Positions 1 through 64,000 of a stretch of DNA of 64,000 nt are shown one piece after another (within the stretch, counting starts at the first letter, position 1; each line of letters begins with the position of its first letter). A program made the position numbers and the translations under genes. Source of the DNA: a virus (lineage: Duplodnaviria > Caudoviricetes); IMG/VR virus record IMGVR_UViG_3300049988_000375, positions 1-64,000 of that record; one strand, 5' to 3'. A model generated the notes under the pieces. That model saw only the letters and a list, made by a program, of their open reading frames with translations, had not been told where the DNA came from and ran no database searches.

Positions 1-615
1 ATGAAAATTTCGCTGCCCGCCGAGCCTAGCTTGGTTGTAAAGCGCGGCAACAAGCGTATGTTGCCCGTCACGCCCCACGAAGTAAATGAGCTAATGACTT
101 GGGAAATCGAGTACCGATTTGTCCGTGAGGTCGAGCGGCTGGAACGGTCGGGGGTGGTGCCCAGCCGGGGTGAGTTGGAGCGCGTGGTGGGCCTGTTCCC
201 CGGTGACATTCGCGCCATTCGCGGCGGCATACGCGGAGTGGGCCTGGCTCAACTAGCGCTGCTGCACGAGAAGTACCGGGGCGACCGCGACTACATCCTG
301 CACGGCCGCCGCAACGAGGAGCTGAGTAAGCCCTACATTCCCGGCATCGGCAATATCGCCAAGTACGAGGGCTTCATCCACCAGTACAAGGCGCCCGCCC
401 GCTGGCGCTGCGGCCCCCGGCCCGAGCTGGTTTTCCCGCTGGTGCCCAGCGACCCCAACTCCGAGCGCAAGGCCTGGCACTACCCCGAAGACCCCGACAA
501 CAAGCAGTGGAAGCCCGGCCGCCTGCGCAATATCTCCGACCTGCAACGCGAGCAGCAGGAGCGCGAGGGCGCGGGTGCCGAACCAGAGACACCCACCACG
601 CAGGAAGAAGCCTAA
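1..615 (+). CDS. Hypothetical protein, possible HTH-type regulator
   Basis: 204 aa ORF with GC3-rich codons, followed by a hairpin; segment SRGELERVVGLFPGDIRAIRGG resembles a helix-turn-helix; true start may lie outside the window. Confidence 0.55.
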   Translation: MKISLPAEPSLVVKRGNKRMLPVTPHEVNELMTWEIEYRFVREVERLERSGVVPSRGELERVVGLFPGDIRAIRGGIRGVGLAQLALLHEKYRGDRDYILHGRRNEELSKPYIPGIGNIAKYEGFIHQYKAPARWRCGPRPELVFPLVPSDPNSERKAWHYPEDPDNKQWKPGRLRNISDLQREQQEREGAGAEPETPTTQEEA

Positions 616-620
616 GCAGA

Positions 621-651
621 AAGCCCCAACCGCAAACAGCAGTTGGGGCTT
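621..651. terminator. Intrinsic terminator between convergent genes
   Basis: aagccccaac (621-630) / gttggggctt (642-651) stem between + gene ending 615 and - gene ending 677. Confidence 0.75.
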
Positions 652-676
652 CGTTGTGGCGTTGCGGCGGGGTTAG

Positions 677-973
677 TTAATTCTTATTTGCTGACCGCAT
701 CCAAACGGACTCATACTCGCCGTTCTCGACTCGCTCAATCAACTCATCAAATTCCACTTCGCTGAGTTCTTTTAATTGCCGCGCATCGGGGTCTCGCAAG
801 TTTTTGCCCACCCAAAACACAGAATTAAACGTCGTTACCGTTAGCCCTACTCCGTTCTTTGGTTGAATCGAGTCCGGCTTTATCTCTTTTTCGCCGTGTG
901 TCTCATAGAAGGCCTTCTGAAGCCGCTTTACCTTGGCCCAAAAAATGTCGTGTGCAATCTGCTGGCTGCTCAT
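677..973 (-). CDS. Hypothetical early-region protein
   Basis: 98 aa ORF, last gene of the leftward operon. Confidence 0.6.
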   Translation of the reverse strand: MSSQQIAHDIFWAKVKRLQKAFYETHGEKEIKPDSIQPKNGVGLTVTTFNSVFWVGKNLRDPDARQLKELSEVEFDELIERVENGEYESVWMRSANKN

Positions 974-1008
974 ATTGGGGCTAGTGAAGCGGGGCTAGTT
1001 AAGAGTGT

Positions 1009-1254
1009 TTATGCGGATACTAAATCTGCCACGCATACGTCGGTGAAGGTGCATTTTATGCGCGTGGGGTCATATTCTTGCCCGAAATATAGTTCGGCCG
1101 TGCAGAACTCGTGGCCCATGTGCAAAATCTTACACCAGTAAAGGTCAATTTCCCCAACGGGGTCGTTCGACGGGAATCTGCTGGGAATTACCTGATACCA
1201 GCAGAGGCAAATGCTACCTATGGCGAAGGGCGGGGGTTCGGCTATCGTAAGCAT
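1009..1254 (-). CDS. Hypothetical protein
   Basis: ORF-track frame 1009..1323; ATG at 1254 sits just after the upstream stop at 1262. Confidence 0.45.
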   Translation of the reverse strand: MLTIAEPPPFAIGSICLCWYQVIPSRFPSNDPVGEIDLYWCKILHMGHEFCTAELYFGQEYDPTRIKCTFTDVCVADLVSA

Positions 1255-1261
1255 GGCGGGG

Positions 1262-1618
1262 CTATTTGGGCCATACTGCCTCGTGCTTGCAGTGCTTGCA
1301 TTTATACTCGTCACCATTGGCATATGTAGCTAGGTAGCGCAAGTCTTCACCCCCGCACTCCAAGCAATAAGGTTCTTCTTTTGGCTCGACAATGGCTATT
1401 TCGCGCAGCAACTCACTACTGGCATTGATTATGTTGGATTTAGCATTAATTAATTTAGTGACAAAATCAATTGCTGCGTGAAATCCGTCTTGGTAGGCTT
1501 GCTGCCTTTCAGATATACTTACTTCTTGTTCGTGAATGTTCGGGTAAGTCCTTGGGCGTTCTGCATCAAATTCCTCAGTGTAGCGAATTGACTCCAAGTC
1601 TAGTTCTTCGGTTGTCAT
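1262..1618 (-). CDS. Hypothetical protein with C-terminal Zn-ribbon
   Basis: CLEC...CKHC cysteine pairs at C-terminus. Confidence 0.65.
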   Translation of the reverse strand: MTTEELDLESIRYTEEFDAERPRTYPNIHEQEVSISERQQAYQDGFHAAIDFVTKLINAKSNIINASSELLREIAIVEPKEEPYCLECGGEDLRYLATYANGDEYKCKHCKHEAVWPK

Positions 1619-1630
1619 GGTTAGGCGGGG

Positions 1631-3271
1631 CTAGTTGGTGGGCTTAAGGCGATTAAGGCAATTCAAGTAGTGCTGCCACTTGGGCTCTTTGCGGTTGATG
1701 ATGGCGCGGCGAATGAGGTAGCGGGGCCACGGCTGGCTGCGCAGTAGGTCGTGGTGGGCACAGAACGCGGCCAAGCATGAGAAGTCGGCGCCTAGCTGCT
1801 CCATTGCCCCCGAGAAGGACAGCATGTCTGCGTCCCGCGCCCGGTAGCCCCACACCTTTTGCCGTAGTTCGTCAAAGACAATCGGCAGGTCAGGCAGCGT
1901 ATCGACGTGGGCGTAGTGTTGGCGGTAGCGCACGGCCAGATAAGGCTCCTTATCGGGCGGGTAAATCCAGGCTACAGCGGCCTTGCCGATTTGGTGTAGC
2001 AGCACGACCCGGCAGCCTTCGAGGCGGTATTGGGTGAACGGGAACTTCTTGACGGGCACAGCGGGGCTAGTAGATGCAGCCGGCAAGTTCGGGCTTACGT
2101 CGGCTAAGGCCAAGTCGGCAGCCTCGCACCACACTAGCGACTCGTTCCAATGGAAGGATTCGTGGCGCAGGTGGTGGGAAATGCGGGCGCGCAGTTCTTC
2201 GGGCTGACGTTCGGCTTCCACCAGCGCAGTGGCACACTCTACCAGTTCAGTGAGGGCAGCGGCTAGCTCGGGGCTGGGTGGGGTATTGTCGGCCATTGTG
2301 ACGCGGGCAGCGGGCTTTTGGGCGCGGGGTTTGCGCGGGGCCGGGGCTAGTTGCTCGGTGGGCATGGTGGCGGGGCTGAGCAGTAGGGCGTGGGCCGGGT
2401 TTGCATCATAGCCGAAGCCACCCTGCATGATGGGCATAACCAAAACTAACTTGGCGTGATTGTCGGAGTCGCGCAGCACCAGCGCCCGGTTGGGCGTGCT
2501 TAGTTCTAGCTGCACGCGCTTGCTGCCAGTAGCCAGCAGGCCCGTGATAGCCAGCAGCAGGTGCGAAGCATTGAAGAACGCAAACCAGTCCTCGCACACC
2601 TCGCGAAAATCAATGAAGGCGTGAATGCCTCGATAAATGTTCACAAAGCGCTCAGCTTTGCAAATGCCGGCTAGGCGATTGCGTAGCACCTCTAATTGCG
2701 CCACGTTCAACGTTACGGCGGGGTTAGTACGCCCAGCCAACGGAATCGCGTTCTCGTAGTCAGGATACCGCAAGTCGGACTTTTCAATGGGCGCAAATCC
2801 CTTGCCCATTACATCGCCTACGGCTAGTGCCGCGCCGGTTTTGGGATTTAGCAGCAAGTCAGCTTCGCCCACTTGGTCGGATGGCAATACAGCCAGCGAG
2901 TGCCCATTAGTGGCTACCACTGACTTGGTGCGCGCTTGATGATACACGCACATCATGGCGGCCCGCAATTTATTGGTGCTAGCAAACTGCTTTGCCACCT
3001 CGACGGGGCTAGTCTGCTTCACCTTGGGCGCCTTAATTGGCTGAATAACTAGCAGGCCTGTCACATCGTCACCATCAATACGGTCTTTTTTGAGCGGGGC
3101 TTTACCGGACAGGTCGCCGGCCAGTATGCGCGGGGCTAGTTCCTTCATTTCAGCATCTTGCGCGGCCGAATCATGTTCTTTGATAAACGCGCTGCGCTGG
3201 GTTAGTTTTTTGTAGCGCGCAAGCAGTTCGGCCGTGGTGGCGACAGTGGCGGGGCTAGTTTGGGTAGGCAT
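1631..3271 (-). CDS. Multidomain protein with partial DNA Pol III beta-clamp-like region
   Basis: VVATNGHSL, YPDYENAIP, FNASHLL and LVLVMPI match DnaN motifs VATDGHRL, FPDY, FNxxY and VVMP in order; unrelated C-terminal domain. Confidence 0.65.
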   Translation of the reverse strand: MPTQTSPATVATTAELLARYKKLTQRSAFIKEHDSAAQDAEMKELAPRILAGDLSGKAPLKKDRIDGDDVTGLLVIQPIKAPKVKQTSPVEVAKQFASTNKLRAAMMCVYHQARTKSVVATNGHSLAVLPSDQVGEADLLLNPKTGAALAVGDVMGKGFAPIEKSDLRYPDYENAIPLAGRTNPAVTLNVAQLEVLRNRLAGICKAERFVNIYRGIHAFIDFREVCEDWFAFFNASHLLLAITGLLATGSKRVQLELSTPNRALVLRDSDNHAKLVLVMPIMQGGFGYDANPAHALLLSPATMPTEQLAPAPRKPRAQKPAARVTMADNTPPSPELAAALTELVECATALVEAERQPEELRARISHHLRHESFHWNESLVWCEAADLALADVSPNLPAASTSPAVPVKKFPFTQYRLEGCRVVLLHQIGKAAVAWIYPPDKEPYLAVRYRQHYAHVDTLPDLPIVFDELRQKVWGYRARDADMLSFSGAMEQLGADFSCLAAFCAHHDLLRSQPWPRYLIRRAIINRKEPKWQHYLNCLNRLKPTN

Positions 3272-3374
3272 GGGGTGTCGCATTAACGGTGGCGAGCGCT
3301 GGGTTAAGGGTGAGGGATTGAGCCCGGCCCCGTCGTGAGCGGGGCAGCCTAGCGATATAGGGCGGGCAGATGTT

Positions 3375-3629
3375 CTAATCGAGGGGAAGGCTTGCGGCGG
3401 TGCCGACCTTTTTATACTGGCTTACAATAATTGCCACCCGCCCGCTACTCAGGTGAGTACACATGATTAATATTATGCTTTTATCCTCGCAAAGGAGTTG
3501 CTCCATTGCTATCGCGTCACGCCATCCCTGCGTTTCCTCGAATTGGATAGACACTTGATTCATGTCGTCACGCCTAGCAATTCGAAAGAGGTGGCTAATT
3601 AATTCATTGGCTTTTTTAGTAACTGACAT
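3375..3629 (-). CDS. Hypothetical protein
   Basis: 84 aa from ATG 3629 (MSVTKKANEL...). Confidence 0.5.
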   Translation of the reverse strand: MSVTKKANELISHLFRIARRDDMNQVSIQFEETQGWRDAIAMEQLLCEDKSIILIMCTHLSSGRVAIIVSQYKKVGTAASLPLD

Positions 3630-3685
3630 AACATCGCCCGTAACGTGGGCCAGCGTTGGAATAGGTGAGGTGAAAGGGGGGTTAG

Positions 3686-3976
3686 TTATTCGGCGGTGAC
3701 AATCAGAATGGGGCCGCACAGTTCTTCGCAGCCTAGCAGGGCGAAAGCAGTCCCTTCGGGGTTGGGCGCTAGGTCGTAGTCGGCGGCATTGGTAATACCC
3801 CACACGGCGCGGGTTTCGTCGGCAAATAGCAGGTCGTCGGGGCCGCCAAGTACCTCAGCAATCGCAGCCGTATTGTGGGCGATAAAGCCGGCCCGCAGCT
3901 TAATGCCTAATCTTCTCAGTTCCTCAGCGGGCAAGATGCGGGCGGGCTTATTCGGGTAGTAGACGGTGGCTTTCAT
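3686..3976 (-). CDS. DUF3846-like protein
   Basis: 96 aa; LAPNPEGTAFAL...LCGPILIV resembles the DUF3846 PN.AT...GP motif. Confidence 0.55.
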   Translation of the reverse strand: MKATVYYPNKPARILPAEELRRLGIKLRAGFIAHNTAAIAEVLGGPDDLLFADETRAVWGITNAADYDLAPNPEGTAFALLGCEELCGPILIVTAE

Positions 3977-4040
3977 CGGGAAATCAGTAGGTGGTGAGTG
4001 AGTGAAACGGGGCTAGTTGCTAGGCAATTCTTCTGCGCAA

Positions 4041-4177
4041 GGCCAGCGCGTGGGGTAGTGGGTGCATTGTGGAAAGAATGGGGTGTCAGGTTGGCCCGCT
4101 CTGTGTTTGTGCTGAGTTGCGACAGCTAGCCGGGGTTAGTGGCTACTCACATTAGGCGCGGGCGCAATGGCCCGCTA
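4041..4177. repeat. 137-bp direct repeat R-A, copy 1
   Basis: ggccagcgcgtggggtagtg...gcaatggcccgcta identical to 4591-4727. Confidence 0.97.
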
Positions 4178-4182
4178 AGGCG

Positions 4183-4569
4183 CTATTGCATTAGCGCGGC
4201 GTAGTCGAGCGAGGCGCAGAACTCGGCAGATTCGGCGTCAAATACCTCGGCCAGTTGGGCGCGGTGTTTGCTCACAATGGCAGCGGCTAGGCAGTAGGTT
4301 TGGGTGCTGTCTAGTAGCGACTCAATGCTGGGCATGGGTTGTTTGCCAGTGTAGAACTTACCTAGCCACGATAGGGCCAGCACCTCGGCGGCGGCGGCTG
4401 CACTCATGCCTGATTTGCCGGGGAAAGACTTGCGGTGAGTGCGTTCTTCGGCAAGCGTGGCCGCTAGTAGCTTCTCAATGGGGTTAGACCAGCCGTAAAA
4501 AGCACGGTCTAGGTTGCTGAAAATGGAGCGGGCAGTCTTAACGATTGCGGTGTTGTTTTGGGTAGTCAT
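4183..4569 (-). CDS. Hypothetical early protein (starts MTTQNNTA)
   Basis: ORF bounded by R-A copies; N-terminus encoded by repeat R-B. Confidence 0.7.
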   Translation of the reverse strand: MTTQNNTAIVKTARSIFSNLDRAFYGWSNPIEKLLAATLAEERTHRKSFPGKSGMSAAAAAEVLALSWLGKFYTGKQPMPSIESLLDSTQTYCLAAAIVSKHRAQLAEVFDAESAEFCASLDYAALMQ

Positions 4570-4598
4570 GGTATTAGTTGGCATTACCGGGGCCAGCG
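4547..4598. repeat. 52-bp direct repeat R-B, copy 1 (leader plus first codons)
   Basis: gcggtgttgttttgggtagtcatggtattagttggcattaccggggccagcg identical to 5337-5388. Confidence 0.97.
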
Positions 4599-4727
4599 CG
4601 TGGGGTAGTGGGTGCATTGTGGAAAGAATGGGGTGTCAGGTTGGCCCGCTCTGTGTTTGTGCTGAGTTGCGACAGCTAGCCGGGGTTAGTGGCTACTCAC
4701 ATTAGGCGCGGGCGCAATGGCCCGCTA
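4591..4727. repeat. 137-bp direct repeat R-A, copy 2
   Basis: Identical to 4041-4177; overlaps R-B copy 1 by 8 bp. Confidence 0.97.
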
Positions 4728-4732
4728 GGGGT

Positions 4733-5359
4733 TTATAGGTCGCGGCGCCGGCTTACATCGCTAACGCTAGTGGTGTATTCAGCCCCCACGCGCTCAGCAT
4801 AAGACCAAACAGCTTCTTGTGGCCGACCTTTGCCAAAGTCTAGCAAGCCGGGCAAAAACCCGAGACTTGCCAGTAAGGCGGTCATTTCGTGCTCATATTG
4901 GTTGCTGTAGCCATACCGAAAATCAATGCGGGCCACTACAACGCCGTTAACTTGGCCCACTGCTGAGAAGTAGGTATTGCCGTAAGTTTTATCAAACCAG
5001 CGCCGACCGCTAATGTGGATGGTTTGCGTGGGGCCAACCTGTGCGGGGCCGGGCATCCAAGTGGATTTAGCCATTGCCAGCGCCCGCTTGTATTGGGTTT
5101 GGTCATTAGAGGCCATCCAGCTATACACGAAGTCGGGGCCGGTCATGTCGTACTCAGCAGCCACGAGGGTAGTAGCCTGGTGCTCGATATAGCTAGCGCC
5201 GGGCAAGTCATACATCCGAACGCCTGTTACCGGGCACTTGCCCAAGTACTTAACGACGCATTCACCGTAGGTGCCAAATCCGAAATCCACCAGTTGGTCG
5301 GCGTTAATGCGGAAGTTGGGGATAGTGGCTGCTTTGGCGGTGTTGTTTTGGGTAGTCAT
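4733..5359 (-). CDS. Two-domain hypothetical early protein (starts MTTQNNTA)
   Basis: First gene after the 5442 promoter; C-terminal GRRWFDKTYGNTYFS...YGYSNQY segment looks like a phage early-gene domain. Confidence 0.75.
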   Translation of the reverse strand: MTTQNNTAKAATIPNFRINADQLVDFGFGTYGECVVKYLGKCPVTGVRMYDLPGASYIEHQATTLVAAEYDMTGPDFVYSWMASNDQTQYKRALAMAKSTWMPGPAQVGPTQTIHISGRRWFDKTYGNTYFSAVGQVNGVVVARIDFRYGYSNQYEHEMTALLASLGFLPGLLDFGKGRPQEAVWSYAERVGAEYTTSVSDVSRRRDL

Positions 5360-5388
5360 GGTATTAGTTGGCATTACCGGGGCCAGCG
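5337..5388. repeat. 52-bp direct repeat R-B, copy 2
   Basis: Identical to 4547-4598. Confidence 0.97.
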
Positions 5389-5434
5389 TGGGGTGAAGGT
5401 GAGCGGCTGTTTGTTTGTTGCCGTTGTTCTTGTA

Positions 5435-5465
5435 CAAATGTAGGGATGTTTACGGGAATAGCAAA
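5435..5465 (-). promoter_or_regulatory. Bacteroidota sigma-A promoter for the early operon
   Basis: Minus strand TTTG (5465-5462), 19 nt spacer, TACATTTG (5442-5435); several TTTGC repeats upstream. Confidence 0.8.
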
Positions 5466-5525
5466 CTAAAAGGCAAACAAAAAGCAAAATAAAAGCAAAT
5501 ACTTTCGTAACGCACTGATTAGCAA

Positions 5526-5930
5526 TCACAAAATATCCGCCTGTTTTTTGTCTTTTTGTCGCGTGTACTTGCGGGGCCACTTGGGAAAGTCATGCTTATC
5601 AACAGCACGGCGGGCTTTTCTTTCTGCGCGCACCAACGCAGCCAGCACCAAACGGCCGGCATCCGTCAGCCGCAGCGCCCACGAAATGCGGTCAGAGTAC
5701 ACGAGCCACCCCTTGCTAATCGCCTGGTTTATGCCGGCTAGCGTGGTATCATACGAGCAGCCCAAAAGCTTGCTAACAGCCGTTGAGCCAACCTTGTAGG
5801 TAGTCGCGTGGCCTATCTCTAACGCGCCCAGCACGCGCAGCGTACGCGGGCTTACGCCGTAGCTAGCCGCTACGCTATCCAGCACGTTAGCCCCTTGCAC
5901 CAGCGTTGCCAAGTAGTTTGGTTTATTCAT
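5526..5930 (-). CDS. Winged-helix (MarR-like) DNA-binding protein
   Basis: TLRVLGAL...STAVSKLLGCSYDTT...KGWL...LRLTDAG pattern. Confidence 0.7.
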   Translation of the reverse strand: MNKPNYLATLVQGANVLDSVAASYGVSPRTLRVLGALEIGHATTYKVGSTAVSKLLGCSYDTTLAGINQAISKGWLVYSDRISWALRLTDAGRLVLAALVRAERKARRAVDKHDFPKWPRKYTRQKDKKQADIL

Positions 5931-6475
5931 GCCGCGTCACGAAGCCAGTTTTCGTACTTCAGTTCTTCACCGTTCTCTATGCGCTTAATTACATAGCGAA
6001 CGGATAGCCGGTGAAGGTCGAGCGCCCGGCCAATAGCCGACTGGCTGTGCCCATCAGCGTGCAACTGCCGTATTTGCGCTATTTCTTCGCCGCGAATAAC
6101 GCGGGAGTCGCCCCTAGCCGTGCGCTTGCGCGGTGCGCGGTTCTCTAAGTTTTGGGCGGGCGTTACAATGCGCAAATTATCTGCTCGGTTGTCTGAGGGG
6201 CAGCGGTTTATGTGGTCTACCTGCCGGCCCTCTTCGTACTCTCCGTTGAGGCCTAGCCACACGGCGATATGCTCGTACACCATAATGCCCGGCCCCTTGC
6301 CCCGGCCCAAACTCATATCTAACTGCCGATAGCCGTTAGGCATAAGGTGCCCGGCAAGGGGTAGCCATTGGTCAGCAGCTTTGCGGTAAGACTCTATTCT
6401 GCCCTCTGCCCCATTGACGCGATACTTGCCCCCGGCGAAGCATTGCAGAACTCTTTGTTGTTTGTCTTTTGTCAT
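5927..6475 (-). CDS. HNH endonuclease with C-terminal HTH
   Basis: EHIAVW...VDHINRCPSDNRADNLRIVTPAQN HNH_3 motif; IRQLHADGHSQSAIGRAL HTH. Confidence 0.9.
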   Translation of the reverse strand: MTKDKQQRVLQCFAGGKYRVNGAEGRIESYRKAADQWLPLAGHLMPNGYRQLDMSLGRGKGPGIMVYEHIAVWLGLNGEYEEGRQVDHINRCPSDNRADNLRIVTPAQNLENRAPRKRTARGDSRVIRGEEIAQIRQLHADGHSQSAIGRALDLHRLSVRYVIKRIENGEELKYENWLRDAA

Positions 6476-6478
6476 AGC

Positions 6479-6510
6479 CAAATCTACTAAACAGAAGGCA
6501 AATAAGCAAA
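6479..6510 (-). promoter_or_regulatory. Sigma-A promoter, near-leaderless, for the HNH gene
   Basis: TTTG (6510-6507), 20 nt, TAGATTTG (6486-6479). Confidence 0.75.
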
Positions 6511-7293
6511 CTATTTAGCAAACTAACTAAGCCCGGCAAACAAGTCCGCTGGGTGGGGTGATTACATAGAGTGAGGAGAGAGAAGAAGAAGGAGCTAGGC
6601 CAAGTAGTCATGCACAGCCACAGCACCCGCAGCTTATCCAATCGGCAAGGGCCTTGCCCCGCTGGTGGGGGAGGAGAGGGGCAAGGCATTGCCCATTATA
6701 CCTTATGCCTGTTAAGGAAACATATTGTATGTTATAAGACATTGCCCTTCACCCACTTGCAGCACTTCACGGCCACAGGTTTCGGGCTAAATCGGCCTCG
6801 TATGGGGTGGCATTCGGGCTAGGGGTACCGGGTTTGGGGGTTTCACTTGCCCATTGGGGGTGGGGGATGGGAATACCCCCGGTAGGCCATTTACCACACC
6901 CTGACAACCGATTTTCGGGCCAGAACACCCCGGTTTTGAGCCTTGATAGCCCGGTTTTAGGGCCGGATTCGAGCTGATACTGGCTGCTGGATGCCAAAAA
7001 CGGGCTGAAAAGAGGCAAAAAGACCGTGTTTTGAGGGAGCCCGAAGGGCAAAAAGGCGCCCTGCGCCGGCACCCAATTCGTTCAAGTTGGTTTTGGCGGA
7101 TTTCGTTGGCGATTTGCTATGTTTAGCTGGGGGCTGCTAGTGGTAGTGAGTAAGCAGTAAAAAAGACGTGTATTAGATAATAAGAGGGGCGTAGAAGTAC
7201 GTTGCCAGTCAGTGGGTTAATGGGTTCGTCTTGCGTGGCTGTGTAGTCGGCTATTGATAGCCAAGTGTTGTTTGCCAAAATAAATTTGTTTTA

Positions 7294-7325
7294 TTTGGTA
7301 AAATTTGCTTTTTGTTGTAGATTTG
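7294..7325 (+). promoter_or_regulatory. Sigma-A promoter, near-leaderless, for the RepL-like gene
   Basis: TTTG (7294-7297), 20 nt, TAGATTTG (7318-7325); ATG at 7330. Confidence 0.8.
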
Positions 7326-7329
7326 CTCA

Positions 7330-7767
7330 ATGGCTAGTCAAAACCAAATCAGGGAAACCGTGGACCACACGACGGGGGAAACCCTGCGGAGTGAGCGCGT
7401 TTACACGGCCCGCTACAAGTCCGAGCCGTTCGTGAGCATGTCCTTGCCCGCGTCCGAACTGCTGCACAGCCTCACTTCGATGAAGGACATGCGGGTGCTG
7501 CTGGCCCTCGCGGAGCTGGCTGAGTTCAATACCAACGCCATCTTTCTAATCGCCTCGCGCCGGCAGCAGGTGATGGCACGCGCCAGCGTCTCCACCGCCC
7601 AGCTCAGCGTTGCACTGCGCCGGCTGCGCGAGGCGGGCATCCTGTCCGGCTCGAAGGGCGAGGCTATCATTCACCCTGGCGTACTCTGGAAGGGCAACTC
7701 GGCTGTGCGCCGCGAAAAGCTGGCCGAGTTAGCGAGGCAAGTAAAATCTAACTTTGAAAACGAATAA
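7330..7767 (+). CDS. RepL-like winged-helix replication/maintenance protein
   Basis: VDHTTGE N-terminus; QLSVALRRLREAGIL HTH; IIHPGVLWKG matches the RepL-type NP..FWKG. Confidence 0.7.
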   Translation: MASQNQIRETVDHTTGETLRSERVYTARYKSEPFVSMSLPASELLHSLTSMKDMRVLLALAELAEFNTNAIFLIASRRQQVMARASVSTAQLSVALRRLREAGILSGSKGEAIIHPGVLWKGNSAVRREKLAELARQVKSNFENE

Positions 7768-7797
7768 TCAACCCCCACCCTAAAAAGCTAATTCGTC

Positions 7798-8269
7798 ATG
7801 GCAGATAACATCGATATTCTACAGTTGCCTGCTGGCCGGGAGCTGGATGACATTATTGCTGAATCATTTTTTGGGTATATCCGAGTTTGGCTGCAACTGC
7901 GGGCAGAAAGGGCGCCTGAAAACATGCTTATTCAAGCCAAGGATTTAGGCTTCTATTGCAGCTATTTCCATGCAGCAGAAGGGTGGCATGAGAAGGGGGG
8001 GGCGTCGGCAAGGGGGCATCGCGGCCTACTCCACTGATATAGCAGCCGCATGGCAGCTTGTAGATGCCCTTGCTGCCACTCACGCGTTGCGCCTGACCTA
8101 TGGCATTTGGCGAGAGAATGGGGAGAAGCAGGTGGGTTGGCGCGCTGACTTCGGGCCGTTCGGGGCCTCTTCTAAAACCTGCGAAACCGCACCGCACGCC
8201 GTGTGCCTGGCTGCCCTGCTAGCCACCCTTCCCGAATCGGCCACCCTAGAGAACCAGCCCGCATCGTGA
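7798..8269 (+). pseudogene. Phage ABA-sandwich (BC1872-like) gene split by a frameshift at G8
   Basis: GRELDDIIAE in frame 1 and YSTDIAAAWQLV...TAPHAVCLAAL in frame 2; deleting one G from 7995-8002 joins them. Confidence 0.75.
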
Positions 8270-8475
8270 GCCGCCAGCCTATTACCGTAGTGCCCGACTG
8301 CCCGCGCCTACTCCCTATAAAGCGCGGAGACACAGTCTTTCACACCCTCTCAGAACGCGAGTTCAGGTGCATGGATGCCAAGCAAGAGCGGTGGATGAAT
8401 ATGAACCCTTGCTACAGGCTGCTATTCAAGTCGAAATCAGCGGCCCCCACTACAGAAAAAACGCCCACCCCATGA
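8266..8475 (+). CDS. Hypothetical protein
   Basis: GTG start overlapping the upstream TGA. Confidence 0.45.
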   Translation: MSRQPITVVPDCPRLLPIKRGDTVFHTLSEREFRCMDAKQERWMNMNPCYRLLFKSKSAAPTTEKTPTP

Positions 8476-8576
8476 GCCCATACCAACTGAAAATCATCGC
8501 ACTTGGCTTGCCGGCAATCATTGGCTATGCCGTGCTAATCGGCCGCTGGCTATTCACCCCCACCAACCATGACTAA
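8472..8576 (+). CDS. Small single-TM peptide
   Basis: MSPYQLKIIALGLPAIIGYAVLIGRWLF; overlaps both neighbours. Confidence 0.5.
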   Translation: MSPYQLKIIALGLPAIIGYAVLIGRWLFTPTNHD

Positions 8577-8958
8577 GAAAGAAACCGCCGCCTTCGAGGC
8601 CCTGCAAAACGAGCTACAAAAAGAAAAGGACAATGTTCGCGTTGCCAAAGCGCTCCGCTGGACGCATCCCATCACCACTGATGTAGCGCCGCCCACGCGG
8701 TCAATGGAATTAACAACTGGCTACCTGTACAGCAGCTATTCGGGTATTGGTGGCGACAGCGTTACTATTGCTTGCTCAGGTGTGACGGGACATGCTCGGG
8801 GCCGTGTGGATAAGACTACTACTCAAAATGCACGCCACCTCTACTCCACCAAGCTCCGCGCCCTGCAAGCCCTGCGCCACGAAGTCGAGCAGCAGTGCGC
8901 CGCCCGCCTCGCCGCTATCGACAAGCAGATTGAGCAGGAAGGAGGGGTGGCATCGTGA
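8569..8958 (+). CDS. Hypothetical phage protein
   Basis: 129 aa, coupled to neighbours. Confidence 0.7.
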   Translation: MTKKETAAFEALQNELQKEKDNVRVAKALRWTHPITTDVAPPTRSMELTTGYLYSSYSGIGGDSVTIACSGVTGHARGRVDKTTTQNARHLYSTKLRALQALRHEVEQQCAARLAAIDKQIEQEGGVAS

Positions 8959-9377
8959 GCCTCTTTGCCCGACCCTGCAAGCGGTGCTTCGTGCCCTGCA
9001 CTAGTTGCCCCATTGAATCAACCCGCGCCATAGCTCTTAACCGTTTCCCAATGACCAGTTTGCACACCCGCCAAGAAGAAGCCGAGCCGGCGCCGATGAG
9101 CGAGGCCCGGTTGAATGAGGTTCGGAAGATTGACCAGACTTGGTTCAGCATTGACACCGCGCCGATTCATGCTCAGCATCGCCGCGAAATGCTGGCTGAA
9201 ATAGACCGCCTTCGCCGCGCCCTTTCCTTGGAGAAACAGCGAGGCGTTGGGCCTGCTGACCTCCCTGCCGCACTTGATGCCTTGCCTGCTGCTGAGCGCG
9301 TAGAAATTTTCGACCGATACTGCCGACACTGCGGCGACATAGCGCCACTCGGCTGCCATTGCATGAATGACGAGTAA
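8955..9377 (+). CDS. Hypothetical protein with Cys clusters
   Basis: 140 aa; CKRC..C..C and CRHC..CHC; start uncertain. Confidence 0.55.
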   Translation: MSLFARPCKRCFVPCTSCPIESTRAIALNRFPMTSLHTRQEEAEPAPMSEARLNEVRKIDQTWFSIDTAPIHAQHRREMLAEIDRLRRALSLEKQRGVGPADLPAALDALPAAERVEIFDRYCRHCGDIAPLGCHCMNDE

Positions 9378-9443
9378 CCACCCCACCCGCCGCGACGCCA
9401 GCGGCGGGGATTCTTGAGAAACTAGCTACCTGAACGAGAAGCC

Positions 9444-9719
9444 ATGAAAAACGAAACAGTAGAACAAGCGCTTGACTTGCAGCACAATATTGGCCACCTT
9501 GACTTGCAGATTCGCAAGTGCAAAGAGGCCATCTCCTTCATGGACGCCAACGGCGAAGAAGGGTATCACTACCATCTAACGGTGCTGACCACTGGCATAG
9601 TAAAGAACCACACTAGCTGGCATTTCCTGCCACAGTATTTTCTCGAAATGCTCAAGCCGCAGTTAGAGAAATTTGAAGTCGAGCGCGCAGCATTGCAGGC
9701 GCAATACGAAGCGCTGTAA
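9444..9719 (+). CDS. Hypothetical protein
   Basis: 91 aa ORF in operon. Confidence 0.65.
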   Translation: MKNETVEQALDLQHNIGHLDLQIRKCKEAISFMDANGEEGYHYHLTVLTTGIVKNHTSWHFLPQYFLEMLKPQLEKFEVERAALQAQYEAL

Positions 9720-9801
9720 CCCCCCGCCACCCCAGCGGCGGGCTGATTCCCGCCAGACACCCCCCAAGCCGGAAGTGGCGGGGGAAACAGAGAGGAACGA
9801 T

Positions 9802-10065
9802 ATGGCACGAATTGAAACGCTGTTCACTATCGGCATAACTCGCCGGGAATACAACAAGCTGGACGAGTTGAATGAGCAGTACATCACAGAGGAAATAGCA
9901 GAAGACTTTACTGCTTCCACTGCCACCATTTTGCGCATGAGGCAATTCGCCGCTAGCCTTTGCGAGCGCGAGGGCAAGAAAATCGACCACGGACAAGACT
10001 ACTATTTCTCTGCCTTAACGGGCGGCACCTACACCATCTCAGTGCATGTCAAGCATGAGCAGTAG
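9802..10065 (+). CDS. Hypothetical protein
   Basis: 87 aa from ATG 9802. Confidence 0.55.
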   Translation: MARIETLFTIGITRREYNKLDELNEQYITEEIAEDFTASTATILRMRQFAASLCEREGKKIDHGQDYYFSALTGGTYTISVHVKHEQ

Positions 10066-10327
10066 CCTATGGACACCTGTAAGCGAGCGCCTGCCAGTGG
10101 GCCCACACAGTTGCATTGACGCATCAGCCCGCGTGCTTGCCTATGGGCAACCCCAGCAGGACGGCCCCTTTTTTGTCGCCTATTGCGACTTGGATGGGAA
10201 TTGGTATTTGGCTCATGATAACCAGCCCATGATGGAAGTGACCCATTGGCAGGAGCTCCCCACCCCACCCGCGCAGCCGGCGCATTCCGGCCAACCAGGT
10301 GCCGCAGCAGGTGCCGAAGAAGCGTAA
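10055..10327 (+). CDS. DUF551-family protein
   Basis: WTPVSERLP...VTHWQELPTPP signature. Confidence 0.85.
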   Translation: MSSSLWTPVSERLPVGPHSCIDASARVLAYGQPQQDGPFFVAYCDLDGNWYLAHDNQPMMEVTHWQELPTPPAQPAHSGQPGAAAGAEEA

Positions 10328-10338
10328 GGAGCTGAGAG

Positions 10339-10611
10339 ATGAAAACCGCAACCATTGAGTCCGCACTGCCCGAGGCAGAGAAAGAAAAATGCCGCCTGTT
10401 GCTGCTAAAGGCAATGGATGTCACGCTGCCCCGCCAGCATAAGGCCGAAAACCTGATGGACTACATTGAGCGCCGACAGGCACATCGGGCGCAGTTCGAT
10501 GAGATAAGCGAAGCCGCCGGGTGGGGCCCACTTATCCGGCGGGCCACCCCCACAGCGACCCCAGCAGCAGGGGAGGCCGAGAAAGGAGGCGCCGCGCAAT
10601 CATCCAAATAA
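10339..10611 (+). CDS. Hypothetical protein
   Basis: 90 aa ORF in operon. Confidence 0.55.
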   Translation: MKTATIESALPEAEKEKCRLLLLKAMDVTLPRQHKAENLMDYIERRQAHRAQFDEISEAAGWGPLIRRATPTATPAAGEAEKGGAAQSSK

Positions 10612-10696
10612 TCCGCATAAATACCCGCCTAAATACTAGGATTCTTAGCAAATGGGCAGTAACTTGTAATCACTTAACCACCAACCAACCAGCCCA

Positions 10697-10996
10697 ATGG
10701 CGTACTCCTTTTCGCGTGAGCCAACCGTAGCCCACGCCGTGTCACCCGAATTGAACAAGTGGGATTTTGATGGTGACTGCGCCCCGCACCACCCAGGCAA
10801 CAACACCTGGACAACCTTCTCGCTCGGCATCTTCCAATGGGTTGCCAAGGCTGGCGCCCGTGGCAAGGCGGGCGAACTAAAGCGCGGCCCAATTAAGCAG
10901 CGCATCGTCGGCCAAACCGCCGACCCAATGCCCGCCTACGAAAAGGCCCGTAAAGCCACTGCCGAACTAAATAACACTCCAACCACCAACCAATAG
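10697..10996 (+). CDS. Hypothetical protein
   Basis: 99 aa ORF; TAACTTGT -7-like box at 10660. Confidence 0.65.
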   Translation: MAYSFSREPTVAHAVSPELNKWDFDGDCAPHHPGNNTWTTFSLGIFQWVAKAGARGKAGELKRGPIKQRIVGQTADPMPAYEKARKATAELNNTPTTNQ

Positions 10997-11006
10997 TCCC
11001 AGCCCA

Positions 11007-11393
11007 ATGGCAGACCAACTCAAACTCACTGGCGTTCTCAAACTCATCGAAGAACCGCAGAAAATTACCGACAAGCTCACCAAGCGCACGGCCGTACTGA
11101 CCACTGCCGAGAAATACCCGCAGGACGTGGCCTTTGAGTTTATCAACGACGCCGCTGACCTGCTCGACCGCTACACCGCTGGCATGGAGGCGACTATCCT
11201 CTTCAACGTGAGAGGCCGCGAGTACAACGGCAAATTCTATACGAACCTATCAGGCTGGAAAATCGAAAGCGCCGACGCGGCCCCCGCGCAACCCGCCGCC
11301 CAGCAACCCACCTCGGCCAACCGCAACCCGAACCTGCGGGCACAGCCTGTCGCCCAGCCTATTGGTGAGGATTCGGATTCATTGCCTTTTTAA
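11007..11393 (+). CDS. DUF3127 OB-fold single-stranded DNA-binding protein
   Basis: KYPQDVAFEF...FNVRGREYNGKFYTNLSGWKIE and acidic DSLPF tail. Confidence 0.9.
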   Translation: MADQLKLTGVLKLIEEPQKITDKLTKRTAVLTTAEKYPQDVAFEFINDAADLLDRYTAGMEATILFNVRGREYNGKFYTNLSGWKIESADAAPAQPAAQQPTSANRNPNLRAQPVAQPIGEDSDSLPF

Positions 11394-11394
11394 A

Positions 11395-12000
11395 ATGAGC
11401 AATCACTATAACATTAGTGGCGCCCCGATTGGGGCGCCAACTAAGGTGTGCTTTAAATGTGGCGTTGAGCAACCTTTGTCTTGTTACTATACCCATAAGC
11501 AAATGGCTGATGGGCATTTGAATAAGTGTAAGTCATGCACAAAGTGCGATGTGGGGAAGGACTATAAGCGCAATGTTCAAAATCCTGATTGGGTTAAGAA
11601 AGAACGGGCGCGAGGGCGAGAAAAGTACTATCGCTTAGAATACCGCGAGAGGTATGCGCCAGGGTCAAAGCCAAGAGCGTTAGGCGTAGGCAAAAAAGAG
11701 TTGATAGCGAGATACTTCTCTCGTTACCCTGAAAAAAAGAGAGTGCACAACGTCTCTCAGCGAATAACCCCTGCAACGCCAGGCAATCATCTGCACCACT
11801 GGTCTTATGTTATTGATAATGCAAAAGACGTAATAGAACTTCCGGCAACAAGTCACTACACGATTCATCGCTTCATTGTATATGACCAGCCAAGCATGAT
11901 GTATCGCCGCAAGGATACGGGTGAGCTTCTTGCCAGCCGGGCGGCCCACGAAGAATATATTTTTAGCGTATTGGGCGCAGCGCAGCAGATGGCTGCTTAA
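11395..12000 (+). CDS. His-Me finger/HNH-type endonuclease with N-terminal Zn finger
   Basis: CFKCG...DGHLNKCKSC; HLHHWSY...HYTIH; lower GC than flanks. Confidence 0.75.
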   Translation: MSNHYNISGAPIGAPTKVCFKCGVEQPLSCYYTHKQMADGHLNKCKSCTKCDVGKDYKRNVQNPDWVKKERARGREKYYRLEYRERYAPGSKPRALGVGKKELIARYFSRYPEKKRVHNVSQRITPATPGNHLHHWSYVIDNAKDVIELPATSHYTIHRFIVYDQPSMMYRRKDTGELLASRAAHEEYIFSVLGAAQQMAA

Positions 12001-12047
12001 TGCCCCACGCCTTTCTAGCTGAATATCAGCATTTTGCAATAAAATCG

Positions 12048-12075
12048 AAAGCCCCGGCTAGCGCCGGGGCGCTTT
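12048..12075 (+). terminator. Intrinsic terminator
   Basis: gccccggc / gccggggc stem followed by gcttt. Confidence 0.65.
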
Positions 12076-12090
12076 GCATACCCACCAGCC

Positions 12091-12294
12091 ATGCCAATGA
12101 CAACCACTGTTCAAAATCTAATCGACGCTCTCAAAAAGCTGCCGCCAAACGCGCTAATTATGGCCTATGACGAAGATGCGGAGTCATACATTGACTTGGA
12201 TTACTCTGAGATACAACCTTGTGAGGGATTCTCAGATGGGCCACACAGGGGCTACGTGATTCAGGCCGTAGCGGTGCATGAGCCATTTGCGTAG
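12091..12294 (+). CDS. Hypothetical protein
   Basis: TVQNLIDALKKLPPNALI, typical small phage-protein start. Confidence 0.65.
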   Translation: MPMTTTVQNLIDALKKLPPNALIMAYDEDAESYIDLDYSEIQPCEGFSDGPHRGYVIQAVAVHEPFA

Positions 12295-12296
12295 CC

Positions 12297-12713
12297 ATGA
12301 CGAACCACGAACGCCTGCCAGCCGACCTTACCAGACACGCGGCCTTGCTGCCCACCGAGCGCGAGTGGCTGACCGACCTGCCGCATGAGGAACTGAGCCG
12401 CCCCGAGCGGCACGACCTGCTGGTGCTGGTGGAGGCGGTGCTGGCTAGCCGCGTGCCGGGCTTCCACCTCATCTACACAAAACAGCACGAATCAGCCATG
12501 ACCGCCACCCGCGCCCTGTGTGCGGGCCTGCTGGGGCTCAACGGCATTGCCGAGCCCGAGAAAACCAAAGGCTTCGAGTGGCTGATGCGCGAGCGCCCCG
12601 CCGAATCCCTACTGGCCTTCTACTTCCGCCTGCGCGAGCTAAAGCGCCAGCAGGAAGTAGCCGCCGCCCAAAAGCGCCTCACCACCCAACTAGACCTCAC
12701 CCCAGCCACGTAG
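12297..12713 (+). CDS. Hypothetical protein
   Basis: 138 aa, GC3-rich. Confidence 0.7.
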   Translation: MTNHERLPADLTRHAALLPTEREWLTDLPHEELSRPERHDLLVLVEAVLASRVPGFHLIYTKQHESAMTATRALCAGLLGLNGIAEPEKTKGFEWLMRERPAESLLAFYFRLRELKRQQEVAAAQKRLTTQLDLTPAT

Positions 12714-12714
12714 C

Positions 12715-13668
12715 ATGAAACCCCTTCTTCTCTCTGTCGATTTTGACGACACCATCGCCCGCAGCAACTACCCCGAGATTTTGGGCGAGGTGCCCGGCGC
12801 CGTAGCTGGCCTTAAAGAGCTGCACAAGTACGGCCAGCGCATTCAAATCTGGACCTGCCGCCACGGCGAGGCCCTCGAACAAGCCCGCCAGTGGCTCGAT
12901 GAGCAGGGCGTGCCCTACGAGCGTATCAACGAGAACTGTCCAGCCCTGATTGAGAAGTGGGGCGAGACGCGCAAGATGAGCGCCGACATATACATTGACG
13001 ACAAGATGCTTGGCGGCCTGCCGCCGTGGCCGCGCATAGTGGAACAGGTAGCCAGCACCGCCCACTACTTGGAGCAAAAGGAGTTGCGCGCTAAGTTCAA
13101 CAGACTGCCGCGTATTATTGGCCTGTCCGGCAAGCGCGGCAGCGGCAAAGACACGGTAGCGAAGTTCATGCACAACCTTACGCCGTGGGCCTTCTTCGAA
13201 GACCGGCTATTTGCCGGCAAGCTCAAAGAGTTCGCCAAGCAGCTTACCGGCGAGTCTGACGTGTTTAGCCAAGCCGGCAAGACCAAGTTCCTGCCCGACT
13301 GGAATATGACGGTGGGGGAACTACTGCAAAAGCTCGGAACGGATGCCGTGCGTAATGGCCTGCACGAAAACGCGTGGGTGCTGGCCTGCTTTGCAGGGAT
13401 GAGCGCCGACAAGCACTATATCATTACCGACTGCCGCTTTCCCAATGAGGCCGAGGCTATCAAGGCCCGTGGCGGCGTGGTATGGCGCATCGAGGGCGAC
13501 CCGCTGGGCCAGCAAGGCGATGGCACGCGCAACGACGCCCACCCGAGCGAAACCGCCCTGGACGACTACCAGGGCTTCGATTGCGTTATCCGCAACGAGG
13601 GCACCCTGGATGAGTTGAGAGCAACCGTAGGGCTCCACCTGCAGCGGCTTTGCGAGCAGCACGAATGA
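12715..13668 (+). CDS. HAD-family phosphatase fused to dNMP kinase (T4 gp1-like)
   Basis: DFDDTI, IWTCR and YIDDK HAD motifs; GLSGKRGSGKDT P-loop, LQKLGTD, ITDCRFPNE, HPSET kinase motifs. Confidence 0.9.
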   Translation: MKPLLLSVDFDDTIARSNYPEILGEVPGAVAGLKELHKYGQRIQIWTCRHGEALEQARQWLDEQGVPYERINENCPALIEKWGETRKMSADIYIDDKMLGGLPPWPRIVEQVASTAHYLEQKELRAKFNRLPRIIGLSGKRGSGKDTVAKFMHNLTPWAFFEDRLFAGKLKEFAKQLTGESDVFSQAGKTKFLPDWNMTVGELLQKLGTDAVRNGLHENAWVLACFAGMSADKHYIITDCRFPNEAEAIKARGGVVWRIEGDPLGQQGDGTRNDAHPSETALDDYQGFDCVIRNEGTLDELRATVGLHLQRLCEQHE

Positions 13669-13671
13669 ACC

Positions 13672-13746
13672 GCTGCGATTGTCTGATTATTCCCCTTACT
13701 GATACTGCGAATGACTGGTTAATATCAGTAATTCGCAGTATCTTGC
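13672..13746 (+). promoter_or_regulatory. Three-box promoter A
   Basis: nCTGCRA boxes at 13672 and 13704; TCGCAG abutting TATCTTGC (13739). Confidence 0.8.
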
Positions 13747-13786
13747 GTTTGCGACGAGCCCGCCGCGTCACCCTCAATCCAACCGA

Positions 13787-14788
13787 ATGACTGCCGACAA
13801 CTGGAAACCACTTGCTAACTACCTTTTGGTAGCCGTGCCTGAACGCCTCGAGAAGCCCAAAGGCCCGCGCTCCCCCGAGGGTCTGGGCATTACGCTCATT
13901 TCAGGCGAGGACAACATGCGCGAGCTGCAAGCGGCTATTCGGGCGGGCGGTGAGATTCGCATTGAAACCGCCTCTGACACGTCGGACGCGAACAAGGTGC
14001 GGGTAGGGCAGGTGCTGCAAGTGCCACCCCGCCTCGATAGCTCAATGGTGCTGTGCGCGGGTGGGCCGAAGGGCTACCGCACCCTAGCCGACGTGACGCC
14101 CGAGGTGGAAGTGGGCGACACCGTACATCTCGACCCCTCGTGCCTGATTGACGAAAACGAAATCATGCCCGGCGTTTACCGCGTGCCGTATTCGGCGGTT
14201 ATCTGTGTGATTACCCCCGTGCGTAACAGTTTCATTAACAACGTTCCAATAGATAATTTCCTGACTCCCATCGGCGGCTACGCGCTGCTTTCCCGCGTGT
14301 GGGCCGACGACGTGACCGATGAAACGGACGCCGAGGGCGGGCTAGTGAAGTGCCGCAAGAAGGACGGGCTGGTGGTGGAAACCGCTGTGCCGCCGCTGGC
14401 TGACGAGGGCGTGGTGGCGTGGGTGGGAACGCCCCTGCGCGGCACCCTGCCTGAGATTCAGCCCGGCCAGCGGGTGGTTATCAAGCCCGGCCTGGCGCTG
14501 GTGGAGAGGATAGCGGGGGCCGAGTACCTCTGCGTGCGACAGGATTATGTACTGGCGGTGCGTGAGCCCGACTTTGCTAAAGTGCCCTCAGAGTGGACGA
14601 GGGCTGATACGGATGCTTTCGAGCTTGTCGCGCCCACGTTGCCAGCGGATAAATTTATCCACTTTGAGACTGGCGCGCAATCGCTACGGGCTAACCTCAG
14701 CGACATTAAGCGCGAAGTGGATTTTCGCGCCAGCCACTTTCGTCCCGCTCACCAAATCCCCGCCCATCATCCAGCCTACAACGCCTAA
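13787..14788 (+). CDS. Tandem GroES-like co-chaperonin
   Basis: Domain 1 KPLANYLLV...EVEVGDTV; domain 2 TPIGGYALL...GVVAWVG...IQPGQRVV...IAGAEYLCVRQDYVLAV. Confidence 0.8.
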   Translation: MTADNWKPLANYLLVAVPERLEKPKGPRSPEGLGITLISGEDNMRELQAAIRAGGEIRIETASDTSDANKVRVGQVLQVPPRLDSSMVLCAGGPKGYRTLADVTPEVEVGDTVHLDPSCLIDENEIMPGVYRVPYSAVICVITPVRNSFINNVPIDNFLTPIGGYALLSRVWADDVTDETDAEGGLVKCRKKDGLVVETAVPPLADEGVVAWVGTPLRGTLPEIQPGQRVVIKPGLALVERIAGAEYLCVRQDYVLAVREPDFAKVPSEWTRADTDAFELVAPTLPADKFIHFETGAQSLRANLSDIKREVDFRASHFRPAHQIPAHHPAYNA

Positions 14789-15543
14789 TGGCTAACGCAC
14801 CCCAATACGCGCACCAACTCCGCTACCGGGTTCAGGACTTGAATCCGGGCGAGACGGTACTGGAAAAGTTTTCCGACCTCGCGGTGCATGAGACGCTGGT
14901 GACGCACGGGTTCGGGCCTGACAAAGACCCGTTCCTGCGCTACTGCATCTACCTGAGTGAAGGCAGCGGCCTGCACGCGGCTATACCCGAGTGGGCTGAC
15001 CGCAAGAAAGAAGCCCTGCGCCTAGCTGGCGTGAATCCCGCGCACCCGCGCTACCAACTGGTGCTTGAAATGAAGGATGAGCCTGTGCAGGAAATGCGCT
15101 GGGCTTGGCTCAAGGCATTCAACTCGCGCAAGTTTCGGGCTTACGTAGCTGGTTGCGAGGCATTCGACCAGAATTGCCAAAAGGTAGAAGCGCCAATTGT
15201 TGACAATATGGGCAGCCTGCCAAAGCTAGAGATAATCTTCTATGTGGATGGCAAAGAGAAGCCGAAAGAAGCCCAAGAGCGCACTAATGAGACGTTGGAC
15301 CAAATAGCAAACATTATCGCCAGCACTAAACGCGACTTAAAAGCTGATGCTGAGCAGCGTGCATATAGCTTGCGCAACGAGTTATTTGAGGGATTGCCAT
15401 TGCAGGATGCCATGCTTGCCAAGATGGAGTCTGAGCTATTTATGGGCGATGATGAGTTGAAGCGATTGGCTACTGAGCGTGCTAAGCCACGAGCTGAGGG
15501 CGGCAGTATCGAGGCCAAGATTATGAACCGCAAGCAGAGGTAG
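14788..15543 (+). CDS. Hypothetical protein upstream of TerL
   Basis: 251 aa, TAATG-coupled; packaging role inferred from position only. Confidence 0.65.
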   Translation: MANAPQYAHQLRYRVQDLNPGETVLEKFSDLAVHETLVTHGFGPDKDPFLRYCIYLSEGSGLHAAIPEWADRKKEALRLAGVNPAHPRYQLVLEMKDEPVQEMRWAWLKAFNSRKFRAYVAGCEAFDQNCQKVEAPIVDNMGSLPKLEIIFYVDGKEKPKEAQERTNETLDQIANIIASTKRDLKADAEQRAYSLRNELFEGLPLQDAMLAKMESELFMGDDELKRLATERAKPRAEGGSIEAKIMNRKQR

Positions 15544-15545
15544 CC

Positions 15546-15734
15546 ATGAATTTACTGGGGCCTGATAAGCTAGTACACATTGCCCACCCGGTGGCTTTGT
15601 CGGGTTTAGATACGCTATGCGGCCACATGGCAGGGAATACTATCCGGGAGGCCAATAAGCCCGCCGACTGCCCTGAGTGCTTAGAAGTGGTGCGTTTTTG
15701 CAAGAAAATTAGGGTAAAGGGAGTTTGGAAGTAA
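15546..15734 (+). CDS. Small Cys/His hypothetical protein
   Basis: 62 aa; H...LCG...CPEC. Confidence 0.5.
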   Translation: MNLLGPDKLVHIAHPVALSGLDTLCGHMAGNTIREANKPADCPECLEVVRFCKKIRVKGVWK

Positions 15735-17782
15735 CACTGCTCAAAGACGGTCGGCAAAAAGCGTTCATTGGCGAAATGGACTGCTTTAGCCCTGTCGTGC
15801 CAAAGCGCAAAGAAGATTTCATTAACGGCCACGTCGCCAAGCGCAAAGACCAGAAGTGGCAGCGCGACTACCCGACTGAGGCCGAAATTGACCAACTGAG
15901 CGAGTCCGAACGTGACGCACTGCAAGACCGCGAGCTGGACCGCCGCGAAAACGGGTGCTGGTTTCTCAATGACGGGGAGCCCACCTACCTGACGGGTGAC
16001 AACTACTTCTACCTCACGCACTTCAAGCTGCCAACCGGCATCTACCCCGAGTTTCGGGACGCTGACCAGAAATTCTACTGGTGGTGGAAGGCGATTGAGG
16101 ACGACCCGAATTGCATTGGCGGCATCTTCCTTGGCGCCCGTCAGCGGGGCAAAACCGCCCGCGCCGCTGCCCTGCTGCTGAACTACGCCAGCCTAAACCC
16201 CAACGTGTGGTGCGGCATCACGTCCAAAAAGAAAGAGGACGCTAAAGACGTGTTCCAGCTATTCGTTGTGACTGGCTGGCAGAATATGAGTAGCCTGATT
16301 CGCCCAAAAGCGCCGGCAGGTGATAGCCCTAAGTCGGAGCTGCTGTTTGCCGCTGAGGCCCGCAAGGGTAGGGCAGCGCAGGGAGCGCGACAGTGGGCGC
16401 TAAACTCGAAGATTGACTACCGCGACTCGAAAGAGAACGCCTACGACTCCAAGACCCTCAGCCGCAAGTTCACCGACGAGCCGTTCAAGGAACAACTCTA
16501 CAACTCGGAGGAACGCCGCAAAATCGAGTCGCGCATGATGTGGCGCGGAGGCAAAGCCATTGCCAAAATGTTGATGGCTTCGACTGTTGACGAGCAGGAG
16601 GGCTTCGACCCCGCCATTGCCGAGAATATGTGGGGCGAGGCGAACCCCAATGAGCTGACGGCTACTGGCCGCACGAAGAACGGCCTCAAGCGGCTGATGA
16701 TGCCGTCCACCGAGGCGCATAAAATTGACGACTACGGGCGCAGCCTACTGGATGAGTCGCTGTTTGACATTGAGGCGAACGCGCCGGAAGACCCGGTTGC
16801 CCGCCGCAGCTACTTCCGCGCTAACCCGCGCCACGAGGCCGATGCGTTCAGCACCGGGGGCAAGGGCAGCATCTTCAACCTCGAAAACCTCGACGCGGCC
16901 AAGCTGCGGGTGGCGAACCTGGCTAAGCCCGAGTGGCGGCAGGTGGATTTGCAGTGGACGGACTTAGCCACCAAGGACACGGTGAAAACCGTGGACAACG
17001 ACGTTAACGGCCGCTTCAAAATCATCATGCAGGCCCTGCCGCTGGTGCAGAACAACGTGCAAGCCTCGGGCACCCACCTGTCCGACTTAGGCGAAATGAC
17101 GCGCTACCGCCCGCTGAATAGCGCCCTGTACGCTATCGGCTGCGACCCCTACGATGCGCGCAGCGTAGCCGACCCCAAGGCAGCATCGAAGGGTGCGGCA
17201 TATGTATTCTGGAAGCCTGACATGCTGCACGAAGCCGATAGATTCGATACGGCGGGCCGCGAGAAGCCGGACTATTGGCCCTCTGATGGGTTTATTGTGG
17301 AGTACGTGAACCGTCCGCCACGGCCGAAGGATTTCTACGAGGATATGCTAAAGCTGGCGCACCTCTTTGGTTGTAGTATCTTGCCAGAGAATAACAAGCC
17401 GGGCATCATTGCCCACTTTGAGGATAGGGGCTATGGTGATTTCGTGTCGGGTAAAATCGACATTATCGCCAGCAAAGACCAGAAGAACAAAAAGAAAGGC
17501 AAGGAAACGCCCGGCCACGCCGCCTCGGTGGATGCGACCAACCAGTGGAGCGAGCGCCTGGCCGAGTTCACCCACGGCCCGCTAGGCGACGACCCGCGCC
17601 GGATGCCCTTCGCCCACCAGATTAAAGATGTTGCCCAGCTTGACATTCTCGACACCAAGAAATACGACGCAGCCGTGGCCTCGGGCTGGACGCTGCTACT
17701 AGCCCGCCGCTTCGTAAAGCCCAAGGCCAAATCCGTGCCCGCCAACCTCACCGACATTCGCAGCTTCTTTAACGTACTGTAA
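15725..17782 (+). CDS. terL: Terminase large subunit, crAss-like type
   Basis: GARQRGKT Walker A, FTDEP Walker B, IGCDPYD and PENNKPG nuclease motifs, terminal KYDAAVASG; TTG start uncertain. Confidence 0.92.
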   Translation: MEVTLLKDGRQKAFIGEMDCFSPVVPKRKEDFINGHVAKRKDQKWQRDYPTEAEIDQLSESERDALQDRELDRRENGCWFLNDGEPTYLTGDNYFYLTHFKLPTGIYPEFRDADQKFYWWWKAIEDDPNCIGGIFLGARQRGKTARAAALLLNYASLNPNVWCGITSKKKEDAKDVFQLFVVTGWQNMSSLIRPKAPAGDSPKSELLFAAEARKGRAAQGARQWALNSKIDYRDSKENAYDSKTLSRKFTDEPFKEQLYNSEERRKIESRMMWRGGKAIAKMLMASTVDEQEGFDPAIAENMWGEANPNELTATGRTKNGLKRLMMPSTEAHKIDDYGRSLLDESLFDIEANAPEDPVARRSYFRANPRHEADAFSTGGKGSIFNLENLDAAKLRVANLAKPEWRQVDLQWTDLATKDTVKTVDNDVNGRFKIIMQALPLVQNNVQASGTHLSDLGEMTRYRPLNSALYAIGCDPYDARSVADPKAASKGAAYVFWKPDMLHEADRFDTAGREKPDYWPSDGFIVEYVNRPPRPKDFYEDMLKLAHLFGCSILPENNKPGIIAHFEDRGYGDFVSGKIDIIASKDQKNKKKGKETPGHAASVDATNQWSERLAEFTHGPLGDDPRRMPFAHQIKDVAQLDILDTKKYDAAVASGWTLLLARRFVKPKAKSVPANLTDIRSFFNVL

Positions 17783-18162
17783 TGCTTTTGCTTATCGCGC
17801 TATTCGCCTGTCACTACCTAGGGGACTATACACAATTATCGCGCCCCTATATGCTAACGGCAAAGCGTTTTGGCGCACCATTATACCCCATATTTGACCA
17901 TGCAGGCGTTCACGCGCTGCTCATGTTTGGGGCAATGCTAGTCTACGGTGTTGCTGTCAATGTCGCGTGCTGCTTGGCACTGGTGCAGTTATTCAGCCAC
18001 TTCCTAATTGATTTCTTTAAGGGCCGCCTGAATGTGTGGTACCCTAGCCTGACGGACGCGGCCCCGCCCGCCCATTGGTACGTCTTTGGCGCCGACCAAC
18101 TAGCGCATTGCCTTGTGATTTTACTGATGTGGTATGCCGTCATGCACGGCAAGTCCATATAA
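17782..18162 (+). CDS. DUF3307 membrane protein
   Basis: HYLGDYTQ, HAGVH, HFLIDFFK, DQLAH signature. Confidence 0.88.
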   Translation: MLLLIALFACHYLGDYTQLSRPYMLTAKRFGAPLYPIFDHAGVHALLMFGAMLVYGVAVNVACCLALVQLFSHFLIDFFKGRLNVWYPSLTDAAPPAHWYVFGADQLAHCLVILLMWYAVMHGKSI

Positions 18163-18217
18163 TTCTACCTACTCTACCTACCCCAACCAGTGCAGGACGT
18201 TCACCTGAACCCCTGCC

Positions 18218-20659
18218 ATGTTTCTCGACCTAACCGCCGTACTTCCCCCGGTCGCCGCCTATCCCGACCTAACACTTCTCGACCCTCGGAAGAAGAATAA
18301 GAGCTTCATTCTTCAGTACGGCCGGGCCTTTATTTCCCAATACCGCAACAGCGGCAGCCGTGACTTCTGGAACGGCCGTGCCAGCGGGCGCTACCTCAAA
18401 GCCGAGCAGTACGCCAACGGCGAGCAGCGCGTGAAAGCCATTCTCAAAGAGGAGGAAGGCCACGCTGACCTCGCGGGCGACAAAATCGACCTGCGTAAGC
18501 CGCTTAAAATCCTCAAAAAGAGCCTGCGGGCGGTGGATGGCAAACTCAAAGACCACGACTTTGTAGCGACCTGCACGCCCATCGACGCCACGGCCCAGGA
18601 CGAGAAGGCCGACTACCGCGCCCGCCTGCGGGTGTGGATGGAGCACGGCGAATTCCTCAAGAGCCTCGGCCTGCAACCCTCGGGTGGGGCCGGGGGCGAC
18701 ATTCAGGGCGCCGATATTCCCGTGGATGAGGACGAGCTAGACTTGCACATGGACGTGAAGTATCGCCACCGCGACGCGATGCTACTGGAAATGAAGCTGG
18801 CCCTAGCCCTTTACCTGAGCGACTACAGCCAGATAAACCGCAACTGCCTGCGCGACGAAACCACCTACGGCAGTAGCGTTGTCCACCTGGCCTTGCGCGG
18901 AGTGCGCCGCCTGCCCATGCACCTGCACCCCGGCGACTGCTTCTTCCTGCCCTCGCGCTCGGAGAACTACCAGCACTTGCAAGCAGGCGCCCACATCGAG
19001 CGCCTGACGCTCGCCCAGGTGCTACAGGAAATCGACGCCGACCCCGATACCACGCTTACGCCCGACCAGCGCGAGCAACTAGTGAGCATCGCCCGCCAGA
19101 ACATGGCCGCTGGCTGGAACGGGCAGGCGCCTTACTACGACACGACGCTTGGCGGGCAGCCGGAAATGGCCGGGCAACTGGAAGTGATTCGCTTTAGCTT
19201 CAAATCCACTGACGAGGTGGTGCGCACGGAAGGGCTCAATAAGTTCGGCAACAAGCAGGTGCGCGAGAAGCCCGCCGGCTACACCACCGACCGCAAGGAC
19301 GTGAAGGTGCATCGCCGCACGGTGACGAGCTGGTACGAGGGCACGCTGATTCTCAAAACGGAGATGGGCTACGGCTGCCGCAAAGCCTACGAGCAGCTAC
19401 GCGACGAGGACAATCCCTTCGACTGCCACCCGCTCTACGTGGTGAACTCGCCCGACATGCTCGGGGGCTTCACCGAAAGCATCGTGGAGCAGTGCTACAC
19501 GCTGGTAGATACCGCCTGCGAGGCGTTCAGCCGGTTGCGCTTCAAGCTCTCCACCATGATGGGTAGCTGGATTGAGTTCGACCTGGATGCCCTTGAAAGC
19601 GGGTTGCTAAAAGGCTCCGATGGCAAGGATGGCAGCGTTCACGACACTATCAAGCAGTTCTTCCGCAATGGCTACGTGGTGGGCCGGAAAGGCGAGGGGG
19701 CCGATGGGCGCACGGGTAAGATTGTGGACTCAGGCGAACTGCCGTTCAGCAAGGAAATTGAAACCTACTGGAACACAATCGCTCAGGCCGTGCAGCAGAT
19801 TGAGGGCATTACGGGCATCAACGGCAGTATTTCGGCCGACGACCCCGCCAGCCGCCAATCGGTGGGCACCACCCAGCTAGCCATTCAGGGTGCCGAAAAC
19901 ACGCTGCAATACCTCTACCACGCCAAGCAAAGCCGATTCGAGCGCGTGTGCCGCGCCGTGGCCGTGAGCATCAAGCAGGCCGAGGCTCGACAGCCGCTCG
20001 TTGGCCCCGTGCCGCCCGGCTATGCCAGCACGGGCCTCGACGTGGTGGGCGCCAGCGACACGCTCGCTAGCCGCGTGTTCACCGTCAAGGTGGAGCAGAA
20101 GCCCACCGATACGCAGTGGGCCGACTTCTACGAAACGGCCAAGGTCGCCCTCACGCAGAAGGAAATCACCCTGGCCGACTACAATTTTCTTCGCCAAATA
20201 GACAACCTCAAGCAAGCAGGGGCTATGCTCGGCATTCGGGCCAAGCGCAACCAGATGCAGGCCGCGCAGTCAGCCCAGCAGCAGACGAGCATGGCTAGCC
20301 AGCAGCAGCAGGACAGCACACGGGTTAATGGCGAGGAAGCCCGCGAAACCCTGAAAGTGGAATACAGCCTACGCATGGAGTTGGAGCGCCTGAAAGGGGA
20401 GAACGCACTGGCCCAGGCCGAGGTGCAGAAGCAGGGACACATTGACGCCAACGAACTCACGCAGTTCATGGCCTTTATGAAGCAGCAGGCGCAATTGCAG
20501 AGCCAGGCCGCCCAGGCGAACACCAAGCATGACGTGCAGCTAGCCCAGCACAATGCCACCCTCGACAGCCAGGAGGCGCAGGCCGCCGCTGCCCGTCAGC
20601 ATGAGGCCGAGTTGCAGGCGCAGCAGCTAGCCGCCCAGCCCGCGCCGGCCGCTGCGTAG
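18218..20659 (+). CDS. Portal protein
   Basis: 813 aa after TerL; ITGINGSISA...SVGTTQLAIQGAENT and long Gln-rich coiled-coil C-terminus. Confidence 0.8.
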   Translation: MFLDLTAVLPPVAAYPDLTLLDPRKKNKSFILQYGRAFISQYRNSGSRDFWNGRASGRYLKAEQYANGEQRVKAILKEEEGHADLAGDKIDLRKPLKILKKSLRAVDGKLKDHDFVATCTPIDATAQDEKADYRARLRVWMEHGEFLKSLGLQPSGGAGGDIQGADIPVDEDELDLHMDVKYRHRDAMLLEMKLALALYLSDYSQINRNCLRDETTYGSSVVHLALRGVRRLPMHLHPGDCFFLPSRSENYQHLQAGAHIERLTLAQVLQEIDADPDTTLTPDQREQLVSIARQNMAAGWNGQAPYYDTTLGGQPEMAGQLEVIRFSFKSTDEVVRTEGLNKFGNKQVREKPAGYTTDRKDVKVHRRTVTSWYEGTLILKTEMGYGCRKAYEQLRDEDNPFDCHPLYVVNSPDMLGGFTESIVEQCYTLVDTACEAFSRLRFKLSTMMGSWIEFDLDALESGLLKGSDGKDGSVHDTIKQFFRNGYVVGRKGEGADGRTGKIVDSGELPFSKEIETYWNTIAQAVQQIEGITGINGSISADDPASRQSVGTTQLAIQGAENTLQYLYHAKQSRFERVCRAVAVSIKQAEARQPLVGPVPPGYASTGLDVVGASDTLASRVFTVKVEQKPTDTQWADFYETAKVALTQKEITLADYNFLRQIDNLKQAGAMLGIRAKRNQMQAAQSAQQQTSMASQQQQDSTRVNGEEARETLKVEYSLRMELERLKGENALAQAEVQKQGHIDANELTQFMAFMKQQAQLQSQAAQANTKHDVQLAQHNATLDSQEAQAAAARQHEAELQAQQLAAQPAPAAA

Positions 20660-20663
20660 CGCC

Positions 20664-20738
20664 GCTGCGATTGTCTGAAATAAAGTTGGCGAAATACTGC
20701 AATTGTCTTGTTATAATCGGACAATTGCAGTAGTTTTG
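20664..20738 (+). promoter_or_regulatory. Three-box promoter B
   Basis: Boxes at 20664 and 20696; TTGCAG abutting TAGTTTTG (20731); 13-bp inverted repeat 20695-20707/20720-20732. Confidence 0.8.
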
Positions 20739-20742
20739 CTTT

Positions 20743-21081
20743 GTGACAAGAGCCGCCCTGCAAGCCCTAGCCGAAGCCCTGCCCGCCGATGTGCTGATAG
20801 CCGCGAGCAACATCCATCGCCACCTGCCCGGCGTTCAGGACGTGCCCGCTGCCGTAGCCTACTGCGTTGCGCAAGGCTGGCTATGCGAACGGCGACAGTG
20901 GAATATCCATGAGATTTGGCGCGACAGCCGCCCGCACCAGCAGGCCACCATCCACAGCAAGCCCCGCACTCCTTCAGCGCTACCCATCCCGCAGATGCAC
21001 ACGGCCGACACGCCCAACAAGCCTACCCCGAAACCCAAAAAGCCGACCACCGCCCGGCCAACTGGCGGCTTATTTACCTAA
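20743..21081 (+). CDS. Hypothetical protein
   Basis: 112 aa directly after promoter B; GTG start. Confidence 0.5.
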   Translation: MTRAALQALAEALPADVLIAASNIHRHLPGVQDVPAAVAYCVAQGWLCERRQWNIHEIWRDSRPHQQATIHSKPRTPSALPIPQMHTADTPNKPTPKPKKPTTARPTGGLFT

Positions 21082-21096
21082 TCCCCAACCAAATAA

Positions 21097-21609
21097 ATGG
21101 GACTCGATATTACCGCATACAGCGAGCTGTCTTACGCTCAACCGCAACCCAACGAGGACGATGCGGGCGACTTCGTTAATCTATACTCAACACATTACCA
21201 GCGACTGCTATCGCAGCAGGAGGGTTACTATACGCGTAATGGAGAGCGGGTTAATATTGCCTGTGGTAGCTATGGTCGCTATAGCCATTGGAGAGAGAGC
21301 CTCGCCCGCCTCGCCGGCTGGCCACTTGGCGAATACGAGCAATATGGTGCTATGCACCCATCTCATTGCGCCTCGGCATGGAAGGCTCAATCTGGCCCAT
21401 TTTGGGAGTTGATAAACTTTAGCGACTGCGATGGTAGCATTGGATTTGAGGTTAGCTCAAAACTTGCACAAGATTTTCAGCAGTATCGGCCAAGCATGGC
21501 ACAGCGGGCTACCCTTATGCAAGATGAGGGCTATTTTATGAAGAAATACGATGAGTGGGCAGCGGCCTTTGCCTTAGCCGCCCAAAATGGTGCCGTTAAG
21601 TTTCACTAA
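21097..21609 (+). CDS. Hypothetical non-structural phage protein
   Basis: MGLDITAY...GSYGRYSHWRESLA...FWELINFSDCDGSIG; ends at terminator. Confidence 0.8.
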   Translation: MGLDITAYSELSYAQPQPNEDDAGDFVNLYSTHYQRLLSQQEGYYTRNGERVNIACGSYGRYSHWRESLARLAGWPLGEYEQYGAMHPSHCASAWKAQSGPFWELINFSDCDGSIGFEVSSKLAQDFQQYRPSMAQRATLMQDEGYFMKKYDEWAAAFALAAQNGAVKFH

Positions 21610-21628
21610 AAGACCAGCACGCACTCGC

Positions 21629-21657
21629 AAGCCCCTGCCTAACGGTGGGGGCTTTTT
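21629..21657. terminator. Terminator between convergent genes
   Basis: aagcccc / ggggctt stem with T-run. Confidence 0.75.
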
Positions 21658-21661
21658 GCAT

Positions 21662-21835
21662 TTAGCCCAGCAGCCCGTCAGCCTCCAAGCGCCCGCGCAG
21701 CACGGCCTTAATAATGGAGGCGGGCTTGTCGAGGCCCAGCTTCTTGCCGAGCTTCATCATGGCGGCGTATTCGGCGCTGTTCAGGCTTACGTCGGAACGC
21801 AGGCGGGCGGCGCGGGCGGTAGTGGGTTGCAGCAT
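21662..21835 (-). CDS. Small ribbon-helix-helix-like protein (absent from ORF track)
   Basis: 57 aa MLQPTTARAARLRSDVSLNSAEYAAMMKLGKKLGLDKPASIIKAVLRGRLEADGLLG, GC3-rich. Confidence 0.65.
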   Translation of the reverse strand: MLQPTTARAARLRSDVSLNSAEYAAMMKLGKKLGLDKPASIIKAVLRGRLEADGLLG

Positions 21836-21933
21836 TAGAGGCTAGTGGCGGGTTGTTGGCGGGGTATCGCCGGTAAACAAGTTACGGTGGATTTGCTAAA
21901 TGAAACCTTGCAATACCAACCTGCAAAGATTTC

Positions 21934-23085
21934 ATGTCGGATACCCCCGAAGTAATTCCCCAAGCGCCCGAGCCGGCCGCGTTCCCCACCGGGGAGGCGC
22001 TACTTGCCGCGTTTGACAGCGCCAAGCCTTACCAGCCTACCCCCGCGCCTGAGCCGTTCGCCGCGCCGGTAGCGGCTACCCCGGCCGCCCCCGCAGACCC
22101 CACCCCTGCGGCTACCCCGGCCGCCGCGCCGGTTGTAGCGCCCGAGCCCACTCCGGCGCCGGCTGCACCCGACTACGCGGCCTACCTGAAAGAAACCTTT
22201 GGGGTAGATGCCCCCGAGGCGCTAAAGGAGAAGCTGACCCTGGCCGAGCAGGCCGAAGCCCTCAAGGCCAACCAGCGCACGGCGCAGGACGTGGCCTTTG
22301 AGAAGCTACTGGCTGACCCCAACGCCGCCACGGCTTTCGTGCGGCTGCAAACTACTGACTTCAAGACCCTGCCCGCCCGCGAGTTGCTGGCTGCTGAGTA
22401 CGCCCACAAACACCCCGAACTGCCCGCCGAATTGGCGCGCTTGGAGGCCGATTTGGAGTACAACGCCAAGTATGCTGCTGCGGAGTTTGAGGATGCCGAA
22501 GACCCCGAGACCAAGACCGCAAAGCTGCGCCTGGACTACGCGACGAAATCGGCCCTCGCCACAATGGACAAGGCCAAAGAAGATGCCAGGCAAAGCGTGC
22601 TGGCTGCTGCCAAACCCGCCGAGGCCGAGGGGCCGACGCCGGAGCAAGTAGCAGCCGAAGAAGCCCGCGTAGCTGCCTGGCAAAGTGGAGTGGAGGCGAT
22701 TACCGCCGCCCCCGCCGTGGATTTGGCCTACACGGTGGACGGGCAGCAAATCAAACTCAGCTTCGACAACAAAGCGCCTGGCTTTCAGGAAGCCCTCACC
22801 GACCCCTACGGGTGGCTCTATAAGCAAATCTGCCCCACTGGCGATAACTCTAAGCCCAATATCAGCCGATTGGCTGAAATCGTGGCTCTGGCTACCCAAA
22901 CGGACACCGCGCTTAAAAACACGCTGGCCGTAGGCAAATCCTCGGTGGGTGCGGTGCTGCCGCTCACAGAGGCCGTGAACCCGGTTCCTGGCGCGCCGCA
23001 AGCCCCGCTCGCCGGGGGCAAAACTATCGAGCAAGCCATCCTGGAAGCGTCTCAAGCCAGCCGCTCGCGTGGCGCCCAATACTAA
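21934..23085 (+). CDS. Capsid scaffolding-like protein
   Basis: Pro/Ala-rich N-terminus, acidic helical body, directly upstream of MCP. Confidence 0.65.
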   Translation: MSDTPEVIPQAPEPAAFPTGEALLAAFDSAKPYQPTPAPEPFAAPVAATPAAPADPTPAATPAAAPVVAPEPTPAPAAPDYAAYLKETFGVDAPEALKEKLTLAEQAEALKANQRTAQDVAFEKLLADPNAATAFVRLQTTDFKTLPARELLAAEYAHKHPELPAELARLEADLEYNAKYAAAEFEDAEDPETKTAKLRLDYATKSALATMDKAKEDARQSVLAAAKPAEAEGPTPEQVAAEEARVAAWQSGVEAITAAPAVDLAYTVDGQQIKLSFDNKAPGFQEALTDPYGWLYKQICPTGDNSKPNISRLAEIVALATQTDTALKNTLAVGKSSVGAVLPLTEAVNPVPGAPQAPLAGGKTIEQAILEASQASRSRGAQY

Positions 23086-23113
23086 CCTCTCGCCCAAACA
23101 CCTCTCTCCCTAA

Positions 23114-24577
23114 ATGGCTTTTACTACCAATGCGGCGCTAAACCAAAGCACCGCTATTTCTATCCCGCAGGCGGACACCGCCTACCTGGATATTGACTTC
23201 TTCATCAAGCGCCCCGACCTGCTGGGTAAGGTGTTTGACTCGTGGGACAATAAGGGCTTCGTGGATATGCTGGCACTGACCGGCCGCGAAGAACTGATTA
23301 CCAGCGAGACGTTCTCGAACTACGAAAGTGGCTTGCTGCCGCGCTCGGTGTCGTTCGCTACCGTTACCTCGGCTACGGCTGGTGGGGCTGTAGTAACGCT
23401 CACGGGCGACAGCATGACGACCGTAAACAGCGCCACCGGCCCTGTGTCCCGCTCGCCGCTCAAGGAGAACGACATTATCAAGTTGCCCGGCCGCCAGGAA
23501 GCGTTCGTGCAAATCAAGTCGAGCGTGAACGGTGGGGCCTCAGGTGCTGCCACGACCTACACGCTGGTTAAGAGCGATAACAGCTCGGACGCCGCCTTTG
23601 ACCTCGGCGCCTACCTCACGTCGGTTGCCGGCTCGGGCCAGCGCTTCGCCATCACCTCGGCTGCCTTCTCGGAGGGCTCGTACGAAGCCCTGGAAGGCGT
23701 AGAAACCCCGATGGTGCGCTACACCGGCCAGCTCCAAATCTGCAAGACTCACTCGGAGATTACGGGCTCGGCCGCTGGCGACCGCTTCGAGATTCCGCTG
23801 GCGAACAGCAACGGCTCGAACTACTGGTACAGCAAGCAGCGCATCGAGCAGGGCCTGAACCACCGCATGAACGAGGGCCTGCAAATGCTCACCGGCAAAG
23901 GCGGCAACTTCATCGACAAGAACGGCAAAAAGGTCAAGACTTCGATGGGTCTGGAAGGCTTCGTGCGCAGCTACGGCAACGTGTACGACTACGCCAGCAC
24001 CGGCTTTACGGCCGCCGACCTCGACGCGCTGACCGCCCGCATCAAGACCATCATGGGCGGGACGGAGTACCAGTGGATTATGGGCTCGGACCTCTACCGC
24101 CAGGTGGCTTCGGTTATCCGCACCCTGCCCGGCCTGCAAGGCGGTGCCATTCGCTACGACATGTTCGGCAAGTCGGACGCCTCGGCCAAAGCCCTCGACC
24201 TCGGCTTTAACTCCATCATCTGGAACGGCATCACCCTCCACTTGCAGGAGAGCCCCGTGTACAACCACCCCGAGCTGCTTGGCCTGGCTGGCTACAACTA
24301 CACCAAGCAAGGCTTCCTGATTCCTGGCGCCAAAACCCGCATCACGGGTTCGGACAACGGGGTGAGCACGCCGCTGATGGGCAACATGGGCGCCGACGCC
24401 GACTCGCTGCGGATTCGCTATAAGCAGGACATTAACGGCCGCTCGCGCCGCTACTTCTCCTACGACCGCGACATTACCACGACCGGCTTCGACACGACCA
24501 AGCACGAAATCATCTCGCATTGCGGCCTGCAAATGGTTGGCCTACGCCGCTTCATCCTGGTTCAAATGGGCGCCTAG
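23114..24577 (+). CDS. Major capsid protein
   Basis: 487 aa, strongest codon bias, after scaffold and before a strong terminator; GLEGFVRSYGNV and HPELLG segments. Confidence 0.82.
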   Translation: MAFTTNAALNQSTAISIPQADTAYLDIDFFIKRPDLLGKVFDSWDNKGFVDMLALTGREELITSETFSNYESGLLPRSVSFATVTSATAGGAVVTLTGDSMTTVNSATGPVSRSPLKENDIIKLPGRQEAFVQIKSSVNGGASGAATTYTLVKSDNSSDAAFDLGAYLTSVAGSGQRFAITSAAFSEGSYEALEGVETPMVRYTGQLQICKTHSEITGSAAGDRFEIPLANSNGSNYWYSKQRIEQGLNHRMNEGLQMLTGKGGNFIDKNGKKVKTSMGLEGFVRSYGNVYDYASTGFTAADLDALTARIKTIMGGTEYQWIMGSDLYRQVASVIRTLPGLQGGAIRYDMFGKSDASAKALDLGFNSIIWNGITLHLQESPVYNHPELLGLAGYNYTKQGFLIPGAKTRITGSDNGVSTPLMGNMGADADSLRIRYKQDINGRSRRYFSYDRDITTTGFDTTKHEIISHCGLQMVGLRRFILVQMGA

Positions 24578-24640
24578 TGCGCTAACTATATAGTACCTGC
24601 ACTTGGTTGGAACCCCGGCGGAGTAGTGCCCGCCTCAAGG

Positions 24641-24671
24641 AAAGCCCCGCTGATTTTCGGCGGGGCTTTTT
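24641..24671 (+). terminator. Terminator after MCP
   Basis: aaagccccgc / gcggggcttt stem with T-run. Confidence 0.85.
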
Positions 24672-24675
24672 GCGT

Positions 24676-24750
24676 GCTGCGATTGTCTGAAATTTAGTTA
24701 CCCATTCCCTGCGAAACGCAGGGAATTATCGGGAATTTGCAGTAACTTGC
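24676..24750 (+). promoter_or_regulatory. Three-box promoter C
   Basis: Boxes at 24676 and 24708; TTGCAG abutting TAACTTGC (24743). Confidence 0.8.
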
Positions 24751-24777
24751 AAAAAGCAAACCTTTCCCCAACCGCCC

Positions 24778-25671
24778 ATGCAGCAACTTGCCACCGGCCT
24801 TACCCCCGCGCTGGAAACCATCTTTGATAAATTCCTGGATGAAAACCCCCAGCCCTACTTTAGCTTCCGAACGCTCGATGCCAACAAGGCGACGATGCCC
24901 GTCGTTGGGCCGGAAGGCAACGTAACGTCCCTACCCGTGAACGCCGCCCGCATCCTGCCCGGCCGCACGAAGATTCGCACGGCGGGCGGCAAGCAAGTCT
25001 GGCTGCTCTACTCGGTGGAGGAGCAAACCGTGGAGCACCAAGGCGTGACTTCCGTTGTGGGCAAGCCCGAGCCCATTGCCTTCGAGCCCAAGGATTATTG
25101 CATCTTGGCCGTGCGCCGCGACGACCGCGAAAAGCTGGTGCGCCTGCTGTTCAGCGACGAGTGCCGCAACAGCCTCAACCCTGACAAGCGCCGCCCCGAC
25201 CAGGGCGAAGTGTACGAATTGATTGAGCCCGCCAAAACCGCCGAGCAACTGGTGGTGAGCAAGGAGAAGGTGCTGGATGCCCAAATCGCCGTGCGCCAGG
25301 CCGCCGACAGCGAATTGAAGCTGGCCTGTGAGCGCCTGAGCCTCGCTGTGACCGACGACCGCAACCTGAACGCCGCCTCGCTCTACGACGCTGCCAGCGC
25401 CGACCCGGCCGCCGTGCTGCGGGTGCTGAGCGACGAGTGGGACAAGACCACGGCCCTGGTGCGCGACCTGACCACGTCCTGCGTGATTGAGTTCGACGCT
25501 GCCGAGCGCAAGTACCTCACCACCCTCGACCGCAAGGCAATCTTGAATGTGCCCACGGGCAACTTCGAGCAAGCCCTGATTAAGCACCTCTCCGACACGC
25601 AGGGCCAGAACCTCAAGCGCACCCTCGGCCGCCTGCTCGAAGAAGCCAACAAGAAGAAAGGCAAGAAGTAA
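24778..25671 (+). CDS. Hypothetical protein, probably morphogenesis
   Basis: 297 aa, strong codon bias, after MCP. Confidence 0.75.
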   Translation: MQQLATGLTPALETIFDKFLDENPQPYFSFRTLDANKATMPVVGPEGNVTSLPVNAARILPGRTKIRTAGGKQVWLLYSVEEQTVEHQGVTSVVGKPEPIAFEPKDYCILAVRRDDREKLVRLLFSDECRNSLNPDKRRPDQGEVYELIEPAKTAEQLVVSKEKVLDAQIAVRQAADSELKLACERLSLAVTDDRNLNAASLYDAASADPAAVLRVLSDEWDKTTALVRDLTTSCVIEFDAAERKYLTTLDRKAILNVPTGNFEQALIKHLSDTQGQNLKRTLGRLLEEANKKKGKK

Positions 25672-25688
25672 CCCCCAATCCAACCACC

Positions 25689-26006
25689 ATGCAATACACA
25701 GCCGAAGGCAAGTTTGCCACCGAAGAAGAAGCCAAAACCGACCTCGACACCTGCGGCTATGCTGGCAAGTGGGCAAGCGCAAAACGTGGACTTGCAAGCG
25801 AGAGGCCCCACCTAAGCGGGCCCGCCTATTGGGATGCCGTGCGCCTCTACTTTCTTGAACTCGGCGGGTGCTGGCTCTCGCAGCGCACCACGCCCGCGCC
25901 GGCTGCACCGCTCACCCCATTGCAGCAGCGTATGGCTGTACAGGCCGCTGCCATAGCAGCATCGCGCCAATCCTATACGCCGCCACAAAAAGTACGCTTC
26001 GCTTAA
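25689..26006 (+). CDS. Hypothetical protein
   Basis: 105 aa ORF. Confidence 0.55.
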   Translation: MQYTAEGKFATEEEAKTDLDTCGYAGKWASAKRGLASERPHLSGPAYWDAVRLYFLELGGCWLSQRTTPAPAAPLTPLQQRMAVQAAAIAASRQSYTPPQKVRFA

Positions 26007-26016
26007 TTAATAGCCC

Positions 26017-26700
26017 TTGCCTAAGTTCGTCTACGACCTCGTTGAAAAAGCCGCCCTGCAAGCCACGATGCAGGGCGGCTACGTGGCGAAGGAAGAAATC
26101 GCTACGATGCTGGGCACCGCCTCGCTAGAGCTATTCAACCACTTCCTCGGCCGTAGCGACGAGCGCAAGCCCGGCCCGCACCTCGGCCTGAACACGCGCA
26201 GTCAGCAAGCCCTCGCGCCCTTTGTGCGGCGCCAGCAGTACAGCGAGAACCCCACGGGCGACCAGTTGCCCATGACCACGGGCCAATTCACCCTTCCCGC
26301 TGATTGCGCCTACGTGGAGTACTACGACCTGCCGGGGGCGGACACCGTGCGCCAGGTATCGGGCTTTGCCCTGCGCATCGCCCGCGCCGACGTGGTGAAC
26401 GGCCCCACCAAGCTCAACCCGCTGGTGACGACCGTGGAGAACGGCGACATTCAGATTTACCCCGCCGAAACCGACCACGGCACGGTGCAATACATCGCCC
26501 TGCCCCCGGCGCCCGTGTATGCCGAAAAGCTGGACGCGGATAACAACCTCGTGTATGACGACACGGCCAGCGTGGACGTGGGATGGGGCCGGGAACACGA
26601 ACCCGACCTGCTCGAACGCACCCTGCGCCTGCTGGCGCAAGCCACCCGCGACAGCCAGCTAGCCGGTACGGCGGGCGCCCTCACCCAAGAAAACTCTTAA
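26017..26700 (+). CDS. Head-tail ring/tubular protein 1
   Basis: GGYVAKEEIATMLGTASLELFNHFLG resembles the crAss-like ring-protein N-terminus (GY...EF...A...F); TTG start. Confidence 0.65.
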   Translation: MPKFVYDLVEKAALQATMQGGYVAKEEIATMLGTASLELFNHFLGRSDERKPGPHLGLNTRSQQALAPFVRRQQYSENPTGDQLPMTTGQFTLPADCAYVEYYDLPGADTVRQVSGFALRIARADVVNGPTKLNPLVTTVENGDIQIYPAETDHGTVQYIALPPAPVYAEKLDADNNLVYDDTASVDVGWGREHEPDLLERTLRLLAQATRDSQLAGTAGALTQENS

Positions 26701-26712
26701 CCCCAACCAGGT

Positions 26713-26997
26713 ATGCAACTAATTTCAAATATTCCGACTGGAAGTAACATCTTCCTAGTTCACGAGAATCAGTCCAACCGCATTTTGCTGGCCTACAGCT
26801 TACAAGACATTGCGGCTGACATTATGCCCGAAGCAAAGGAGCGGCTCTTGACAGGCATCACAAACTTGCTCAAGGAGGAGATTCTAATAAAAGCCAACTC
26901 GATACGCTCAATAAGCTGCACCCATCAGCAGGTGAGAGAGTCAAATCACCTGCACAACGCCGCTCTGGCTGAAACCGACAACACCCGAATCGGCTAG
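26713..26997 (+). CDS. Moron-like hypothetical protein
   Basis: 94 aa, AT-richer than flanks. Confidence 0.55.
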   Translation: MQLISNIPTGSNIFLVHENQSNRILLAYSLQDIAADIMPEAKERLLTGITNLLKEEILIKANSIRSISCTHQQVRESNHLHNAALAETDNTRIG

Positions 26998-26999
26998 CC

Positions 27000-27158
27000 A
27001 TGACTGACAACCTAGCTCACGCCATAGAAGTGGCAGTTGAAAATGACGACTTCGCGGGTGCTAGCGCCCTGCTAGAAGCGGCCAAAAACAAACCGCTGGT
27101 ATTTGAGGCGAATGAAGTGCTGACCCAAGAAATACTCGACGCACTAAACCGCTACTAA
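27000..27158 (+). CDS. Small hypothetical protein (absent from ORF track)
   Basis: 52 aa MTDNLAHAIEVAVENDDFAG...; TAATG overlap with the next gene. Confidence 0.5.
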   Translation: MTDNLAHAIEVAVENDDFAGASALLEAAKNKPLVFEANEVLTQEILDALNRY

Positions 27159-27910
27159 TGCAACCCGACTACCCCCGCGACTTCCTAGCCCGCCCTGCTG
27201 CCGATAGGACAGACGTGGCCGCCCGTCAGATTCTCAATATCCTGACGGGCGGGCAACCCACGGCCGACGCGGCAATCAGCCTCGTGGAGTGCAAGCTGGC
27301 CTACGTGCAGGTGCGGCAGTCGATGCAGGGCGAGATTGACCGCCTGAACTCGGAACGGCTCTACAAGGACGCGGAGGAACGCCGGGCGTTTGACAAGGCC
27401 GAATACCTCACCGACCTCGAAGCCATCTACAAGCTGGGCGGCACCTCGGACGACCATATCGTGACGCTCACCGACTGGCCGGTACTCTACGACGAGCGCC
27501 AAGAGTTGTATTACTCGGTGCTGCCCGACAACTACGTGAACGCGAAGAAGTACCAGAACCTACCGGGCGAGGAACAGATTCGCAGCGTTGAGCCCATGCG
27601 CTACGCTGAGCGCCGCCTTCGCTCGTATCGGGTGCTGGCGGCCGGTGAGCGCCGCCTGTTGCGCGGCTTGCAGGGCCACATCGCCGCTGAGCGCGAGGGC
27701 GCCCGCATCCTCTACTACCCCGAGCTGGGGCAGAAGGTGGTAGACAAAACCCTGCTCATCAAATTCGTGCTGCGCCCCGTGCGCGACCAACTGCCTGCCC
27801 CCGGCCTGTTGCTCGACGCGCAGGACGACATGATTATTCCGAAGGCTGTGGCCCTGCTCACCCGCCGCGCCCCGGTTGATTCCAAGAACGACGCTAACCC
27901 CACTTTGTAA
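27158..27910 (+). CDS. Head-tail ring/tubular protein 2
   Basis: 250 aa, strong codon bias; synteny. Confidence 0.55.
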   Translation: MQPDYPRDFLARPAADRTDVAARQILNILTGGQPTADAAISLVECKLAYVQVRQSMQGEIDRLNSERLYKDAEERRAFDKAEYLTDLEAIYKLGGTSDDHIVTLTDWPVLYDERQELYYSVLPDNYVNAKKYQNLPGEEQIRSVEPMRYAERRLRSYRVLAAGERRLLRGLQGHIAAEREGARILYYPELGQKVVDKTLLIKFVLRPVRDQLPAPGLLLDAQDDMIIPKAVALLTRRAPVDSKNDANPTL

Positions 27911-27968
27911 TGAAGCCTAACCAAGAACTAGAGGACGTTATCGCCATCATGGACTTACTGTTTCACAA

Positions 27969-28130
27969 ATGAGCCGCACGACAAAAGCTAAGCTAACGGG
28001 GGCTAAAGCAGTAGCGCACTCTTGCCGCAATAACGGCACCTGCGCTTGGTGTACCACGGCGCGGACTATTTCATCACTACGGCAGCTAGACGCTACGGCG
28101 GAGAAGCTAAGTGAAGCCAAAACGCAATAA
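27969..28130 (+). CDS. Small Cys-rich protein (absent from ORF track)
   Basis: 53 aa with GAKAVAHSCRNNGTCAWC. Confidence 0.55.
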   Translation: MSRTTKAKLTGAKAVAHSCRNNGTCAWCTTARTISSLRQLDATAEKLSEAKTQ

Positions 28131-28865
28131 ATGCCCCAATCCTACACCACCGTTGACGCCGTAATTACCCAAGCCTGCCACAAGCTGGGCGATACGGGGA
28201 TGCGCAAGTACGGCCAACTGCTCGCCCACGCCCTGACGTGGTTTCAGGCCGACTACAACGCTGAAAGCGGGCAGACCATTCGCACGGTGCGCCTCGACGT
28301 CGGGCCTGACCGCACGGCCAACCTACCCGACGACTACCTAGACTTCGTGGTGGTGGGCCGCCCCTACGGCGATAGAATCCGCACGCTGGCCCACAACCCT
28401 AAGCTAAGCCCGCTGCCCGCCACAGAGCCCTGGCTTGACCGCTGCGCCCTCGATGCCGTGCCGCAGGACTGGTGGCCGTGCTACGAGTACGCGGGGTGGG
28501 AGGGGGGCACCCTCTGCGGCTACGGGTGGGGTGAATACCGCGAGGAATTTACCATTGACCTGCACGAACGCACGCTGCGCCTCTCGTCGCTGCTGGGCAC
28601 CGAGGAACCGCTGTTCTTTCAGTACATAAGCAACGACCTGAACCCCGGCAAGCCCACGCCGCTACACCCAGCCTACGCCCTGTCGCTGGAATACTGGCTA
28701 CTCTGGCAAATGGCCCTGCGCCCACCCGCGCAGAACCTCTCCAACGCCCGCGAATACGAACGGCTCTACTACAAGGCCAAAGCCCGTGCTAAAGCGCAGC
28801 TAGACCCCTTCTCCTACGCCGACCTGAACGCAATCATTCGCCAGTCTTACAACCAAATCCGCTAG
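28131..28865 (+). CDS. Head-tail ring/tubular protein 3
   Basis: IRTVRLDV...TANLPDDYLDFVVVG, tail-tubular-A-like LP.DY motif. Confidence 0.7.
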   Translation: MPQSYTTVDAVITQACHKLGDTGMRKYGQLLAHALTWFQADYNAESGQTIRTVRLDVGPDRTANLPDDYLDFVVVGRPYGDRIRTLAHNPKLSPLPATEPWLDRCALDAVPQDWWPCYEYAGWEGGTLCGYGWGEYREEFTIDLHERTLRLSSLLGTEEPLFFQYISNDLNPGKPTPLHPAYALSLEYWLLWQMALRPPAQNLSNAREYERLYYKAKARAKAQLDPFSYADLNAIIRQSYNQIR

Positions 28866-28868
28866 CAA

Positions 28869-29273
28869 GTGAAGTCGCACGAGCTGTTTGAGTTGCTGCA
28901 ATGGGTGAAAGGCCAGGCTGAACACGCGGTAGAGCGGGCAGACTTCTTTGCAGGCAAGAGCACCGCATCCTACGCCCGCACGGCCGCAAAGAATTGGCAG
29001 GGCTGGGCAGAAAAACAAGCTCTTGTCTGCGAGGCTCTACAGGAGCTAATGGGCATTCAGAATTTCGATGTGATTAAGGGCGAAGAAAGGCATGAAAATC
29101 CGCTTTATGTCGGAGAAACCAGCACGCGCCCAAGCATGATGTTTTGGTCCCTCGAATACAATTGGGATAAAATAGGGCTAGAAGAATTGGAGGGGCGTTT
29201 AACCTATGTGCGTGAGTGCAAAAAGCGCCAGATACTACACTTCGCTCAGCAAGAACTAATTGATGCCGACTAG
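28869..29273 (+). CDS. Moron-like hypothetical protein
   Basis: 134 aa, codon style differs from flanks. Confidence 0.55.
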   Translation: MKSHELFELLQWVKGQAEHAVERADFFAGKSTASYARTAAKNWQGWAEKQALVCEALQELMGIQNFDVIKGEERHENPLYVGETSTRPSMMFWSLEYNWDKIGLEELEGRLTYVRECKKRQILHFAQQELIDAD

Positions 29274-32200
29274 TCGCCACACCTTCGCCCGCCTCGACAC
29301 CGACACTGCTGCCAGCGCCAAGCCGGCCAGCTCGTTCGACGCGGCCCTGAACATCGCCCTCGAACCCGGCTACGTAACCGCTGTAGCTGGGAACGTAGCG
29401 GTGGGCTACGACCTGCCCCCCACGGGCACGAACAGGCGGCTGGGGGGCTTCGCAGATGGCAGCACGGGCGCGGTGGTATCGCTGCTCTACAACTCGTCGG
29501 GCCGGCACCGACTGGTGCGCTACGACCCGCTGGGCAACGGCGGGGCGGGCAGTGAAACCACGCTGCTCGAATGGGGCGGCCTGAACCTGTCACCTGACCT
29601 AGTGCCGCAGGGTGGGATTGTGGACGGACTGCTTACCTACCTCGGCGCCGATGGGCTGCTGCGGAGCGTGAACCTAGAGCGGGTAGCGGCGGGCTTCTAC
29701 ACCCCGGCGCTTCTCGCGGCGGAGCCCTTTTGCCTGCACGAAGTAAAGCCGCCGCCCACCGTGAACGCGCCTACGGCCGTGCGCCGGGTGGGCACGGGGG
29801 GCGACCCCCGCGAGAACCTGCGCATCATTCAGCCCAAAGCCTACCAGTTCGCGTGCCGCTGGCATTTCCTCGACGGGGAGGTGTCGGTGCTCTCGCCCTT
29901 CTCGCCGTGGCTGGACGTGCTGGAAGACCCCGCCACGACGACCTACAACTACATCACCGTCACGCTGCCGCCCGCCCCGGCCGGGGTGTCGTCGGTGGAG
30001 GTGCTGACCCGCAACCCCGACACCGATGGCTGGCTAGGCTGCGAAGAACTGACCCGCACGGCCAGCGGCTTGCCCGCCAGCTACAACTTCTACGGGGTGC
30101 TGAACGGCACGGCCCTCACGGCGGCCGAAGCCATCCGTCTACACGAAGCCGAGTGGCCCGGCCGCGTGGCTGGCATTGCCCACAGTCGGGCGTTTAAGGC
30201 TGACCTGCTCGAAGGCTACGTGACGCCCGAGCCGGCCTTTACGGCTACTGTCACCACGGGCAACAGCGGCACGGTGGCGACTGACACGTACAAGCTGGTG
30301 GTAGAGTACTTTGAGCCCGGCCCGCCCTCGCAAAATGGCGAGCCGGTGCCCGATATTATTTCCAGCCAAACCAACTACTTCCTGCTCGCTTCGGGCACTT
30401 ACCCCGAGCCCACCTCACAGTACAACCCCATTGTTACCCGCAACGACGGGGGGCAGACGCGCTACACAGCCCGGCGCGATGTGACGCTGAGCTACGCCGA
30501 CGCCTTCGCCGTTGGCCCACGGGAGACGTACCGCGAGGTGACGATTGAGCGCCTGGCGCTCTCCGATGGCACGAACGATTTGACGACCTTCCACGAGAAC
30601 AGCAGCTACCGGGTCGCCGTGCAGTTCTACGATGCGCAGGGCAAGGCGGGCGGGGTCAGCAAGGCGGTGAGCGTGTTCGTGCCCAAGCGCGAGAAGGGCG
30701 ACCAGAACTATCGCAGCATTTTAGCCAGTCTCACCACCACCGACTTGGCCGCCCTGAACGCGGAGATTCCGGCATGGGCATACTCCTACCAGTTCATGGT
30801 CGCCCGCAACGACCGCACGCTCTACTTCTTGCAGGGCCAGGCCGCCGACTGCTTCGGCTACCTCGGCCACACGATTGAGGTAAAAAGCGACGGGACACGG
30901 GTAGAGAGCGAGAAGCTGGTGGACATTATCCACAACGCCCACCAAAAGGTGTGGGTGGATATTGGCAACTTCCCAGCGGCCGGGCAGGGCTACGTGTGGC
31001 AGCCGGGCAGCGGCGACGTGCTGCGCTTTCTCAACGAGGACAAGGAGTTTATCATCACCAACCAGGTGGGCGACTACCTCGAAGTGCAGTGGGATGGCTA
31101 CCCCAACCTGAGCGTCGATGCCACCGGGCAGACCGTGGCCCGCATTGAAATCTACTCGCCCAACACCACCCAAAGCGCCCTGTTCTACGAGCGCGGCCCG
31201 CGCCTGGCTATTCAGCGCACGGGCGCCGGGGAGAGCGAGCAGCGGTCTTATTCGCAACCGCAAGTGCTGCTAGAGGGCGATTGCTTTCTAGTGAGCCTGC
31301 GCTTCCCGCAACTCGACAAGGGGCGCGACAAGGACAACGACGAGAACTACCAGCCACCCAACAGGAAGTCGTGGCTTTCGGGCACGAGCGATTGGGTGGT
31401 GCTAGTGGAAAGCATGGTGCCGCCCTTCCGGCTGGCCCCGGCCACGACCACGACCAGCACCATCTACGAGAAGCGCGAGAAAGGCGGCTTCTTTAGCAAC
31501 CTGGTGAGCAACCCGCTGAACCTGATTGTGCCCGTTTTGGGCGTTATCAGCAGCATCGACTACCTCACCACCGACGAACCCAAGACGCCCGCTAATTCCG
31601 CGGCCACGACGGTAAACGCCGGGCGCACGGCCGCGAACTTCACCTGGCTGGATATGAGCTTCGGCGGGCGGGCCGGGGCGCAGGTGCCGGCTGCGTTGCA
31701 GCAGGTACGCCGCGAAAAGACCATTCGCTTCTCGGGCGTGAAGGTAGCGGGTACGCTGCTCAACGGCCTGAGCCAGTGGGAAGCCCTGAGCCAGTACGAC
31801 GAACTGCCGCAGGAGCAGGGGGCCGTAACGAGCCTCACCGTAGCCGACCAGACGCAGACCGATGGCAGTATTTTGCTCGCCACCCAGCAGCGCGGCTCGG
31901 TGAGTTTGAGCCTTGGCCGCCAGCAGGTGCAAACCGCCGATGGGCAGGCGCTGCTTTCCATTAGCAAGCAGGTAATTGGCAGCAGCAACGCCCTGCGCGG
32001 GGGCTACGGCTGCACCGACCAGGGCAGCGTCGTTGCCTACGCGGGCAAGGTATTCTACTACTGCCGCGAGCGCCACGAACTGGTGCGCTACGACCGCAAC
32101 GGCAACTCGCCGCTGGGCCTCACCTACAAGGCCCGTACGCGCCTGGCGGAACTGGCCGCCCGGTACGCGGGCGCCGTGGTGCGCGGCTGCTTTCACCCCT

Positions 32201-32775
32201 ACATCGACCGCAAGGAGTACTGGCTGACCTTCGAGCCGGTGGGCGAACTGCCGGGCACGACGCTCGTGTATTCCGACCTCTACGAAGCATTTGCCGACGA
32301 GCTGAGCTACGCCCCCGAGGCAGGCTTAGCGGCCGGCGCCGAACTGCTTACCTGGCAGGCGGGCACGCTCTACCGCCACACCCCCGATGCCCCAGCCGCC
32401 ACCTTCTGCGGGGCTTACACGCCGCCCACCCTCACCTTCACCGTGGCCCAGCCAGCGGGCGTTGCCAAGCAGTTCAAGGACGTGGGCGTGGAGAGCCGCT
32501 CGCTGTGGCTGCCCACGGCCACAGCCACCGATACGCAGCTTAGCAGCCTCATGCGTAGCGGCTGGTTCACCTACCGCGAAGGCATCTGGCGCGGTGGGCA
32601 GCGCAGGGCGACCAACACGCCCGGCTTTGCGACGCCCTTCCACGCCCTCGACCGGGGCAACCCCCTGGTAGGCGCCGCCCAAACCATCACCCTCACCGCC
32701 CCCGAGGGTGCCGCTGGCCTGGTTGCCTGCCAGGTGTCGTGGCTGCCGCGCTCGGGGCAAGCAATGGGCGCCTAA
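29260..32775 (+). CDS. Tail muzzle/stabilisation protein (P22 gp10 / T7 gp12 analogue)
   Basis: 1171 aa beta-rich protein after the rings; YRVAVQFYDAQGK, GGYGC...SVV and C-terminal LVG segments. Confidence 0.75.
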   Translation: MMPTSRHTFARLDTDTAASAKPASSFDAALNIALEPGYVTAVAGNVAVGYDLPPTGTNRRLGGFADGSTGAVVSLLYNSSGRHRLVRYDPLGNGGAGSETTLLEWGGLNLSPDLVPQGGIVDGLLTYLGADGLLRSVNLERVAAGFYTPALLAAEPFCLHEVKPPPTVNAPTAVRRVGTGGDPRENLRIIQPKAYQFACRWHFLDGEVSVLSPFSPWLDVLEDPATTTYNYITVTLPPAPAGVSSVEVLTRNPDTDGWLGCEELTRTASGLPASYNFYGVLNGTALTAAEAIRLHEAEWPGRVAGIAHSRAFKADLLEGYVTPEPAFTATVTTGNSGTVATDTYKLVVEYFEPGPPSQNGEPVPDIISSQTNYFLLASGTYPEPTSQYNPIVTRNDGGQTRYTARRDVTLSYADAFAVGPRETYREVTIERLALSDGTNDLTTFHENSSYRVAVQFYDAQGKAGGVSKAVSVFVPKREKGDQNYRSILASLTTTDLAALNAEIPAWAYSYQFMVARNDRTLYFLQGQAADCFGYLGHTIEVKSDGTRVESEKLVDIIHNAHQKVWVDIGNFPAAGQGYVWQPGSGDVLRFLNEDKEFIITNQVGDYLEVQWDGYPNLSVDATGQTVARIEIYSPNTTQSALFYERGPRLAIQRTGAGESEQRSYSQPQVLLEGDCFLVSLRFPQLDKGRDKDNDENYQPPNRKSWLSGTSDWVVLVESMVPPFRLAPATTTTSTIYEKREKGGFFSNLVSNPLNLIVPVLGVISSIDYLTTDEPKTPANSAATTVNAGRTAANFTWLDMSFGGRAGAQVPAALQQVRREKTIRFSGVKVAGTLLNGLSQWEALSQYDELPQEQGAVTSLTVADQTQTDGSILLATQQRGSVSLSLGRQQVQTADGQALLSISKQVIGSSNALRGGYGCTDQGSVVAYAGKVFYYCRERHELVRYDRNGNSPLGLTYKARTRLAELAARYAGAVVRGCFHPYIDRKEYWLTFEPVGELPGTTLVYSDLYEAFADELSYAPEAGLAAGAELLTWQAGTLYRHTPDAPAATFCGAYTPPTLTFTVAQPAGVAKQFKDVGVESRSLWLPTATATDTQLSSLMRSGWFTYREGIWRGGQRRATNTPGFATPFHALDRGNPLVGAAQTITLTAPEGAAGLVACQVSWLPRSGQAMGA

Positions 32776-33281
32776 TGCACCTCACCGCCACCCCCTGCCC
32801 GCAAGCTGAATGGCCCGCCGCGATTGCCGCCGTATTTCGGGACGATACGCTGCTGCTCAACTACTACCACGTTGCCGCGCCCTGCGCGCTGGCGAGTGCC
32901 GTGGCTGATAGCTACTGCGCGCTGAAAGAGAATGCGGCGCCCGATTTTGTACTGTACGCTCTGCGCGAGCGCGGGCACCTGGTTGGCATGATAGGGGTGG
33001 AGCTGGAAAGCAACTGCCTCGTCACGTTCGGGCTGAACCGCTCGCACCGCACGGCCGAGGGCGTCACGGCACTGTCCCTAAAAATCCGTACCTTGCTAAA
33101 TGTCAGGCAGCCTATTTACTGCCTGCTGTACAAGCGCAACCAACCCGCCCGCAAGTTTCTGCGCCGCATGGGCTTCACGCCCTCGCACGCCCCGCTGACG
33201 CACCCAACCACCAGGCAAACCGTCTTTCTCTACACCCTTTACCCCGCTACCCGATGCCCGCAGGTGGATTCGCAACCATAG
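32775..33281 (+). CDS. GNAT-fold protein
   Basis: LVGMIGV...FGLNRSHR...YKRNQPARKFLRRMGF. Confidence 0.75.
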   Translation: MHLTATPCPQAEWPAAIAAVFRDDTLLLNYYHVAAPCALASAVADSYCALKENAAPDFVLYALRERGHLVGMIGVELESNCLVTFGLNRSHRTAEGVTALSLKIRTLLNVRQPIYCLLYKRNQPARKFLRRMGFTPSHAPLTHPTTRQTVFLYTLYPATRCPQVDSQP

Positions 33282-33940
33282 CCGCCCTCGGGGCCGTAAG
33301 CGCCGCCCCCAAACTACTCGCTTCCTGGAGCCAGAGCCGGGCGAGTCAGAAGCTCAAGCTGCAAGACACGCGCCCCGCCTCCTTTCTCGAAAAGCAGCAG
33401 CTCGCCCGCCAGGCGGCAGCAGCCGGTGCCCTGCCGGGCCAGGCGATGCAGCAAGCCCGCCTCGGCATGGTGCAGAACGGGGCGCTGCAAAGTGCCCGCC
33501 TCGGGGCGGCCAGCGGCAGTGACTTCCTGGCAAGCGCCGGGGCAGCCGATGCGCGCCGCATGAGTGGCGAGCAGCAGCTTGGCACGCAGTTCGGCCAGTA
33601 CACCGACCAGGCACGCCAGCGCCTCGGGCAAGTGCTCGACCAGGACGCTGCCTACCGCACCAAAGACCTCGACACCTTCAACCGCACGAAGGCAGCCCTC
33701 ACGCAGAGCGCGGCCGAAAACCTCGACAACGGGCTGGGTACGCTTGCCTCCTACGGGGCGCAGGGCGTGAACATGGGCCTTGCGAGCAAAGCCGCTGGGG
33801 CGATGGGTGGGGTGGGCGCCACTAGCCCCTATGCCTCGCCCTACGCGCCCGACCTCTACCCGCAAACGGGCGGCGCCTACTTGCCCGGCCAAGTAATGGG
33901 CCTGAACCGCCCGCGCTACAACTCACGCCTCGGCTACTAG
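33254..33940 (+). CDS. Small internal virion/ejection protein
   Basis: Gly/Ala/Gln-rich with hydrophobic N-terminus; follows muzzle and GNAT as in podoviruses. Confidence 0.6.
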   Translation: MPAGGFATIAALGAVSAAPKLLASWSQSRASQKLKLQDTRPASFLEKQQLARQAAAAGALPGQAMQQARLGMVQNGALQSARLGAASGSDFLASAGAADARRMSGEQQLGTQFGQYTDQARQRLGQVLDQDAAYRTKDLDTFNRTKAALTQSAAENLDNGLGTLASYGAQGVNMGLASKAAGAMGGVGATSPYASPYAPDLYPQTGGAYLPGQVMGLNRPRYNSRLGY

Positions 33941-33941
33941 C

Positions 33942-34214
33942 ATGGGACAGCTTTACCACGGCCACCGCATCTACATTGACGAGGACGACCGCGAGGTTAT
34001 CCGGCCCGTTTCCTTTCTGTGGGATAACGTGCTGGACCTCGGCGGCAGCAAGGGCGTCGGGCTGAACTTCAAGAACAGGGAGCCCAAGACCTACGTAACC
34101 TTTCCCAACAGCCGGGGCATGTGGATTCTGGCCCCCATTAGCAAAATGCGCCACCTGTGGAGCGCCTACCTCGGTGACGAGGTAGAACTAGATTTTTCCA
34201 TCAACCTCAACTAA
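33942..34214 (+). CDS. Hypothetical protein
   Basis: 90 aa, coupled. Confidence 0.65.
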   Translation: MGQLYHGHRIYIDEDDREVIRPVSFLWDNVLDLGGSKGVGLNFKNREPKTYVTFPNSRGMWILAPISKMRHLWSAYLGDEVELDFSINLN

Positions 34215-34223
34215 CCCCGCTTT

Positions 34224-34586
34224 ATGCCCAAGCAAAACCGCCCCGCCGCCGAACCCATTGTGACGCCCCACGACCCCGCCAATGATGGGCAAACCCCCAG
34301 CGACCCGGCCAACAGCGGCGACGCTATCAATACGCCCGAGGCCACCGAAACCCCCGAGCTGCAAAGCGACCTCGACAGCATCGTGGACGCCGTAGCGGGC
34401 AACGCCCCCGCCGATGGTACGGTGAGCGTGGACTTCGGCAAGGCGGGCAAGCTCACGGGCTGCCTCGTGCTGAATCACGCCCCTGGCGCCGACTACGCCG
34501 CCGACCAAGTGCTGAGCGTACTAGTACCCACCGAGGCCGGCTATGCCTCCATTCACGTCGAGGGCCGCTACCTGACCGCCGCCTAG
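34224..34586 (+). CDS. Hypothetical protein
   Basis: 120 aa with acidic disordered N-terminus. Confidence 0.7.
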   Translation: MPKQNRPAAEPIVTPHDPANDGQTPSDPANSGDAINTPEATETPELQSDLDSIVDAVAGNAPADGTVSVDFGKAGKLTGCLVLNHAPGADYAADQVLSVLVPTEAGYASIHVEGRYLTAA

Positions 34587-34663
34587 CATGAGCGACATTG
34601 ACGTTGGCTGAGTAAAGCTCGCCGCAAGATTCACCTCCAATTAGTTGCGCAACTAGTTTACTA

Positions 34664-34694
34664 TAAGCCCCTGCTACACAGTAGGGGCTTATTT
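34664..34694 (+). terminator. Intrinsic terminator
   Basis: taagcccct / aggggctta stem. Confidence 0.7.
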
Positions 34695-34740
34695 GTGCGG
34701 GCTTTGTAACTTGCTATCACACCCTCCCCGCCCGCAAGCT

Positions 34741-36495
34741 ATGAATGGCCAGATTGCCCCCAACGGCTTCAAAACCGTTGGCAACATCACCTACCTCTAC
34801 GTGTACCTGCCCCTCGACGGGCGCAGCCTCGTAGCCCGCAAACAGCCTTATTCGGGCGGGATGCTAATTGACTACGCCACCATTAAAAACGAGGACTTTG
34901 ACGCGGCACTGGCGGCGCCGGAAAAGCTCGAATACAAGCGCGGCACTGACCTCGACGCCAACCTAGGCGTACTGTTCAACCAACTCGGCACGGTGAACGC
35001 TGCCACGGGTGTTTCCAGTACCGTCACCGACCCGACCGACCGGCCGGGCCGACTGCTCGGGCACGTCACGGTGGATAACTTCCCAACTAACTGGACGGGC
35101 GGCAGCGCCACGGCGGGCGCCACCGACGTATCAGCCCTCGCTAAAGATGCGACGCTCACCGATGGCACGCAGAAGGCGCGGGTGACTAACTGGCCGGCTA
35201 CCCAACAAGTGGGCGGGTCGGTAGCGGTCAGCAACTTCCCCGCGCCCGTAACGTCGGTGAGCGTGTCAAACTTGCCCACCACGCAGGCAGTTAGCGGCAG
35301 CCTGAGCATAAATAACTTCCCGGCGCCCGTAACCAGCGTGCAGGTGTCTAATTTGCCCGCTACGCAGCCCGTGAGTGGGCCGCTGACCGATGGACAGCTT
35401 CGCAGCGCGCCCGTGGCCGTAGCGGGCGATTTTTACCCCGACACGCAGCAGGTCAGCATCGCGGTAATGCCCACCACGCCGGTAACGGGCAACTTCTACC
35501 CGGCCGTGCAAGCGGTGTCTGGCCCGCTGACGGATAGCCAACTCCGCGCTGCACCCGTGGCTGTCAATGGCACCGTGATTGTAGCGAACCCCACCAGCCC
35601 CACCGATGTATCGGCGCTGGCAAAGGACGCGACACTGACTAGCGGGGCGCAGAAAACACAGGTCACCAATACCGTGCCCGTCACTGGCCCCCTCACCGAC
35701 ACCCAGCTTCGGGCTACGGCCCTGCCAGTTGCCGGCGACTTCTACCCGGCTACGCAGGCAGTGAGCATCGCCACGATGCCGACTACGCCCGTGGTGGGCA
35801 CGTTCTGGCAGGCCACGCAGCCCGTTAGTGCCGCCAGCCTACCGTTGCCCGCTGGTGCAGCCACCGAAGCGACGCTGGCCGCCATAAAAGCCAAGACGGA
35901 CAATATCGACGTGCTGCTTTCGACGCGCACCAAGCCAGCCGACACGCAGAAAGTGGATGGGAGCGGGGTAACGCAGCCAGTGAGCGCGGCGGCCTTGCCC
36001 TTGCCAGCCGGGGCATCTACGGCGGCCCTGCAAACAAGCATGGGGGCGCAACTGGCTGCGCTTGTCACAAACTCCCCGACTCTGGTGAGCGGGCGGCTGC
36101 CCGTGGACATTGGCGGGGCTACCGTCACGGCCAGCTTCGCGCCCAAGACCAGCGGCGGCGTGTCGGGCAAGCTCACCCTGGCTAATGGCGTGTCAGCTAC
36201 CCCCACGGTGGTAAAGGCCACGGCCGGGCAAGTGTACCACCTGTTCGCGGGCAACACGTCCAGCTCGGCCGTGTACGTGAACCTCTACGACAAAGCCACT
36301 GCCCCCGCAGCCGGCGACACGCCGAAGGAAATGTACCTAGTGCCCGCTGGCGGGACGCTCAGCCGTGACTTCGTGCTGGGCAGTCAGTTCACCAACGGCA
36401 TTGGCCTCGCCATCACCTCGAACATCTCGCTGCTCGGCTCACTGACCGGCTTGCTAACGGCCAATGTGGTAATTGTGACCGTTCACTACGCCTAG
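34741..36495 (+). CDS. Repeat-rich fibre/spike-like virion protein
   Basis: Internal repeats NFPAPVTSV x2, GPLTD.QLR x3, DVSALAKDATLT x2, QPVSAA.LPLPAGA x2; beta-rich C-terminal domain. Confidence 0.7.
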   Translation: MNGQIAPNGFKTVGNITYLYVYLPLDGRSLVARKQPYSGGMLIDYATIKNEDFDAALAAPEKLEYKRGTDLDANLGVLFNQLGTVNAATGVSSTVTDPTDRPGRLLGHVTVDNFPTNWTGGSATAGATDVSALAKDATLTDGTQKARVTNWPATQQVGGSVAVSNFPAPVTSVSVSNLPTTQAVSGSLSINNFPAPVTSVQVSNLPATQPVSGPLTDGQLRSAPVAVAGDFYPDTQQVSIAVMPTTPVTGNFYPAVQAVSGPLTDSQLRAAPVAVNGTVIVANPTSPTDVSALAKDATLTSGAQKTQVTNTVPVTGPLTDTQLRATALPVAGDFYPATQAVSIATMPTTPVVGTFWQATQPVSAASLPLPAGAATEATLAAIKAKTDNIDVLLSTRTKPADTQKVDGSGVTQPVSAAALPLPAGASTAALQTSMGAQLAALVTNSPTLVSGRLPVDIGGATVTASFAPKTSGGVSGKLTLANGVSATPTVVKATAGQVYHLFAGNTSSSAVYVNLYDKATAPAAGDTPKEMYLVPAGGTLSRDFVLGSQFTNGIGLAITSNISLLGSLTGLLTANVVIVTVHYA

Positions 36496-36540
36496 ACCTT
36501 ACCACTTCGGTAAGGTTAGTTTACCGAAGTGGTAAGGTTT

Positions 36541-36615
36541 GCTGCGATTGTCCGAAAATAAAAGAGTGATTCGCTGCGATTGTCTTTATTATTTAAGAAA
36601 TATGCAGTACATTTG
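36541..36615 (+). promoter_or_regulatory. Three-box promoter D
   Basis: GCTGCGATTGTC at 36541 and 36573; ATGCAG abutting TACATTTG (36608). Confidence 0.8.
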
Positions 36616-36619
36616 TAAA

Positions 36620-36745
36620 AGAACACGAGGGCATTCGTGTTGCAGAGACATAACAAGTAGAACAAACCGGTCAGCCGGGATGGGCTCATCCCCCTGCTAC
36701 TTGCCAGCCCCCGCAACGGAATGCCCTCCGTTCGGGGGCTTTTTG
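36620..36745 (+). ncRNA. Putative ~125-nt structured small RNA with complementary loops
   Basis: Starts just after promoter D, ends in a terminator; stems 36622-28/36635-41, 36654-60/36697-703, 36677-82/36687-92, 36706-13/36733-40; no credible ORF. Confidence 0.65.
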
Positions 36746-37050
36746 TTGTACTGCGGTTCGCGCCATGAAACAACAACCGGCAATGAAAGCCCCATTTGGC
36801 CTGCTCATAGTCTTGTGAACCGTCTAGCGTGATGCCGAATCGGAGAGCATGGGGTAGGTGGAGGCAATGTGATGAGCTAGGGGACGCTTCACAAACTCCC
36901 TGTACACGGACAAGACGCACCGGCTCCGGAAGCATCTTCTTAGTGCAGCAGAAAAAACGCCTAACTCCGTAGCGGTAGCTAATGGGGGAAGGGGGCGCTT
37001 TTTCTGCTGTTCCGAACTTCAACAACACACTCTCCATAAGCAGTCTTGTT

Positions 37051-37377
37051 ATGATAACGGTTTGCAACAAGCACTACCACACAAAAACAGCCGCAGACCA
37101 ATACGTAGGACGAGGCAATGTGCTGGGCAACCCATTCACGCACAAAGCAGGCACCCTAGCAAAGTTCATTTGCAAAGACCGCGACGAGGCTGTGAATAGC
37201 TACCGTACCTACCTGCTCGAAAAGCTGGCCGCCAAAGACCCCGAAATCTGCGCTGAAATGAATCGGCTCTACAAGCTGGCAAAAGCTGGCGATTTGAATT
37301 TAGTGTGCTACTGCGCGCCTCAGCGCTGCCACGCTGACATTCTAAAGGAAGTACTCGAATCAAAAATTAATGGTTGA
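37051..37377 (+). CDS. DUF4326 protein
   Basis: YVGRGNVLGNPF...LVCYCAPQRCHADIL signature. Confidence 0.9.
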   Translation: MITVCNKHYHTKTAADQYVGRGNVLGNPFTHKAGTLAKFICKDRDEAVNSYRTYLLEKLAAKDPEICAEMNRLYKLAKAGDLNLVCYCAPQRCHADILKEVLESKING

Positions 37378-37425
37378 AGCGGAGCAAAGCGAGCATTCAA
37401 CAAAAACCTTTTAACCGATAGCAAA

Positions 37426-37647
37426 ATGATTGACCGATTGTTGAAAGAACTGCCCGAGGTTGATGTGGTGATTGTTCACATCGAAGGCGCGTATCAGCAA
37501 CTTGTTTATGGACTAAATGAGTGGCGCGAGCAAGGCGGCTGGCTCGGATTCCTAAAAAAGAATCATGTCTCTATCCGTCAGGTAAAAACAGAGCGGGCTA
37601 GAATGTCGGCTTTTGACTTTGCGAAAATGGGTGATTTTGCCGGTTGA
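37426..37647 (+). CDS. Hypothetical protein
   Basis: 73 aa in operon. Confidence 0.5.
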   Translation: MIDRLLKELPEVDVVIVHIEGAYQQLVYGLNEWREQGGWLGFLKKNHVSIRQVKTERARMSAFDFAKMGDFAG

Positions 37648-37928
37648 TTATGCCACACGAAACCTATTGGGCGCCCTACCCAGCCCTAATGTCGCGACTA
37701 GGATTTGAGCGGCAGTCGAGGTGCGGCCGGCAGTGGGTGAAGAAAAATCCTGACAACCCCGCTTCCCCCGATTTATTTATTGGGGAACTACCACGGCAGA
37801 CCCTGCCGAACTTTCCTGCAAAGAAGGCCCCTACATTGTTTTTAGGGGCGAATTGCAATCTGAGGAAGAACTTATTACTCTCTTACGACAAATCAGGTGG
37901 ACATGAGCAAGCCAATCGTATACATTGA
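37644..37928 (+). CDS. Hypothetical protein
   Basis: 94 aa in operon. Confidence 0.45.
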   Translation: MIMPHETYWAPYPALMSRLGFERQSRCGRQWVKKNPDNPASPDLFIGELPRQTLPNFPAKKAPTLFLGANCNLRKNLLLSYDKSGGHEQANRIH

Positions 37929-38700
37929 GCGCCACCCCGACGAACCGATGGGGGAGTGGGCACTTGCCGCGTGGCAAGGCTTTAAGTGGGATGGGTATGA
38001 AGTGCGCTTTGCCTTTCCCTTGCAAGAGGACTTGGCAAAGGGGAAAGGGGGCTGGAGTGGATATTACGACTACCCCACCGCTGAAATAATCCGCCTTATG
38101 CCCGACCGCCCATTTGTTGGGTCAGTCACTACTACTATGCGGCTTTTCCAGTACTGGAATCGGCAGGTGCCCAAGCCCCTGAACGTGCCCGATGAGCTGC
38201 TGGCCTTCGCGGGTCGGCCGATTGAGCGCCTGCGGCTGGAAGATGCGCTGCTGCGAATGGAGGCCGACCACCGCCCGCAGTTCATCAAGCCCGCCGACGA
38301 GGCCAAGCTGTTCACGGGTGGGGTCGTGGCAACGCCCGCGCACGTCGCCTTTCTCTTTGCCGACCTGCACCCCGACACGCCCGTACTGCTCTCTCCCGAG
38401 ATTAACCTGGTGACAGAATACCGGGTGTTCGTGAACCGTGACCGCGAGATTGCCGCCATGCGCCACTACTTGGGCGACCCCTTCGTGCGGCCGAGTAAGC
38501 TGTTCATTCGCAAGATGATTGACAGCTACACCGCCGCCCCGCGCTGCTATGCGCTCGACGTGGGTGTGACTGCCTCGGGCAAAACCGTTGTGGTCGAGTG
38601 CAACGACATGTGGGCCTTGGGGACATATGGAATGGACCCGGCAGCCTACTCTCGAATGCTGGCCCAGCGCTGGCACGAAATGATAACCAACCTTAAATAA
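37903..38700 (+). CDS. ATP-grasp domain protein (DUF4343/R2K-like)
   Basis: FVGSV, FIKP..KLFTG.V, EYRVFV, YALDVG...VVECND.W.LG.YG. Confidence 0.88.
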   Translation: MSKPIVYIERHPDEPMGEWALAAWQGFKWDGYEVRFAFPLQEDLAKGKGGWSGYYDYPTAEIIRLMPDRPFVGSVTTTMRLFQYWNRQVPKPLNVPDELLAFAGRPIERLRLEDALLRMEADHRPQFIKPADEAKLFTGGVVATPAHVAFLFADLHPDTPVLLSPEINLVTEYRVFVNRDREIAAMRHYLGDPFVRPSKLFIRKMIDSYTAAPRCYALDVGVTASGKTVVVECNDMWALGTYGMDPAAYSRMLAQRWHEMITNLK

Positions 38701-38708
38701 CACCATCT

Positions 38709-40640
38709 ATGCCATACGAACAAACAGATGACGCGCAAGCCAAGGAATTGCTGGCAGAGTTGGAAAAGAAGGTTGACGAGACGCGAGTGCTAGTTCACCA
38801 ACCTACTACCATCAATCTCTGCCCTGAGCATAATTACGAGCTAGCCATGCTCTTGGACGCAATGTATCAAACCTCGCAGAAGTAAGCCATGAAACACCTC
38901 TTTCGCTTTATCTGGTGGGGAGCCCTCGGCGGCGTCACTCTCGCCTGTATGGCCGTTTTCTACATAGCCATGCGCTTCCTGATTTACCCGCTGTGGAATT
39001 TCAGGGCGTGGCGAGACGCTGAACACCCCGACCACATTGTGCTGAGCGACTTCCGCTCGTTTCCCGCCGAAATCTGGCAGCGCATGATTGGCAAATACAC
39101 AGAGCCCAAACTTAAATAACTTGCTTCATGAACGCTGACCAACTAACTGCACTTGCCATTGCCGCAGCACCGCCTTCAAGCAGTGGTGATAGCTACTGCT
39201 ATACGGCGATTGATGCACAAGAAATTTACGAGCAAGCCTTTATGAAGGCTGTCAGAATGATAAGTAGCCAAGGCGACCGCCTCGTGATAAATGGAATGGT
39301 GCCAACCGAAGATGAGCTATTTAACCTTCTGACAGTCGAATAACCATGAACAGCATCTACCACTGCCTCGGCTTCTTCGTATTTTGGGGCTCAGTCATTA
39401 TTGCCGCCTACTTCGGCGGCCTCGTTACGTGGGAGGCCGGCTGGTTCTTCCCCGTGCGGCGCAGAATAAAGCACCTGATAATCGCCTTCAAACTCATCTT
39501 CACCAACGAGCGGGTGTTGCTCGGGCGCAATTACTGCCGCACCATGATAGCGATTGCTAACGGTCACAAGTGGGCAGGCTGGGAGCGCGACGTACTGGCT
39601 GCCCTGATTAAGCGCGCCCGCAAAAACAACTTCACACCCCTCAGCTAGCCATGAAAAAAGCGCAACCCCACGCCATGCCACCCGCCAGTCTGAGCGAGCT
39701 GGGTTACCTAGCCTCGCTGGCCCCGCGATTCTTTCGGGTGGTGAAAGATTTTGAGTCCTACGCGGAGCATAATAAAAGCGGCTACGGCCACGCTGACTAC
39801 TTGCGGGCCGGCGATGTGATGCTAGCTGGCGGTAGCGTTCACCAAACAAAGGTTCGCATCGCTACGCCCACCAAGCGAACGCATTATTGCCTGCTGGGCC
39901 ACGGCGTAACCGCAGACTACCGCGCCGATGGCGCTATTCGCCCACTCACCCGCAAAGAGTTCCTGGCGGTTATTCCGCACATGACGAGCCTTATCTGGTT
40001 CTCGGAGGGCCAGTACGAGTTGCGTAACATGATATGCCGCTTGCTGCTGACGGAGGGCGGCGAAGAAGAGGCACAGAAACTGATTGCTAAATACTACTAG
40101 CCATGCACCTCTCATCTGACGTTCTTCCCCGGCCAACGGCCAAGCTAGCAAAGCATAAGGGCTTTACTCATCGACCAGTTCGAGCAAATCAACTAGCGCA
40201 GTGGTTGCGCAAATTCCACGACCTGCACGTAAACGTTCAGCACAACATGCACTATGCCTGGCAGGTGCAGGTGCAAGACATTAAGGGATATGATGGTACT
40301 GAGCGCACGATTGATGGCATGTGGCTAGCCAATGATTACCCCACCTATGAAGAAGCATTGGAGGCCGGCTTGCTACACGCGCTAACCCAACTGCCCGCTA
40401 GCCATGCGTGAGCCACAGGAATACATCGAGGCCGCTTGGCAGGAATACCCCGAAGATTGGCCGCAGGGTGGAATCACCCACATTCCCATTGCCCAAGCTA
40501 CGCGAGCTATTGAGGCGGCGCTAGCTGACGCGGAGCGCTACAAAGACCTGCTGCTGCGGGCTATCCGCAACAACTCAACTCCACCCTCGCTGCTTCTTCC
40601 ACAGAGTGATAGCGATGAGCAGCAGGGCACAACACGCTAG
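38709..40640 (+). CDS. Run of seven small accessory ORFs (38709-38885, 38889-39119, 39128-39343, 39346-39648, 39651-40100, 40103-40411, 40404-40640)
   Basis: Tightly packed co-oriented ORFs, two with TM segments; functions not recognised. Confidence 0.6.
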
Positions 40641-40745
40641 CTGCCACGGCAGGGCGGTCAGGGCGTAGGGGTCGAAGAAGGCCAGCAGCAGGATGACTAG
40701 TAGCACTAGTTGCACCAGCGAGAGGAGGGTGGGCAGGATACGCAT
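40575..40745 (-). CDS. Small two-TM membrane protein, antisense to the accessory operon
   Basis: MRILPTLLSLVQLVLLVILLLAFFDPYALTALPWQLACCALLLIAITLWKKQRGWS; GC3-rich codons. Confidence 0.55.
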   Translation of the reverse strand: MRILPTLLSLVQLVLLVILLLAFFDPYALTALPWQLACCALLLIAITLWKKQRGWS

Positions 40746-40851
40746 ACGGAGCGGGTTGCTGCGCGTGAATATACTGCCCCCTTCTTCGTACCTTGCAAAA
40801 AGCAACACGCAGTAACTTATGGCAGAAGGAATACCCGGCTACAACCACTGC

Positions 40852-40882
40852 AAAAAGGCCCCGCACAGTGCGGGGCCTTTTT
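40852..40882. terminator. Bidirectional terminator
   Basis: aaaaaggccccgcac / gtgcggggccttttt perfect inverted repeat. Confidence 0.9.
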
Positions 40883-40884
40883 GT

Positions 40885-41976
40885 TTAGGCAGCCTCTCTT
40901 GGGTGCATAGTCTTGTAGAAGTAAGACAGTGACCGCCCCCCTGGCACTAACGAGGCTATATCATTTTCGTGTAACAGGGTCAGCTTATTGCCTAGCGCTC
41001 TGAATAATTTGTGCTTTTCTAATTGGTCTTGCTTTTGGTGCCCCTTTACTTCAATCCACTCATTAGTTAGCGGCAGATAAAAGTCAGGGCAATACCGACA
41101 CTTTGGGGTGAAACAAAACCACTTGGGCTCGAATTGGAATGGAGTGCCATTTTCAATAAGGTGCTGAGCATAGATGAACTCAAAGCCTGACCTGAATTTA
41201 AGTAGCCGACCTTTGTGCGTAATGTGCCAGCGCGTGCGGTCGTCATTTTTTAGGCGGTTACGCATCATTTCGGGCGTTCTAGCACTAGTTGCCTCTCGTG
41301 CCCAGCACCCACAACTGCGCATACCCTTTTCTTTTACCTTTTTAGATAAACGTAAAAAATGGTTGCCACAATCACACTCGCAATTTAGCCAAACGCCCCT
41401 CTCATCCTTGTGGGAAAATGACTTAACTGCCACGCGATAGAATTTCTGGCCTATTAATTTTTGCCAAGTTTCTTTCCCCGCGTTTGCGCAGGCTCTAGAG
41501 CAGAAATATTTTCTATCTACAAGGCATGGCTTTGTATTATACAGTACGCCACATTCTTTGCAATTAACTGCAATTCTAATAGCCGCAGCTTCTGATTGAC
41601 ATGATTTAGAGCAATACTTCATGCCATTCCTAGTGCGGCGCATATCGTTGCCGCACTGATAGCATTGCGTAGTGCTTTCCCTGCGGTGAAACTCTGAGAA
41701 GCAAGTGCGCGAGCAGAAGGTAGCAGCCTTTTGGTGGTACTCGCGGGTAAAGGCTTGATTGCACTGCTTACAAGTGCCCGAAGCCTTTATGCCCACCGCT
41801 CTTTTGGGTCGAGGGGGACGCTTGCTTTCTGGTGGGCGAGCTGCCGCAATCTTGGATGCATTGTGCAGGGCTGCGCATTTGCGACTGCAATAAATATTTT
41901 TGATAGCCTTGCGCTTGCTTTTTGCAAACTCCGCATGGCAATGCTGGCAGATGGCTGTGTTTTCACCGGCTTTCAT
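40885..41976 (-). CDS. Free-standing PD-(D/E)XK endonuclease (T7 endonuclease I-like) with Cys-repeat N-terminus
   Basis: FRSGFE...YCPDFYLP...IEVKG; multiple CxxC...CSxxC repeats and CECDCGN...SCGC; low GC. Confidence 0.82.
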   Translation of the reverse strand: MKAGENTAICQHCHAEFAKSKRKAIKNIYCSRKCAALHNASKIAAARPPESKRPPRPKRAVGIKASGTCKQCNQAFTREYHQKAATFCSRTCFSEFHRRESTTQCYQCGNDMRRTRNGMKYCSKSCQSEAAAIRIAVNCKECGVLYNTKPCLVDRKYFCSRACANAGKETWQKLIGQKFYRVAVKSFSHKDERGVWLNCECDCGNHFLRLSKKVKEKGMRSCGCWAREATSARTPEMMRNRLKNDDRTRWHITHKGRLLKFRSGFEFIYAQHLIENGTPFQFEPKWFCFTPKCRYCPDFYLPLTNEWIEVKGHQKQDQLEKHKLFRALGNKLTLLHENDIASLVPGGRSLSYFYKTMHPREAA

Positions 41977-41980
41977 GTAT

Positions 41981-42012
41981 CAAAGGTATATACAAAAGGT
42001 GTATAAGGCAAA
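41981..42012 (-). promoter_or_regulatory. Sigma-A promoter for the endonuclease
   Basis: TTTG (42012-42009), 20 nt, TACCTTTG (41988-41981). Confidence 0.75.
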
Positions 42013-42059
42013 TACAATGAGTGCTTTTTTAAATCACCTCGTCTACATATCTTTGGCCC

Positions 42060-42227
42060 ATGAAAAATCCTAAGCAGAATCGCGACTTGCAACTAAACAT
42101 CAAGGCCACCAAGGCAGAGAAGGATATGCTAGAGGCAGTGGCTAAGGCACGAGGCTTAAGCAGTTCTATGTTGGTAAGGATGCTGGTAGCAGACGAGGCG
42201 CGGCGGTTGGGTATTCAGCCGACTTAG
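42060..42227 (+). CDS. Small ribbon-helix-helix-like protein (absent from ORF track)
   Basis: 55 aa MKNPKQNRDLQLNIKATKAEKDMLEAVAKARGLSSSMLVRMLVADEARRLGIQPT; TATCTTTG at 42048. Confidence 0.75.
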   Translation: MKNPKQNRDLQLNIKATKAEKDMLEAVAKARGLSSSMLVRMLVADEARRLGIQPT

Positions 42228-42269
42228 CCCGCTATAATTGCGTATCTTGCAGGAAACAATTAGCCATTC

Positions 42270-44048
42270 ATGCCCACCATTCCAGGCGAGAATCTTGTTA
42301 CCAACGGCCCCAGAACCGGAGCCGCTTACGTGCTCGGGCGCACCACGCCGGATGCGCTCTCCATTCTCATGCAGGGCCAGCGGCAGCGTGATTACGCCGC
42401 CCGTCAGCAGGCTATTGCCAAGCAGAAGGCCGACGAGCTGGCCGCCAAAGACCTGAACGACAAGCTAAAGTACGAGGTGGACGGCAGCCACATATTCGGG
42501 GATACCCTGCAAAATCAGGTGTATAATCCATTGAACGATAAACTGGTGGGCGCCTTCAAGGCCAACCCAACCGACGCGTTCGCCCGCACCGCCGCCACCC
42601 GCCCACTGCTCGAAGGGGCGCAGAGCGAAACCCAGCAGAGCAAGCGGAAAACAGCCTTCATTGATGAGAATATCCGCAAGTTCCAATCGGATAGCAAGCT
42701 CTACAACCCCAAGTACGCCACCGAGAGCCTGGTAAAGAGCCTGCGCGACGAGGCTACCGGCCTAAACCGCCTGCCCTCGCAGTTCGATGAGGAAGCGTGG
42801 CTGGGTGCGTTGCAGGGCGATGCGGGCCTCTACAACGAGCCGGAGGTGATTCGCCGGGCCACGTCGGGGCTGCTGCCCACGGTGTCGCAGAAAATCAGCG
42901 AGGCGGGCACTATCGGCGGGCAGCACAGCTCGGACCTGGTGCGCGGCAAGCTCATTGCCATGCAGAACGGCAAGCCTATTCTCAACGCCGATGGCAGCCC
43001 GAAGCTCAACCTCGGCGCCGACCTGCAAGGGCTGCTCGAAGCCGACCCGCTGTTTAAACTCAAGGTCGATGCCCGCGAGGCGGCTTACAACGCCAAGCGC
43101 GAAGCCGACCCTACCCTGCCGCAGGTGAGCCGGCGCGGCCACATCGCGCAGATGGTCGGCCCCCTCGCGTTTTACGACACCGCTCACGACGAGGGCTTGA
43201 ACCGCCTGCCCCCGCAACCTAAAAGTGCCGGCAAGGAGAAAGGCTTTGTGCCCGACGATGGCTCACTGGTGGAGGGCGACTACTCGGCTACGCTGCCCGC
43301 CACCGCCCCCGCCTACGCGGGCCTGCGCGACGACAAGGGTACCCCGGTTGGCTACGACTTCTCGCAGGCTGCCGGCCCCCAAAAGACGTTTCAGCATCTA
43401 GGCCAGGGCAAGCAGCCTATCCTGAAAACGGCCAGTGGCGACTTGAAAGAGAAGCACACTGACGCTATCAAAATCAACAGCTACTACACGGAGGATGGCA
43501 AGGGCAATTTCTCGGAGGTGACCAACAACGTCACCCCGCAGGCGGGCGTGTTCGGTCCCTCGACGGTGGTAGCGGTGGATGTGAAAACGAATAAACCACT
43601 GTTCAGTAAGTCGCGGGAGGAACAGAAGCAGCTTATTGCCAGCGGAGCCGCCCGCCCGCAGCTATTCATCGACCTGGCCGCCGACAAGAACGAGAAGTTC
43701 GCCGCCGACAAGTCGCGGGTGCTGCGTGAACTGACCCAGGCCAATAACGACCCCGGCAACTTCAATAAGAAATCGCCGGCCGAATTGGAGGACCAGGCGA
43801 CCAAGATTGTGAGCAAGGGTGTCACCCGCCACTTCATCCCCTACAACGCGCAGAACGCGCAGGCTATCGACCCCGTGACGGGCGGCCACTACCGCGCTGC
43901 CCTGAAAACGATGCTGCGCAGCTTCAAGCAGGGTGCCGCGCCCGCCCCCAAGGCGAAGGCCAACCCCCTCGGCTTCGGCGCGCCCGCCGCCAGCAAACCC
44001 TCGACCGCCCCCGCCGCTAAACCCAAAGCCAACCCACTTGGATTCTAA
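42270..44048 (+). CDS. Internal virion/cargo protein
   Basis: 592 aa helical protein before a giant ORF; TATCTTGC box at 42243. Confidence 0.6.
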   Translation: MPTIPGENLVTNGPRTGAAYVLGRTTPDALSILMQGQRQRDYAARQQAIAKQKADELAAKDLNDKLKYEVDGSHIFGDTLQNQVYNPLNDKLVGAFKANPTDAFARTAATRPLLEGAQSETQQSKRKTAFIDENIRKFQSDSKLYNPKYATESLVKSLRDEATGLNRLPSQFDEEAWLGALQGDAGLYNEPEVIRRATSGLLPTVSQKISEAGTIGGQHSSDLVRGKLIAMQNGKPILNADGSPKLNLGADLQGLLEADPLFKLKVDAREAAYNAKREADPTLPQVSRRGHIAQMVGPLAFYDTAHDEGLNRLPPQPKSAGKEKGFVPDDGSLVEGDYSATLPATAPAYAGLRDDKGTPVGYDFSQAAGPQKTFQHLGQGKQPILKTASGDLKEKHTDAIKINSYYTEDGKGNFSEVTNNVTPQAGVFGPSTVVAVDVKTNKPLFSKSREEQKQLIASGAARPQLFIDLAADKNEKFAADKSRVLRELTQANNDPGNFNKKSPAELEDQATKIVSKGVTRHFIPYNAQNAQAIDPVTGGHYRAALKTMLRSFKQGAAPAPKAKANPLGFGAPAASKPSTAPAAKPKANPLGF

Positions 44049-47000
44049 CGCCCAGCCCACAGAAGAACTCGCCCCCGAGCAAACGGCGCCCACCCCGCCC
44101 ACTTCACGCCTGCAAACGGCCTACGGGCTGCTGAAAAAGCAGGACGTGAAGGTGCCCGATTCCTACGAGGAATTTGAGCGCGGCATGGTGGATAAGCCCG
44201 AGCGGCTAAAGGCGCTCTACGACCACTTCAAAAAAAGCGACATTCAGGTGCCCGACGACTACGGCCAGTTCGAGGCCGGTATGCTGGAAGGGGTCAAAAA
44301 AAAAGCCCATTCCGCGCCTGGTGGGCTGCCTTCTGCGGCTACTGCGCCGACTTCTTCACCGGCCGTAAGTGGGCAGGGGACTAACCCTGCCCAAATGCAG
44401 GCGGCCCTGGGTATTGACCCGGCCGACGTAGCGCAGCCTGCACCCGAGCCCACCCCCGACGTAGCAATGGCGGCCGAGGCGGCCGGGCTCGAATCCGCGC
44501 AGCCCTTTGCCCCCGGCTCCGCTGCCGCCCCGCTGGCGCAGAACCTGCCGAACCTTGCCACGGGCGAGGCCGCCGTGCAGGGCGGGCGCTTGCCGGCCAC
44601 CGAAGAAATGGACTACCTCAACGGCCTGCCGGCCGCGGAGGATAAGGGCGTGCGCCCCGATGGCAGCGAGTACACTCCCACGCCCTACGGCAAGGAGCTG
44701 GTGGCGATTCCCAACGACTACACCGGGGCCGTGCCAGCGGGCGCGTTCCCGCTGAACCTCTCGGGCGAAGGCGACCGCACGCAGTACTTCTACCGCGACA
44801 AGGCAAAGACCGTCGATGGCAAAGAGCAATCCTACGGCGACGCGCTGAAAGGCAAACTCAAGAACGCGCTCTACAGCATGGGGCAGGGTGTGGTGGAAGG
44901 CACGCAGGCTGCCGTCAACACGGTTGGTATGGCGAGCACCGCCGCGAGCGGGCTGCCTTTGGCTGCTGCCCCGCGCACCGAACTCGGCACCGAGGCCAGC
45001 GCCGCCATTGAGCGCAACAAAACCAAGATTGCGCCCTACTACAACCAGTCGTTTCGCCAACACAAGAATTGGGAGACGCTGGGCATGACCGCCGCCGACT
45101 ACGCCCCGATGGTGATTGCCCAAGTAGCGCAGACGCTCGCCCCCGAACTGCGCGCCCCGGCCGCACTGCAAAAGGCGCTGGCCTTCGCCTCGACCACGGC
45201 CTTCGACGCCGACATGTACCACGCGGCCCGTGAGCACGCCAAGCAGGTGTTCCCCAACGACCCGGCCAAGGCCGACCTCTACACGCTCTTTGAGGGCACG
45301 CTGACCGTGGCGGGCTTCAAGGTGGGCAGCAAACTTATGACGGAGGTAGGCGACAAGCTGGCCTACAAACTCTCGCCGTTTTCGCTCAAGCGCGCCGTGG
45401 CAACCGGGGCCGCCGAACGCCTGAGCCAGCTAGAAGCGCAGCTAGGCCGCCGTGCTACCGATGCCGAGTACCAGCAGGTGCTGCACGAGAGCTTGCGCGC
45501 CGCCCTGCCCAAGCTCGCGCAGCTTCCCAAGGAGTCTTTCCAGCAAGCGGGCACCTTCGGCGGGGTGGCAGCGGCCCAAACTATCGGCAACCAGATAGTC
45601 GCCCCCGCGCTCGGCGGGCAAGCCGACGACCTCGGTCCCGATGGCATGGGCTTCTTCTCGAAAGTAGGCGAGGGGATGCTGGCGGGCGCCGGCATGGGTG
45701 CGCTGACGGGCGCCGTAGGGGCGGTGCTGCCCGCGGGCACCCGTCCCGCGCCAGCTCAGGAGCCGATAGCAGGCGAGCCCGAGTTGGCGCCGACGCCAGA
45801 AGCCCCGGCTGAGCTGACACCCAGCCAAGAGGTGCCGACTGCTGAGGTGGCGCCGCCCACGGCGCCTGACCCTTCGGTGGTGGATGTGACCGACCAGGTA
45901 CCCGAGCCCATTCAGGCCGTAGCGCCCGAAGAAGCCTTGCCAATCACGGAGCCCGTGGCGAGTGAACAAGTGCCCGAGTCGGCTTTGGCTGAACCCGAGG
46001 GTGGGCAGGGCAATACCGTGGAAGCTGGTCCCGAGTTGGGGCAGAAGGAACGACAGCACCCGTTGCGCTACGATGAGCAAACCCAGGCTGGCTTGCGGCC
46101 CGAGGAACGTTACTATACCCCGCGAGCCCGCATTCAAAACGCGGAAGAAGCCAACGCCTTCATTGACGAGCACGGGCTAGAAAATGCCTATAAATTCGTG
46201 ATGGCGGGCGAACGTGACACCGCCGCTGGCGAGCCAATTCACGCGGCCGTGCTAGACGAGGTGCGCGGGCAAACCCGTCAGCGCCTGCTTGACGCATCCT
46301 TGGCCGCTGATAAAGTAGGCGATACGGCCGAGTCCACCCGGCTACTTCAACAGTCGCTTGACGTGTTGGGCAAGCGCGCTATTGCCCGCACCGAAACTGC
46401 GCAAGCACTGGCCCAGGTCGAGGGCGACATTACAAAGAACCCTGACAAGGCGCTAGACGACTATGCGGCTAGCATCCCTGCCACCAAGGAGAAGGTGCGG
46501 AAGCAAAACAGACAGAAAGCCCAAGCAGCAGATAAGGAGGCCACCACTAAGCGCAAGGCTAAGGTGGATGCCGCGCTTGCCGACGCCGACGTGCAGGACG
46601 CCGCCGAGCGGGTGACCGAATGGGCAGTAACAGGCCAGAAACCTGCCAAGAAGGGCGGCGCGAAGCCCGCCGAATCCACCCCTGCTGACCCGCCGACGTG
46701 GGGCAGCAAAAACAAGCTCTTTACCAAGGAGTCGGCGGCCAAAGCCAAGGCCGCCCTCAAGAATCTGGGCCTTTCCACTATTATCCCCCCCGAGCTAATC
46801 CACTTCATGGGCTACCACATGGAGGCGGGGGCCCGCTCGTTTGCCGATGTAAGCAAGCGCGTAGTGCGCGATTTGGGCGCGAAGGTGAAGCCCCTGCTAA
46901 AGGAGGCCTACGAGGCGGCAAAAAAGGAGTTGGTTGCTAAGGGTGACTCGGGCAAAGGCTTTGACGGGCCGGACGCGGTGGAGGCCGCACTTCGGGCGAG

Positions 47001-50000
47001 CCTAGCCGACGACTTGGCTGGCCGCATTGTGTCAGAGGTGAAGCCTAAAGTGCCAGGTGTATTCGACCCAGCACAGGAGCTATTGGAGACGCTGACCAAG
47101 AAAGTACGGGAAACCCTGCCACCCAATAAGCCAAAGCCTAAAGATGCGCGGGAGGCTATTGTTCATGCTTTGCAAAACAAGGCTGAGTATGCCGACGTGT
47201 TCGAGCAGAGCAAGGCCGAAGTAGAGGCGCGCATTGAAAAGATGAGCGCGACGGACGCGGAAAAGGCTAAGATGCGCGAGCAGCTACGCGCCTATCAGGC
47301 TGACACAATTGGTGACCCCTTCGCAGCGCGCCAAGTGGATGCCACCATGCGCCAGGCCATGAAAGAATTGGGTCTTAAGCTGGAAAAGCTCGTGCGTCAA
47401 CACGCTGATGTGCGCGAGGCAGGCCGCCGCTCGTTAGTGGATGCGCTGGTAGAGGGTGCCGGGCTAACCCCAGCGCAGGCGGCTGAGTATGCCGAGGCCG
47501 TGAGCAATCGCTACGCTGTCCAAACCCAAGCCAAGGCACAGTCGCTAGCCGGCCGGATTCTCGCTCCCGCCAAAGCCAAGCTGCCGGGCGGCAAGATTCG
47601 CTCGGTAGTTGATAAGCTCACCGAGGCGCTGGATATTTCCGACGCCACCCATACTGGCCCCGACTCCGACACGGTTAGCCCAGCCGGCGCGCTGCTGGAA
47701 AAGATGGCCGGCATTCCCGAGGTGACGGTGGAGGATGTGAAGGCTTTCCGCAAACTAGCCGAGCGGGTGCGCAAGGCTAGTCAGCCCAAAGGGGTTACCA
47801 TCAAAGGCAAGCAGGTGCAGGTAATCGACACCAAAGCCCAACAGGCGGCCGTAGCCGACCTGCTGCGCTATGGGGCGGCCAAGATGGGTAAGGTGAACTG
47901 GTGGGCTAAAACTCGCGCCATGCAGTATGCTTTCCGCCTGTCGGGCCTCGACACCCAAGGGCGCAACCTCAAGGCGAACGTACTGCACACCGTTGCCGAG
48001 CAAGGGCTGATTACACCCCTCTACAACGCCATCAAAAATCGCAGTGTTTATGGTGCGTCGGGTGGCGCTACTGGCTATGCAAAAGGGCAGGGCCAAGGTG
48101 TGGCTGAGGCTGCCTATACTATAAAAACCGGCTACACGGGCGAAAAGCAGGACAAGTTTGGCGACAACTCGCCGCTAGAAACGATGGGCGGCTTTTGGGG
48201 CAAGTGGAAGTACGTGAGCCGGGCTATGATTGCCGGCGACCAACTCACCAGTATCCCCACTGAAAACTCGCGCACGTTTGAGGTGGCAGTGCAGAAGGGT
48301 TTTGAGCTAGCCCGAGAGAAAGCCGCCGCTAGTGGACAAAAGCTCAAGGGACGTGCGCTACGCGACGCCGCATGGGCCGAGGCTAACGAAATCCTTTATA
48401 ATACCAAGGAGGCACTGGCTGACATTGACTACATCTTGGAGCAGGAGGGCTTGCCCGAAATTACCGCCGCCCAAGTTCGAGCCGGGCAACATACAGTAGG
48501 CGAGTACAACCAGCGTGCGGTGCAGCGCAACGTGCGCAAGGCTGACCTGCTGCGCCAAGCACGGGCAGCCGAAAACCCCGACCTAGTAAAAGACGCTCAA
48601 GATTATGCTCGCATTCAGACGCTGAACGGCGACGTGCCCGGCCAGATAGGGCGGGTGCTGGATGCGGCAGCTTCAATTGGCAGAGATAATCCAGTAGCTG
48701 ATGCGGTGTTGACCAACGTGATGCCGTTTCTAAAAATACCGGCCAACTCGTTGCTGCGCAAGCTGGAATGGGGTGGCGGGCCGGTGACGTTGCTAAAGGC
48801 TGCCTTGGGCCGCACCTCCCTTACGATGGCAGTAAAAGAGGGCAGCAAGTATTCGCGGGAGCTTACGCCCGACGAGCGCGGCAAACTGGCCCTGCGCGGA
48901 GCGCTTAGCACGGTGGCGTGGGCGGGGCTATATGGCTTGATTCACAACGGCACCATTTCTATTTCTGGCCCAGCCTCTGGCAAGAATGACGAGGACTTGT
49001 TGCAGCCGCCTATGACCATAAAGATTGGCGACAGCGTGTACGGCTATAAGGATACCAACATCGAATATCCACTGGTGATTGCCGCCGCCCTGCAAGCGCA
49101 TCTGCGTAAAAAAACCAAGCAGGGCGGCGACCCCAGCCTAGCCCAGCTTGCTAGTGTGGCTGCCCTGCACTCGGCCGCCTATATGGTTACTACAGGCCCC
49201 ATTAACGGCCCAGCCGACATGGGCAACGTACTGATTCAGGCCAACCAAGGCAACTACGCCTCGGCAGGGAATTATTTTAAACGCTTCTTGGTGACGAGTG
49301 CAAAAACTGGCACGCTGCCTGCTGTATTGATTCAGGGGATGCAGGCGGCCCGCGATTATACAGCCACCTATAAGGAGTGGGCCAGTGCTGGGCAGCAAAG
49401 CACTGATTGGCAGGGTGCGGCTGTGCGGGAGCGCAAGTCTAACTCGCTGGCCGACGAGCTAAAGGTGTCGTTTTTCGGTAGTATCCCATACTTCGACATT
49501 GGCGAAGATAAAATCAACTTCGCCGGACAACCCATCGTGATAAATCGCAGTGGTGAAACTATTTGGCAGGATGAGCAAACAAAGCGGCTCGCACAAACAC
49601 TGGTTGCCCTCGGCCTTATGCCGCCCCGCCAAGCCCCCACTGACGATAAGCTGGTCTTGTTTGACCCGGTGAGCGGTGACCGCGTAACGCCTCTATCTGA
49701 TGCCGAGTTTAAGCAGTACGCGGTGTTGCGTGGGCAGGCGTTCGTTGAGTATCTGACGCGCCAGCCAGAGGGCGAGGGGGGCAAGACGCTCCTGTCGCAA
49801 ATCAAGGAAGCCCCAACCCGCGCCATCGCAGAGCGGCTCCGCGATAAGGCTCTCGATGCGGCCACTACCAATGCCTTGCGCACAATTGAGCAGCAGCGCG
49901 GGGGCGGGGTGACCTTCAAGTTGTCTAAGCAATTGAAGCAGGCGAGCGATGCGGCAGGCTTTCAGCAAGCGAAGCAGCAATTGGATGAAAAGCTCGCCAC

Positions 50001-50007
50001 GGAATAG
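44038..50007 (+). CDS. Giant internal virion/ejection protein (~1990 aa)
   Basis: Frame open from 43933; TTG 44038 is a plausible start; Ala-rich helical; no RNAP catalytic motif seen. Confidence 0.7.
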   Translation: MDSNAQPTEELAPEQTAPTPPTSRLQTAYGLLKKQDVKVPDSYEEFERGMVDKPERLKALYDHFKKSDIQVPDDYGQFEAGMLEGVKKKAHSAPGGLPSAATAPTSSPAVSGQGTNPAQMQAALGIDPADVAQPAPEPTPDVAMAAEAAGLESAQPFAPGSAAAPLAQNLPNLATGEAAVQGGRLPATEEMDYLNGLPAAEDKGVRPDGSEYTPTPYGKELVAIPNDYTGAVPAGAFPLNLSGEGDRTQYFYRDKAKTVDGKEQSYGDALKGKLKNALYSMGQGVVEGTQAAVNTVGMASTAASGLPLAAAPRTELGTEASAAIERNKTKIAPYYNQSFRQHKNWETLGMTAADYAPMVIAQVAQTLAPELRAPAALQKALAFASTTAFDADMYHAAREHAKQVFPNDPAKADLYTLFEGTLTVAGFKVGSKLMTEVGDKLAYKLSPFSLKRAVATGAAERLSQLEAQLGRRATDAEYQQVLHESLRAALPKLAQLPKESFQQAGTFGGVAAAQTIGNQIVAPALGGQADDLGPDGMGFFSKVGEGMLAGAGMGALTGAVGAVLPAGTRPAPAQEPIAGEPELAPTPEAPAELTPSQEVPTAEVAPPTAPDPSVVDVTDQVPEPIQAVAPEEALPITEPVASEQVPESALAEPEGGQGNTVEAGPELGQKERQHPLRYDEQTQAGLRPEERYYTPRARIQNAEEANAFIDEHGLENAYKFVMAGERDTAAGEPIHAAVLDEVRGQTRQRLLDASLAADKVGDTAESTRLLQQSLDVLGKRAIARTETAQALAQVEGDITKNPDKALDDYAASIPATKEKVRKQNRQKAQAADKEATTKRKAKVDAALADADVQDAAERVTEWAVTGQKPAKKGGAKPAESTPADPPTWGSKNKLFTKESAAKAKAALKNLGLSTIIPPELIHFMGYHMEAGARSFADVSKRVVRDLGAKVKPLLKEAYEAAKKELVAKGDSGKGFDGPDAVEAALRASLADDLAGRIVSEVKPKVPGVFDPAQELLETLTKKVRETLPPNKPKPKDAREAIVHALQNKAEYADVFEQSKAEVEARIEKMSATDAEKAKMREQLRAYQADTIGDPFAARQVDATMRQAMKELGLKLEKLVRQHADVREAGRRSLVDALVEGAGLTPAQAAEYAEAVSNRYAVQTQAKAQSLAGRILAPAKAKLPGGKIRSVVDKLTEALDISDATHTGPDSDTVSPAGALLEKMAGIPEVTVEDVKAFRKLAERVRKASQPKGVTIKGKQVQVIDTKAQQAAVADLLRYGAAKMGKVNWWAKTRAMQYAFRLSGLDTQGRNLKANVLHTVAEQGLITPLYNAIKNRSVYGASGGATGYAKGQGQGVAEAAYTIKTGYTGEKQDKFGDNSPLETMGGFWGKWKYVSRAMIAGDQLTSIPTENSRTFEVAVQKGFELAREKAAASGQKLKGRALRDAAWAEANEILYNTKEALADIDYILEQEGLPEITAAQVRAGQHTVGEYNQRAVQRNVRKADLLRQARAAENPDLVKDAQDYARIQTLNGDVPGQIGRVLDAAASIGRDNPVADAVLTNVMPFLKIPANSLLRKLEWGGGPVTLLKAALGRTSLTMAVKEGSKYSRELTPDERGKLALRGALSTVAWAGLYGLIHNGTISISGPASGKNDEDLLQPPMTIKIGDSVYGYKDTNIEYPLVIAAALQAHLRKKTKQGGDPSLAQLASVAALHSAAYMVTTGPINGPADMGNVLIQANQGNYASAGNYFKRFLVTSAKTGTLPAVLIQGMQAARDYTATYKEWASAGQQSTDWQGAAVRERKSNSLADELKVSFFGSIPYFDIGEDKINFAGQPIVINRSGETIWQDEQTKRLAQTLVALGLMPPRQAPTDDKLVLFDPVSGDRVTPLSDAEFKQYAVLRGQAFVEYLTRQPEGEGGKTLLSQIKEAPTRAIAERLRDKALDAATTNALRTIEQQRGGGVTFKLSKQLKQASDAAGFQQAKQQLDEKLATE

Positions 50008-50018
50008 AGCAGGGCAAA

Positions 50019-50807
50019 TTAAACCTTGCGAGCGCGAGGTGGCACAAACGCCACCTCGCCCTTCACTCGTTGATGTGCGCTATAAAATTTGGCGAGTGTC
50101 GTGCCCTTGGGCAAAAGCAACATTATCTGCGGTTGTGAAAGGACGGTTAGTTTGTGGCCCAACTCACGGAATAACTTGATTTTCTCAGCCGACCTATCCG
50201 ATAAATGCCCCTTTACCTCAACCCACTCGTCGGTTTCGGGCAAATAAAAGTCGGGCGTATATCGCAGGGATGGGGTGAGGCAAAACAACTTAGGCTCATA
50301 CATGAACGCTATGCCTGATGCCTGCAAATGCTCAAGATAGATTAACTCAAAGCCAGAGCGAAGCTGCACGGGCTGGTCGCCAATGGTCACGCGCCAACGC
50401 GACTGGCTAGCCCCTTTTGAGTTACGCCCACAGGTTAATGCCCCCGTACGGCTTGATGTTTCATTTTTCCAGCACCCGCACGATTTGGTATTGCCACTGC
50501 GAACGTCTCTAGGCAACGCCATTATCTCGCCGCCACATTCACAGCGAAACTTGCGCATGGTCCCGCTCGCCATATTGTCGATGCACACTAGTCGATTGGC
50601 AGCTAAGCCGGTAAAATCTTCGCGCTTCAAGGCCCTAATCGCATTGCCATGCTCACAGCCGCAACTCTTTTGGCGGCCATTGGGCAGCTTATTCCTCGCT
50701 ATCAGCTTCTCGTTGCCGCAGGTGCAGCGGCAAAGACACTTGGGCCGAGTGTCGCCAATAACAGTAAGTCGCCCAAAGGTCATGCCTAGCAGATTGATTC
50801 GTTCCAT
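50019..50807 (-). CDS. Free-standing PD-(D/E)XK endonuclease, paralogue of 40885..41976
   Basis: FGRLTV...CRCTCGN...SCGC x2 plus LRSGFE...YTPDFYLP...VEVKG. Confidence 0.85.
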   Translation of the reverse strand: MERINLLGMTFGRLTVIGDTRPKCLCRCTCGNEKLIARNKLPNGRQKSCGCEHGNAIRALKREDFTGLAANRLVCIDNMASGTMRKFRCECGGEIMALPRDVRSGNTKSCGCWKNETSSRTGALTCGRNSKGASQSRWRVTIGDQPVQLRSGFELIYLEHLQASGIAFMYEPKLFCLTPSLRYTPDFYLPETDEWVEVKGHLSDRSAEKIKLFRELGHKLTVLSQPQIMLLLPKGTTLAKFYSAHQRVKGEVAFVPPRARKV

Positions 50808-50906
50808 GCCCTTCTAGCGAGTGATTAGTTCCTAGCGTAAATATACGCAATAAATACTACAGTTCAGAAGTGGTTGCAGGTTGATTAGGCACAATCCCGT
50901 GTCCGC

Positions 50907-50981
50907 CCTGCAATTTCCCGAGTGTCGCGCCTGCTATTGCTGCGAATGTCTGTGATTGTTCGGGAATTTGCAGTAACTTGC
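50907..50981 (+). promoter_or_regulatory. Three-box promoter E
   Basis: Boxes at 50907 and 50939; TAACTTGC at 50974; 34 nt (50960-50993) identical to promoter C (24729-24762). Confidence 0.8.
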
Positions 50982-51014
50982 AAAAAGCAAACCCCCTTCC
51001 GACCCCCGTTCTGC

Positions 51015-51320
51015 ATGACTGCTTCCTACGCCCCCGATACCGCCATTCGAGAATACCAGGCCAGCCTCGCAAAGCCCGATGAGACCCCGGCTGCCCTGCT
51101 CGATACCTACGTGCTGCAAGATGAGCCGGCGAACTGGAACCGGGTGCTGAACATGGGGGCCGGCAAGGGTGGTTTGCGCGTGTACGCGACGCCTCACCTG
51201 CAAACGGCCAAGTCCTGGCTACTGAACCCGGTGGGCCACAAGCCGCACGGCGACACCATCTACACGGTCAGCGAGCAGCTCGACCGCGTGAGCGACGAAC
51301 TCCAAAAACGCCCCGCCTAG
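51015..51320 (+). CDS. Hypothetical protein
   Basis: 101 aa, first gene after promoter E. Confidence 0.65.
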   Translation: MTASYAPDTAIREYQASLAKPDETPAALLDTYVLQDEPANWNRVLNMGAGKGGLRVYATPHLQTAKSWLLNPVGHKPHGDTIYTVSEQLDRVSDELQKRPA

Positions 51321-51321
51321 C

Positions 51322-52035
51322 TTGCCCGCCACACCCCTCTACGCCGATTTGCCTGCCCGCCTCGCCGCGCTCGATGCCCAAGAGGGCAGCGCCTACCTGC
51401 GTCATGCGCGGGGCTATGCGGGCGCTGACACGGCCTTCCTCAAGCTATTCACGCTGCGCTACGAGCTGCGGGCGGCGCTAGCTGAGCAGAACCCCGCCTT
51501 CGCGGCTACGCTCCTGCCAGTCAGCGGGGCTAGCGCCCCAGCGGGGGTGGGCCTCCCGCTTTTGCCGGCGGGCATTCTGTTGCGCGTGGATGCCGAGCGG
51601 GCTGGCTATGTGACCATCACCCTTGACGTAGCAGGGCCAGCGGCCCTTATCGTCACGCCCCCGGTGGGGCCAGCGTTTGCCGTTGCGCTCGCCGCCGCCC
51701 CCACGCGCCAAACTGCCGCCTTCAAGGCGCCGCTCGACGGGGTGTACGCCCTGCATCTTGCCGCGCAGGGTGCCTCGCTAGGCACCGTCTACGTAGTAGT
51801 GTCGCGCCGCGAGTACGCCTTGTTTCGCGAGCTAAGCCGTGCCCTGGCCTTTGGCTTTCGACCCTCCCCGCCCCGGCCGAGCGACGATTATTTGGAAATG
51901 CTGGCCTGCCTCGTGTTTGCCGAGGCCTCGGCTCAAGTCGGCAACCCCACCCGCGCCACGCAGATGCTCGCCGCCGCCCGCGCTGTGACTCAGGCCGAAA
52001 CGCCCGTGGGCATTTACCCTTATCCAAATGAGTAA
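51322..52035 (+). CDS. Hypothetical tail-associated protein
   Basis: 237 aa, TTG start. Confidence 0.6.
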   Translation: MPATPLYADLPARLAALDAQEGSAYLRHARGYAGADTAFLKLFTLRYELRAALAEQNPAFAATLLPVSGASAPAGVGLPLLPAGILLRVDAERAGYVTITLDVAGPAALIVTPPVGPAFAVALAAAPTRQTAAFKAPLDGVYALHLAAQGASLGTVYVVVSRREYALFRELSRALAFGFRPSPPRPSDDYLEMLACLVFAEASAQVGNPTRATQMLAAARAVTQAETPVGIYPYPNE

Positions 52036-52411
52036 CTACGCCTCGGTTTACGATGCCGCTCAGGTGCGACTTGACCAGTTCGCCGCTGAGTACCAGCGCT
52101 TAAAATCTGAGGTACTGCCCTATATGCGCCCCGTGCGCCAAGCCATAGACCTGCGCTTGGGCTTGGAGCGCGCCGCCAAGCTGCCCGCTGGCGCCGACCA
52201 GGATACCGTGCTGGGCTACCTCATTGAAACCTACGGCCTGCTGGCTGTGGGTGCCGACCCCTTCCTGCGCGCCCAGCTCCCCTTGGTGCCTACGCAGGGC
52301 GCCACCATACGCCGCCGGGTGCTGGCTGGCAACGGCAAGGCAATGCTTCTCTCGCGCAAACTCGTGCCAACCGGGGCGCGCCTAGTACCTAATCCGCCCC
52401 CAACTATCTAA
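52028..52411 (+). CDS. Hypothetical tail-associated protein
   Basis: 127 aa, coupled. Confidence 0.65.
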   Translation: MSNYASVYDAAQVRLDQFAAEYQRLKSEVLPYMRPVRQAIDLRLGLERAAKLPAGADQDTVLGYLIETYGLLAVGADPFLRAQLPLVPTQGATIRRRVLAGNGKAMLLSRKLVPTGARLVPNPPPTI

Positions 52412-54006
52412 TGGCTGACCAGCTAGACCTAACCTCCGAGGACTTGCAATCGCTCTGCGATTATCCCGTCCTTGCCCCAGAATACGCACTCCCCGAGGGG
52501 AGCGGTATTCCCATTTCCGAGCCCCGAGAAAGCCCCGACATAGAGCCGGCCGTGTGGTTTATGCCACTTGAGCAGCTTAAAATTCGACTTACCCCACCTG
52601 TTGCCTCGGGTAGCGCCCCGCAGGTAGCGCTTGCGCCCGTAACCAGCGCGACCGTAGGCACGCAACTAAACTTGTCCGCTACGGCCACTTCGGCTACGAG
52701 TACCATTGTTAGGGTGGAGTTCTTCGTGGGCAGTCAGTTGGTGGGCACCTCCACCACCGCGCCCTATGCCGCCTCGTACACGCCCCCGGCGCCCGGTACG
52801 ATTTACGTGGGCGTTAAGGCTACTGACGCTACCGGCCAATCGACCTCGGCCACGCAGCCCGCAGTAGTGAACGTGAGCGGCACGGCGACCAATCTGCCCC
52901 CGCTGGTATCGCTGAGCGCTACGCCCTCGCCCGCCACGGCCGGCCAGCCAGTTACGCTCAATGCCACGGCCTCCGACCCCGATGGTACTGTGCAGACGGT
53001 GCAGCTTTACAACAGCGGCATCTTGCTCGCTACCCTCTCGGCCGCGCCCTACGTGTACTCGTTCATTCCCTCCACCGCCGCGACGCTGGTGCTCTCCGCT
53101 AAGGCTACGGACAACGGGGGTACTTCTACGGTAGCATCCGTGCAGTTGGTCGTTAGCCCCGCCCCCGTTGCCACTGTCACGCCAGACCCGCCCACGCAAA
53201 CCTCTAACGACGACACCAACACCCAAGACTTTGACTCGCCCTACGGCAAGTCGGCGCTGCTGGTGAAGATTGGTACGGGTGGGTTCGGTGCTTACGCTGG
53301 ACCCTACGCCGTGGGCAATGTGAACCGGCCAGAAGGCTATTTTCAAGCCAAGGTGCGGGCTGATACAGGCCGGGCAGAAAGCACGATAACCAACTCCCCC
53401 GCCTATACTGCCATCGTCGCGCCGGGTGCGCCCACCGGCCTCGCCGCCACGGCCGGCGACGGGCAGGTAACGCTTAGCTGGACGCCGCCCAGCTCCAACG
53501 GTGGGGCCGCGATTACCAGCTACAATGTGTACCTGGCTGGGGGTACTACGGCCCTCAAAGCCAGCTCGGGCACGCAGGCGGTGGTAACGGCTGCCAATGG
53601 TACGGCCGTGTCGTACCAGGTGAGCGCCGTGAACAGCGCGGGCGAAGGCGCCAAGTCGGTTGCCAGCGACCCGGTAACGCCTATGGCGGCAGTCGTAGCC
53701 CCGCCCACCTTCGCCAAGGTGCTGAACCCTGGCGACAACACAGCGACCCTGACGTGGGGCGGCAACGCGGGCGTTCAACTCAACTACAACGACCCGGTGC
53801 AGGCCACGGCCTCGGCGCCAGGCTCGGGCGCCATGATTGTGTGCTTCCCTGACCTGAATACGCAAATCGGGCAGCTAGACTTCGACCCCGCCGACGCGGG
53901 TAAGCCCTGTGGCGTGACTATCAGCGGCACGCTGTACTACAAAAATTCCGCCTCGGGCACCGAGCAGACCCTGGCCTTCACGGACGGTAAAGTTCTCCTT
54001 AGCTAG
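52411..54006 (+). CDS. Virion protein with two bacterial Ig-like domains and an FN3 domain
   Basis: VRVEFFVG...TAPY...ATDATG and ASDPDGTVQTVQLY...ATDNGG; PGAPTGLAATAGDGQVTLSWTPP...NGGAAITSY. Confidence 0.85.
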   Translation: MADQLDLTSEDLQSLCDYPVLAPEYALPEGSGIPISEPRESPDIEPAVWFMPLEQLKIRLTPPVASGSAPQVALAPVTSATVGTQLNLSATATSATSTIVRVEFFVGSQLVGTSTTAPYAASYTPPAPGTIYVGVKATDATGQSTSATQPAVVNVSGTATNLPPLVSLSATPSPATAGQPVTLNATASDPDGTVQTVQLYNSGILLATLSAAPYVYSFIPSTAATLVLSAKATDNGGTSTVASVQLVVSPAPVATVTPDPPTQTSNDDTNTQDFDSPYGKSALLVKIGTGGFGAYAGPYAVGNVNRPEGYFQAKVRADTGRAESTITNSPAYTAIVAPGAPTGLAATAGDGQVTLSWTPPSSNGGAAITSYNVYLAGGTTALKASSGTQAVVTAANGTAVSYQVSAVNSAGEGAKSVASDPVTPMAAVVAPPTFAKVLNPGDNTATLTWGGNAGVQLNYNDPVQATASAPGSGAMIVCFPDLNTQIGQLDFDPADAGKPCGVTISGTLYYKNSASGTEQTLAFTDGKVLLS

Positions 54007-54007
54007 T

Positions 54008-54541
54008 ATGCCTCTAATCACCATCACGACGGGCCAGAACCCGCTTATTTACACGGGGGTAAATCCGCTAACCCTCTCCACCGCCCCGTGGTACACCTCT
54101 GCCAACATCAGTAAGGTGTTCGCGGTCAGCCCGAACGGGCTAGGCTACGCGAGCGGGCAGCCGGGCAGCCAGTTTGGGGTAACCACCCTCACGGCGGCGG
54201 CAGCCAACACGAAACCCACGGGTTTTATCCTCGTGGCGAAGCAGCCCTTCACCGTGGATGGCACGCAGTTCGGCATTGAAATAGTCGCGCTGCAAGCCAA
54301 CTTCCCGGTCGGTCAGACTTCGCAGGCCACCATGCGCATCACGGCTGCCACGGCCGGGGTGTATAACCTGGGCACCTCCACGGGCGCGGGCATTACGCTC
54401 GCCGGCCTCAGTGGCCTCGCCTACACGCGGGCGGGGCAGGCGCTCACGGGTGCCACGACGCTGGCCGCAAACGATGTGGTCGTAGTAACCGCCACCGCTG
54501 GCAGCACCACCGACGGCCTGCTCACCTTAACCAAGCAATAG
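54008..54541 (+). CDS. Tail appendage/adaptor protein
   Basis: 177 aa, Thr/Gly-rich; N-terminus similar to 57396 protein. Confidence 0.65.
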   Translation: MPLITITTGQNPLIYTGVNPLTLSTAPWYTSANISKVFAVSPNGLGYASGQPGSQFGVTTLTAAAANTKPTGFILVAKQPFTVDGTQFGIEIVALQANFPVGQTSQATMRITAATAGVYNLGTSTGAGITLAGLSGLAYTRAGQALTGATTLAANDVVVVTATAGSTTDGLLTLTKQ

Positions 54542-54547
54542 AACAGG

Positions 54548-57385
54548 ATGAGCCTTACGAGTTTCTTTCAGGCGGTCCCTGTCACCACGGCGCCCACGGT
54601 TTCGGGCTACCGCTACAAGAAGATGGGCCAGTCGCCCTCGGTAGGAGCGGCCCCCATCGACCCCAACCCCAGCAACGCGAACAGCGTGGCCTACAACCCG
54701 CTGGAAACGCTCTCGCAAGGGGCGCTCTCCCGCGTCACGCCTTCGCTGCTGCGCAAGTTTACCTACGTTCACATCTTCAACAAGGCGGTGCAAGCCTGGC
54801 AGCCCTACGAGGTGCGGGTGAACGCCCAAGGCTTTGACGGAAGTGAGTTGGGCGGGGGCTACGTACCCGGCTTCTGCTCGTTTCTGCCCTTTGCGCAGTG
54901 GTGGGAGCAGTTCATGCCCGGCAAGCACCTGTTCTTAGAAAAGGCGGGCGCCGTGGGCCAGAGCATCGACGTGTTCATGGCGAATTACGGCAATGGGCAG
55001 GACAACGTATTTCACCAGGTAGCTAACACGCTCTGGATTCCGGCCGAAAACCAACTGCCCGCCTACGCCGCCTCGCTCGGGGTGACGGATATGCAGGTGC
55101 TGGGCTACGAGTGGACGCACGGCGAGGCGGAGAACACCAACACCGTTAGTCAGTACAACGCCAAGCTCCAACAGCTTCTGCTTACGGACCTGGCGCCCTA
55201 CTGGCCGCGTACGGGCACCGATATACTGGTGATAACGCCCACCATCTACTCGCTGGCCGTAACGATTGCCAACGCGGTAAACGCGCAGAAAGCCATCTTC
55301 ATTGCCAATACGCCTCGGGCCGTGACGCACCCCACCGACCAGGTGACCTTGCTGCGCGACAACGTGCATTGGGGCAGCAATGGCATGTGGATGATTGGCT
55401 ACTACTACTTGCCCGAGGCGCTGGGCCTGTCGGCCGTGCGCGACAAGTATTTCTTCAAGAACTACGCGAAGGCTACAGGCACCACCGTAAACAAGTGGCT
55501 CGACACGGGCGGCGCCTACAACGACATTGTGGCCGTGCCCGGTCTAGTGCCCGCCCTCGTGACGGATAGCGCGAGCAATAACTTGGTTTTCACGGTTAGC
55601 AGCGGCTCGCGGGCTAAGCTCGTGGCTGCCACCTTCGGGGGCTTCCAGCAGGTGGACAACACCGAGAAAACCATCACCATTGCCGTGCAGCAGCCCGCCA
55701 CCACGGCGCCGCAGTTCTTGCTAGAGAACAACCGCTACTCGGTTTCCCCCGGCTTTAGCTCGGGCGCCGTGGGCAGCCTCAACGCCTATATCGGCGGGCA
55801 GCAGGACACCTCCAAGCTCACGGTGCTTACGCTAGAGCTGACGCGCACCAGCACCACCGACTCGGACGGGAAGGGCGTGCTGACGCTCTACCGCAACAAC
55901 CTGCTGGTGGCAAGCGGCCCGTGCTCGATGAGTCGCATCGACGGGGACGGGCTGGCCTTCCTGAGCCCCTTTAATGAAACCTATGCTAACCAGGCTTCGC
56001 AGGCTGGCACGTTCTTCGCGGCCTTCATTGCCTACCCTGGCGTGTCGGCAGCGCGGCGCAACGCCGAGTACAGCGACCTAACTACGCAGCTTCTTATCGG
56101 CAGCACCATGTCGCTGGCAACGCCCGCGCCAACGCCCACCGATGGCGAGCCGACCGGCCCTTACGCCGACGCCGTGCTGGCCCCGACCGAGACGGGCCTG
56201 ACGCTTAGCAATGGCGTGGTGCGGGCGCCCACCACTATTCAGACGACCTACGCCACGGGCCTGTTCACGGCATTTCTCGCTCCGAATATGTCGGGCGCCG
56301 TGTCCACGCAGTTTGTGGATGAAAGCTGCCTGGGCTCTACGCTGAGCCTAAACACCGACCCCAAGCGTGTGCTTACCGGCTACTCGTGGCAGGTTTCGCG
56401 TGACAGCGGCTCGGGCTACCAGGTGAACCCGGCTTACAACGGTGTTCCGGTCGGCACGCCCTTCCCTATTGAAATGGGCCTGCACACGCGGGGCGTTCGC
56501 ATTGGCGCTACTGGCGTGGTGCGCATTCAGAAAAGCACCGACAGCACGGGCACTAGTTGGGTGCCGGTATCGACCGCTGGCTTCCAATTCCAGCAGGAAA
56601 CCAAGGCGGCCCTCTACCCTGTGGTGGCGCTGGCAACGCCGGGGAATGTGCTCTACGGGCCGCGCTCGCAAAGCATGTCGCCCTCGACCATTCCGCTACC
56701 CAACAGCGGGTTGCTCACCCTCAACTCCCCGCTGTCGCCTTCGACCACGCGGGGCGGCTTCGCCAACTTCGGCACGGCGGGCATTTCCACGAGCGGCGGG
56801 TTTGCCATTAGCGGCTTTTTCAACCTGAGCCAACTACTGGAAAGCGACACTATCATTGGCTGTCAGGGTTTTGATGGCAGCCCCAACGAGGCGTTCCTGT
56901 TCGATGTGGTGAAAAGCAGCGGCAAGCTCTATACGCGGGTACGCACCACCAACGCCCAATATGCCGGCCCTGACGAGCCATCCCGCCCCGTGTTCCCGCT
57001 AGGCCAAGAGAATTTCGTGTTTATGGAAACCCTGCCCAGCGGCGGGCGGCTGTTTCTCAACGACATGAGCGAGGCGGCGGCTATCCCCTTCGCGGTACCG
57101 GGTACACTGCCGCAGGTAAGCACCGACTTTCTGATTGGCGCCGGCCGCAAGGACGATGGCACCCCCGCCTTTAGCATGATTGGCTCTGCTCGCGATGTAT
57201 CCTTTGCCATGCGTACGGCCTTTACCACCGAGCAGGAGCGCCTAGCCCTCAAGGCGGGCACGGCCTTGCTGAGCGGCACGACGCGCTTTAGCACCCTGCG
57301 CCGCCAGTACACCAACGACACGCTTTCACCCGACACCGTTTCTACAAGCAACCCGGTTATCATTCTCGACGGCGGCGGGCTCTAA
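54548..57385 (+). CDS. Tail protein with SGNH-like (CE6/sialate O-acetylesterase-type) esterase and LamG-like domains
   Basis: GQS, WTHGEAEN and DNVH blocks, followed by beta-sandwich segments. Confidence 0.75.
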   Translation: MSLTSFFQAVPVTTAPTVSGYRYKKMGQSPSVGAAPIDPNPSNANSVAYNPLETLSQGALSRVTPSLLRKFTYVHIFNKAVQAWQPYEVRVNAQGFDGSELGGGYVPGFCSFLPFAQWWEQFMPGKHLFLEKAGAVGQSIDVFMANYGNGQDNVFHQVANTLWIPAENQLPAYAASLGVTDMQVLGYEWTHGEAENTNTVSQYNAKLQQLLLTDLAPYWPRTGTDILVITPTIYSLAVTIANAVNAQKAIFIANTPRAVTHPTDQVTLLRDNVHWGSNGMWMIGYYYLPEALGLSAVRDKYFFKNYAKATGTTVNKWLDTGGAYNDIVAVPGLVPALVTDSASNNLVFTVSSGSRAKLVAATFGGFQQVDNTEKTITIAVQQPATTAPQFLLENNRYSVSPGFSSGAVGSLNAYIGGQQDTSKLTVLTLELTRTSTTDSDGKGVLTLYRNNLLVASGPCSMSRIDGDGLAFLSPFNETYANQASQAGTFFAAFIAYPGVSAARRNAEYSDLTTQLLIGSTMSLATPAPTPTDGEPTGPYADAVLAPTETGLTLSNGVVRAPTTIQTTYATGLFTAFLAPNMSGAVSTQFVDESCLGSTLSLNTDPKRVLTGYSWQVSRDSGSGYQVNPAYNGVPVGTPFPIEMGLHTRGVRIGATGVVRIQKSTDSTGTSWVPVSTAGFQFQQETKAALYPVVALATPGNVLYGPRSQSMSPSTIPLPNSGLLTLNSPLSPSTTRGGFANFGTAGISTSGGFAISGFFNLSQLLESDTIIGCQGFDGSPNEAFLFDVVKSSGKLYTRVRTTNAQYAGPDEPSRPVFPLGQENFVFMETLPSGGRLFLNDMSEAAAIPFAVPGTLPQVSTDFLIGAGRKDDGTPAFSMIGSARDVSFAMRTAFTTEQERLALKAGTALLSGTTRFSTLRRQYTNDTLSPDTVSTSNPVIILDGGGL

Positions 57386-57395
57386 TTAGCTAAGC

Positions 57396-58532
57396 ATGGG
57401 CTTCATTACGCGCCAGACGCAAATTATTTACTACCAAGGCAGCCCCGTTAGTATCGCCGGGGCTGCCTGGGCGGAGAACGTGGAGCGTGTGTACCACGTC
57501 AACGCCACGGGCGCGGGCTGGGTAAGCTACGTGCCGGGTAGTCAATATTCGCTGGTAAGTACCCTGCTACCCGGTGAGTTCTACGTTATCACCTCCCGCC
57601 TTGCCAATCCCAACTACGAGATTGTGGGCATTGACATTGGCCCCTCGGGTCCGGTGGTACTGCAAGTCGGGCTGGCGAACCTGAACTCCGACGTGACCAC
57701 GCTGCTAGCCTCTAAGGCTTCGGTTGCCGAGGTACAGCAGCTCGTAGTACAGCAGGTATTGCAAGCGGGCGGGCAGGTGGCGCTTACGCCATTCACCCCG
57801 GCCGCCGTGGCGGGTCAGGCCGTACTCTGGCTCGACGCGGGCGATGCCGCCTCCCTTACGCTCACCAACAACAACGTAACCGCCTGGCGCAATAAGGCGG
57901 GGGCGGGCAGCAACTTCACCCCGGTCGGCGGCCCGCCCACCTACGCCAGCGGACGGGTGCATTTTAACCGCTCCATTCTCAGCGGAGCGGGCAGCGCAGC
58001 GATAACCGGCGACTTCCTGGTGGCCGTGTTTGCGGCCGGCCTGGATTACAGCGCCGACAACGTGCTGTGTTGCAGCACCGACGAGGCGTTGGAGCTAGGC
58101 ACTACGGCGGGCGGCACCTACGGCTTCATCCGGCCGCAGTTCGACAAACAGGCTCGCAAGCCCGTGCCCGCCAGCAGCAGCGTGCGGTTGCACCTGTTTA
58201 GCTTCGAGAACCGCCGCAAGCGCCTGCGCGTGAGCATCGACGGTCAGTTGCCAGGGTACGAAACTTACAACTCCACCCTGCCGCAAACCCTGCCGCAAAA
58301 CAGCTACTCGGTGGGTGGGGTGGTGCAGGTGGGTACCGACAACAAGAATTGCGTGGGCAGCATCTGCGAGGTGGTGGTACTACCTGGCTTAGACATTGAC
58401 CTGCTGCGCAAGCTAGAAGGCTACGGCCGCGTGCGCTACGGCATCACCCTGCCCCCAACCCATGTGTACGCCACCCTCGACCCGGTGGCCGAGGATACGA
58501 CCCTGCCCGATTACAGCCCCCAGCTCGCCTAA
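57396..58532 (+). CDS. Tail protein with LamG/concanavalin-like domain
   Basis: LWLDAGD...VTAWRNKAG...GSICEVVV...KLEGY. Confidence 0.75.
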   Translation: MGFITRQTQIIYYQGSPVSIAGAAWAENVERVYHVNATGAGWVSYVPGSQYSLVSTLLPGEFYVITSRLANPNYEIVGIDIGPSGPVVLQVGLANLNSDVTTLLASKASVAEVQQLVVQQVLQAGGQVALTPFTPAAVAGQAVLWLDAGDAASLTLTNNNVTAWRNKAGAGSNFTPVGGPPTYASGRVHFNRSILSGAGSAAITGDFLVAVFAAGLDYSADNVLCCSTDEALELGTTAGGTYGFIRPQFDKQARKPVPASSSVRLHLFSFENRRKRLRVSIDGQLPGYETYNSTLPQTLPQNSYSVGGVVQVGTDNKNCVGSICEVVVLPGLDIDLLRKLEGYGRVRYGITLPPTHVYATLDPVAEDTTLPDYSPQLA

Positions 58533-60478
58533 TGGACCTACTCAAAAAACTGTTCGTCAATATGGGCGTGCTGCTCGGGCAAACGTCCATGACCTCGTTT
58601 CGGCCGAAGGTGGGCAAGCGAACGGACGTGTGGAAGGATGGCACGCCGCTCATCACGCAGTACAACGCTGATGGCACCGTGGCACCCGACCCGCGCACGC
58701 AGGGGCCGATTGGCGAAGTGCTCTACACCACGGCCTACGGCGACGAGGACGTGCAGTACTTTGAGAATGTCTTTCCTAACGACGTGCTGGAACTGCGCGA
58801 CTTCGGCATTACGCCCGATACGCCCGACTGCTCGCCGCTGTGGGAAGCGCTGAGCAACTACTTCCCCCTCTCGCTGCCGCAGGACTTCCTCTTGCAGCCG
58901 GGCCGCTTGTATAAGTTCGCCACTGGCTTGCGCGTGGACTCGCGGGCGCACCGCATATTCAGCCCCAACCCGCGCAAGCCCGCGAGCGTGCTGGTGCCAG
59001 GTGGCGTGATTGCCTTTCAGAGCTACGGCACCAACGGCACGCTGGGCGCCATGCTCGAAAACATGAAGTTGGGTGTGTACGGGCCGCTGGCAGTAGATGG
59101 GGCGAAGGATGGCAACGGGGTGCTCTACCCGCTTAACGATGTGCGCAGCGACGACCCCTACGCCTCCAAATACCACGGCGCGTTGATAAGTAACGTTGTA
59201 AAGATGCGCAACGTGGAAATCAACGGGTTCAGCGGCTGCGGGCTCTGCGTGATTGCCTACATCAACCCCAACGATACTTACACGGCCAACGCCAGCCTGA
59301 GCACGTTTCACAGCATTAAGGTCACGGGCTGCCGGGGCGATGGCATCCTGCTCAATGGGGCCGATGCCAACCACATGCTGTTCTTCGACGTGGATTGCCG
59401 CGATAACGAGGGCTTCGGCTACACCGACGACTCGCTGCTGGGCAACCACGCCCACTTCATGCACTTCAACAACAACAAGCGCGGCACCTTCCGCGTCCGT
59501 GGGCCGGGCAACTCGGCGCTGCTGACCGCCATCTACACCGAAGAGCAGTACATCCCCATCACGCACCCCAGCTCCGAGGGCGTAGCCACCGGCAAAGGCT
59601 ACGGCGGCTACCTCTACGGCAACGCCAAAATGGTCGGCGGCACTACGAACCTACCCAGCGGCTCGGGCACGCCTGGCAGCCCTGTATTCTGCTTTGACCG
59701 GGCCGAGGCCACGGTGGGGCGGTATTCGAGCGGCATGACCTTCGGCGGTACGGTGGACGTGGGCAGCAACGGACTCTACTTCGACGGGGGCTTTACCCTC
59801 TCGCGGGCGAACGAAGCGGCGGGCTTCCGCTACAAGCTCGGCGGCAGCTACACGGCTAACATGGGCGAGTTCACGGGCGCCAACCTGCGCCTGAGTCAGA
59901 CGGGGCGCCTGATGGTGGACGACAGCGCCAACTTCACCCAGCCCCACATCAACGGCTGCCGGCTTATCCAGGTGGACACCTACGAGCGGCTGCGCCTCTA
60001 CCAGCCCGGCCCTGAGCCCTACGTGTTTTACCCCGGCGACACGGTAACGCGCACCTACCCGCTGCCCTGGCTGCCCACCCGCCTGGTGTGCGTGGCGGGT
60101 GGCAAGTTCCTCTCAGACTACACTACCCAGCTCACGCTCACGGCCGAGGCGCTGGGCAGCGGCGAGTACGTGCAGCGGGTCAGCGGCACGGGCACGCTGC
60201 CCAAGGCGGGCGACTTCATTACGGGCAACGGCAACGGACCGGTGCAGGTGGCTTCGGTCGATGAGACGAACCGCATCCTGCGCTTTGCGACTAACGGCTA
60301 CGAAATGCCGGGTACTACCAATGCGCTGGGCTACGCCAAGCCGGTGTTCCGCCCCGAGGGTGCGGGGTCGGGCACTAGTGCGCAGCGCCCCGATTTGACG
60401 GGCTATGCGGGGCCGTGGCAATACTTTAATACTACCAGTGGTAACTTGCAAACGTGGACGGGGGCGGCCTGGCAATAG
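58532..60478 (+). CDS. Tailspike with pectate-lyase-like beta-helix
   Basis: LRDFG head, periodic N/G-rich beta-helix (NVEINGFSGCG, GCRGDGI, DNEGFG), terminal SAQRP...YFNTT...WTGAAW. Confidence 0.8.
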   Translation: MDLLKKLFVNMGVLLGQTSMTSFRPKVGKRTDVWKDGTPLITQYNADGTVAPDPRTQGPIGEVLYTTAYGDEDVQYFENVFPNDVLELRDFGITPDTPDCSPLWEALSNYFPLSLPQDFLLQPGRLYKFATGLRVDSRAHRIFSPNPRKPASVLVPGGVIAFQSYGTNGTLGAMLENMKLGVYGPLAVDGAKDGNGVLYPLNDVRSDDPYASKYHGALISNVVKMRNVEINGFSGCGLCVIAYINPNDTYTANASLSTFHSIKVTGCRGDGILLNGADANHMLFFDVDCRDNEGFGYTDDSLLGNHAHFMHFNNNKRGTFRVRGPGNSALLTAIYTEEQYIPITHPSSEGVATGKGYGGYLYGNAKMVGGTTNLPSGSGTPGSPVFCFDRAEATVGRYSSGMTFGGTVDVGSNGLYFDGGFTLSRANEAAGFRYKLGGSYTANMGEFTGANLRLSQTGRLMVDDSANFTQPHINGCRLIQVDTYERLRLYQPGPEPYVFYPGDTVTRTYPLPWLPTRLVCVAGGKFLSDYTTQLTLTAEALGSGEYVQRVSGTGTLPKAGDFITGNGNGPVQVASVDETNRILRFATNGYEMPGTTNALGYAKPVFRPEGAGSGTSAQRPDLTGYAGPWQYFNTTSGNLQTWTGAAWQ

Positions 60479-60683
60479 CCCATGCTACCCCTACGCGAAA
60501 CGTGGCCCCGCCTGCTCTTGTTCTGCTTAGCGGCGGCCCTGGCCTATTGGGGCACTCGTTTGCTGCCCGCCTCTTTTCTGCCCTAGCTGCCCGCCGCTCC
60601 CATGCGCCCCCCGAAAAAGACCCCGCCCACCGTGGCCCGGCTCACGCCGGATGAACAGATAGCTAACCCCCTTTTTCTGCACT

Positions 60684-61163
60684 ATGCCGCCGCGTAAAGC
60701 CACTGCCTCCGCCCCAGAGGATATGTCGCAACTAGCCGGCCAGGTAAATGTCCTGTCCGGCCGGGTTGACCGTGTGGAGAAGCGCATGGACACCTACGAG
60801 AAGAAGGTTGATGATGTGCAGAAAACGGTGCAACATGGCGCGCAGACAACCGCCGAGAACAACCTGCTACTACACAAGCTACTATTGGCAGTGCAGGGTC
60901 AGCGTGAACCTGGACTAGAAACCCCTGGTCTGCTAGCCCGCTTTACCGAGATGGAGGAAAGGCTGGGCAATCAGATTAAATGCCACAGTGATGATTTGGC
61001 CGATTTGCAAGAGGCCCGGCAGGAGCAAGAGCGAGCCCAAGCCCGCCGCAATGGCTATATGGCGGGGGCAGCGGCTGTATTTGCCGTGGTATCAGCCTTA
61101 CTTGGTTGGTATTTCTCAGCTCAGTTACATCATCTATTCGAGTTACTAAACGCCAAGCCATGA
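60684..61163 (+). CDS. Coiled-coil protein with C-terminal TM (holin/XhlA-like)
   Basis: Heptad region then GAAAVFAVVSALLGWYF. Confidence 0.55.
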   Translation: MPPRKATASAPEDMSQLAGQVNVLSGRVDRVEKRMDTYEKKVDDVQKTVQHGAQTTAENNLLLHKLLLAVQGQREPGLETPGLLARFTEMEERLGNQIKCHSDDLADLQEARQEQERAQARRNGYMAGAAAVFAVVSALLGWYFSAQLHHLFELLNAKP

Positions 61164-61555
61164 CCCTAGCCAACGCTATCGCCTTCCTATCGCGAAACTT
61201 GCCCCGAATCCTTTCTGGTTGCGCCATCGTGGTGGTAATCGCCCTAGTCGCCACCTGCCACTACGCGAGCAAGGTGAACGAGGCCCTAGACACCAACCCG
61301 CCGCTGCCCAAGAAGGAGGTAGCCCGCATTGTAGCCAAGCAGCAGGCGGCTGAGAAGGCGGCGGCCGTGTACCAGCAGGTGGCTAAGGTGAAGGTGCGCG
61401 AGGCGGATAGCCTCCACCGGGTTGTTCTCTCCAACGTCAAACAGGCTGACAGCCTACGCCATGAATCTCAAGCCCTACCCGCTAGCACTGCTGGCCCTCT
61501 TAGCCGCATCCAGCGCACACTCGCAAACTACCAAAGCCCCGACACGGCCCGATAG
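61160..61555 (+). CDS. Inner-membrane spanin-like protein
   Basis: N-terminal TM then helical periplasmic region; overlaps the next gene. Confidence 0.55.
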   Translation: MTLANAIAFLSRNLPRILSGCAIVVVIALVATCHYASKVNEALDTNPPLPKKEVARIVAKQQAAEKAAAVYQQVAKVKVREADSLHRVVLSNVKQADSLRHESQALPASTAGPLSRIQRTLANYQSPDTAR

Positions 61556-61877
61556 CACGGTCTGCATCCCCGGTGCCGCCGCCCGCCGCATCGACGCCGA
61601 CCTGCAACGTTACCGGCTGGGCATCGCGGAGAACCACCGCCTGCGTGATGCCGTGCAGGCCAGCACAAGCGAGACGCGGGCCGTGCGCCACGCCCTCGCG
61701 GCCAAGGATAGCGTGGTAGCCTCGGTGGGCGACCAGCTCGTGGGCGAGCGGATGCTGCGCTCGCACGCGGAAGGGGAGGGGGCAGTGTGGAAGGCCAAAG
61801 CTAAAAAACGCTGGTGGATTATTGTAGGCGAAACCGCCCTAGTTATCGCCGGTGTCGTACTGGCCGGCAGCCGCTAA
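61461..61877 (+). CDS. Second spanin-like component
   Basis: Signal peptide, coiled coil, C-terminal hydrophobic segment; overlaps the previous gene in another frame. Confidence 0.5.
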   Translation: MNLKPYPLALLALLAASSAHSQTTKAPTRPDSTVCIPGAAARRIDADLQRYRLGIAENHRLRDAVQASTSETRAVRHALAAKDSVVASVGDQLVGERMLRSHAEGEGAVWKAKAKKRWWIIVGETALVIAGVVLAGSR

Positions 61878-62245
61878 TGAGTTTGAAGAAAATACCCGAA
61901 TCCGAAAAGCCCATCCTGCGGCAGTTCTTCCAGAACGCCAGGGGTAGGGCTGACCTAAAGCAGCCAGCCGGCTTTCTAACCCTGCTCACGCTGCTCTACT
62001 GCGCCGCTATCAGCGCCACCATCTCAGACGCCCTTGTGTTCACGCTCGGCGCCGTGATTGTGCTCTGGTGGGTAGGCGACACGACCGAGGCCGTGGCGGT
62101 GCTAAAGGCGCTCTATGGTGGCTACCAGCAGAAGGCGACCACCGAGATTAACAACACCAGCCAAGGCACCCAATCAGTCACCACGCCCACGGGTGACAGC
62201 ACCACAATTAATCAGCAAGTCCCCACCGAACCCTCGACCGAATAA
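61877..62245 (+). CDS. Holin-like membrane protein
   Basis: Two TM segments, directly upstream of the endolysin. Confidence 0.55.
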   Translation: MSLKKIPESEKPILRQFFQNARGRADLKQPAGFLTLLTLLYCAAISATISDALVFTLGAVIVLWWVGDTTEAVAVLKALYGGYQQKATTEINNTSQGTQSVTTPTGDSTTINQQVPTEPSTE

Positions 62246-62781
62246 TGCTCCCTACTCAATTCGCCTTCCTCGCCAACGAGCCCGGCCCCGTCGTGCTGCG
62301 CGAAGCCCTCAAAGACCTTGGCCTGCACGAAGTGCCCGGCCCCGGCAACAGCCCCCGCATCTTGGAAATGGCGCGGCAGGTGGGCGCCGACTCCTACTAT
62401 AAGCAGGACGCCACGCCTTGGTGCGCGCTGGCAATGAGCGCGTGGGTAAAGGCGGCGGGCTTTAAGCTGCCCTACGACCCGCTGGCGGCCCTCAATTGGG
62501 CCAAATTCGGCAATCCTGTAGCTCCCGGCGAGGCTAGCCTGGGCGACATACTGGTGAAGGCCCGCGTGGGCGGCGGCCACGTCACGCTTTACGTAGGCGA
62601 GACAGCCACCCATTACGCGTGCTTAGGCGGCAATCAGGCGAACTCGGTGTGCATCGCGTGGTTTCCCAAGGCGTCATTCAGCGCTATTCGCCGCTGCCCT
62701 TGGAAGGTTGCTCAGCCGGCCAACGTGCGGCCCATCAAGTTTAACAAGGCGGGCGTGTACGTGCCAGTAAGCGAGGCATAG
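62245..62781 (+). CDS. Endolysin, TIGR02594/CHAP-NlpC/P60-like
   Basis: EVPG..NSPRI, TPWCA, GGGHV.LY, LGGNQ. Confidence 0.88.
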   Translation: MLPTQFAFLANEPGPVVLREALKDLGLHEVPGPGNSPRILEMARQVGADSYYKQDATPWCALAMSAWVKAAGFKLPYDPLAALNWAKFGNPVAPGEASLGDILVKARVGGGHVTLYVGETATHYACLGGNQANSVCIAWFPKASFSAIRRCPWKVAQPANVRPIKFNKAGVYVPVSEA

Positions 62782-62784
62782 CCC

Positions 62785-62859
62785 GCTGCGATTGTCTGAA
62801 ATTTAGTCGATAAAGTACTGCGATTTACTTTTTTTAGTAAGTAAATCGCAGTATCTTTG
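62785..62859 (+). promoter_or_regulatory. Three-box promoter F
   Basis: Boxes at 62785 and 62817; TCGCAG abutting TATCTTTG (62852); 15-bp inverted repeat 62816-62830/62839-62853. Confidence 0.8.
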
Positions 62860-62889
62860 CTTCATACCCAATCCTTTATCCGCAACCTC

Positions 62890-64000
62890 GTGGCCGGAAA
62901 ACTATCAGAGAAATCCATCGCCGGGGCTGCCCGCGCAACTGCTCTCGCCCACCCTCACTTAACTACGACCGTTGCACTTCGCCAGCAACTAACTGCTGAC
63001 TACCCGCATCTGGCAAACGAAGATGGGCGGGCGGTGCTCACTGCCTGCCGTAGAGCCATGAGCAACAGATGCGAGGCCAGTAATTCCGGCGAAGTGCCGC
63101 TCGAGCCCGCTGCCCTAAAGGTCACAACGGAAGGGCAAGGTCGCACCATCGAATCACTGGCTTCTACTACCGTTCGTACCCTCGACGGGCTGTTGCAGGC
63201 TAGTCAAACCGACCCGCTGCTGTGGGAGGTGACGCGCCACGAAATCAACAAGTGGGACGTGTCGATGAATACGGCTGACGGGCCGGCTGTCGCAACCAAC
63301 TGGCAGGTAAAGGCGTGGCTCTCGCCAATTGAGCGAGTAAACGAATACACTGTAGCTGAGATGGCGAAGGTGCTGGCGCCCTTGGTGCGCCGCACTGGTC
63401 ACGCATTCCGGCCCAAGCAGACCGAGGCGCACGCCGACTATCTATTGGAGCTGGATATTTTCGACCTGCACTTGGGCAAGCGCGCTGACGTGCTGGAAAC
63501 GGGCGAGCACTACGACCTGCAAGCAGCCTGTGAACTCTACGATACGGCGGTCGATAAGCTACTAGCCCGCGCCGCTGGTTACCCCATCGGCACGGTGTTG
63601 CTGCCCGTAGGCAACGACTTCTTTAACTCTGATAGCCTGCTAGGGGCTACCACGAAGGGCACCCCGCAGCACGAGGACGCCAGATGGCAGCGCACGTTCG
63701 TTACGGGCTCGTCACTGATAATTGGGGCAGTTAATCGGCTACGCGAGAAAGGTTTGAAGGTGAAGATTGTGACGGTGCCCGGGAATCACGACTATCAAAA
63801 TACGTTCTTCTTGGGGCAGGTCTTGCAGGCTACGTTCAGCGAGTGCCCCGACGTGGAAATTGATTGCACTTTCCCGCCCCGCAAGTACGTGCAGTTCCAC
63901 GACTGCGCTATCATGTTCACCCACGGCAGCGACGAGAAGGAAAGCAACCTGGCAATGCTTTTCGCGCAGGAACAGCCGCTTATCTGGGCTGCCACCAAGT
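62890..64000 (+). CDS. Calcineurin-like metallophosphoesterase (truncated by window end; absent from ORF track)
   Basis: DIFDLHLGK, VGNDFFNSD, VPGNHD, THGS motifs; GTG at 62890. Confidence 0.88.
   Translation, partial: MAGKLSEKSIAGAARATALAHPHLTTTVALRQQLTADYPHLANEDGRAVLTACRRAMSNRCEASNSGEVPLEPAALKVTTEGQGRTIESLASTTVRTLDGLLQASQTDPLLWEVTRHEINKWDVSMNTADGPAVATNWQVKAWLSPIERVNEYTVAEMAKVLAPLVRRTGHAFRPKQTEAHADYLLELDIFDLHLGKRADVLETGEHYDLQAACELYDTAVDKLLARAAGYPIGTVLLPVGNDFFNSDSLLGATTKGTPQHEDARWQRTFVTGSSLIIGAVNRLREKGLKVKIVTVPGNHDYQNTFFLGQVLQATFSECPDVEIDCTFPPRKYVQFHDCAIMFTHGSDEKESNLAMLFAQEQPLIWAATK

Follow-up and report, generated by a model that had tools for sequence, protein, structure and literature searches.

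A one-way word repeated through a single accessory operon of a temperate phage and of at least eight related elements

In Cluster A mycobacteriophages, the immunity repressor binds the stoperators as a monomer, and in phage L5 one type of site serves both as stoperator and as operator. Chi-type words, which RecC/AddB recognizes and which attenuate the nuclease, are over-represented in the chromosome of their own host. In phage T4, RegB targets GGAG in early mRNAs, and the late promoters are a bare 8-bp box. The primary-sigma promoter of Bacteroidota is composed of a -33 TTTG and a -7 TAnnTTTG; to our knowledge, next to nothing is known of phage regulation in hosts of the Bacteroidota type. Stoperators occupy short intergenic spaces and are oriented according to the direction of transcription (PMC9283540).

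In this study, we analyzed the first 64,000 nt (the window) of the 81,353-bp Caudoviricetes record IMGVR_UViG_3300049988_000375, in the early region of which the 10-mer CGGGGYTAGT had been noticed on the plus strand. Our counts reproduced that observation exactly: 12 copies lie on this strand, all within 668-4690, starting at 668, 990, 1626, 2062, 2342, 2719, 3004, 3131, 3250, 4008, 4131 and 4681, with near matches at 976 and 3677 and a single copy in the rest of the window (minus strand, 34210). Dinucleotide shuffles gave a chance expectation of 0.21 copies (largest 2). No further copy was found in bases 64001-81353 of the record, and 14 of the 16 nine-mer copies in the whole 81 kb fall in 668-4690. 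Because the local genes (677-7072) are on the minus strand, the plus-strand word is antisense to them, and their sense strand carries ACTARCCCCG. The preliminary description had implied a sense word by proposing an mRNA version, ACUARCCCCG, and that part stands, but the plus-strand word itself is not the sense form. The sense-strand copies and their neighboring features are as follows.

4681..4690, minus strand: array copy 1, ACTAACCCCG, intergenic, in repeat R-A, stop codon 42 nt before
4131..4140, minus strand: array copy 2, ACTAACCCCG, intergenic, in the second R-A repeat
4008..4017, minus strand: array copy 3, ACTAGCCCCG, ATG at 3976 comes 31 nt after
3677..3686, minus strand: array copy 4, variant ACTAACCCCC, overlaps the stop codon of a 96-aa gene
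3250..3259, minus strand: array copy 5, coding, frame 0 (T-S-P), residue 5 of the 546-aa gene
3131..3140, minus strand: array copy 6, coding in the 546-aa gene, frame 2 (L-A-P)
3004..3013, minus strand: array copy 7, coding in the 546-aa gene, frame 0 (T-S-P)
2719..2728, minus strand: array copy 8, coding in the 546-aa gene, frame 0 (T-N-P)
2342..2351, minus strand: array copy 9, coding in the 546-aa gene, frame 2 (L-A-P), interdomain linker
2062..2071, minus strand: array copy 10, coding (T-S-P), linker directly before the C-terminal domain, in-frame GTG 2 nt downstream
1626..1635, minus strand: array copy 11, supplies the TAG stop of the 546-aa gene, next ATG 7 nt downstream
990..999, minus strand: array copy 12, intergenic, stop codon 9 nt before
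976..985, minus strand: near copy, ACTAGCCCCA, ATG at 973 comes 2 nt after
668..677, minus strand: array copy 13, the last, overlaps the stop of the unit's final gene and points at the 3' end of convergent gene 1-615
34210..34219, plus strand: isolated copy on the sense strand of the virion operon, its TAA ends ORF 33942-34214, next ATG 4 nt downstream
5435..5442, minus strand: -7 box of Bacteroidota type, TACATTTG, likely (putative) promoter of the array-bearing unit
1631..3271, minus strand: 546-aa two-domain gene (P0001/P0002), six internal copies
1..615, plus strand: p204, convergent 204-aa gene between attP and the array end, weak XRE-type helix-turn-helix (HTH) signals

Copies 4131 and 4681 sit, as had been reported, within the direct repeats R-A (140 nt; 4041-4180 and 4591-4730), and no copy lies from 7072 to 4690. 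The 1631-3271 ORF contains six copies in two frames, also in agreement with the first reading, while the copy at 1626 is a seventh that forms its TAG stop. The word spells each of the six T[SN]P and L[AT]P tripeptides in this 546-aa gene. The proposal that amino-acid constraint is inadequate to explain these copies held up against a codon-aware background, in which the excess remained: against the six in-ORF copies, 3000 synonymous-codon shuffles gave 0.47 on average (max 4), and codon permutations gave 0.03. CGGGGYTAGT is an oriented signal, and the word is a real and selected one at the nucleic-acid level.

The word is shared by this temperate phage and at least eight relatives, in one accessory operon each; the family is one of temperate phages whose host is of the Bacteroidota type. 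In at least eight further elements, the homologous operon carries a one-way array of 3 to 15 copies, on the sense strand only. The sense:antisense counts were 13:0 in the window, in L009 and in L016, 15:0 in L020 and 8:0 in L021, with smaller arrays in L024, L034, L036 and L037; six arrays pooled gave 65 sense and 0 antisense copies, and all the larger arrays were far above shuffles. Loss of the enrichment under a codon-aware background and absence of the clustering from relatives had been named in advance as grounds against the signal, and neither arose, since the relatives keep the clustering and the codon-aware enrichment holds. The relatives define a fuller, asymmetric element of about 18 nt, a-ACTA-N-H-CCCG-C-c-n-Y-r-a-Y, which is broader than CGGGGYTAGT. 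Its two middle bases differ between phages, G occurs at the second of them in 0 of 65 copies, and ACTA, CCCG and the flanks at -1, +10, +13 and +16 are conserved, a pattern that fits an asymmetric protein footprint; the element logo has no dyad symmetry. In G184 the array is built from a variant word, ACCAACCC, which is without the TA-nn-CCCG layout. Scattered copies outside the arrays, which also lie on local sense strands, are about as frequent as a rough composition-based chance estimate.

Confined to a single transcription unit directed at attP, the array does not lie at a demonstrated genome end. Its copies are spaced more evenly than at random (mean 334-401 bp, pooled P=0.0004). Thirty-five of the 65 copies are outside coding sequence and 30 inside, and 23 of those 35 overlap a stop codon or follow one by at most 18 nt. 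The word is associated with stop codons rather than starts; small genes have copies at or just past their stop codons. Many copies stand 6-55 nt before start codons, five of them just 2 nt before, and in three of five arrays the final copy faces a convergent gene alone. The promoter regions contain no copy, the first one lying 390-1400 nt downstream of the -7 box, and no Shine-Dalgarno sequence was found upstream of any gene. Within the long gene, copies recur every 120-640 bp. The homologous long genes of the window phage and L009 have six internal copies each, at largely different residues. Copies thus turn over in position while their density stays, and density is what is selected.

A loading site for a phage protein and a motif on the mRNA, both raised in the preliminary description, are the two leading readings. 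By analogy with stoperators, we tentatively favor the former, at somewhat less than an even chance: the array may be a set of polar sites at which a phage protein docks to act on the transcription of one unit. The operon is an accessory one, pointing at attP and probably driven by a host promoter, with copies about every 350 bp on its sense strand. One sequence-specific phage-encoded protein would dock at these copies and act polarly on RNA polymerase crossing the unit, and the operon might thereby be shut down, in the lysogen or at the early-to-late switch. Like the Cluster A stoperators read by L5 gp71 and the TipsytheTRex repressor (PMC9283540, PMC6550527), the array comprises many short asymmetric sites whose orientation follows transcription, as in all 65 pooled copies; copies outside coding sequence tend to lie at gene ends, and the word is phage-specific, with no enrichment in the host genome. 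In contrast to stoperators, which are spread over the whole genome, the array covers a single operon, has about half of its copies evenly spaced in coding sequence, and has none at the promoter, whereas an L5 site doubles as the operator at the early lytic promoter. The word here also differs in having 8 fixed bases in a 4+2+4 layout, and the host is of Bacteroidota type rather than one of the Actinobacteria, with a reader that is a candidate only.

The best candidate for this reader would be p204, the convergent neighbor, which may have an XRE-type HTH; it is a weak candidate. A p204 homologue accompanies 8 of 8 ACTANHCCCG array loci with enough sequence, as well as G184, and each phage examined has a separate -7 promoter for p204. 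Its top profile and structure matches are all weak and all XRE-type HTH (Stl/Orf20, E 0.12; C.BclI; Atlas HTH_3/CI clusters). Pfam gave no match for p204, hhalign gave none between p204 and the S24 repressor of the phage, and its AlphaFold2 model reached a pLDDT of 48. Three genomes have good p204 homologues and no array, and because the elements share ancestry, the co-occurrence of p204 with the array is confounded.

An RNA signal would equally be expected to take the form of a strictly sense-strand word, which counts against the docking reading. On the RNA side, the reader of ACUANHCCCG on the operon mRNA would be a sequence-specific endoribonuclease or an RNA-binding protein, of phage or host, that would cut or mark the polycistronic message behind every cistron and at intervals of a few hundred nucleotides; the decay or processing of the early or accessory message might thereby be timed, as by T4 RegB with GGAG. 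We consider this rather unlikely, even though the copies all share the sense strand of a single transcription unit, many of them directly past stop codons where RNA is ribosome-free, and the even spacing would suit a need to reach the whole transcript. The scattered copies on local sense strands point the same way, but C-rich sense strands can explain that bias. The element is G-poor, and its predicted accessibility equals that of other C-rich stretches, being no better than in matched C-rich controls. Rfam gave no match, and cutting within the long ORF would destroy its own message. Pfam and PHROGs scans of about 50 ORFs, most of them without any match, recognized no nuclease or RNA-binding domain and no RegB-like endoribonuclease. 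RegB sites resemble the array in being short sense-strand words concentrated in the mRNAs of small early genes, frequently in the gaps between cistrons; however, they coincide with Shine-Dalgarno sequences, which the genes here lack, and the present word is much longer and is kept inside ORFs too.

The layout of the core, a -7 box TAnnTTTG with CCC for TTT, raises the alternative that TAnHCCCG is a variant -7 box for RNA polymerase with a phage-encoded or phage-modified specificity factor, so that each small gene and the internal domains would get promoters of their own, comparable to the bare-box late promoters of T4. All copies point with the genes, many precede start codons at 6-55 nt, and there is a weak Y-R-A preference 4-6 nt past the G, where a start site would lie. 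Nevertheless, we regard this as improbable. There is no -33-like or other upstream conservation (all positions from -50 to -2 stay at or below 0.17 bits), the stretch to be melted is GC-rich (CCCGCC), and no sigma-like gene was found among the phage ORFs in Pfam/PHROGs scans. The five copies 2 nt from a start codon are too near to serve it, three of the five arrays have a final copy that faces only the convergent gene, about six copies lie within one ORF, and the G184 array departs from the required layout. An ordinary Bacteroidota primary-sigma promoter was rejected, with the core being TAnHCCCG instead of TAnnTTTG and the -33 TTTG about 20 nt upstream missing.

It had also been suggested that the word is a Chi-like signal on first-expressed or first-injected DNA. 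On a reading of this kind, oriented sites would shield first-entering DNA from RecBCD/AddAB or guide a translocase. Strict polarity, multiple copies and the anti-restriction gene ArdA in the L016 operon are in line with this, and Chi sites are likewise polar words (5-8 nt) acting in one orientation. We searched six genomes (4.5-5.9 Mb) of the bacterial family that carries these prophages, the host family being deduced from that carriage, against a reversed-word control. The generalized word was at or below control frequency in 6 of 6 (53-195 vs 128-305 copies): ACTANNCCCG had 195 copies vs 305 in G001, and ACTANHCCCG had 53-176 vs 128-209 in the five further genomes, three of which carry arrays. 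Because the word is not enriched there, unlike Chi in its host chromosome, the Chi reading is unsupported. Furthermore, the array begins only past the promoter and stops with the transcription unit, which ties it to transcription and not to a DNA end; packaging from near the terminase genes (15.7 kb) would probably put the nearest end 9-13 kb off; and the middle bases, in G184 even the whole word, vary among phages of one host family. We therefore hold an entry signal to be extremely improbable.

Finally, the word could be a seam for recombinational swapping of small accessory genes, its in-gene copies being non-regulatory fusion scars. A copy follows each small gene, the gene at 4183-4617 is bounded by the word-bearing 140-nt repeats, the word stays while operon gene content varies between phages, and the phage has an Erf annealing protein. 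The N-domain of the 546-aa gene is found also in giant multi-domain proteins and its C-domain (~140 aa) also as a stand-alone gene; the C-domain is bracketed by copies whether fused or free-standing, with a copy at or near the site of array copy 10 in 5 of 5 fused or stand-alone relatives examined. Against this, the copies at residues 87 and 182 are within a single conserved domain, and in-ORF copies were gained independently through codon choice: one L009 copy spells the L-N-P of a conserved LLLNP, and the same peptide is wordless in the window phage. Even spacing and conserved flanks indicate selection on the word itself, and 10 bp is short for annealing-based exchange. Overall, a seam appears very improbable. 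T4-type PeSL cassettes and integron attC sites share a repeated one-way element beside each small gene in a variable region, but around the word there is no conserved hairpin and no promoter-plus-terminator structure, and the word lies also within a long ORF. An integron attC site as such was rejected, for the word has no surrounding dyad and lacks hairpin-forming imperfect inverted repeats.

It is possible, although somewhat doubtful, that such arrays are a general and undescribed layer of phage gene control that extends over whole operons. A short one-strand word would recur at intervals of a few hundred bases along an early or anti-defence operon, coding sequence included, and a reader dedicated to it would turn the entire unit off or on. 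The words would be lineage-specific (ACTANHCCCG here, ACCAACCC in G184, with GTCCGATAA as an unchecked lead). If one factor reads the word, it would offer a handle on the silencing or timing of accessory, probably anti-defence, genes in temperate phages of Bacteroidota-type hosts. It would also show that coding sequence can be made to carry regulatory sites at a set density. Being short, portable and polar, the element could be used as a genetic part.

The replication origin is elsewhere than the word array. Replication-origin iterons were rejected as an identity for the array, whose individual spacings of 21-983 bp are not the tandem helical spacing in or beside an initiator gene. A separate array, 5.9 copies of a 22-bp unit, lies at 72319-72453 of the record, within a wHTH gene.

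The word CGGGGYTAGT occurs 12 times on the plus strand of the window, each copy where the preliminary description had placed it across 668-4690, and once on the minus strand, at 34210, whereas shuffled sequences predicted 0.21 copies. The near matches reported at 976 and 3677 were recovered as well, and so were the six copies within the long gene (the 546-aa two-domain gene at 1631-3271, minus strand), with a seventh forming its TAG stop codon. The claim that amino-acid constraint does not explain these copies stood up to a codon-aware background, under which the enrichment persisted: synonymous-codon shuffles of the long gene gave a mean of 0.47 (maximum 4 in 3000) and codon permutation gave 0.03, against the six observed. 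These two procedures rule out an amino-acid or codon artefact. In addition, all T[SN]P and L[AT]P tripeptides of the 546-aa protein (6 of 6) were spelled by the full word including its flanking base.

The source record is a provirus of 81,353 bp, of which the window represents bases 1-64000, and the remaining 17 kb held no further copy of CGGGGYTAGT. Reading frames, GC skew and AT skew all placed the genes from approximately 7072 down to 677 on the minus strand, and the sense-strand word is therefore ACTARCCCCG. Its 9-mer core, ACTARCCCC, was found in 14 minus-strand copies, all within 668-4690, and in two plus-strand copies, both on the local sense strand. The word also occurs singly, as whole or partial copies, at gene junctions of the virion operon:

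34210-34219, plus strand: the TAA of the word serves as a stop codon, with an ATG 4 nt further on
60663-60671, plus strand: at a gene junction; CTAACCCCC lies in the gap ahead of the gene at 60684

The 546-aa protein had one close homologue, P0003, with 50% identity on contig L009. Homologues of both of its domains were collected by exhaustive profile search, and their contigs and genomes supplied more loci with the same gene order, in which copies were counted with the word relaxed to ACTA-NN-CCC[G/C].

Copies of the relaxed word on the sense and antisense strands of the window array and of related loci
Window array: 13 sense, 0 antisense
L009: 13 sense, 0 antisense
L016: 13 sense, 0 antisense
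L020: 15 sense, 0 antisense
L021: 8 sense, 0 antisense
L024 (1.2 kb): 3 sense, 0 antisense
L034: 4 sense, 0 antisense
L036: 8 sense, 0 antisense
L037: 4 sense, 0 antisense

Dinucleotide shuffles of the array loci yielded at most 2-3 copies. The clustering was thus kept in the eight related loci listed, while the word was absent from the loci of more distant homologues. A blastn search of window 1-8000 against the phage collection gave no match, and scans of viral, metagenome and genome contigs with the full 546-aa protein or its C-domain as query yielded no relative; one viral scan gave distant relatives alone, at 26-30% identity, and all of these lacked the word. The middle two bases varied by phage, being RC in the window phage and L021 and AA, GA, TA or CT in L020, and the second of them was G in none of 65 copies. 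A logo of 81 sites showed conservation from -1 to +16 (a-ACTA-N-H-CCCG-C-c-n-Y-r-a-Y), with no conservation upstream to -50 and no hairpins or conserved flanks beyond -1 to +16. As read from the sequence, a TAGCC/GGCTA stem surrounds the word in the two copies of a direct repeat only. This repeat and its neighborhood comprise the following features:

4041-4180 and 4591-4730: 140-nt direct repeat, 99-100% identical, flanking the gene at 4183-4617 and containing a GCGGGC/GCCCGC hairpin and one word copy in the TAGCC/GGCTA stem
4569 and 5359: starts of two genes with leader and first residues (MTTQNNTA) in common
5927-6481, minus strand: HNH endonuclease with C-terminal HTH, an insertion in the upstream portion of the leftward arm

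An HNH gene also stands at the far end of the array operon of L020. Only two of five phages have an HNH gene within the operon or next to it, and the reading of the word as a set of HNH nickase sites was rejected on this ground.

The array is confined to one transcription unit starting at a -7 box at 5442 (TACATTTG), and no copy lies between 7072 and 4690. The large terminase and portal of the window phage are distant kin (27% identity) of those of Flavobacterium and Cellulophaga podophages, none of its genes has a Shine-Dalgarno sequence, and its promoters carry TAnnTTTG boxes; these properties point to a host of Bacteroidota type. Comparison with relatives, where the integrase and S24 repressor adjoin the homologue of p204 (the 204-aa gene at 1-615, plus strand), shows that attP is where the provirus record has been cut:

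about 79.1-80.0 kb of the record: S24 repressor, right end of the record
80034-81329 of the record: integrase, right end of the record
window 1-615, L025 (right part of the same record) 15072-17353 and locus L010 4071-4245: record ends, from comparison with relatives

The order is thus the operon, p204 converging on it, attP, then integrase and repressor. Just upstream of p204, beyond the left edge of the window, there are arm-type repeats GAACAACA, a CTGCGATTGTCTG box and a -7 box TACATTTG. The replication origin is placed outside the word array, by an origin-like array of 5.9 copies of a 22-bp unit at 72.3 kb, inside a winged-helix gene (record 72319-72453, L025 8319-8453), and the reading of the word array as origin iterons was therefore rejected. 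Beside it are genes for a phage DnaN-like clamp (L025 8839-10014) and an Erf annealing protein (L025 11832-12449).

The preliminary description had proposed, among other signals, a Chi-like site, and the host chromosomes spoke against it. Six genomes from the bacterial family carrying these prophages had the word at or below the frequency of its reversed control; a host word of Chi or KOPS type is thus unsupported and was rejected on these counts. The genomes have approximately one copy in every 30-90 kb vs one per ~350 bp in the operon, and in one of them (G005) eight of 53 copies fell within a single 3-kb array. We regard a Chi-like or entry signal as highly improbable.

Placement was tallied for 65 copies. 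Fourteen overlapped a stop codon, ten of them supplying it by the word's own TAA or TAG; 21 were intergenic, nine within 18 nt after a stop; and 30 lay in coding sequence, most of them in the long gene. The C-terminal domain was in every case closely preceded by a copy, either in the linker of the fused form (followed after 2 nt by an in-frame GTG in the window phage and L009) or shortly before the start codon of a separate gene (2 nt in L024), and in most loci a second copy was at or near the stop of this domain. Copies at such boundaries might mark a recombination seam between gene cassettes, a reading to which we give little credence. Between the window phage and L009 the residues occupied by the other copies in the long gene differ, but their number is equal, six each; density is thus conserved and position is not. 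Moreover, spacing was more even than under random placement, and each of the five larger arrays had a mean within 334-401 bp (pooled P = 0.0004).

On these facts, the reader should tell the two strands apart, act along one whole transcription unit and depend on site density. We tentatively prefer the reading that the copies are polar protein docking sites, which would block or modulate RNA polymerase. The closest analogue is the stoperator system of Cluster A mycobacteriophages. There, more than 20 asymmetric 13-mers are bound by a monomeric repressor; they are oriented with transcription, and their function depends on this orientation (PMC9283540). Unlike stoperators, the word array has no copy at a promoter, is restricted to one operon, and has half of its copies in coding sequence. 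An mRNA signal for cleavage or binding is a possible, somewhat less probable alternative; the word was no more open in RNA accessibility than matched C-rich 10-mers and matched no known RNA family in Rfam, and neither result separates the readings. A variant -7-type promoter box is suggested by the similarity of TAnHCCCG to TAnnTTTG, and we consider it unlikely. We class the array with the oriented regulatory site arrays of temperate phages, a known kind, while giving an appreciable chance to a distinct mechanism; our literature search found no paper mentioning the word.

The proteins common to the array loci were the C-domain, p204, the integrase, the S24 repressor and a 145-aa protein, with no others. 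We regard the C-domain as an unlikely reader, since it is found in a conjugative element that has no array and is absent from the genome G184, which has one. Its AlphaFold2 model (pLDDT 94) had no clear PDB match. We consider p204 a better but still weak candidate, as a lead rather than a finding. Each of the eight ACTANHCCCG array loci with sufficient sequence had a p204 homologue, and in every phage examined p204 had its own -7 promoter. In G184 a homologue with 37% identity sits within a different polar array, of 16 minus-strand copies of ACCAACCC. Good homologues also occurred without any array, in other contexts, in three genomes. The best profile and structure matches of p204 were all XRE-type HTH proteins, at weak scores (E 0.12-0.46; TM 0.32-0.38), and these mutually consistent hints weakly suggest an XRE-type protein. 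Pfam gave no match for p204, its AlphaFold2 model was poor, and hhalign against the phage's own S24 repressor gave nothing.

Several further features were observed in these proteins and loci:

L050 (G184:C16) 2163-8323, minus strand: the different polar word, (w)TA-ACCAACCC-(C/G), 16 on one strand vs 1 on the other, surrounding the p204 homologue, with several copies at stop/start junctions of small genes
546-aa protein, about residues 45-290: N-domain with a DnaN-like 'ATNGHSLAV' stretch, which turns up again within giant proteins (1000-5000 aa)
C-domain (about 140 aa): found, besides the fused form, as a free-standing gene both in prophages and in the conjugative element L022, where it lies beside relaxase and coupling protein
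L022 99-441, conjugative element of GCA_900188255.1: dense one-strand cluster of AAGTAGTAA / GTCGTAAAG repeats beside a ParA gene, which may be a centromere or oriT region
43933-50007, plus strand: 2024-aa virion-module reading frame, whose sole match is a weak one to a DarB-like antirestriction PHROG (residues 767-1075)

Follow-up and report, generated by a model that had tools for sequence, protein, structure and literature searches.

The temperate phage analysed here, an 81,353-bp provirus of Hymenobacter-type host bacteria, carries eight copies of a 75-bp control cassette in which three copies of one 14-bp box stand at fixed positions. The shared cassette is most likely the mark of a single switch protein encoded by the phage, of a kind so far undescribed for Bacteroidota phages, and the cassettes themselves are, on balance, probably promoters of the host RNA polymerase that depend on a phage activator, as judged from their sequence. 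The box is an asymmetric word, CTGCRAWTKNCYGA, found in the order direct, direct, inverted, and the inverted box 3 abuts a Bacteroidota -7 box, ending at its TA. The distance from box 1 to box 2 is 32 nt and that from box 2 to the -7 box 35 nt in every copy. A first-pass annotation of the window (the whole stretch of 64,000 nt that was analysed) had named six such sites, and its coordinates for box 1, box 2 and the -7 box were all exact, as was its statement that the spacing never varies. The short boxes that it described (nCTGCRA and TYGCAG) are present, but the real unit is the longer 14-bp word. Its count was too low: an 84-nt weight matrix built on the six window sites (88.6–105.7 bits) and scanned over the genome recovered two further cassettes, G and H, on the minus strand outside the window at genome positions 74114 (84.5 bits) and 69300 (73.2 bits), and the next-best genome position scored 19.7 bits.

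All eight cassettes are intergenic and have the same orientation as the genes downstream, and at six of the sites the first start codon lies 24–41 nt past the -7 box, a distance compatible with a transcription start a few nt beyond that box. Cassette A (13672–13746, plus strand; box 1 13673–13686, box 2 13705–13718, inverted box 3 13725–13738, -7 box TATCTTGC 13739–13746) has its box 1 starting 4 nt past the stop codon of a dNMP-kinase-like gene and is followed by an ATG at 13787 and then by the large terminase and portal genes. Cassette B (20664–20738, plus strand; boxes 20665–20678, 20697–20710 and 20717–20730, -7 box TAGTTTTG 20731–20738) lies immediately 3' of the portal stop codon. Cassette C (24676–24750, plus strand; boxes 24677–24690, 24709–24722 and 24729–24742, -7 box TAACTTGC 24743–24750) sits 3' of the major head protein gene and upstream of an ATG at 24778. 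Cassette D (36541–36615, plus strand; boxes 36542–36555, 36574–36587 and 36594–36607, -7 box TACATTTG 36608–36615) leads through a non-coding stretch to accessory genes from 36982. Cassette E (50907–50981, plus strand; boxes 50908–50921, 50940–50953 and 50960–50973, -7 box TAACTTGC 50974–50981) has an HNH endonuclease gene diverging from it; an ATG follows at 51015, and the operon behind the cassette extends to a tail lysozyme-like gene (62245–62781). Cassette F (62785–62859, plus strand; boxes 62786–62799, 62818–62831 and 62838–62851, -7 box TATCTTTG 62852–62859) precedes a gene for an Mre11/SbcD-type exonuclease (GTG at 62890). A sliding clamp gene, an iteron-bearing initiator gene and a primase/helicase-like gene lie downstream of cassette G. 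Boxes 2 and 3 form perfect inverted repeats of 12, 13 and 15 bp at A, B and F, within the 12–15 bp previously claimed for these three sites.

The first-pass annotation placed the sites before packaging, head-tail, accessory, tail/lysis and phosphoesterase units. The virion genes at 42270–50007 have no cassette directly upstream, and possibly neither do those at 21934–24577, which are preceded by a terminator-like hairpin. It proposed a late switch, but the class is not purely late because the clamp, replication initiator and exonuclease operons belong to the regulon. The cassette operons would form a delayed-early-plus-late class that includes replication and DNA metabolism.

Comparison of the eight copies indicated what is conserved in them. 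Mean pairwise identity was 0.92, 0.70 and 0.75 for boxes 1, 2 and 3, compared with 0.39 and 0.44 for the spacers and 0.29–0.30 for the flanks, and no indels were found among the eight copies. Conserved boxes, spacers of near-random identity and the lack of indels point to selection on both box sequence and spacing. With a matrix for the single box, the 22 top genome-wide matches all fell inside cassettes and no isolated box of comparable score was found outside them, so that the 24 copies of the box are present as triplets in promoters only. The pattern CTGCRA-N26-CTGCRA-N23-TYGCAGTA had no match in IMG/VR and none in 274 Hymenobacteraceae genomes. The motif scan of the full genome that the first-pass annotation had suggested has yielded eight cassettes that are exclusive to this phage.

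The -33 TTTG and -7 TAnnTTTG consensus and the position numbering are taken from PMC6847099. The cassette -7 boxes read TAnnTTTG at four sites, TAnnTTGC at three and TAnnTTTA at one, four of the eight being suboptimal. No cassette has TTTG within the 17–21 nt window before its -7 box, and one, cassette B, has TTG at 20 nt. Five other promoters of the phage have both elements, which bears out the earlier contrast between the six sites and promoters with TTTG. These are the canonical host-type promoter at 7294–7325 (plus strand, TTTG-N20-TAGATTTG), three on the minus strand (6510–6479, 5465–5435 and 42012–41981) and one upstream of two tRNA genes (genome 65241–65273, plus strand). In Flavobacterium johnsoniae the -33 element has been reported to be weakly conserved (PMC6847099), so the missing -33 box is modest evidence and no proof of a need for activation. 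A perfect 13-bp palindrome, TTGCAAAAAGCAA, overlaps the end of the cassette C -7 box (24747–24759) and may, from its sequence, be a second operator. The same palindrome is present at 50978–50990 (cassette E) and at 40793, and a complement-type variant at 41915 adjoins a gene (42060–42227) that appears ribbon-helix-helix-like by eye.

Under the activator reading, the host RNA polymerase with its primary sigma factor would read the cassettes from a host-type -7 box with no -33 box. A phage DNA-binding protein, expressed from an early canonical promoter, would occupy the three sites in a cooperative manner and bring in or stabilise the polymerase, the middle site overlying the position of the -33 contact, and eight operons for replication, DNA metabolism, packaging, head, tail/lysis and accessory functions would be turned on together. 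The site centres fall at about -71.5, -39.5 and -19.5 in Flavobacterium -7 numbering (accurate to about 2 bp only); they are 32 and 20 bp apart, and so all three lie on roughly one helix face. The earlier suggestion that a phage protein binds phased sites and replaces the -33 contact gains from both the phasing and the missing -33 element. We infer four parts of this scheme, namely the binding of a protein, its phage origin, activation as opposed to repression, and the encoding gene.

Boxes 2 and 3 (-46 to -33 and -26 to -13) lie within core-promoter DNA, which is where repressors typically bind. The boxes might accordingly be read as operators of a phage repressor that covers the DNA from -46 to -13, forms a loop with the site at -72 and silences intrinsically active promoters in the lysogen or delays them in infection. 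We consider this unlikely, although boxes 2 and 3 do cover the -33 position and the spacer down to the -7 box, the regulon comprises every operon that needs silence in a lysogen, replication included, and some Bacteroidota promoters have a weak -33 box. Numerous dispersed operators are also known from temperate phages, such as the stoperators of L5, the C1 operators of P1 and the inverted repeats of phiC31. Multi-operator repressors normally control their own region too, however, and no boxes above background were found at 74.2–81.3 kb or 1–13.6 kb, which hold the immunity region (a CI-like repressor at 79072–80025 and a LacI-type Cro-like gene) and the early promoters. Their absence there fits a factor that acts downstream of the lysis-lysogeny switch. 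The suboptimal -7 boxes at four sites and the lack of a -33 box at all eight, as opposed to the complete canonical promoters of the same phage, also speak against intrinsically active promoters, and a second repressor gene was not identified.

Distant Hymenobacter prophage relatives also have cassettes at these gene junctions, behind the dNMP kinase and major head genes and ahead of the E2/E3 and initiator genes, but theirs are of other, phage-specific types. The H. koreensis prophage, relative G273 and the H. glacieicola prophage have GTAC 46–47 nt upstream of an invariant 11-nt core, TTYGTACCTTG; 11 of the 13 matches to this core in the H. koreensis genome lie inside the prophage. Relative G059 has a 23-bp palindrome, TCTATCT-N9-AGATAGA. 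Such private cassettes at shared junctions argue for a phage-encoded regulator that co-evolves with its sites. We infer two leading candidates for this regulator, neither of them proven. The first (7330–7767, plus strand) is a 145-aa winged-helix protein whose gene comes first after the canonical early promoter (7294–7325), with a CRP/FNR-like DNA-binding domain (Z 7.2) but no nucleotide-binding domain. Orthologues occur at the matching position in two relatives, and the recognition helix reads VS(T/S)AQLS in the group of this phage versus SQH(F/L)SN in these two, which are GTAC-type relatives; the protein is missing from the H. glacieicola prophage despite its GTAC-type cassettes. The second (1–615, plus strand) is a 204-aa protein with an XRE-type helix-turn-helix domain that adjoins the left end of the prophage and is the only DNA-binding candidate present in all five relatives. 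PHROG and Pfam scans of the submitted early genes gave no match annotated as a late-promoter activator.

The cassettes could also be read by a phage-modified polymerase, in which a sigma-like factor or sigma appropriator recognises GCAGTAnnTT as an extended core element and the upstream boxes serve as enhancers. The equally invariant core of the relatives would agree with this. GCAGTAnnTT occurs 17 times compared with 1.5 expected, and solitary copies without boxes 1 and 2 are present at 40809 and, as GCAGTAACTT (box 3 core plus -7 box; 10656–10665, plus strand), 31 nt before the ATG at 10697; from the latter, GCAG may be part of the core promoter. This explanation is nevertheless quite improbable, for the element terminates in a normal host -7 box and six-frame translation of the phage revealed no sigma-70 region 2 domain. 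The largest protein (2024 aa) matched no solved structure or Pfam family and nothing RNA polymerase-like, and its nearest Atlas cluster has the PBECR3 nuclease family on 17% of members and no polymerase family. Divergent polymerases and highly divergent factors such as T4 gp55-like proteins could escape the domain and structure searches alike.

Boxes 2 and 3 of one site are more alike than they are like the boxes of other sites (permutation p = 0.004), a similarity that simple protein binding leaves unexplained. It favours a hairpin function, in which the repeat would form a cruciform in the DNA or, when transcripts read through, a hairpin in the RNA; together with the T-rich -7 box the latter could terminate transcription, insulate operons or be a site of processing. 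At A, B, F and G, DNA hairpins are predicted with -9.8 to -14.3 kcal/mol (z-scores -5 to -10), and each of these four sites follows an upstream gene without a terminator. Folding at sites D, E and H, however, does not exceed that of shuffled sequences, C folds differently, and H has a read-through context without a hairpin, so that the association (4/5 versus 0/3) is not significant. Box 1 has no partner and conservation tracks box sequence, not pairing. A hairpin function thus has little to commend it, and the cruciform promoters once offered as an alternative, with stable hairpins at four of eight sites, are unsupported as a general mechanism. Least probable is a host transcription factor coupling lytic genes to a host signal, since the 14-bp box had no exact and only background one-mismatch matches in 61 sampled Hymenobacteraceae genomes (the actual host not among them), the three-box pattern is absent from the larger set of 274, and related phages of the same host genus have unrelated boxes at the same junctions.

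To our knowledge, little has been learned about the activation of transcription in Bacteroidota. The primary sigma factor of these bacteria, which has no region 1.1, recognises -33/-7 elements (PMC6847099). In searches of the literature, no description of a phage activator or of a middle/late promoter class turned up for Bacteroidota, in agreement with the first-pass annotation. A wider reading, which we offer only tentatively, is that the cassettes represent an undescribed activation mode for this unusual sigma factor, in which a small winged-helix or XRE-type phage protein on three same-face sites (about -72, -40 and -20), the last touching the -7 element, would replace the -33 contact. Protein and sites might co-evolve across temperate Hymenobacter phages with crAss-like virion modules, each with a promoter code of its own for the entire post-early programme. 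The cassettes offer a compact and highly constrained test object, with eight natural variants in one genome and other types at the same junctions in related prophages. The binding protein, if identified, would provide a portable, orthogonal promoter-regulator pair for Bacteroidota genetics and would help to read the gene timing of uncultivated phages from sequence alone.

Several known systems share parts of this design. Hairpin promoters of the N4 type would be expected to have a stable hairpin at every promoter, whereas the cassettes fold well at A, B, F and G only. The L5 gp71 stoperators, P1 C1 operators and phiC31 repeats are likewise asymmetric 13–17-bp sites in many copies in a temperate phage genome. 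Those sites are present at the promoter of the repressor itself too, and stoperators lie inside transcribed regions as well, in one orientation, whereas the cassette boxes occur as triplets in promoters only and are missing from the immunity region. The centres near -71.5 and -39.5 (to about 2 bp) almost coincide with the positions classically bound by CRP/FNR in class I and class II activation, and a CRP-like winged helix is present in the best candidate protein; CRP, however, binds 22-bp palindromes with one dimer each and has no known counterpart of the third, spacer site, and the candidate has no nucleotide-binding domain. T4 middle promoters have one 9-bp MotA box at -30, and their sigma appropriation by MotA/AsiA requires an anti-sigma co-factor. 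In them, too, a phage-specific box takes the place of sigma contact upstream, with a fixed spacing to a downstream element of host type. Mu Mor/C, P2 Ogr and TP901-1 Alt are phage activators that act on repeats at about -80 to -30 of late promoters without a good upstream element; none is known to have a site abutting the -10, and site sequences, proteins and host phylum differ from those of the cassettes. In the late promoters of coliphage P1 the inverted repeat reportedly lies near -22. The activator of these promoters is Lpa (gp10) (PMC8198154), a phage protein that is made early and is in turn controlled by immunity, for which a cassette counterpart is proposed only. Both systems belong to a temperate phage and have many dispersed copies of one promoter type; in each, the -10-type element lacks a partner at -35/-33, and a conserved inverted repeat occupies the spacer immediately before it. 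The P1 repeat resembles, in design only, the inverted box 3 that ends at the -7 TA. P1 has a single 9-bp inverted repeat, whereas the cassettes have three 14-bp asymmetric sites spread across 66 bp, one of them a direct repeat 32 bp upstream, a Bacteroidota sigma factor with its -7 box as the polymerase partner, and replication genes in the regulon.

Eight copies of a single promoter cassette have been found in the provirus (81,353 bp, 59.6% G+C; the window is its first 64 kb). Six lie on the plus strand of the window, with the first box of each (box1) at 13672 (cassette A), 20664 (B), 24676 (C), 36541 (D), 50907 (E) and 62785 (F). The first-pass annotation had reported these six, and every one of its coordinate triplets for box1, box2 and the -7 box, the Bacteroidota host-type promoter element, is exact. 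Its claim of invariant spacing also holds, with no insertion or deletion in any copy, but its count of six is right for the window and not for the total, as two more copies occur on the minus strand beyond it. A weight matrix of 84 nt, derived from the six window sites and run over the whole genome, scored these sites at 88.6–105.7 bits and detected the extra copies with box1 at genome positions 74114 (G, 84.5 bits) and 69300 (H, 73.2 bits), the best remaining genome position reaching just 19.7 bits. The 75-bp cassette consists of box1 in direct orientation, an 18-nt spacer that mostly begins AAATWWAGT, box2 in direct orientation, a 6-nt spacer, an inverted box3, and the -7 box directly adjoining box3. 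Alignment of the 24 boxes in one orientation gave a single asymmetric 14-bp word, CTGCRAWTKNCYGA, with conserved CTGC at positions 1–4 and C at position 11, one helical turn between them; the 6-mer boxes described earlier are real but are just the start of this word. The top 22 matches of a genome-wide single-box matrix were all within cassettes, and the scan found no isolated 14-bp box outside them. Mean pairwise identity was 0.92 for box1, 0.70 for box2 and 0.75 for box3, against 0.39 and 0.44 for the two spacers and about 0.30 for the flanks. Conserved boxes, diverged spacers and the lack of indels together indicate that box sequence and spacing are both selected and that recent duplication alone does not account for the repeats. 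The geometry pattern had 0 matches in IMG/VR and 0 in 274 Hymenobacteraceae genomes. Overall, the cassette is a real, strongly constrained, phage-private promoter element. BLAST self-comparison was too insensitive to detect the cassettes, and counting of intergenic 9-mers was effective. The cassettes are mosaics. B (20664–20700) and H (genome 69300–69264, minus strand) have box1 and 16 nt of spacer in common, and C (24729–24762) and E (50960–50993) are exactly identical from box3 through the -7 box to 12 nt into the leader, which suggests that cassettes have exchanged parts.

In the numbering of the Flavobacterium johnsoniae -7 element (T-12, A-11, T-8 to T-6 and G-5; PMC6847099), the boxes span -78 to -65, -46 to -33 and -26 to -13. 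On this numbering their centres fall at -71.5, -39.5 and -19.5, that is 32 and 20 bp or about three and two helical turns apart, so the three boxes would lie on roughly one face of the helix. The end of box2 coincides exactly with the expected position of the -33 element. All eight cassettes are intergenic and point in the direction of the downstream genes, with 24–41 nt from the -7 box to the first start codon in six of the eight, and the -7 boxes read TAnnTTTG (four), TAnnTTGC (three) or TAnnTTTA (one). The contrast between two promoter classes drawn in the first-pass annotation is real: TTTG was found 17–21 nt upstream of the -7 box in 0/8 cassettes, whereas both the -33 and -7 elements are present at five other phage promoters (7294+, 6510-, 5465-, 42012- and 65241+). 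However, weak conservation of the -33 element has been reported for F. johnsoniae promoters (PMC6847099), and its absence is thus no more than modest evidence that the cassettes depend on a further factor. Several phased TTTGCTTTT-type repeats lie upstream of the -7 box in the canonical early promoters (5435–5530, 6479–6530 and 7250–7325). The canonical promoter at 65241–65273 precedes two tRNA genes (genome 65437–65591), and an Rfam scan returned two tRNAs and nothing else. Words of the type CCAACC occur 5–15 nt upstream of the start codons of genes behind cassettes (13770–13786, 24762–24777 and, on the minus strand, genome 74015–74035 and 69203–69220), and similar words (AACCAACCC, ACCAACCAC) are enriched in the intergenic DNA of relatives; they may serve as leader or translation signals in a phylum poor in Shine-Dalgarno sequences.

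The window encodes the large terminase, portal, major head protein and several large virion proteins. The provirus also encodes an ERF recombinase, an integrase (genome 80028–81353), a CI-like repressor with HTH and S24-peptidase domains (genome 79072–80025) and, on the opposite strand (genome 78839–79054, minus), a LacI-type Cro-like protein of 71 aa. A TTTTGCAAAA palindrome lies in the CI/Cro intergenic region (genome 79097–79160). The named sources of portal homologues are Hymenobacter only, and prophage relatives have been found in H. koreensis, H. glacieicola and three more genomes of the same family, so the predicted host is a Hymenobacter-like member of the Bacteroidota. Closer relatives by portal protein (62–67% identity) were found in Logan/ENA contigs only. 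No relative was detected in IMG/VR by terminase, portal profile, exact 17-mer or geometry pattern, the five 17-mer matches all being due to chance and without cassettes, and megablast against INPHARED phage records gave no match.

Cassette A precedes two unknown genes followed by terminase and portal, B small genes after the portal, C head-tail genes, D a non-coding stretch and then accessory genes, and E an operon whose last gene is tail-lysozyme-like. Cassette F precedes an Mre11/SbcD-type exonuclease, G a beta sliding clamp, an iteron-bearing winged-helix initiator and a primase/helicase-like gene, and H small unknown genes. The class covers replication and DNA metabolism as well as virion and lysis functions, and is thus not strictly the late switch proposed at first. 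For some virion genes no cassette lies directly upstream. The genes for the 592-aa and 2024-aa proteins are preceded by gene 42060–42227 (which by eye reads as ribbon-helix-helix) and a lone TATCTTGC box. Upstream of the scaffold and head genes are a strong terminator-like hairpin (21629–21654), inside the region fed by cassette B, and a divergent 57-aa gene (21662–21835, minus strand); a palindrome lies just ahead of the scaffold gene (21934). The equivalent position in two relatives has a phage-specific promoter directed away from the scaffold gene. A terminator scan showed no enrichment near cassettes. A perfect 13-bp palindrome, TTGCAAAAAGCAA, occurs at 24747–24759, 50978–50990 and 40793–40805, with a variant, TTGCTTTTTGCAA, at 41915–41927. 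In cassettes C and E it overlaps the last bases of the -7 box, and the other copies adjoin a partial GCAGTAACTT at 40809 and gene 42060–42227; TTGCAAAAAGCAA may be an operator through which a second regulator acts on two virion promoters. Two related endonuclease genes, 40885–41976 and 50019–50807, with 76% identity over 94 nt, are located between virion operons but on the opposite (minus) strand. One of them has a canonical promoter of its own, and the two look like inserted homing-type genes.

The most likely reading, which is directly testable, is that the cassettes form a class of activator-dependent promoters serving the entire post-early programme. Activation by the putative factor is favoured since the core elements of the cassettes are weaker than those of the canonical promoters of the phage, and since activators typically bind on one face with site centres near -72 and -40. 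In addition, placing an activator gene under immunity control would be enough to keep all eight operons silent in the lysogen, with no need for extra sites. A serious though improbable rival is that the boxes are sites of a repressor, as two of the three sites cover core-promoter DNA. Boxes are absent, however, from the immunity region and from every canonical early promoter, which again favours activation; known multi-operator immunity repressors act at their own region too. Another, unlikely rival is that a phage sigma-like factor reads the cassettes. The word GCAGTAnnTT was counted 17 times (1.5 expected) and stands alone before gene 10697 and at 40809, so the core promoter may include GCAG. 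Against this rival, no sigma region 2 domain was detected in the phage.

A conserved host factor is argued against by the prophage relatives and by the 14-bp box being at background level in 61 sampled family genomes. The cassette weight matrix gave no match in the distant relatives, each of which has its own repeated intergenic element, as revealed by 9-mer counting. An invariant TTYGTACCTTG, the -7 box TACCTTG with a fixed upstream extension, occurs in the H. koreensis and H. glacieicola prophages and in genome G273, and a second GTAC lies 46–47 nt upstream in 15 of 26 sites. Genome-wide in H. koreensis, 11 of 13 matches are within the prophage, where two divergent promoter pairs have the arms of these elements in common. 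In genome G059, 23-bp palindromes (TCTATCT-N9-AGATAGA), some in tandem, lie 4–5 nt upstream of TATCTT-type boxes. These elements occupy the same junctions as here (after the dNMP kinase gene; before the E2/E3 genes, the exonuclease gene and the initiator), and four of the relatives examined also have one after the major head gene. Positions and design, an inverted element reaching the -7 box, are thus the same and the sequences unrelated, as expected from a phage-encoded regulator co-evolving with its sites.

The cruciform promoters suggested in the first-pass annotation fail as a general mechanism: stable hairpins form at A, B, F and G only, whereas the folding of D, E and H is like that of shuffled sequences and C folds in another way. 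Box2 and box3 of one site resemble each other more than boxes from separate sites do (permutation p = 0.004), and in E and H box1 and box3 match nearly or fully; such likeness within sites could reflect local gene conversion or a secondary hairpin role in read-through transcripts. Also rejected were a LexA/SOS box (the family motif, CTAA-N5-TTAG, is unrelated to the 14-bp box; PMC8565304) and an Ogr-like zinc-finger activator, the only two zinc-ribbon ORFs found, in the accessory and cassette-H operons, being unconvincing as primary activator. The 2024-aa protein is an unlikely virion RNA polymerase: no solved structure or Pfam family matched, and the nearest Atlas cluster has the PBECR3 nuclease family on 17% of members. 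The 68-aa zinc-ribbon protein (CxxC...CxxC; genome 67676–67882, minus strand) of the cassette-H operon could be a later-acting regulator.

Two genes are the main candidates for the putative activator. The first, 7330–7767, lies immediately downstream of the canonical promoter at 7294 and encodes a 145-aa protein modelled as a winged helix (mean pLDDT 79.5), with a modest and generic best structural match to CRP/FNR DNA-binding domains (Z 7.2). Its homologues occur in Hymenobacter-type phage contigs only. The H. koreensis prophage and G273 each have an orthologue in the corresponding position, and G059 has a marginal one; none was found in the H. glacieicola prophage. The recognition helix reads VS(T/S)AQLS in the group of this phage vs SQH(F/L)SN in two relatives with GTAC-type cassettes, a difference that would fit co-variation with cassette type, with two groups only. 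The second, 1–615, was modelled over residues 25–101 (block-mean pLDDT 65–90, and 81–90 from residue 31), which resemble XRE-type domains such as C.BclI and P22 c2. Among the DNA-binding candidates, its family alone is present in 5/5 relatives, each time adjoining the left end of the prophage. Weaker candidates are 42060–42227, the divergent 21662–21835 and the LacI-type protein.

Literature searches on Bacteroidota or crAss-like phage promoters gave no described class of this kind, in agreement with the first-pass annotation. The nearest design is the late promoter class of phage P1, which is activated by Lpa (PMC8198154). The Mu C/Mor, P2 Ogr, TP901-1 Alt and T4 MotA systems have their logic in common with the cassettes but not their layout. 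P1 late promoters are present in many copies; each has a -10 element but no upstream one, and carries an inverted repeat in the spacer. The cassettes are unlike all of these in their fixed three-site 66-bp geometry, in a site that touches the -7 box, in their Bacteroidota sigma partner and in the inclusion of replication genes.

What the first reader, a model, noticed from the sequence alone, without database searches (positions are those of the whole stretch)
36620..36745. Small RNA whose first and last hairpin loops are perfectly complementary (kissing-loop/pRNA-like or attenuator)
Directly after promoter D, hairpin 1 is aacacga-[GGGCAT]-tcgtgtt. The hairpin capping the terminator is aacgga-[ATGCCC]-tccgtt. 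The 6-nt loops are exact complements, extendable to 10 bp (36627-36636 with 36719-36728). Between them caagtag/ctacttg encloses a gggatg/catccc hairpin. There is no credible ORF. Possibilities (inference): an intramolecular pseudoknot; hand-in-hand oligomerisation like phi29 prohead RNA; or a switch in which the 5' end remodels the terminator and controls read-through into the accessory operon.
Basis: partly seen in the sequence, partly recalled or inferred. Interest (0 to 1): 0.8.

Follow-up and report, generated by a model that had tools for sequence, protein, structure and literature searches.

The report
Kissing-loop terminator leader RNA in phage
A temperate phage of a Hymenobacter-like host carries a ~125-base non-coding RNA. 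The tip of its first hairpin base-pairs with the tip of its own transcription-stop hairpin, and a distant relative keeps this pairing with different letters. It most likely gates read-through into the accessory genes behind it.

Summary
Hairpin 1 (36622-36641, loop GGGCAT) and the terminator's upper hairpin (36715-36732, loop ATGCCC) have exactly complementary loops. The match extends to 10 bp, and to 16 bp with one bulge (36627-36643 with 36713-36728).

A 10-bp long-range complement is not rare by itself in this 81-kb genome: 13 were seen and about 7 are expected. Three other results make it real:
- Contigs from two other studies match only 36619-36745, with 3 differences each, in otherwise unlike DNA. 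Five of the six differences lie in one tetraloop.
- A covariance model found a diverged homologue (L162, 46.8 bits). Its loops are GCGGAAT and ATTCCGC, again exact complements. They differ from the window by one compensatory change and a matched insertion. Seven further double changes keep the other helices.
- In both phages the long-range helix and the hairpin-plus-terminator fold differ by only 4-6 kcal/mol. Neither phage shows a recognisable promoter between the terminator and the next genes.

Best reading (about 0.5): a bistable terminator/antiterminator leader. The closest known system is the zipper-type attenuator of plasmid pLS20, here started by loop-loop contact. A stand-alone small RNA is the main rival. 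A phi29 pRNA-like role is unlikely.

No Rfam family matches. This scan has noted the same architecture in other phages on unrelated DNA.

The parts
36541..36615 (+). Three-box promoter cassette ('promoter D'). It holds boxes GCTGCGATTGTC at 36541 and 36573, an inverted box ending in GCAGTA, and the -7 box TAcaTTTG at 36608-36615.
   Evidence: Eight copies of the same architecture occur in the 81-kb genome. This is the only TAnnTTTG on the + strand between 34 and 41 kb.
36620..36745 (+). The whole RNA unit, from the predicted transcription start (about 36620) to the end of the terminator U-run.
   Evidence: Contigs of two other studies match 36619/36626-36745 with 3 differences each, and both flanks are unlike. 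The covariance-model match in L162 spans the full length.
36622..36641 (+). Hairpin 1 (P1): a 7-bp stem AACACGA/TCGTGTT with loop GGGCAT at 36629-36634. It is weak, at -7.7 kcal/mol.
   Evidence: In L162 the closing pair changes from A-U to G-C and the loop becomes GCGGAAT.
36637..36652 (+). GTGTTGCAGAGACATA: the 3' end of hairpin 1 plus a single-stranded linker. It is identical in the window and in the otherwise diverged L162 homologue.
   Evidence: No complementary site of 9 nt or more exists elsewhere in either phage sequence.
36654..36703 (+). Central domain P2: CAAGTAG/CTACTTG enclosing two inner hairpins. These are CCGG[TCAG]CCGG at 36667-36678 and GGGATG/CATCCC at 36677-36692, which share two G.
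   Evidence: The outer P2 helix keeps pairing in L162 with 2 double changes and 1 single change. The tetraloop 36671-36674 reads TCAG, CTTG or GCAA in the three near-identical copies. The CCGG hairpin is absent in L162.
36706..36745 (+). Intrinsic terminator. The lower stem is 36706-36713 with 36733-36740, with C36714 bulged. The upper stem is 36715-36720 with 36727-36732. The loop is ATGCCC at 36721-36726, followed by TTTTTG.
   Evidence: -20.9 kcal/mol. Four double compensatory changes in L162 keep the pairing.
36627..36643 (+). 5' strand of the long-range (kissing / antiterminator) helix. It covers the loop and 3' arm of hairpin 1 plus GC.
   Evidence: It pairs with 36713-36728 as 16 bp with one bulge; the duplex is -25.2 kcal/mol. 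The forced fold is -45.7 against an MFE of -51.6. This helix is the MFE for transcripts ending at 36724-36736.
36713..36728 (+). 3' strand of the long-range helix. It covers the 5' arm, the loop and the first two 3'-arm bases of the terminator's upper hairpin.
   Evidence: In L162 the core is 11 contiguous Watson-Crick pairs. Three pairs changed on both sides and one C-G pair was inserted.

Best explanation
The stretch is a promoter-proximal, non-coding leader RNA module of a temperate crAss-like/Bacteroidota phage whose host is probably Hymenobacter.

Transcription starts about 5 nt after the -7 box of promoter D. The RNA first forms a weak 5' hairpin, then a central hairpin domain, then a strong intrinsic terminator.

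The loop and 3' arm of the 5' hairpin are complementary to the 5' arm and loop of the terminator. The RNA therefore has two mutually exclusive folds of similar stability:
- OFF: 5' hairpin plus terminator. Transcription stops and leaves a ~125-nt RNA.
- ON: a long-range helix that encloses the central domain and sequesters the terminator's 5' arm. Transcription reads through into the accessory operon, which runs from 36982 or 37051 to about 40640.

Contact between the two fully complementary loops (6-7 bp) is inferred to start the exchange. Whatever stabilises or melts the 5' hairpin would set the outcome. Candidates are a protein or RNA binding the invariant 5' arm and linker, or the speed of RNA polymerase.

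What is shown: the anatomy, the conservation boundaries, the covariation, and the energy balance in two homologues.

What is inferred: the transcription start, termination itself, and the switch with its trigger.
For: 1. The unit is conserved as an island. Contigs from two other studies (X3, X4) match 36619/36626-36745 with 3 differences each, while both flanks fall below 80% likeness. Five of the six differences lie in one tetraloop, 36671-74.
2. A diverged homologue exists at L162:14482-14595(-), 46.8 bits, E about 1e-7. It has its own TAtcTTTG box and a T-run terminator.
3. All 34 pairs, including 7 loop-loop pairs, are standard pairs in both sequences. Eight pairs changed on both sides. 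Controls with the 3' partner slid by 1-3 columns give 0-1. In the loop-loop helix, C-G became A-U and a C-G pair was inserted at matching places. The closing pairs of both hairpins changed together from A-U to G-C, which also keeps the long-range pairs. The model that found L162 carries no information on the loop-loop pairing.
4. The energy balance is conserved. Window: -51.6 (terminator fold) against -45.7 (long-range fold). L162: -47.7 against -43.2. In both, the long-range helix is the MFE until the last few bases of the terminator stem are made.
5. No TAnnTT box lies on the + strand between 36700 and 37830. In L162 none lies between the terminator and the next gene on that strand. In both phages the downstream genes are on the same strand.
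6. The architecture matches an experimentally shown mechanism, the zipper-type attenuator cATTpLS20. That has a weak upstream stem-loop, a central stem-loop and a terminator. The 3' strand of the first is complementary to the 5' strand and loop of the last, and the energies are similar (PMC13401043).
Against: - There is only one diverged homologue, so the covariation rests on two independent sequences plus two near-identical copies.
- There are no RNA data of any kind.
- The terminator is strong (14 bp, G+C-rich, U5). The 5' hairpin forms first, so the default could be near-complete termination and a stand-alone small RNA.
- In X3/X4 the DNA after 36745 is unrelated to the window's. A portable sRNA gene would show this just as well.
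- The first ORF starts 240-300 nt after the terminator, against 0-26 nt in the pLS20 family.
- The long-range helix is separated from the central helix by an internal loop of about 10 x 9 nt, so it is not a contiguous 'zipper'.
- A relative (X2) has the same downstream region behind a plain terminator without this RNA.
- Promoters that differ from the TAnnTTTG pattern would have been missed.
Confidence: 0.5

Rival explanations
1. It is a stand-alone, trans-acting small RNA gene, a 'moron' with its own promoter and terminator. The loop-loop pairing is a static intramolecular tertiary contact (kissing loops or pseudoknot). It compacts or stabilises the RNA and presents the invariant single-stranded linker GCAGAGACAUA to a host or phage partner.
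For: - Conservation boundaries coincide with the transcript boundaries, and the downstream flank differs in X3/X4.
- The terminator is strong.
- A 16-nt stretch including the linker is identical between diverged homologues.
- The unit sits right after the tail-fibre gene, a usual place for accessory insertions.
- Fully paired 6-7-nt kissing loops are known from other RNAs (own knowledge: TAR-TAR*, ColE1 RNA I/II).
Against: - No complementary target of 9 nt or more for the linker exists in either phage, and no loop target in the phage. Host targets were not tested.
- The complementarity runs beyond the loops into the stems, and the closing pairs changed in concert. A pure loop-loop contact does not need that.
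- The downstream genes have no recognisable promoter in two phages.
- An intramolecular kiss would need the 13-14-nt linkers almost fully stretched (own estimate).
Confidence: 0.25
2. It is a leader-derived regulatory RNA that acts in trans on nascent copies of the same leader, in the manner of P4 CI or P1/P7 c4. The terminated ~125-nt RNA would kiss the complementary loop of a newly made transcript. That would promote or prevent termination, giving feedback or a timer.
For: - Each molecule carries both a loop and its complement, so any two copies can pair.
- The phage is temperate, with a CI-like repressor and an integrase.
- Earlier notes of this scan raised the same analogy. These notes are leads only.
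Against: - No match to Rfam C4 or any other family.
- No additional target copies of either loop sequence exist elsewhere in the genome. P4 and P1 have separate target sites.
- The promoter is the cassette shared with late and structural operons rather than an immunity promoter.
- Nothing shows processing.
Confidence: 0.1
The two loops would pair between molecules to build a ring used in virion assembly or DNA packaging.
For: Two loops of one RNA are complementary and covary, which was the classical signature of pRNA (own knowledge). The unit lies at the end of the structural gene block.
Against: - No match to the Rfam pRNA model.
- The phage encodes an ordinary large terminase and portal.
- The RNA is absent at this place in relative X2. 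It was not found within 10 kb of the giant-protein gene in relatives L182-L185. It sits at a different genomic place in L162. It is therefore accessory.
- Its 3' hairpin is a terminator.
Confidence: 0.04
4. The pairing has no RNA-level function. The complement would be a DNA-level inverted repeat, such as a protein-binding site pair or a recombination scar, or simply chance.
For: Ten-base inverted pairs at this spacing are expected about 7 times in the genome by chance. The lower terminator stem is a generic design reused elsewhere in the phage.
Against: - The apical 10-11 nt stay exactly complementary in both homologues, while the stems below them differ from each other (ACACGA against ACGGA; ACACGG against AAAAGG). 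Gene conversion of a repeat would not give that pattern.
- The 10-mers occur nowhere else in the genome.
- The conserved unit is bounded by a promoter and a U-run terminator in three contexts.
Confidence: 0.08

Closest known systems
Zipper-type transcription attenuator cATTpLS20 of Bacillus conjugative plasmid pLS20 and relatives (Gonzalez-Alvarez et al., Nucleic Acids Res 2026, PMC13401043)
   Same: - Same order of parts in a 5' leader: a weak upstream stem-loop (-6.4 kcal/mol there, -7.7 here), a central stem-loop, then an intrinsic terminator.
- The 3' strand of the upstream stem-loop is complementary to the 5' strand and loop of the terminator. This gives an antiterminator that excludes both.
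- The two folds have similar free energy.
- The 5' arm of the upstream stem-loop is highly conserved.
   Different: - No sequence relationship is expected, and none was tested.
- The setting is a phage of Bacteroidota rather than Gram-positive plasmids.
- Here the whole loop of the upstream hairpin takes part, so the two loops are exact complements (kissing).
- The long-range helix is separated from the central helix by a large internal loop instead of extending it directly.
- The first gene lies 240-300 nt after the terminator rather than 0-26 nt.
- No ConAn antitermination genes were noted downstream (not searched for).
- Function is untested here.
P4 CI RNA (seqB with seqA/seqC) and P1/P7 c4 antisense RNA (Rfam C4)
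   Same: These are short phage RNAs made from the start of an operon. Their loops pair with complementary sequences of the same transcription unit and control premature termination or translation (own knowledge).
   Different: - No Rfam C4 match.
- Here the two complementary elements lie within one 125-nt unit ended by its own terminator.
- No further target copies exist.
- There is no evidence of processing, and the promoter is not an immunity promoter.
phi29-family prohead RNA (pRNA)
   Same: Two loops of one small phage RNA are complementary, and the complementarity covaries between relatives.
   Different: - No Rfam match.
- The fold differs: three hairpins with a terminator.
- The RNA is accessory and moves between genome positions in relatives.
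- The phage has a conventional terminase.
Kissing-loop antisense systems and long-distance kissing loops (ColE1 RNA I/II, R1 CopA/CopT, pAD1 par RNA I/II terminator loops; 5'-3' kissing in tombusvirus and luteovirus RNAs)
   Same: Fully complementary 6-7-nt hairpin loops act as the nucleation point for RNA-RNA pairing. In pAD1 the terminator loop is the contact point (own knowledge).
   Different: Those pair two different transcripts, or the ends of an mRNA, for replication or translation control. Here both loops are in one short transcript and one of them caps its own terminator.

Membership tests
Zipper-type attenuator (cATTpLS20-like) | Lies in the 5' leader between a promoter and the first gene of an operon on the same strand | tested here: met
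   The -7 box is at 36608-15. The following genes are on the + strand from 36982 or 37051. L162 has the same layout. The spacer to the first ORF is 240-300 nt, longer than in the pLS20 family.
Zipper-type attenuator (cATTpLS20-like) | Weak upstream stem-loop, central stem-loop and intrinsic terminator, in this order | tested here: met
   -7.7, -13.6 and -20.9 kcal/mol. L162 folds the same way.
Zipper-type attenuator (cATTpLS20-like) | The 3' strand of the upstream stem-loop is complementary to the 5' strand and loop of the terminator, giving a fold that excludes both | tested here: met
   36627-36643 pairs with 36713-36728. An 11-bp core plus 5 further pairs occur in L162.
Zipper-type attenuator (cATTpLS20-like) | The antiterminator is a direct extension of the central stem (the 'zipper') | tested here: inconclusive
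   In the predicted long-range fold, an internal loop of about 10 x 9 nt separates the central helix from the long-range helix.
Zipper-type attenuator (cATTpLS20-like) | Terminator and antiterminator folds have similar free energy | tested here: met
   -51.6 against -45.7 kcal/mol in the window; -47.7 against -43.2 in L162.
Zipper-type attenuator (cATTpLS20-like) | Measured termination and read-through that respond to mutations in the complementary strands | not testable with these tools
   This needs in vitro transcription or reporter assays.
P1/P7 c4 and P4 CI immunity RNAs | Match to the curated C4 model, or separate target sites (a2/b2, seqA/seqC) elsewhere in the operon | tested here: not met
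   No Rfam match at the gathering score or at E up to 10. Neither loop sequence recurs in the genome.
phi29-type prohead RNA | Match to the Rfam pRNA model | tested here: not met
   No Rfam match.
phi29-type prohead RNA | Essential and present in all relatives | tested here: not met
   Absent at this place in X2. Not found in L182-L185. At a different position in L162.
phi29-type prohead RNA | phi29-type packaging system | tested here: not met
   The phage has a large terminase and a portal of another type.
Any Rfam 15 family | Score at or above the family's gathering threshold | tested here: not met
   0 matches in the 64-kb window. The best sub-threshold scores are 18 bits, against cut-offs of 39-50.

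The most novel reading that the evidence does not exclude
The unit is a portable, self-contained RNA gate that phages move between genomes and promoters. A 5' hairpin kisses and then strand-invades its own terminator. The arbitrary but matched loop letters act as an 'address'. That address would also let the terminated 125-nt RNA talk to nascent copies, as a feedback or timer. If the look-alike architectures noted elsewhere in this scan work the same way, this would be a widespread and so far uncatalogued class of phage transcription control spanning several bacterial phyla.
Probability: 0.2. Interest if true: 0.8.

Novelty: new variant of a known kind. Interest (0 to 1): 0.56.

Why it matters
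RNA-level regulation in phages of Bacteroidota is almost unstudied, and no curated RNA family covers this element.

If the switch works as proposed, it extends a mechanism shown only in 2026 for Gram-positive conjugative plasmids. That mechanism is a weak upstream hairpin competing with a terminator through a long-range helix. The extension would be to a temperate phage of another phylum, and it adds a new feature: fully complementary loops that can start the exchange.

It would also explain how accessory genes behind the tail-fibre gene are kept silent or switched on without a promoter of their own.

The element is small, has clear boundaries, and makes sharp predictions for compensatory mutants. 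That makes it an easy test case.

Tried and rejected
**Searches for further homologues that found nothing**
- blastn against phage records.
- Exact or degenerate pattern scans of viral contigs, genome contigs and metagenome contigs.
- BLAST of the window RNA and of the L162 RNA against 274 Hymenobacteraceae genomes. The only hits were short and at chance level.
- Models R1 and R2 against 151 of those genomes.
- A 17-mer with up to 2 mismatches gave as many hits as the reversed control.
- R1/R2 over loci from relatives gave only L162.

**Anchors that did not lead to syntenic loci**
- Tail-fibre relatives proved to be a promiscuous domain spread across many phyla.
- The terminase had no close relatives in the viral contigs.
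- The ATP-grasp homologues and the 228-aa protein homologues sit in other contexts.
- For one giant-protein relative no DNA was available.

**Attempts to reach the X3/X4 contigs**
- I searched for a spurious ORF across the RNA. This returned only the window's own mis-called ORF.
- Whole-record searches of metagenome loci are not possible.
- Relatives cannot be drawn for a virus record.

**Expression:** no RNA holder was listed among the sequencing runs, so nothing can be said either way.

**Other checks that came up empty**
- tRNA/tmRNA scan: none.
- Target search in the phage for the loops and the linker: nothing above chance.
- The RNAcofold dimer was more stable than two monomers only through the palindromic middle hairpin, which is uninformative.
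- The weak model hit at window 21517-21658 is an ordinary terminator with the same lower stem.
- The downstream 300 nt as one structured RNA: z = -0.35, not supported. Its alignment with L162 is poor.
- Literature searches for a described Hymenobacter-phage sRNA or a kissing-loop terminator found nothing specific.

Full report
**What is in the sequence**

The window is the first 64 kb of an 81,353-bp IMG/VR 'provirus' record. The stretch lies in a 490-bp gap after the 600-aa tail-fibre gene, whose stop is at 36495.

In order, the gap holds:
- an inverted pair of iteron-like repeats (36497-36537);
- one copy of the phage's repeated three-box promoter cassette, which ends in a Bacteroidota-type -7 box, TAcaTTTG at 36608-36615;
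- the unit in question.

- Hairpin 1 is AACACGA[GGGCAT]TCGTGTT at 36622-36641.
- The central helix is CAAGTAG/CTACTTG (36654-60 with 36697-703), with inner hairpins.
- The terminator is 14 bp, G+C-rich, at 36706-36740. Its upper part is AACGGA[ATGCCC]TCCGTT, followed by TTTTTG.

The loops are exact complements, and 36627-36636 pairs with 36719-36728. I also found that after one bulged G the pairing continues, 36638-36643 with 36713-36718. This gives a 16-bp helix of -25.2 kcal/mol.

RNAfold returns the three-hairpin fold at -52.6 kcal/mol, z = -3.6.

There is no credible ORF:
- The frames open across the unit differ between the window and its homologue.
- The 184-aa minus-strand ORF has a junk-like composition.
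- It nevertheless sits in public protein collections as a called gene.

**Is it more than chance?**

Taken alone, no. Ten-base inverted pairs at 60-110 nt spacing occur 13 times in this genome, against 6.7 in Markov simulations.

The placement is what is unusual. A genome-wide scan for an upstream hairpin whose loop complements the loop of a T-run-followed hairpin finds this locus with 10 nt. Everything else it finds is a 6-nt match between marginal 5-bp hairpins. The real evidence comes from other DNA.

**Evidence from other samples**

The DNA comes from a leaf metagenome (run X1, probably the source).

In two other studies, contigs match only 36619/36626-36745. These are a plant metagenome (X3, a 15.3-kb contig) and a viral metagenome (X4). 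Each has three differences, and the sequence on both sides is unlike the window at the 80% threshold.
- The upstream loose ends carry a different promoter with a TAtaTTTG box at the same distance.
- The match stops at the end of the terminator's U-run.
- The conserved island therefore coincides with the predicted transcript.
- Five of the six differences lie in the tetraloop 36671-36674, which reads TCAG, CTTG or GCAA. The flanking CCGG/CCGG stem is untouched. The rest, including both complementary loops, is invariant.

A third relative (X2, air metagenome) has the window's downstream region 36735-37046 at about 87%. It sits behind a different, plain terminator hairpin, without this RNA.

**A diverged homologue**

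No collection scan or BLAST found more copies (see Tried and rejected).

A covariance model built from the window and the two variants (A1, R1) was run over loci fetched through neighbouring proteins. It hit L162:14482-14595(-) at 46.8 bits, E about 1e-7, over its full length. L162 is part of an 83.6-kb JGI metagenome contig of a related phage. The two phages share the giant 2,000-aa protein, the iterons and a 228-aa protein.

The homologue has:
- its own TAtcTTTG box;
- hairpin 1, AACACGG[GCGGAAT]CCGTGTT;
- an identical 16-nt stretch, GTGTTGCAGAGACATA;
- a shorter central domain;
- a terminator whose upper hairpin is AAAAGG[ATTCCGC]CCTTTT, followed by TTTTT.

GCGGAAT and ATTCCGC are again exact complements, but differ from GGGCAT and ATGCCC. 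One pair changed from C-G to A-U, and one C-G pair was inserted at matching places in the two loops.

Counted on the model alignment with the loop-loop helix written as a pseudoknot:
- all 34 pairs are standard pairs in both sequences;
- 8 pairs changed on both sides (1 in hairpin 1, 1 in the loop-loop helix, 2 in the central helix, 4 in the terminator);
- versions with the 3' partner slid by 1-3 columns give 0-1.

The model that found L162 has no knowledge of the loop-loop pairing, so this is independent support.

The closing pairs of both hairpins also changed together from A-U to G-C. This keeps the long-range pairs 36628-36727 and 36635-36720 as well.

The limitation is that this is one diverged sequence. 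A conservative chance estimate for the two new loop pairs alone is about 1 in 16.

**Host and phage**

- The terminase and portal resemble those of Flavobacterium and Cellulophaga podophages at 27% identity.
- The promoters are of the Bacteroidota TAnnTTTG type.
- Homologues of a neighbouring protein are named Hymenobacter.
- The samples are leaf, air and plant.
- The right end carries a CI-like repressor and an integrase.

The phage is therefore temperate and probably infects Hymenobacter.

The RNA was not found in 274 Hymenobacteraceae genomes by BLAST, nor in the 151 of them searched with the models. As far as seen, it is a phage element rather than a host gene.

**How it most likely works**

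The complementarity is more than a loop-loop contact. It covers the loop and 3' arm of hairpin 1, and the 5' arm and loop of the terminator. Two mutually exclusive folds therefore exist.

| Sequence | Terminator fold | Long-range fold |
|---|---|---|
| Window | -51.6 kcal/mol | -45.7 kcal/mol |
| L162 | -47.7 kcal/mol | -43.2 kcal/mol |

When growing transcripts are folded, the long-range helix is the minimum-energy structure from the moment the terminator loop is made. It stays so until the last few bases of the terminator stem appear. This covers 36724-36736 in the window and 94-109 nt in L162.

In the window there is no TAnnTT box on the + strand between 36700 and 37830. In L162 there is none between the terminator and the next gene. 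In both phages the genes behind the unit seem to depend on transcription that passes this terminator.

This is the logic of a transcription attenuator. It matches closely the zipper-type attenuator shown experimentally in 2026 for plasmid pLS20 (PMC13401043):
- a weak upstream stem-loop, a central stem-loop and a terminator;
- the 3' strand of the first complementary to the 5' strand and loop of the last;
- similar energies for the two folds;
- the antiterminator formed by default;
- termination favoured when the upstream stem-loop is stabilised.

I read the paper myself.

Differences here:
- The whole upstream loop takes part, so the two loops can kiss.
- The long-range helix is separated from the central helix by a large internal loop.
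- The first ORF is 240-300 nt away.
- The setting is a phage of another phylum.

I put this reading at about 0.5.

**Rivals**

- *A stand-alone small RNA whose loops form a static internal kiss (0.25).* This fits the island-like conservation, the strong terminator, the invariant single-stranded linker and the unrelated downstream DNA in X3/X4. I found no target in the phage. It does not explain the complementarity in the stems.
- *A P4 CI / P1 c4-like RNA acting in trans on nascent leaders (0.1).* This is possible, since each molecule carries both partners. There is no Rfam C4 match and there are no separate target sites.
- *A phi29 pRNA-like ring (0.04).* This is unlikely. The RNA is accessory, it moves between genome positions in relatives, and the phage has a conventional terminase.
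- *A DNA-level repeat or chance (0.08).* This fits poorly. The apical 10-11 nt stay complementary while the stems beneath them differ from each other in both phages.

**Novelty and verdict**

- No Rfam 15 family matches, and I found no paper describing it.
- The mechanism class is known, so I rate it a new variant of a known kind.
- This scan has already noted the same architecture in other phages on unrelated DNA: a 5' hairpin loop complementary to a terminator loop, with covariation. I could not check those notes, and they are not used as evidence.
Function is untested.

Noticed in passing
window 36746-37046: About 300 nt of apparently non-coding DNA lie between the terminator and the first ORF. 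A relative (run X2) keeps it at about 87%, with seven single-base gaps, behind a different terminator and without the RNA. There it joins directly to the ATP-grasp gene, skipping 37046-37951. It ends in a 16-bp hairpin (36946-61 with 36994-37009). The overall fold is not better than shuffles (z = -0.35). The alignment with L162 is poor apart from short blocks (ACAAGACGCA, GCAGTCTT).
   Followed up: partly
window 37019-37081: A 63-nt island around the probable true start of the DUF4326-like gene (ATG at 37051) recurs in a 2.2-kb contig of run X4, with 3 differences and 1 gap, and unlike flanks. It may be a second small conserved regulatory or recombination module.
   Followed up: no
window 36671-36674: The tetraloop of the CCGG/CCGG mini-hairpin reads TCAG, CTTG or GCAA in three otherwise near-identical copies. 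The whole mini-hairpin is missing in L162. It is a hypervariable, dispensable tip inside an otherwise frozen RNA.
   Followed up: partly
window 13672, 20664, 24676, 36541/36573, 62785 (+); genome 69289 and 74103 (-): A repeated promoter cassette: GCTGCGATTGTC, a second CTGCRA box about 32 nt on, then an inverted box ending in GCAGTA that runs into a TAnnTT(T/G)N -7 box. It looks like the regulon of one phage regulator. The copy before the RNA has an imperfect third box.
   Followed up: partly
window 36497-36537 and genome 72323-72453: An inverted pair of the unit CCTTACCACTTCGGTAAGG lies next to promoter D. It matches an array 36 kb away, and a similar array is present in L162 (13053-13120, 84%).
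   Followed up: no
window 36516-37070 (-): A 173-aa ORF on the opposite strand, covering the RNA and the leader, is on record in public protein collections as a predicted protein (P0011). Its composition is junk-like and it has no relatives, so it is probably a mis-call.
   Followed up: yes
window 33254-33940: The 228-aa protein sits among the tail genes, but its homologues (45-68% identity) lie in unrelated contexts. One is a Hymenobacter sp. chromosome next to an S24 peptidase gene and integrase-bearing islands. It looks like a mobile accessory gene rather than a tail part.
   Followed up: partly
window 34693-36495: The central part of the tail-fibre protein (residues ~120-580) has relatives at 30-70% identity in viral contigs and in genomes of many phyla (Pseudomonadota, Cyanobacteria, Acidobacteriota and others). 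It is a promiscuous fibre domain and useless for naming the host.
   Followed up: partly
window 37897-38700: An ATP-grasp protein (Pfam R2K_3/R2K_2) in the accessory operon has 44-75% identical homologues in a different group of phages with many small genes (L156-L161).
   Followed up: partly
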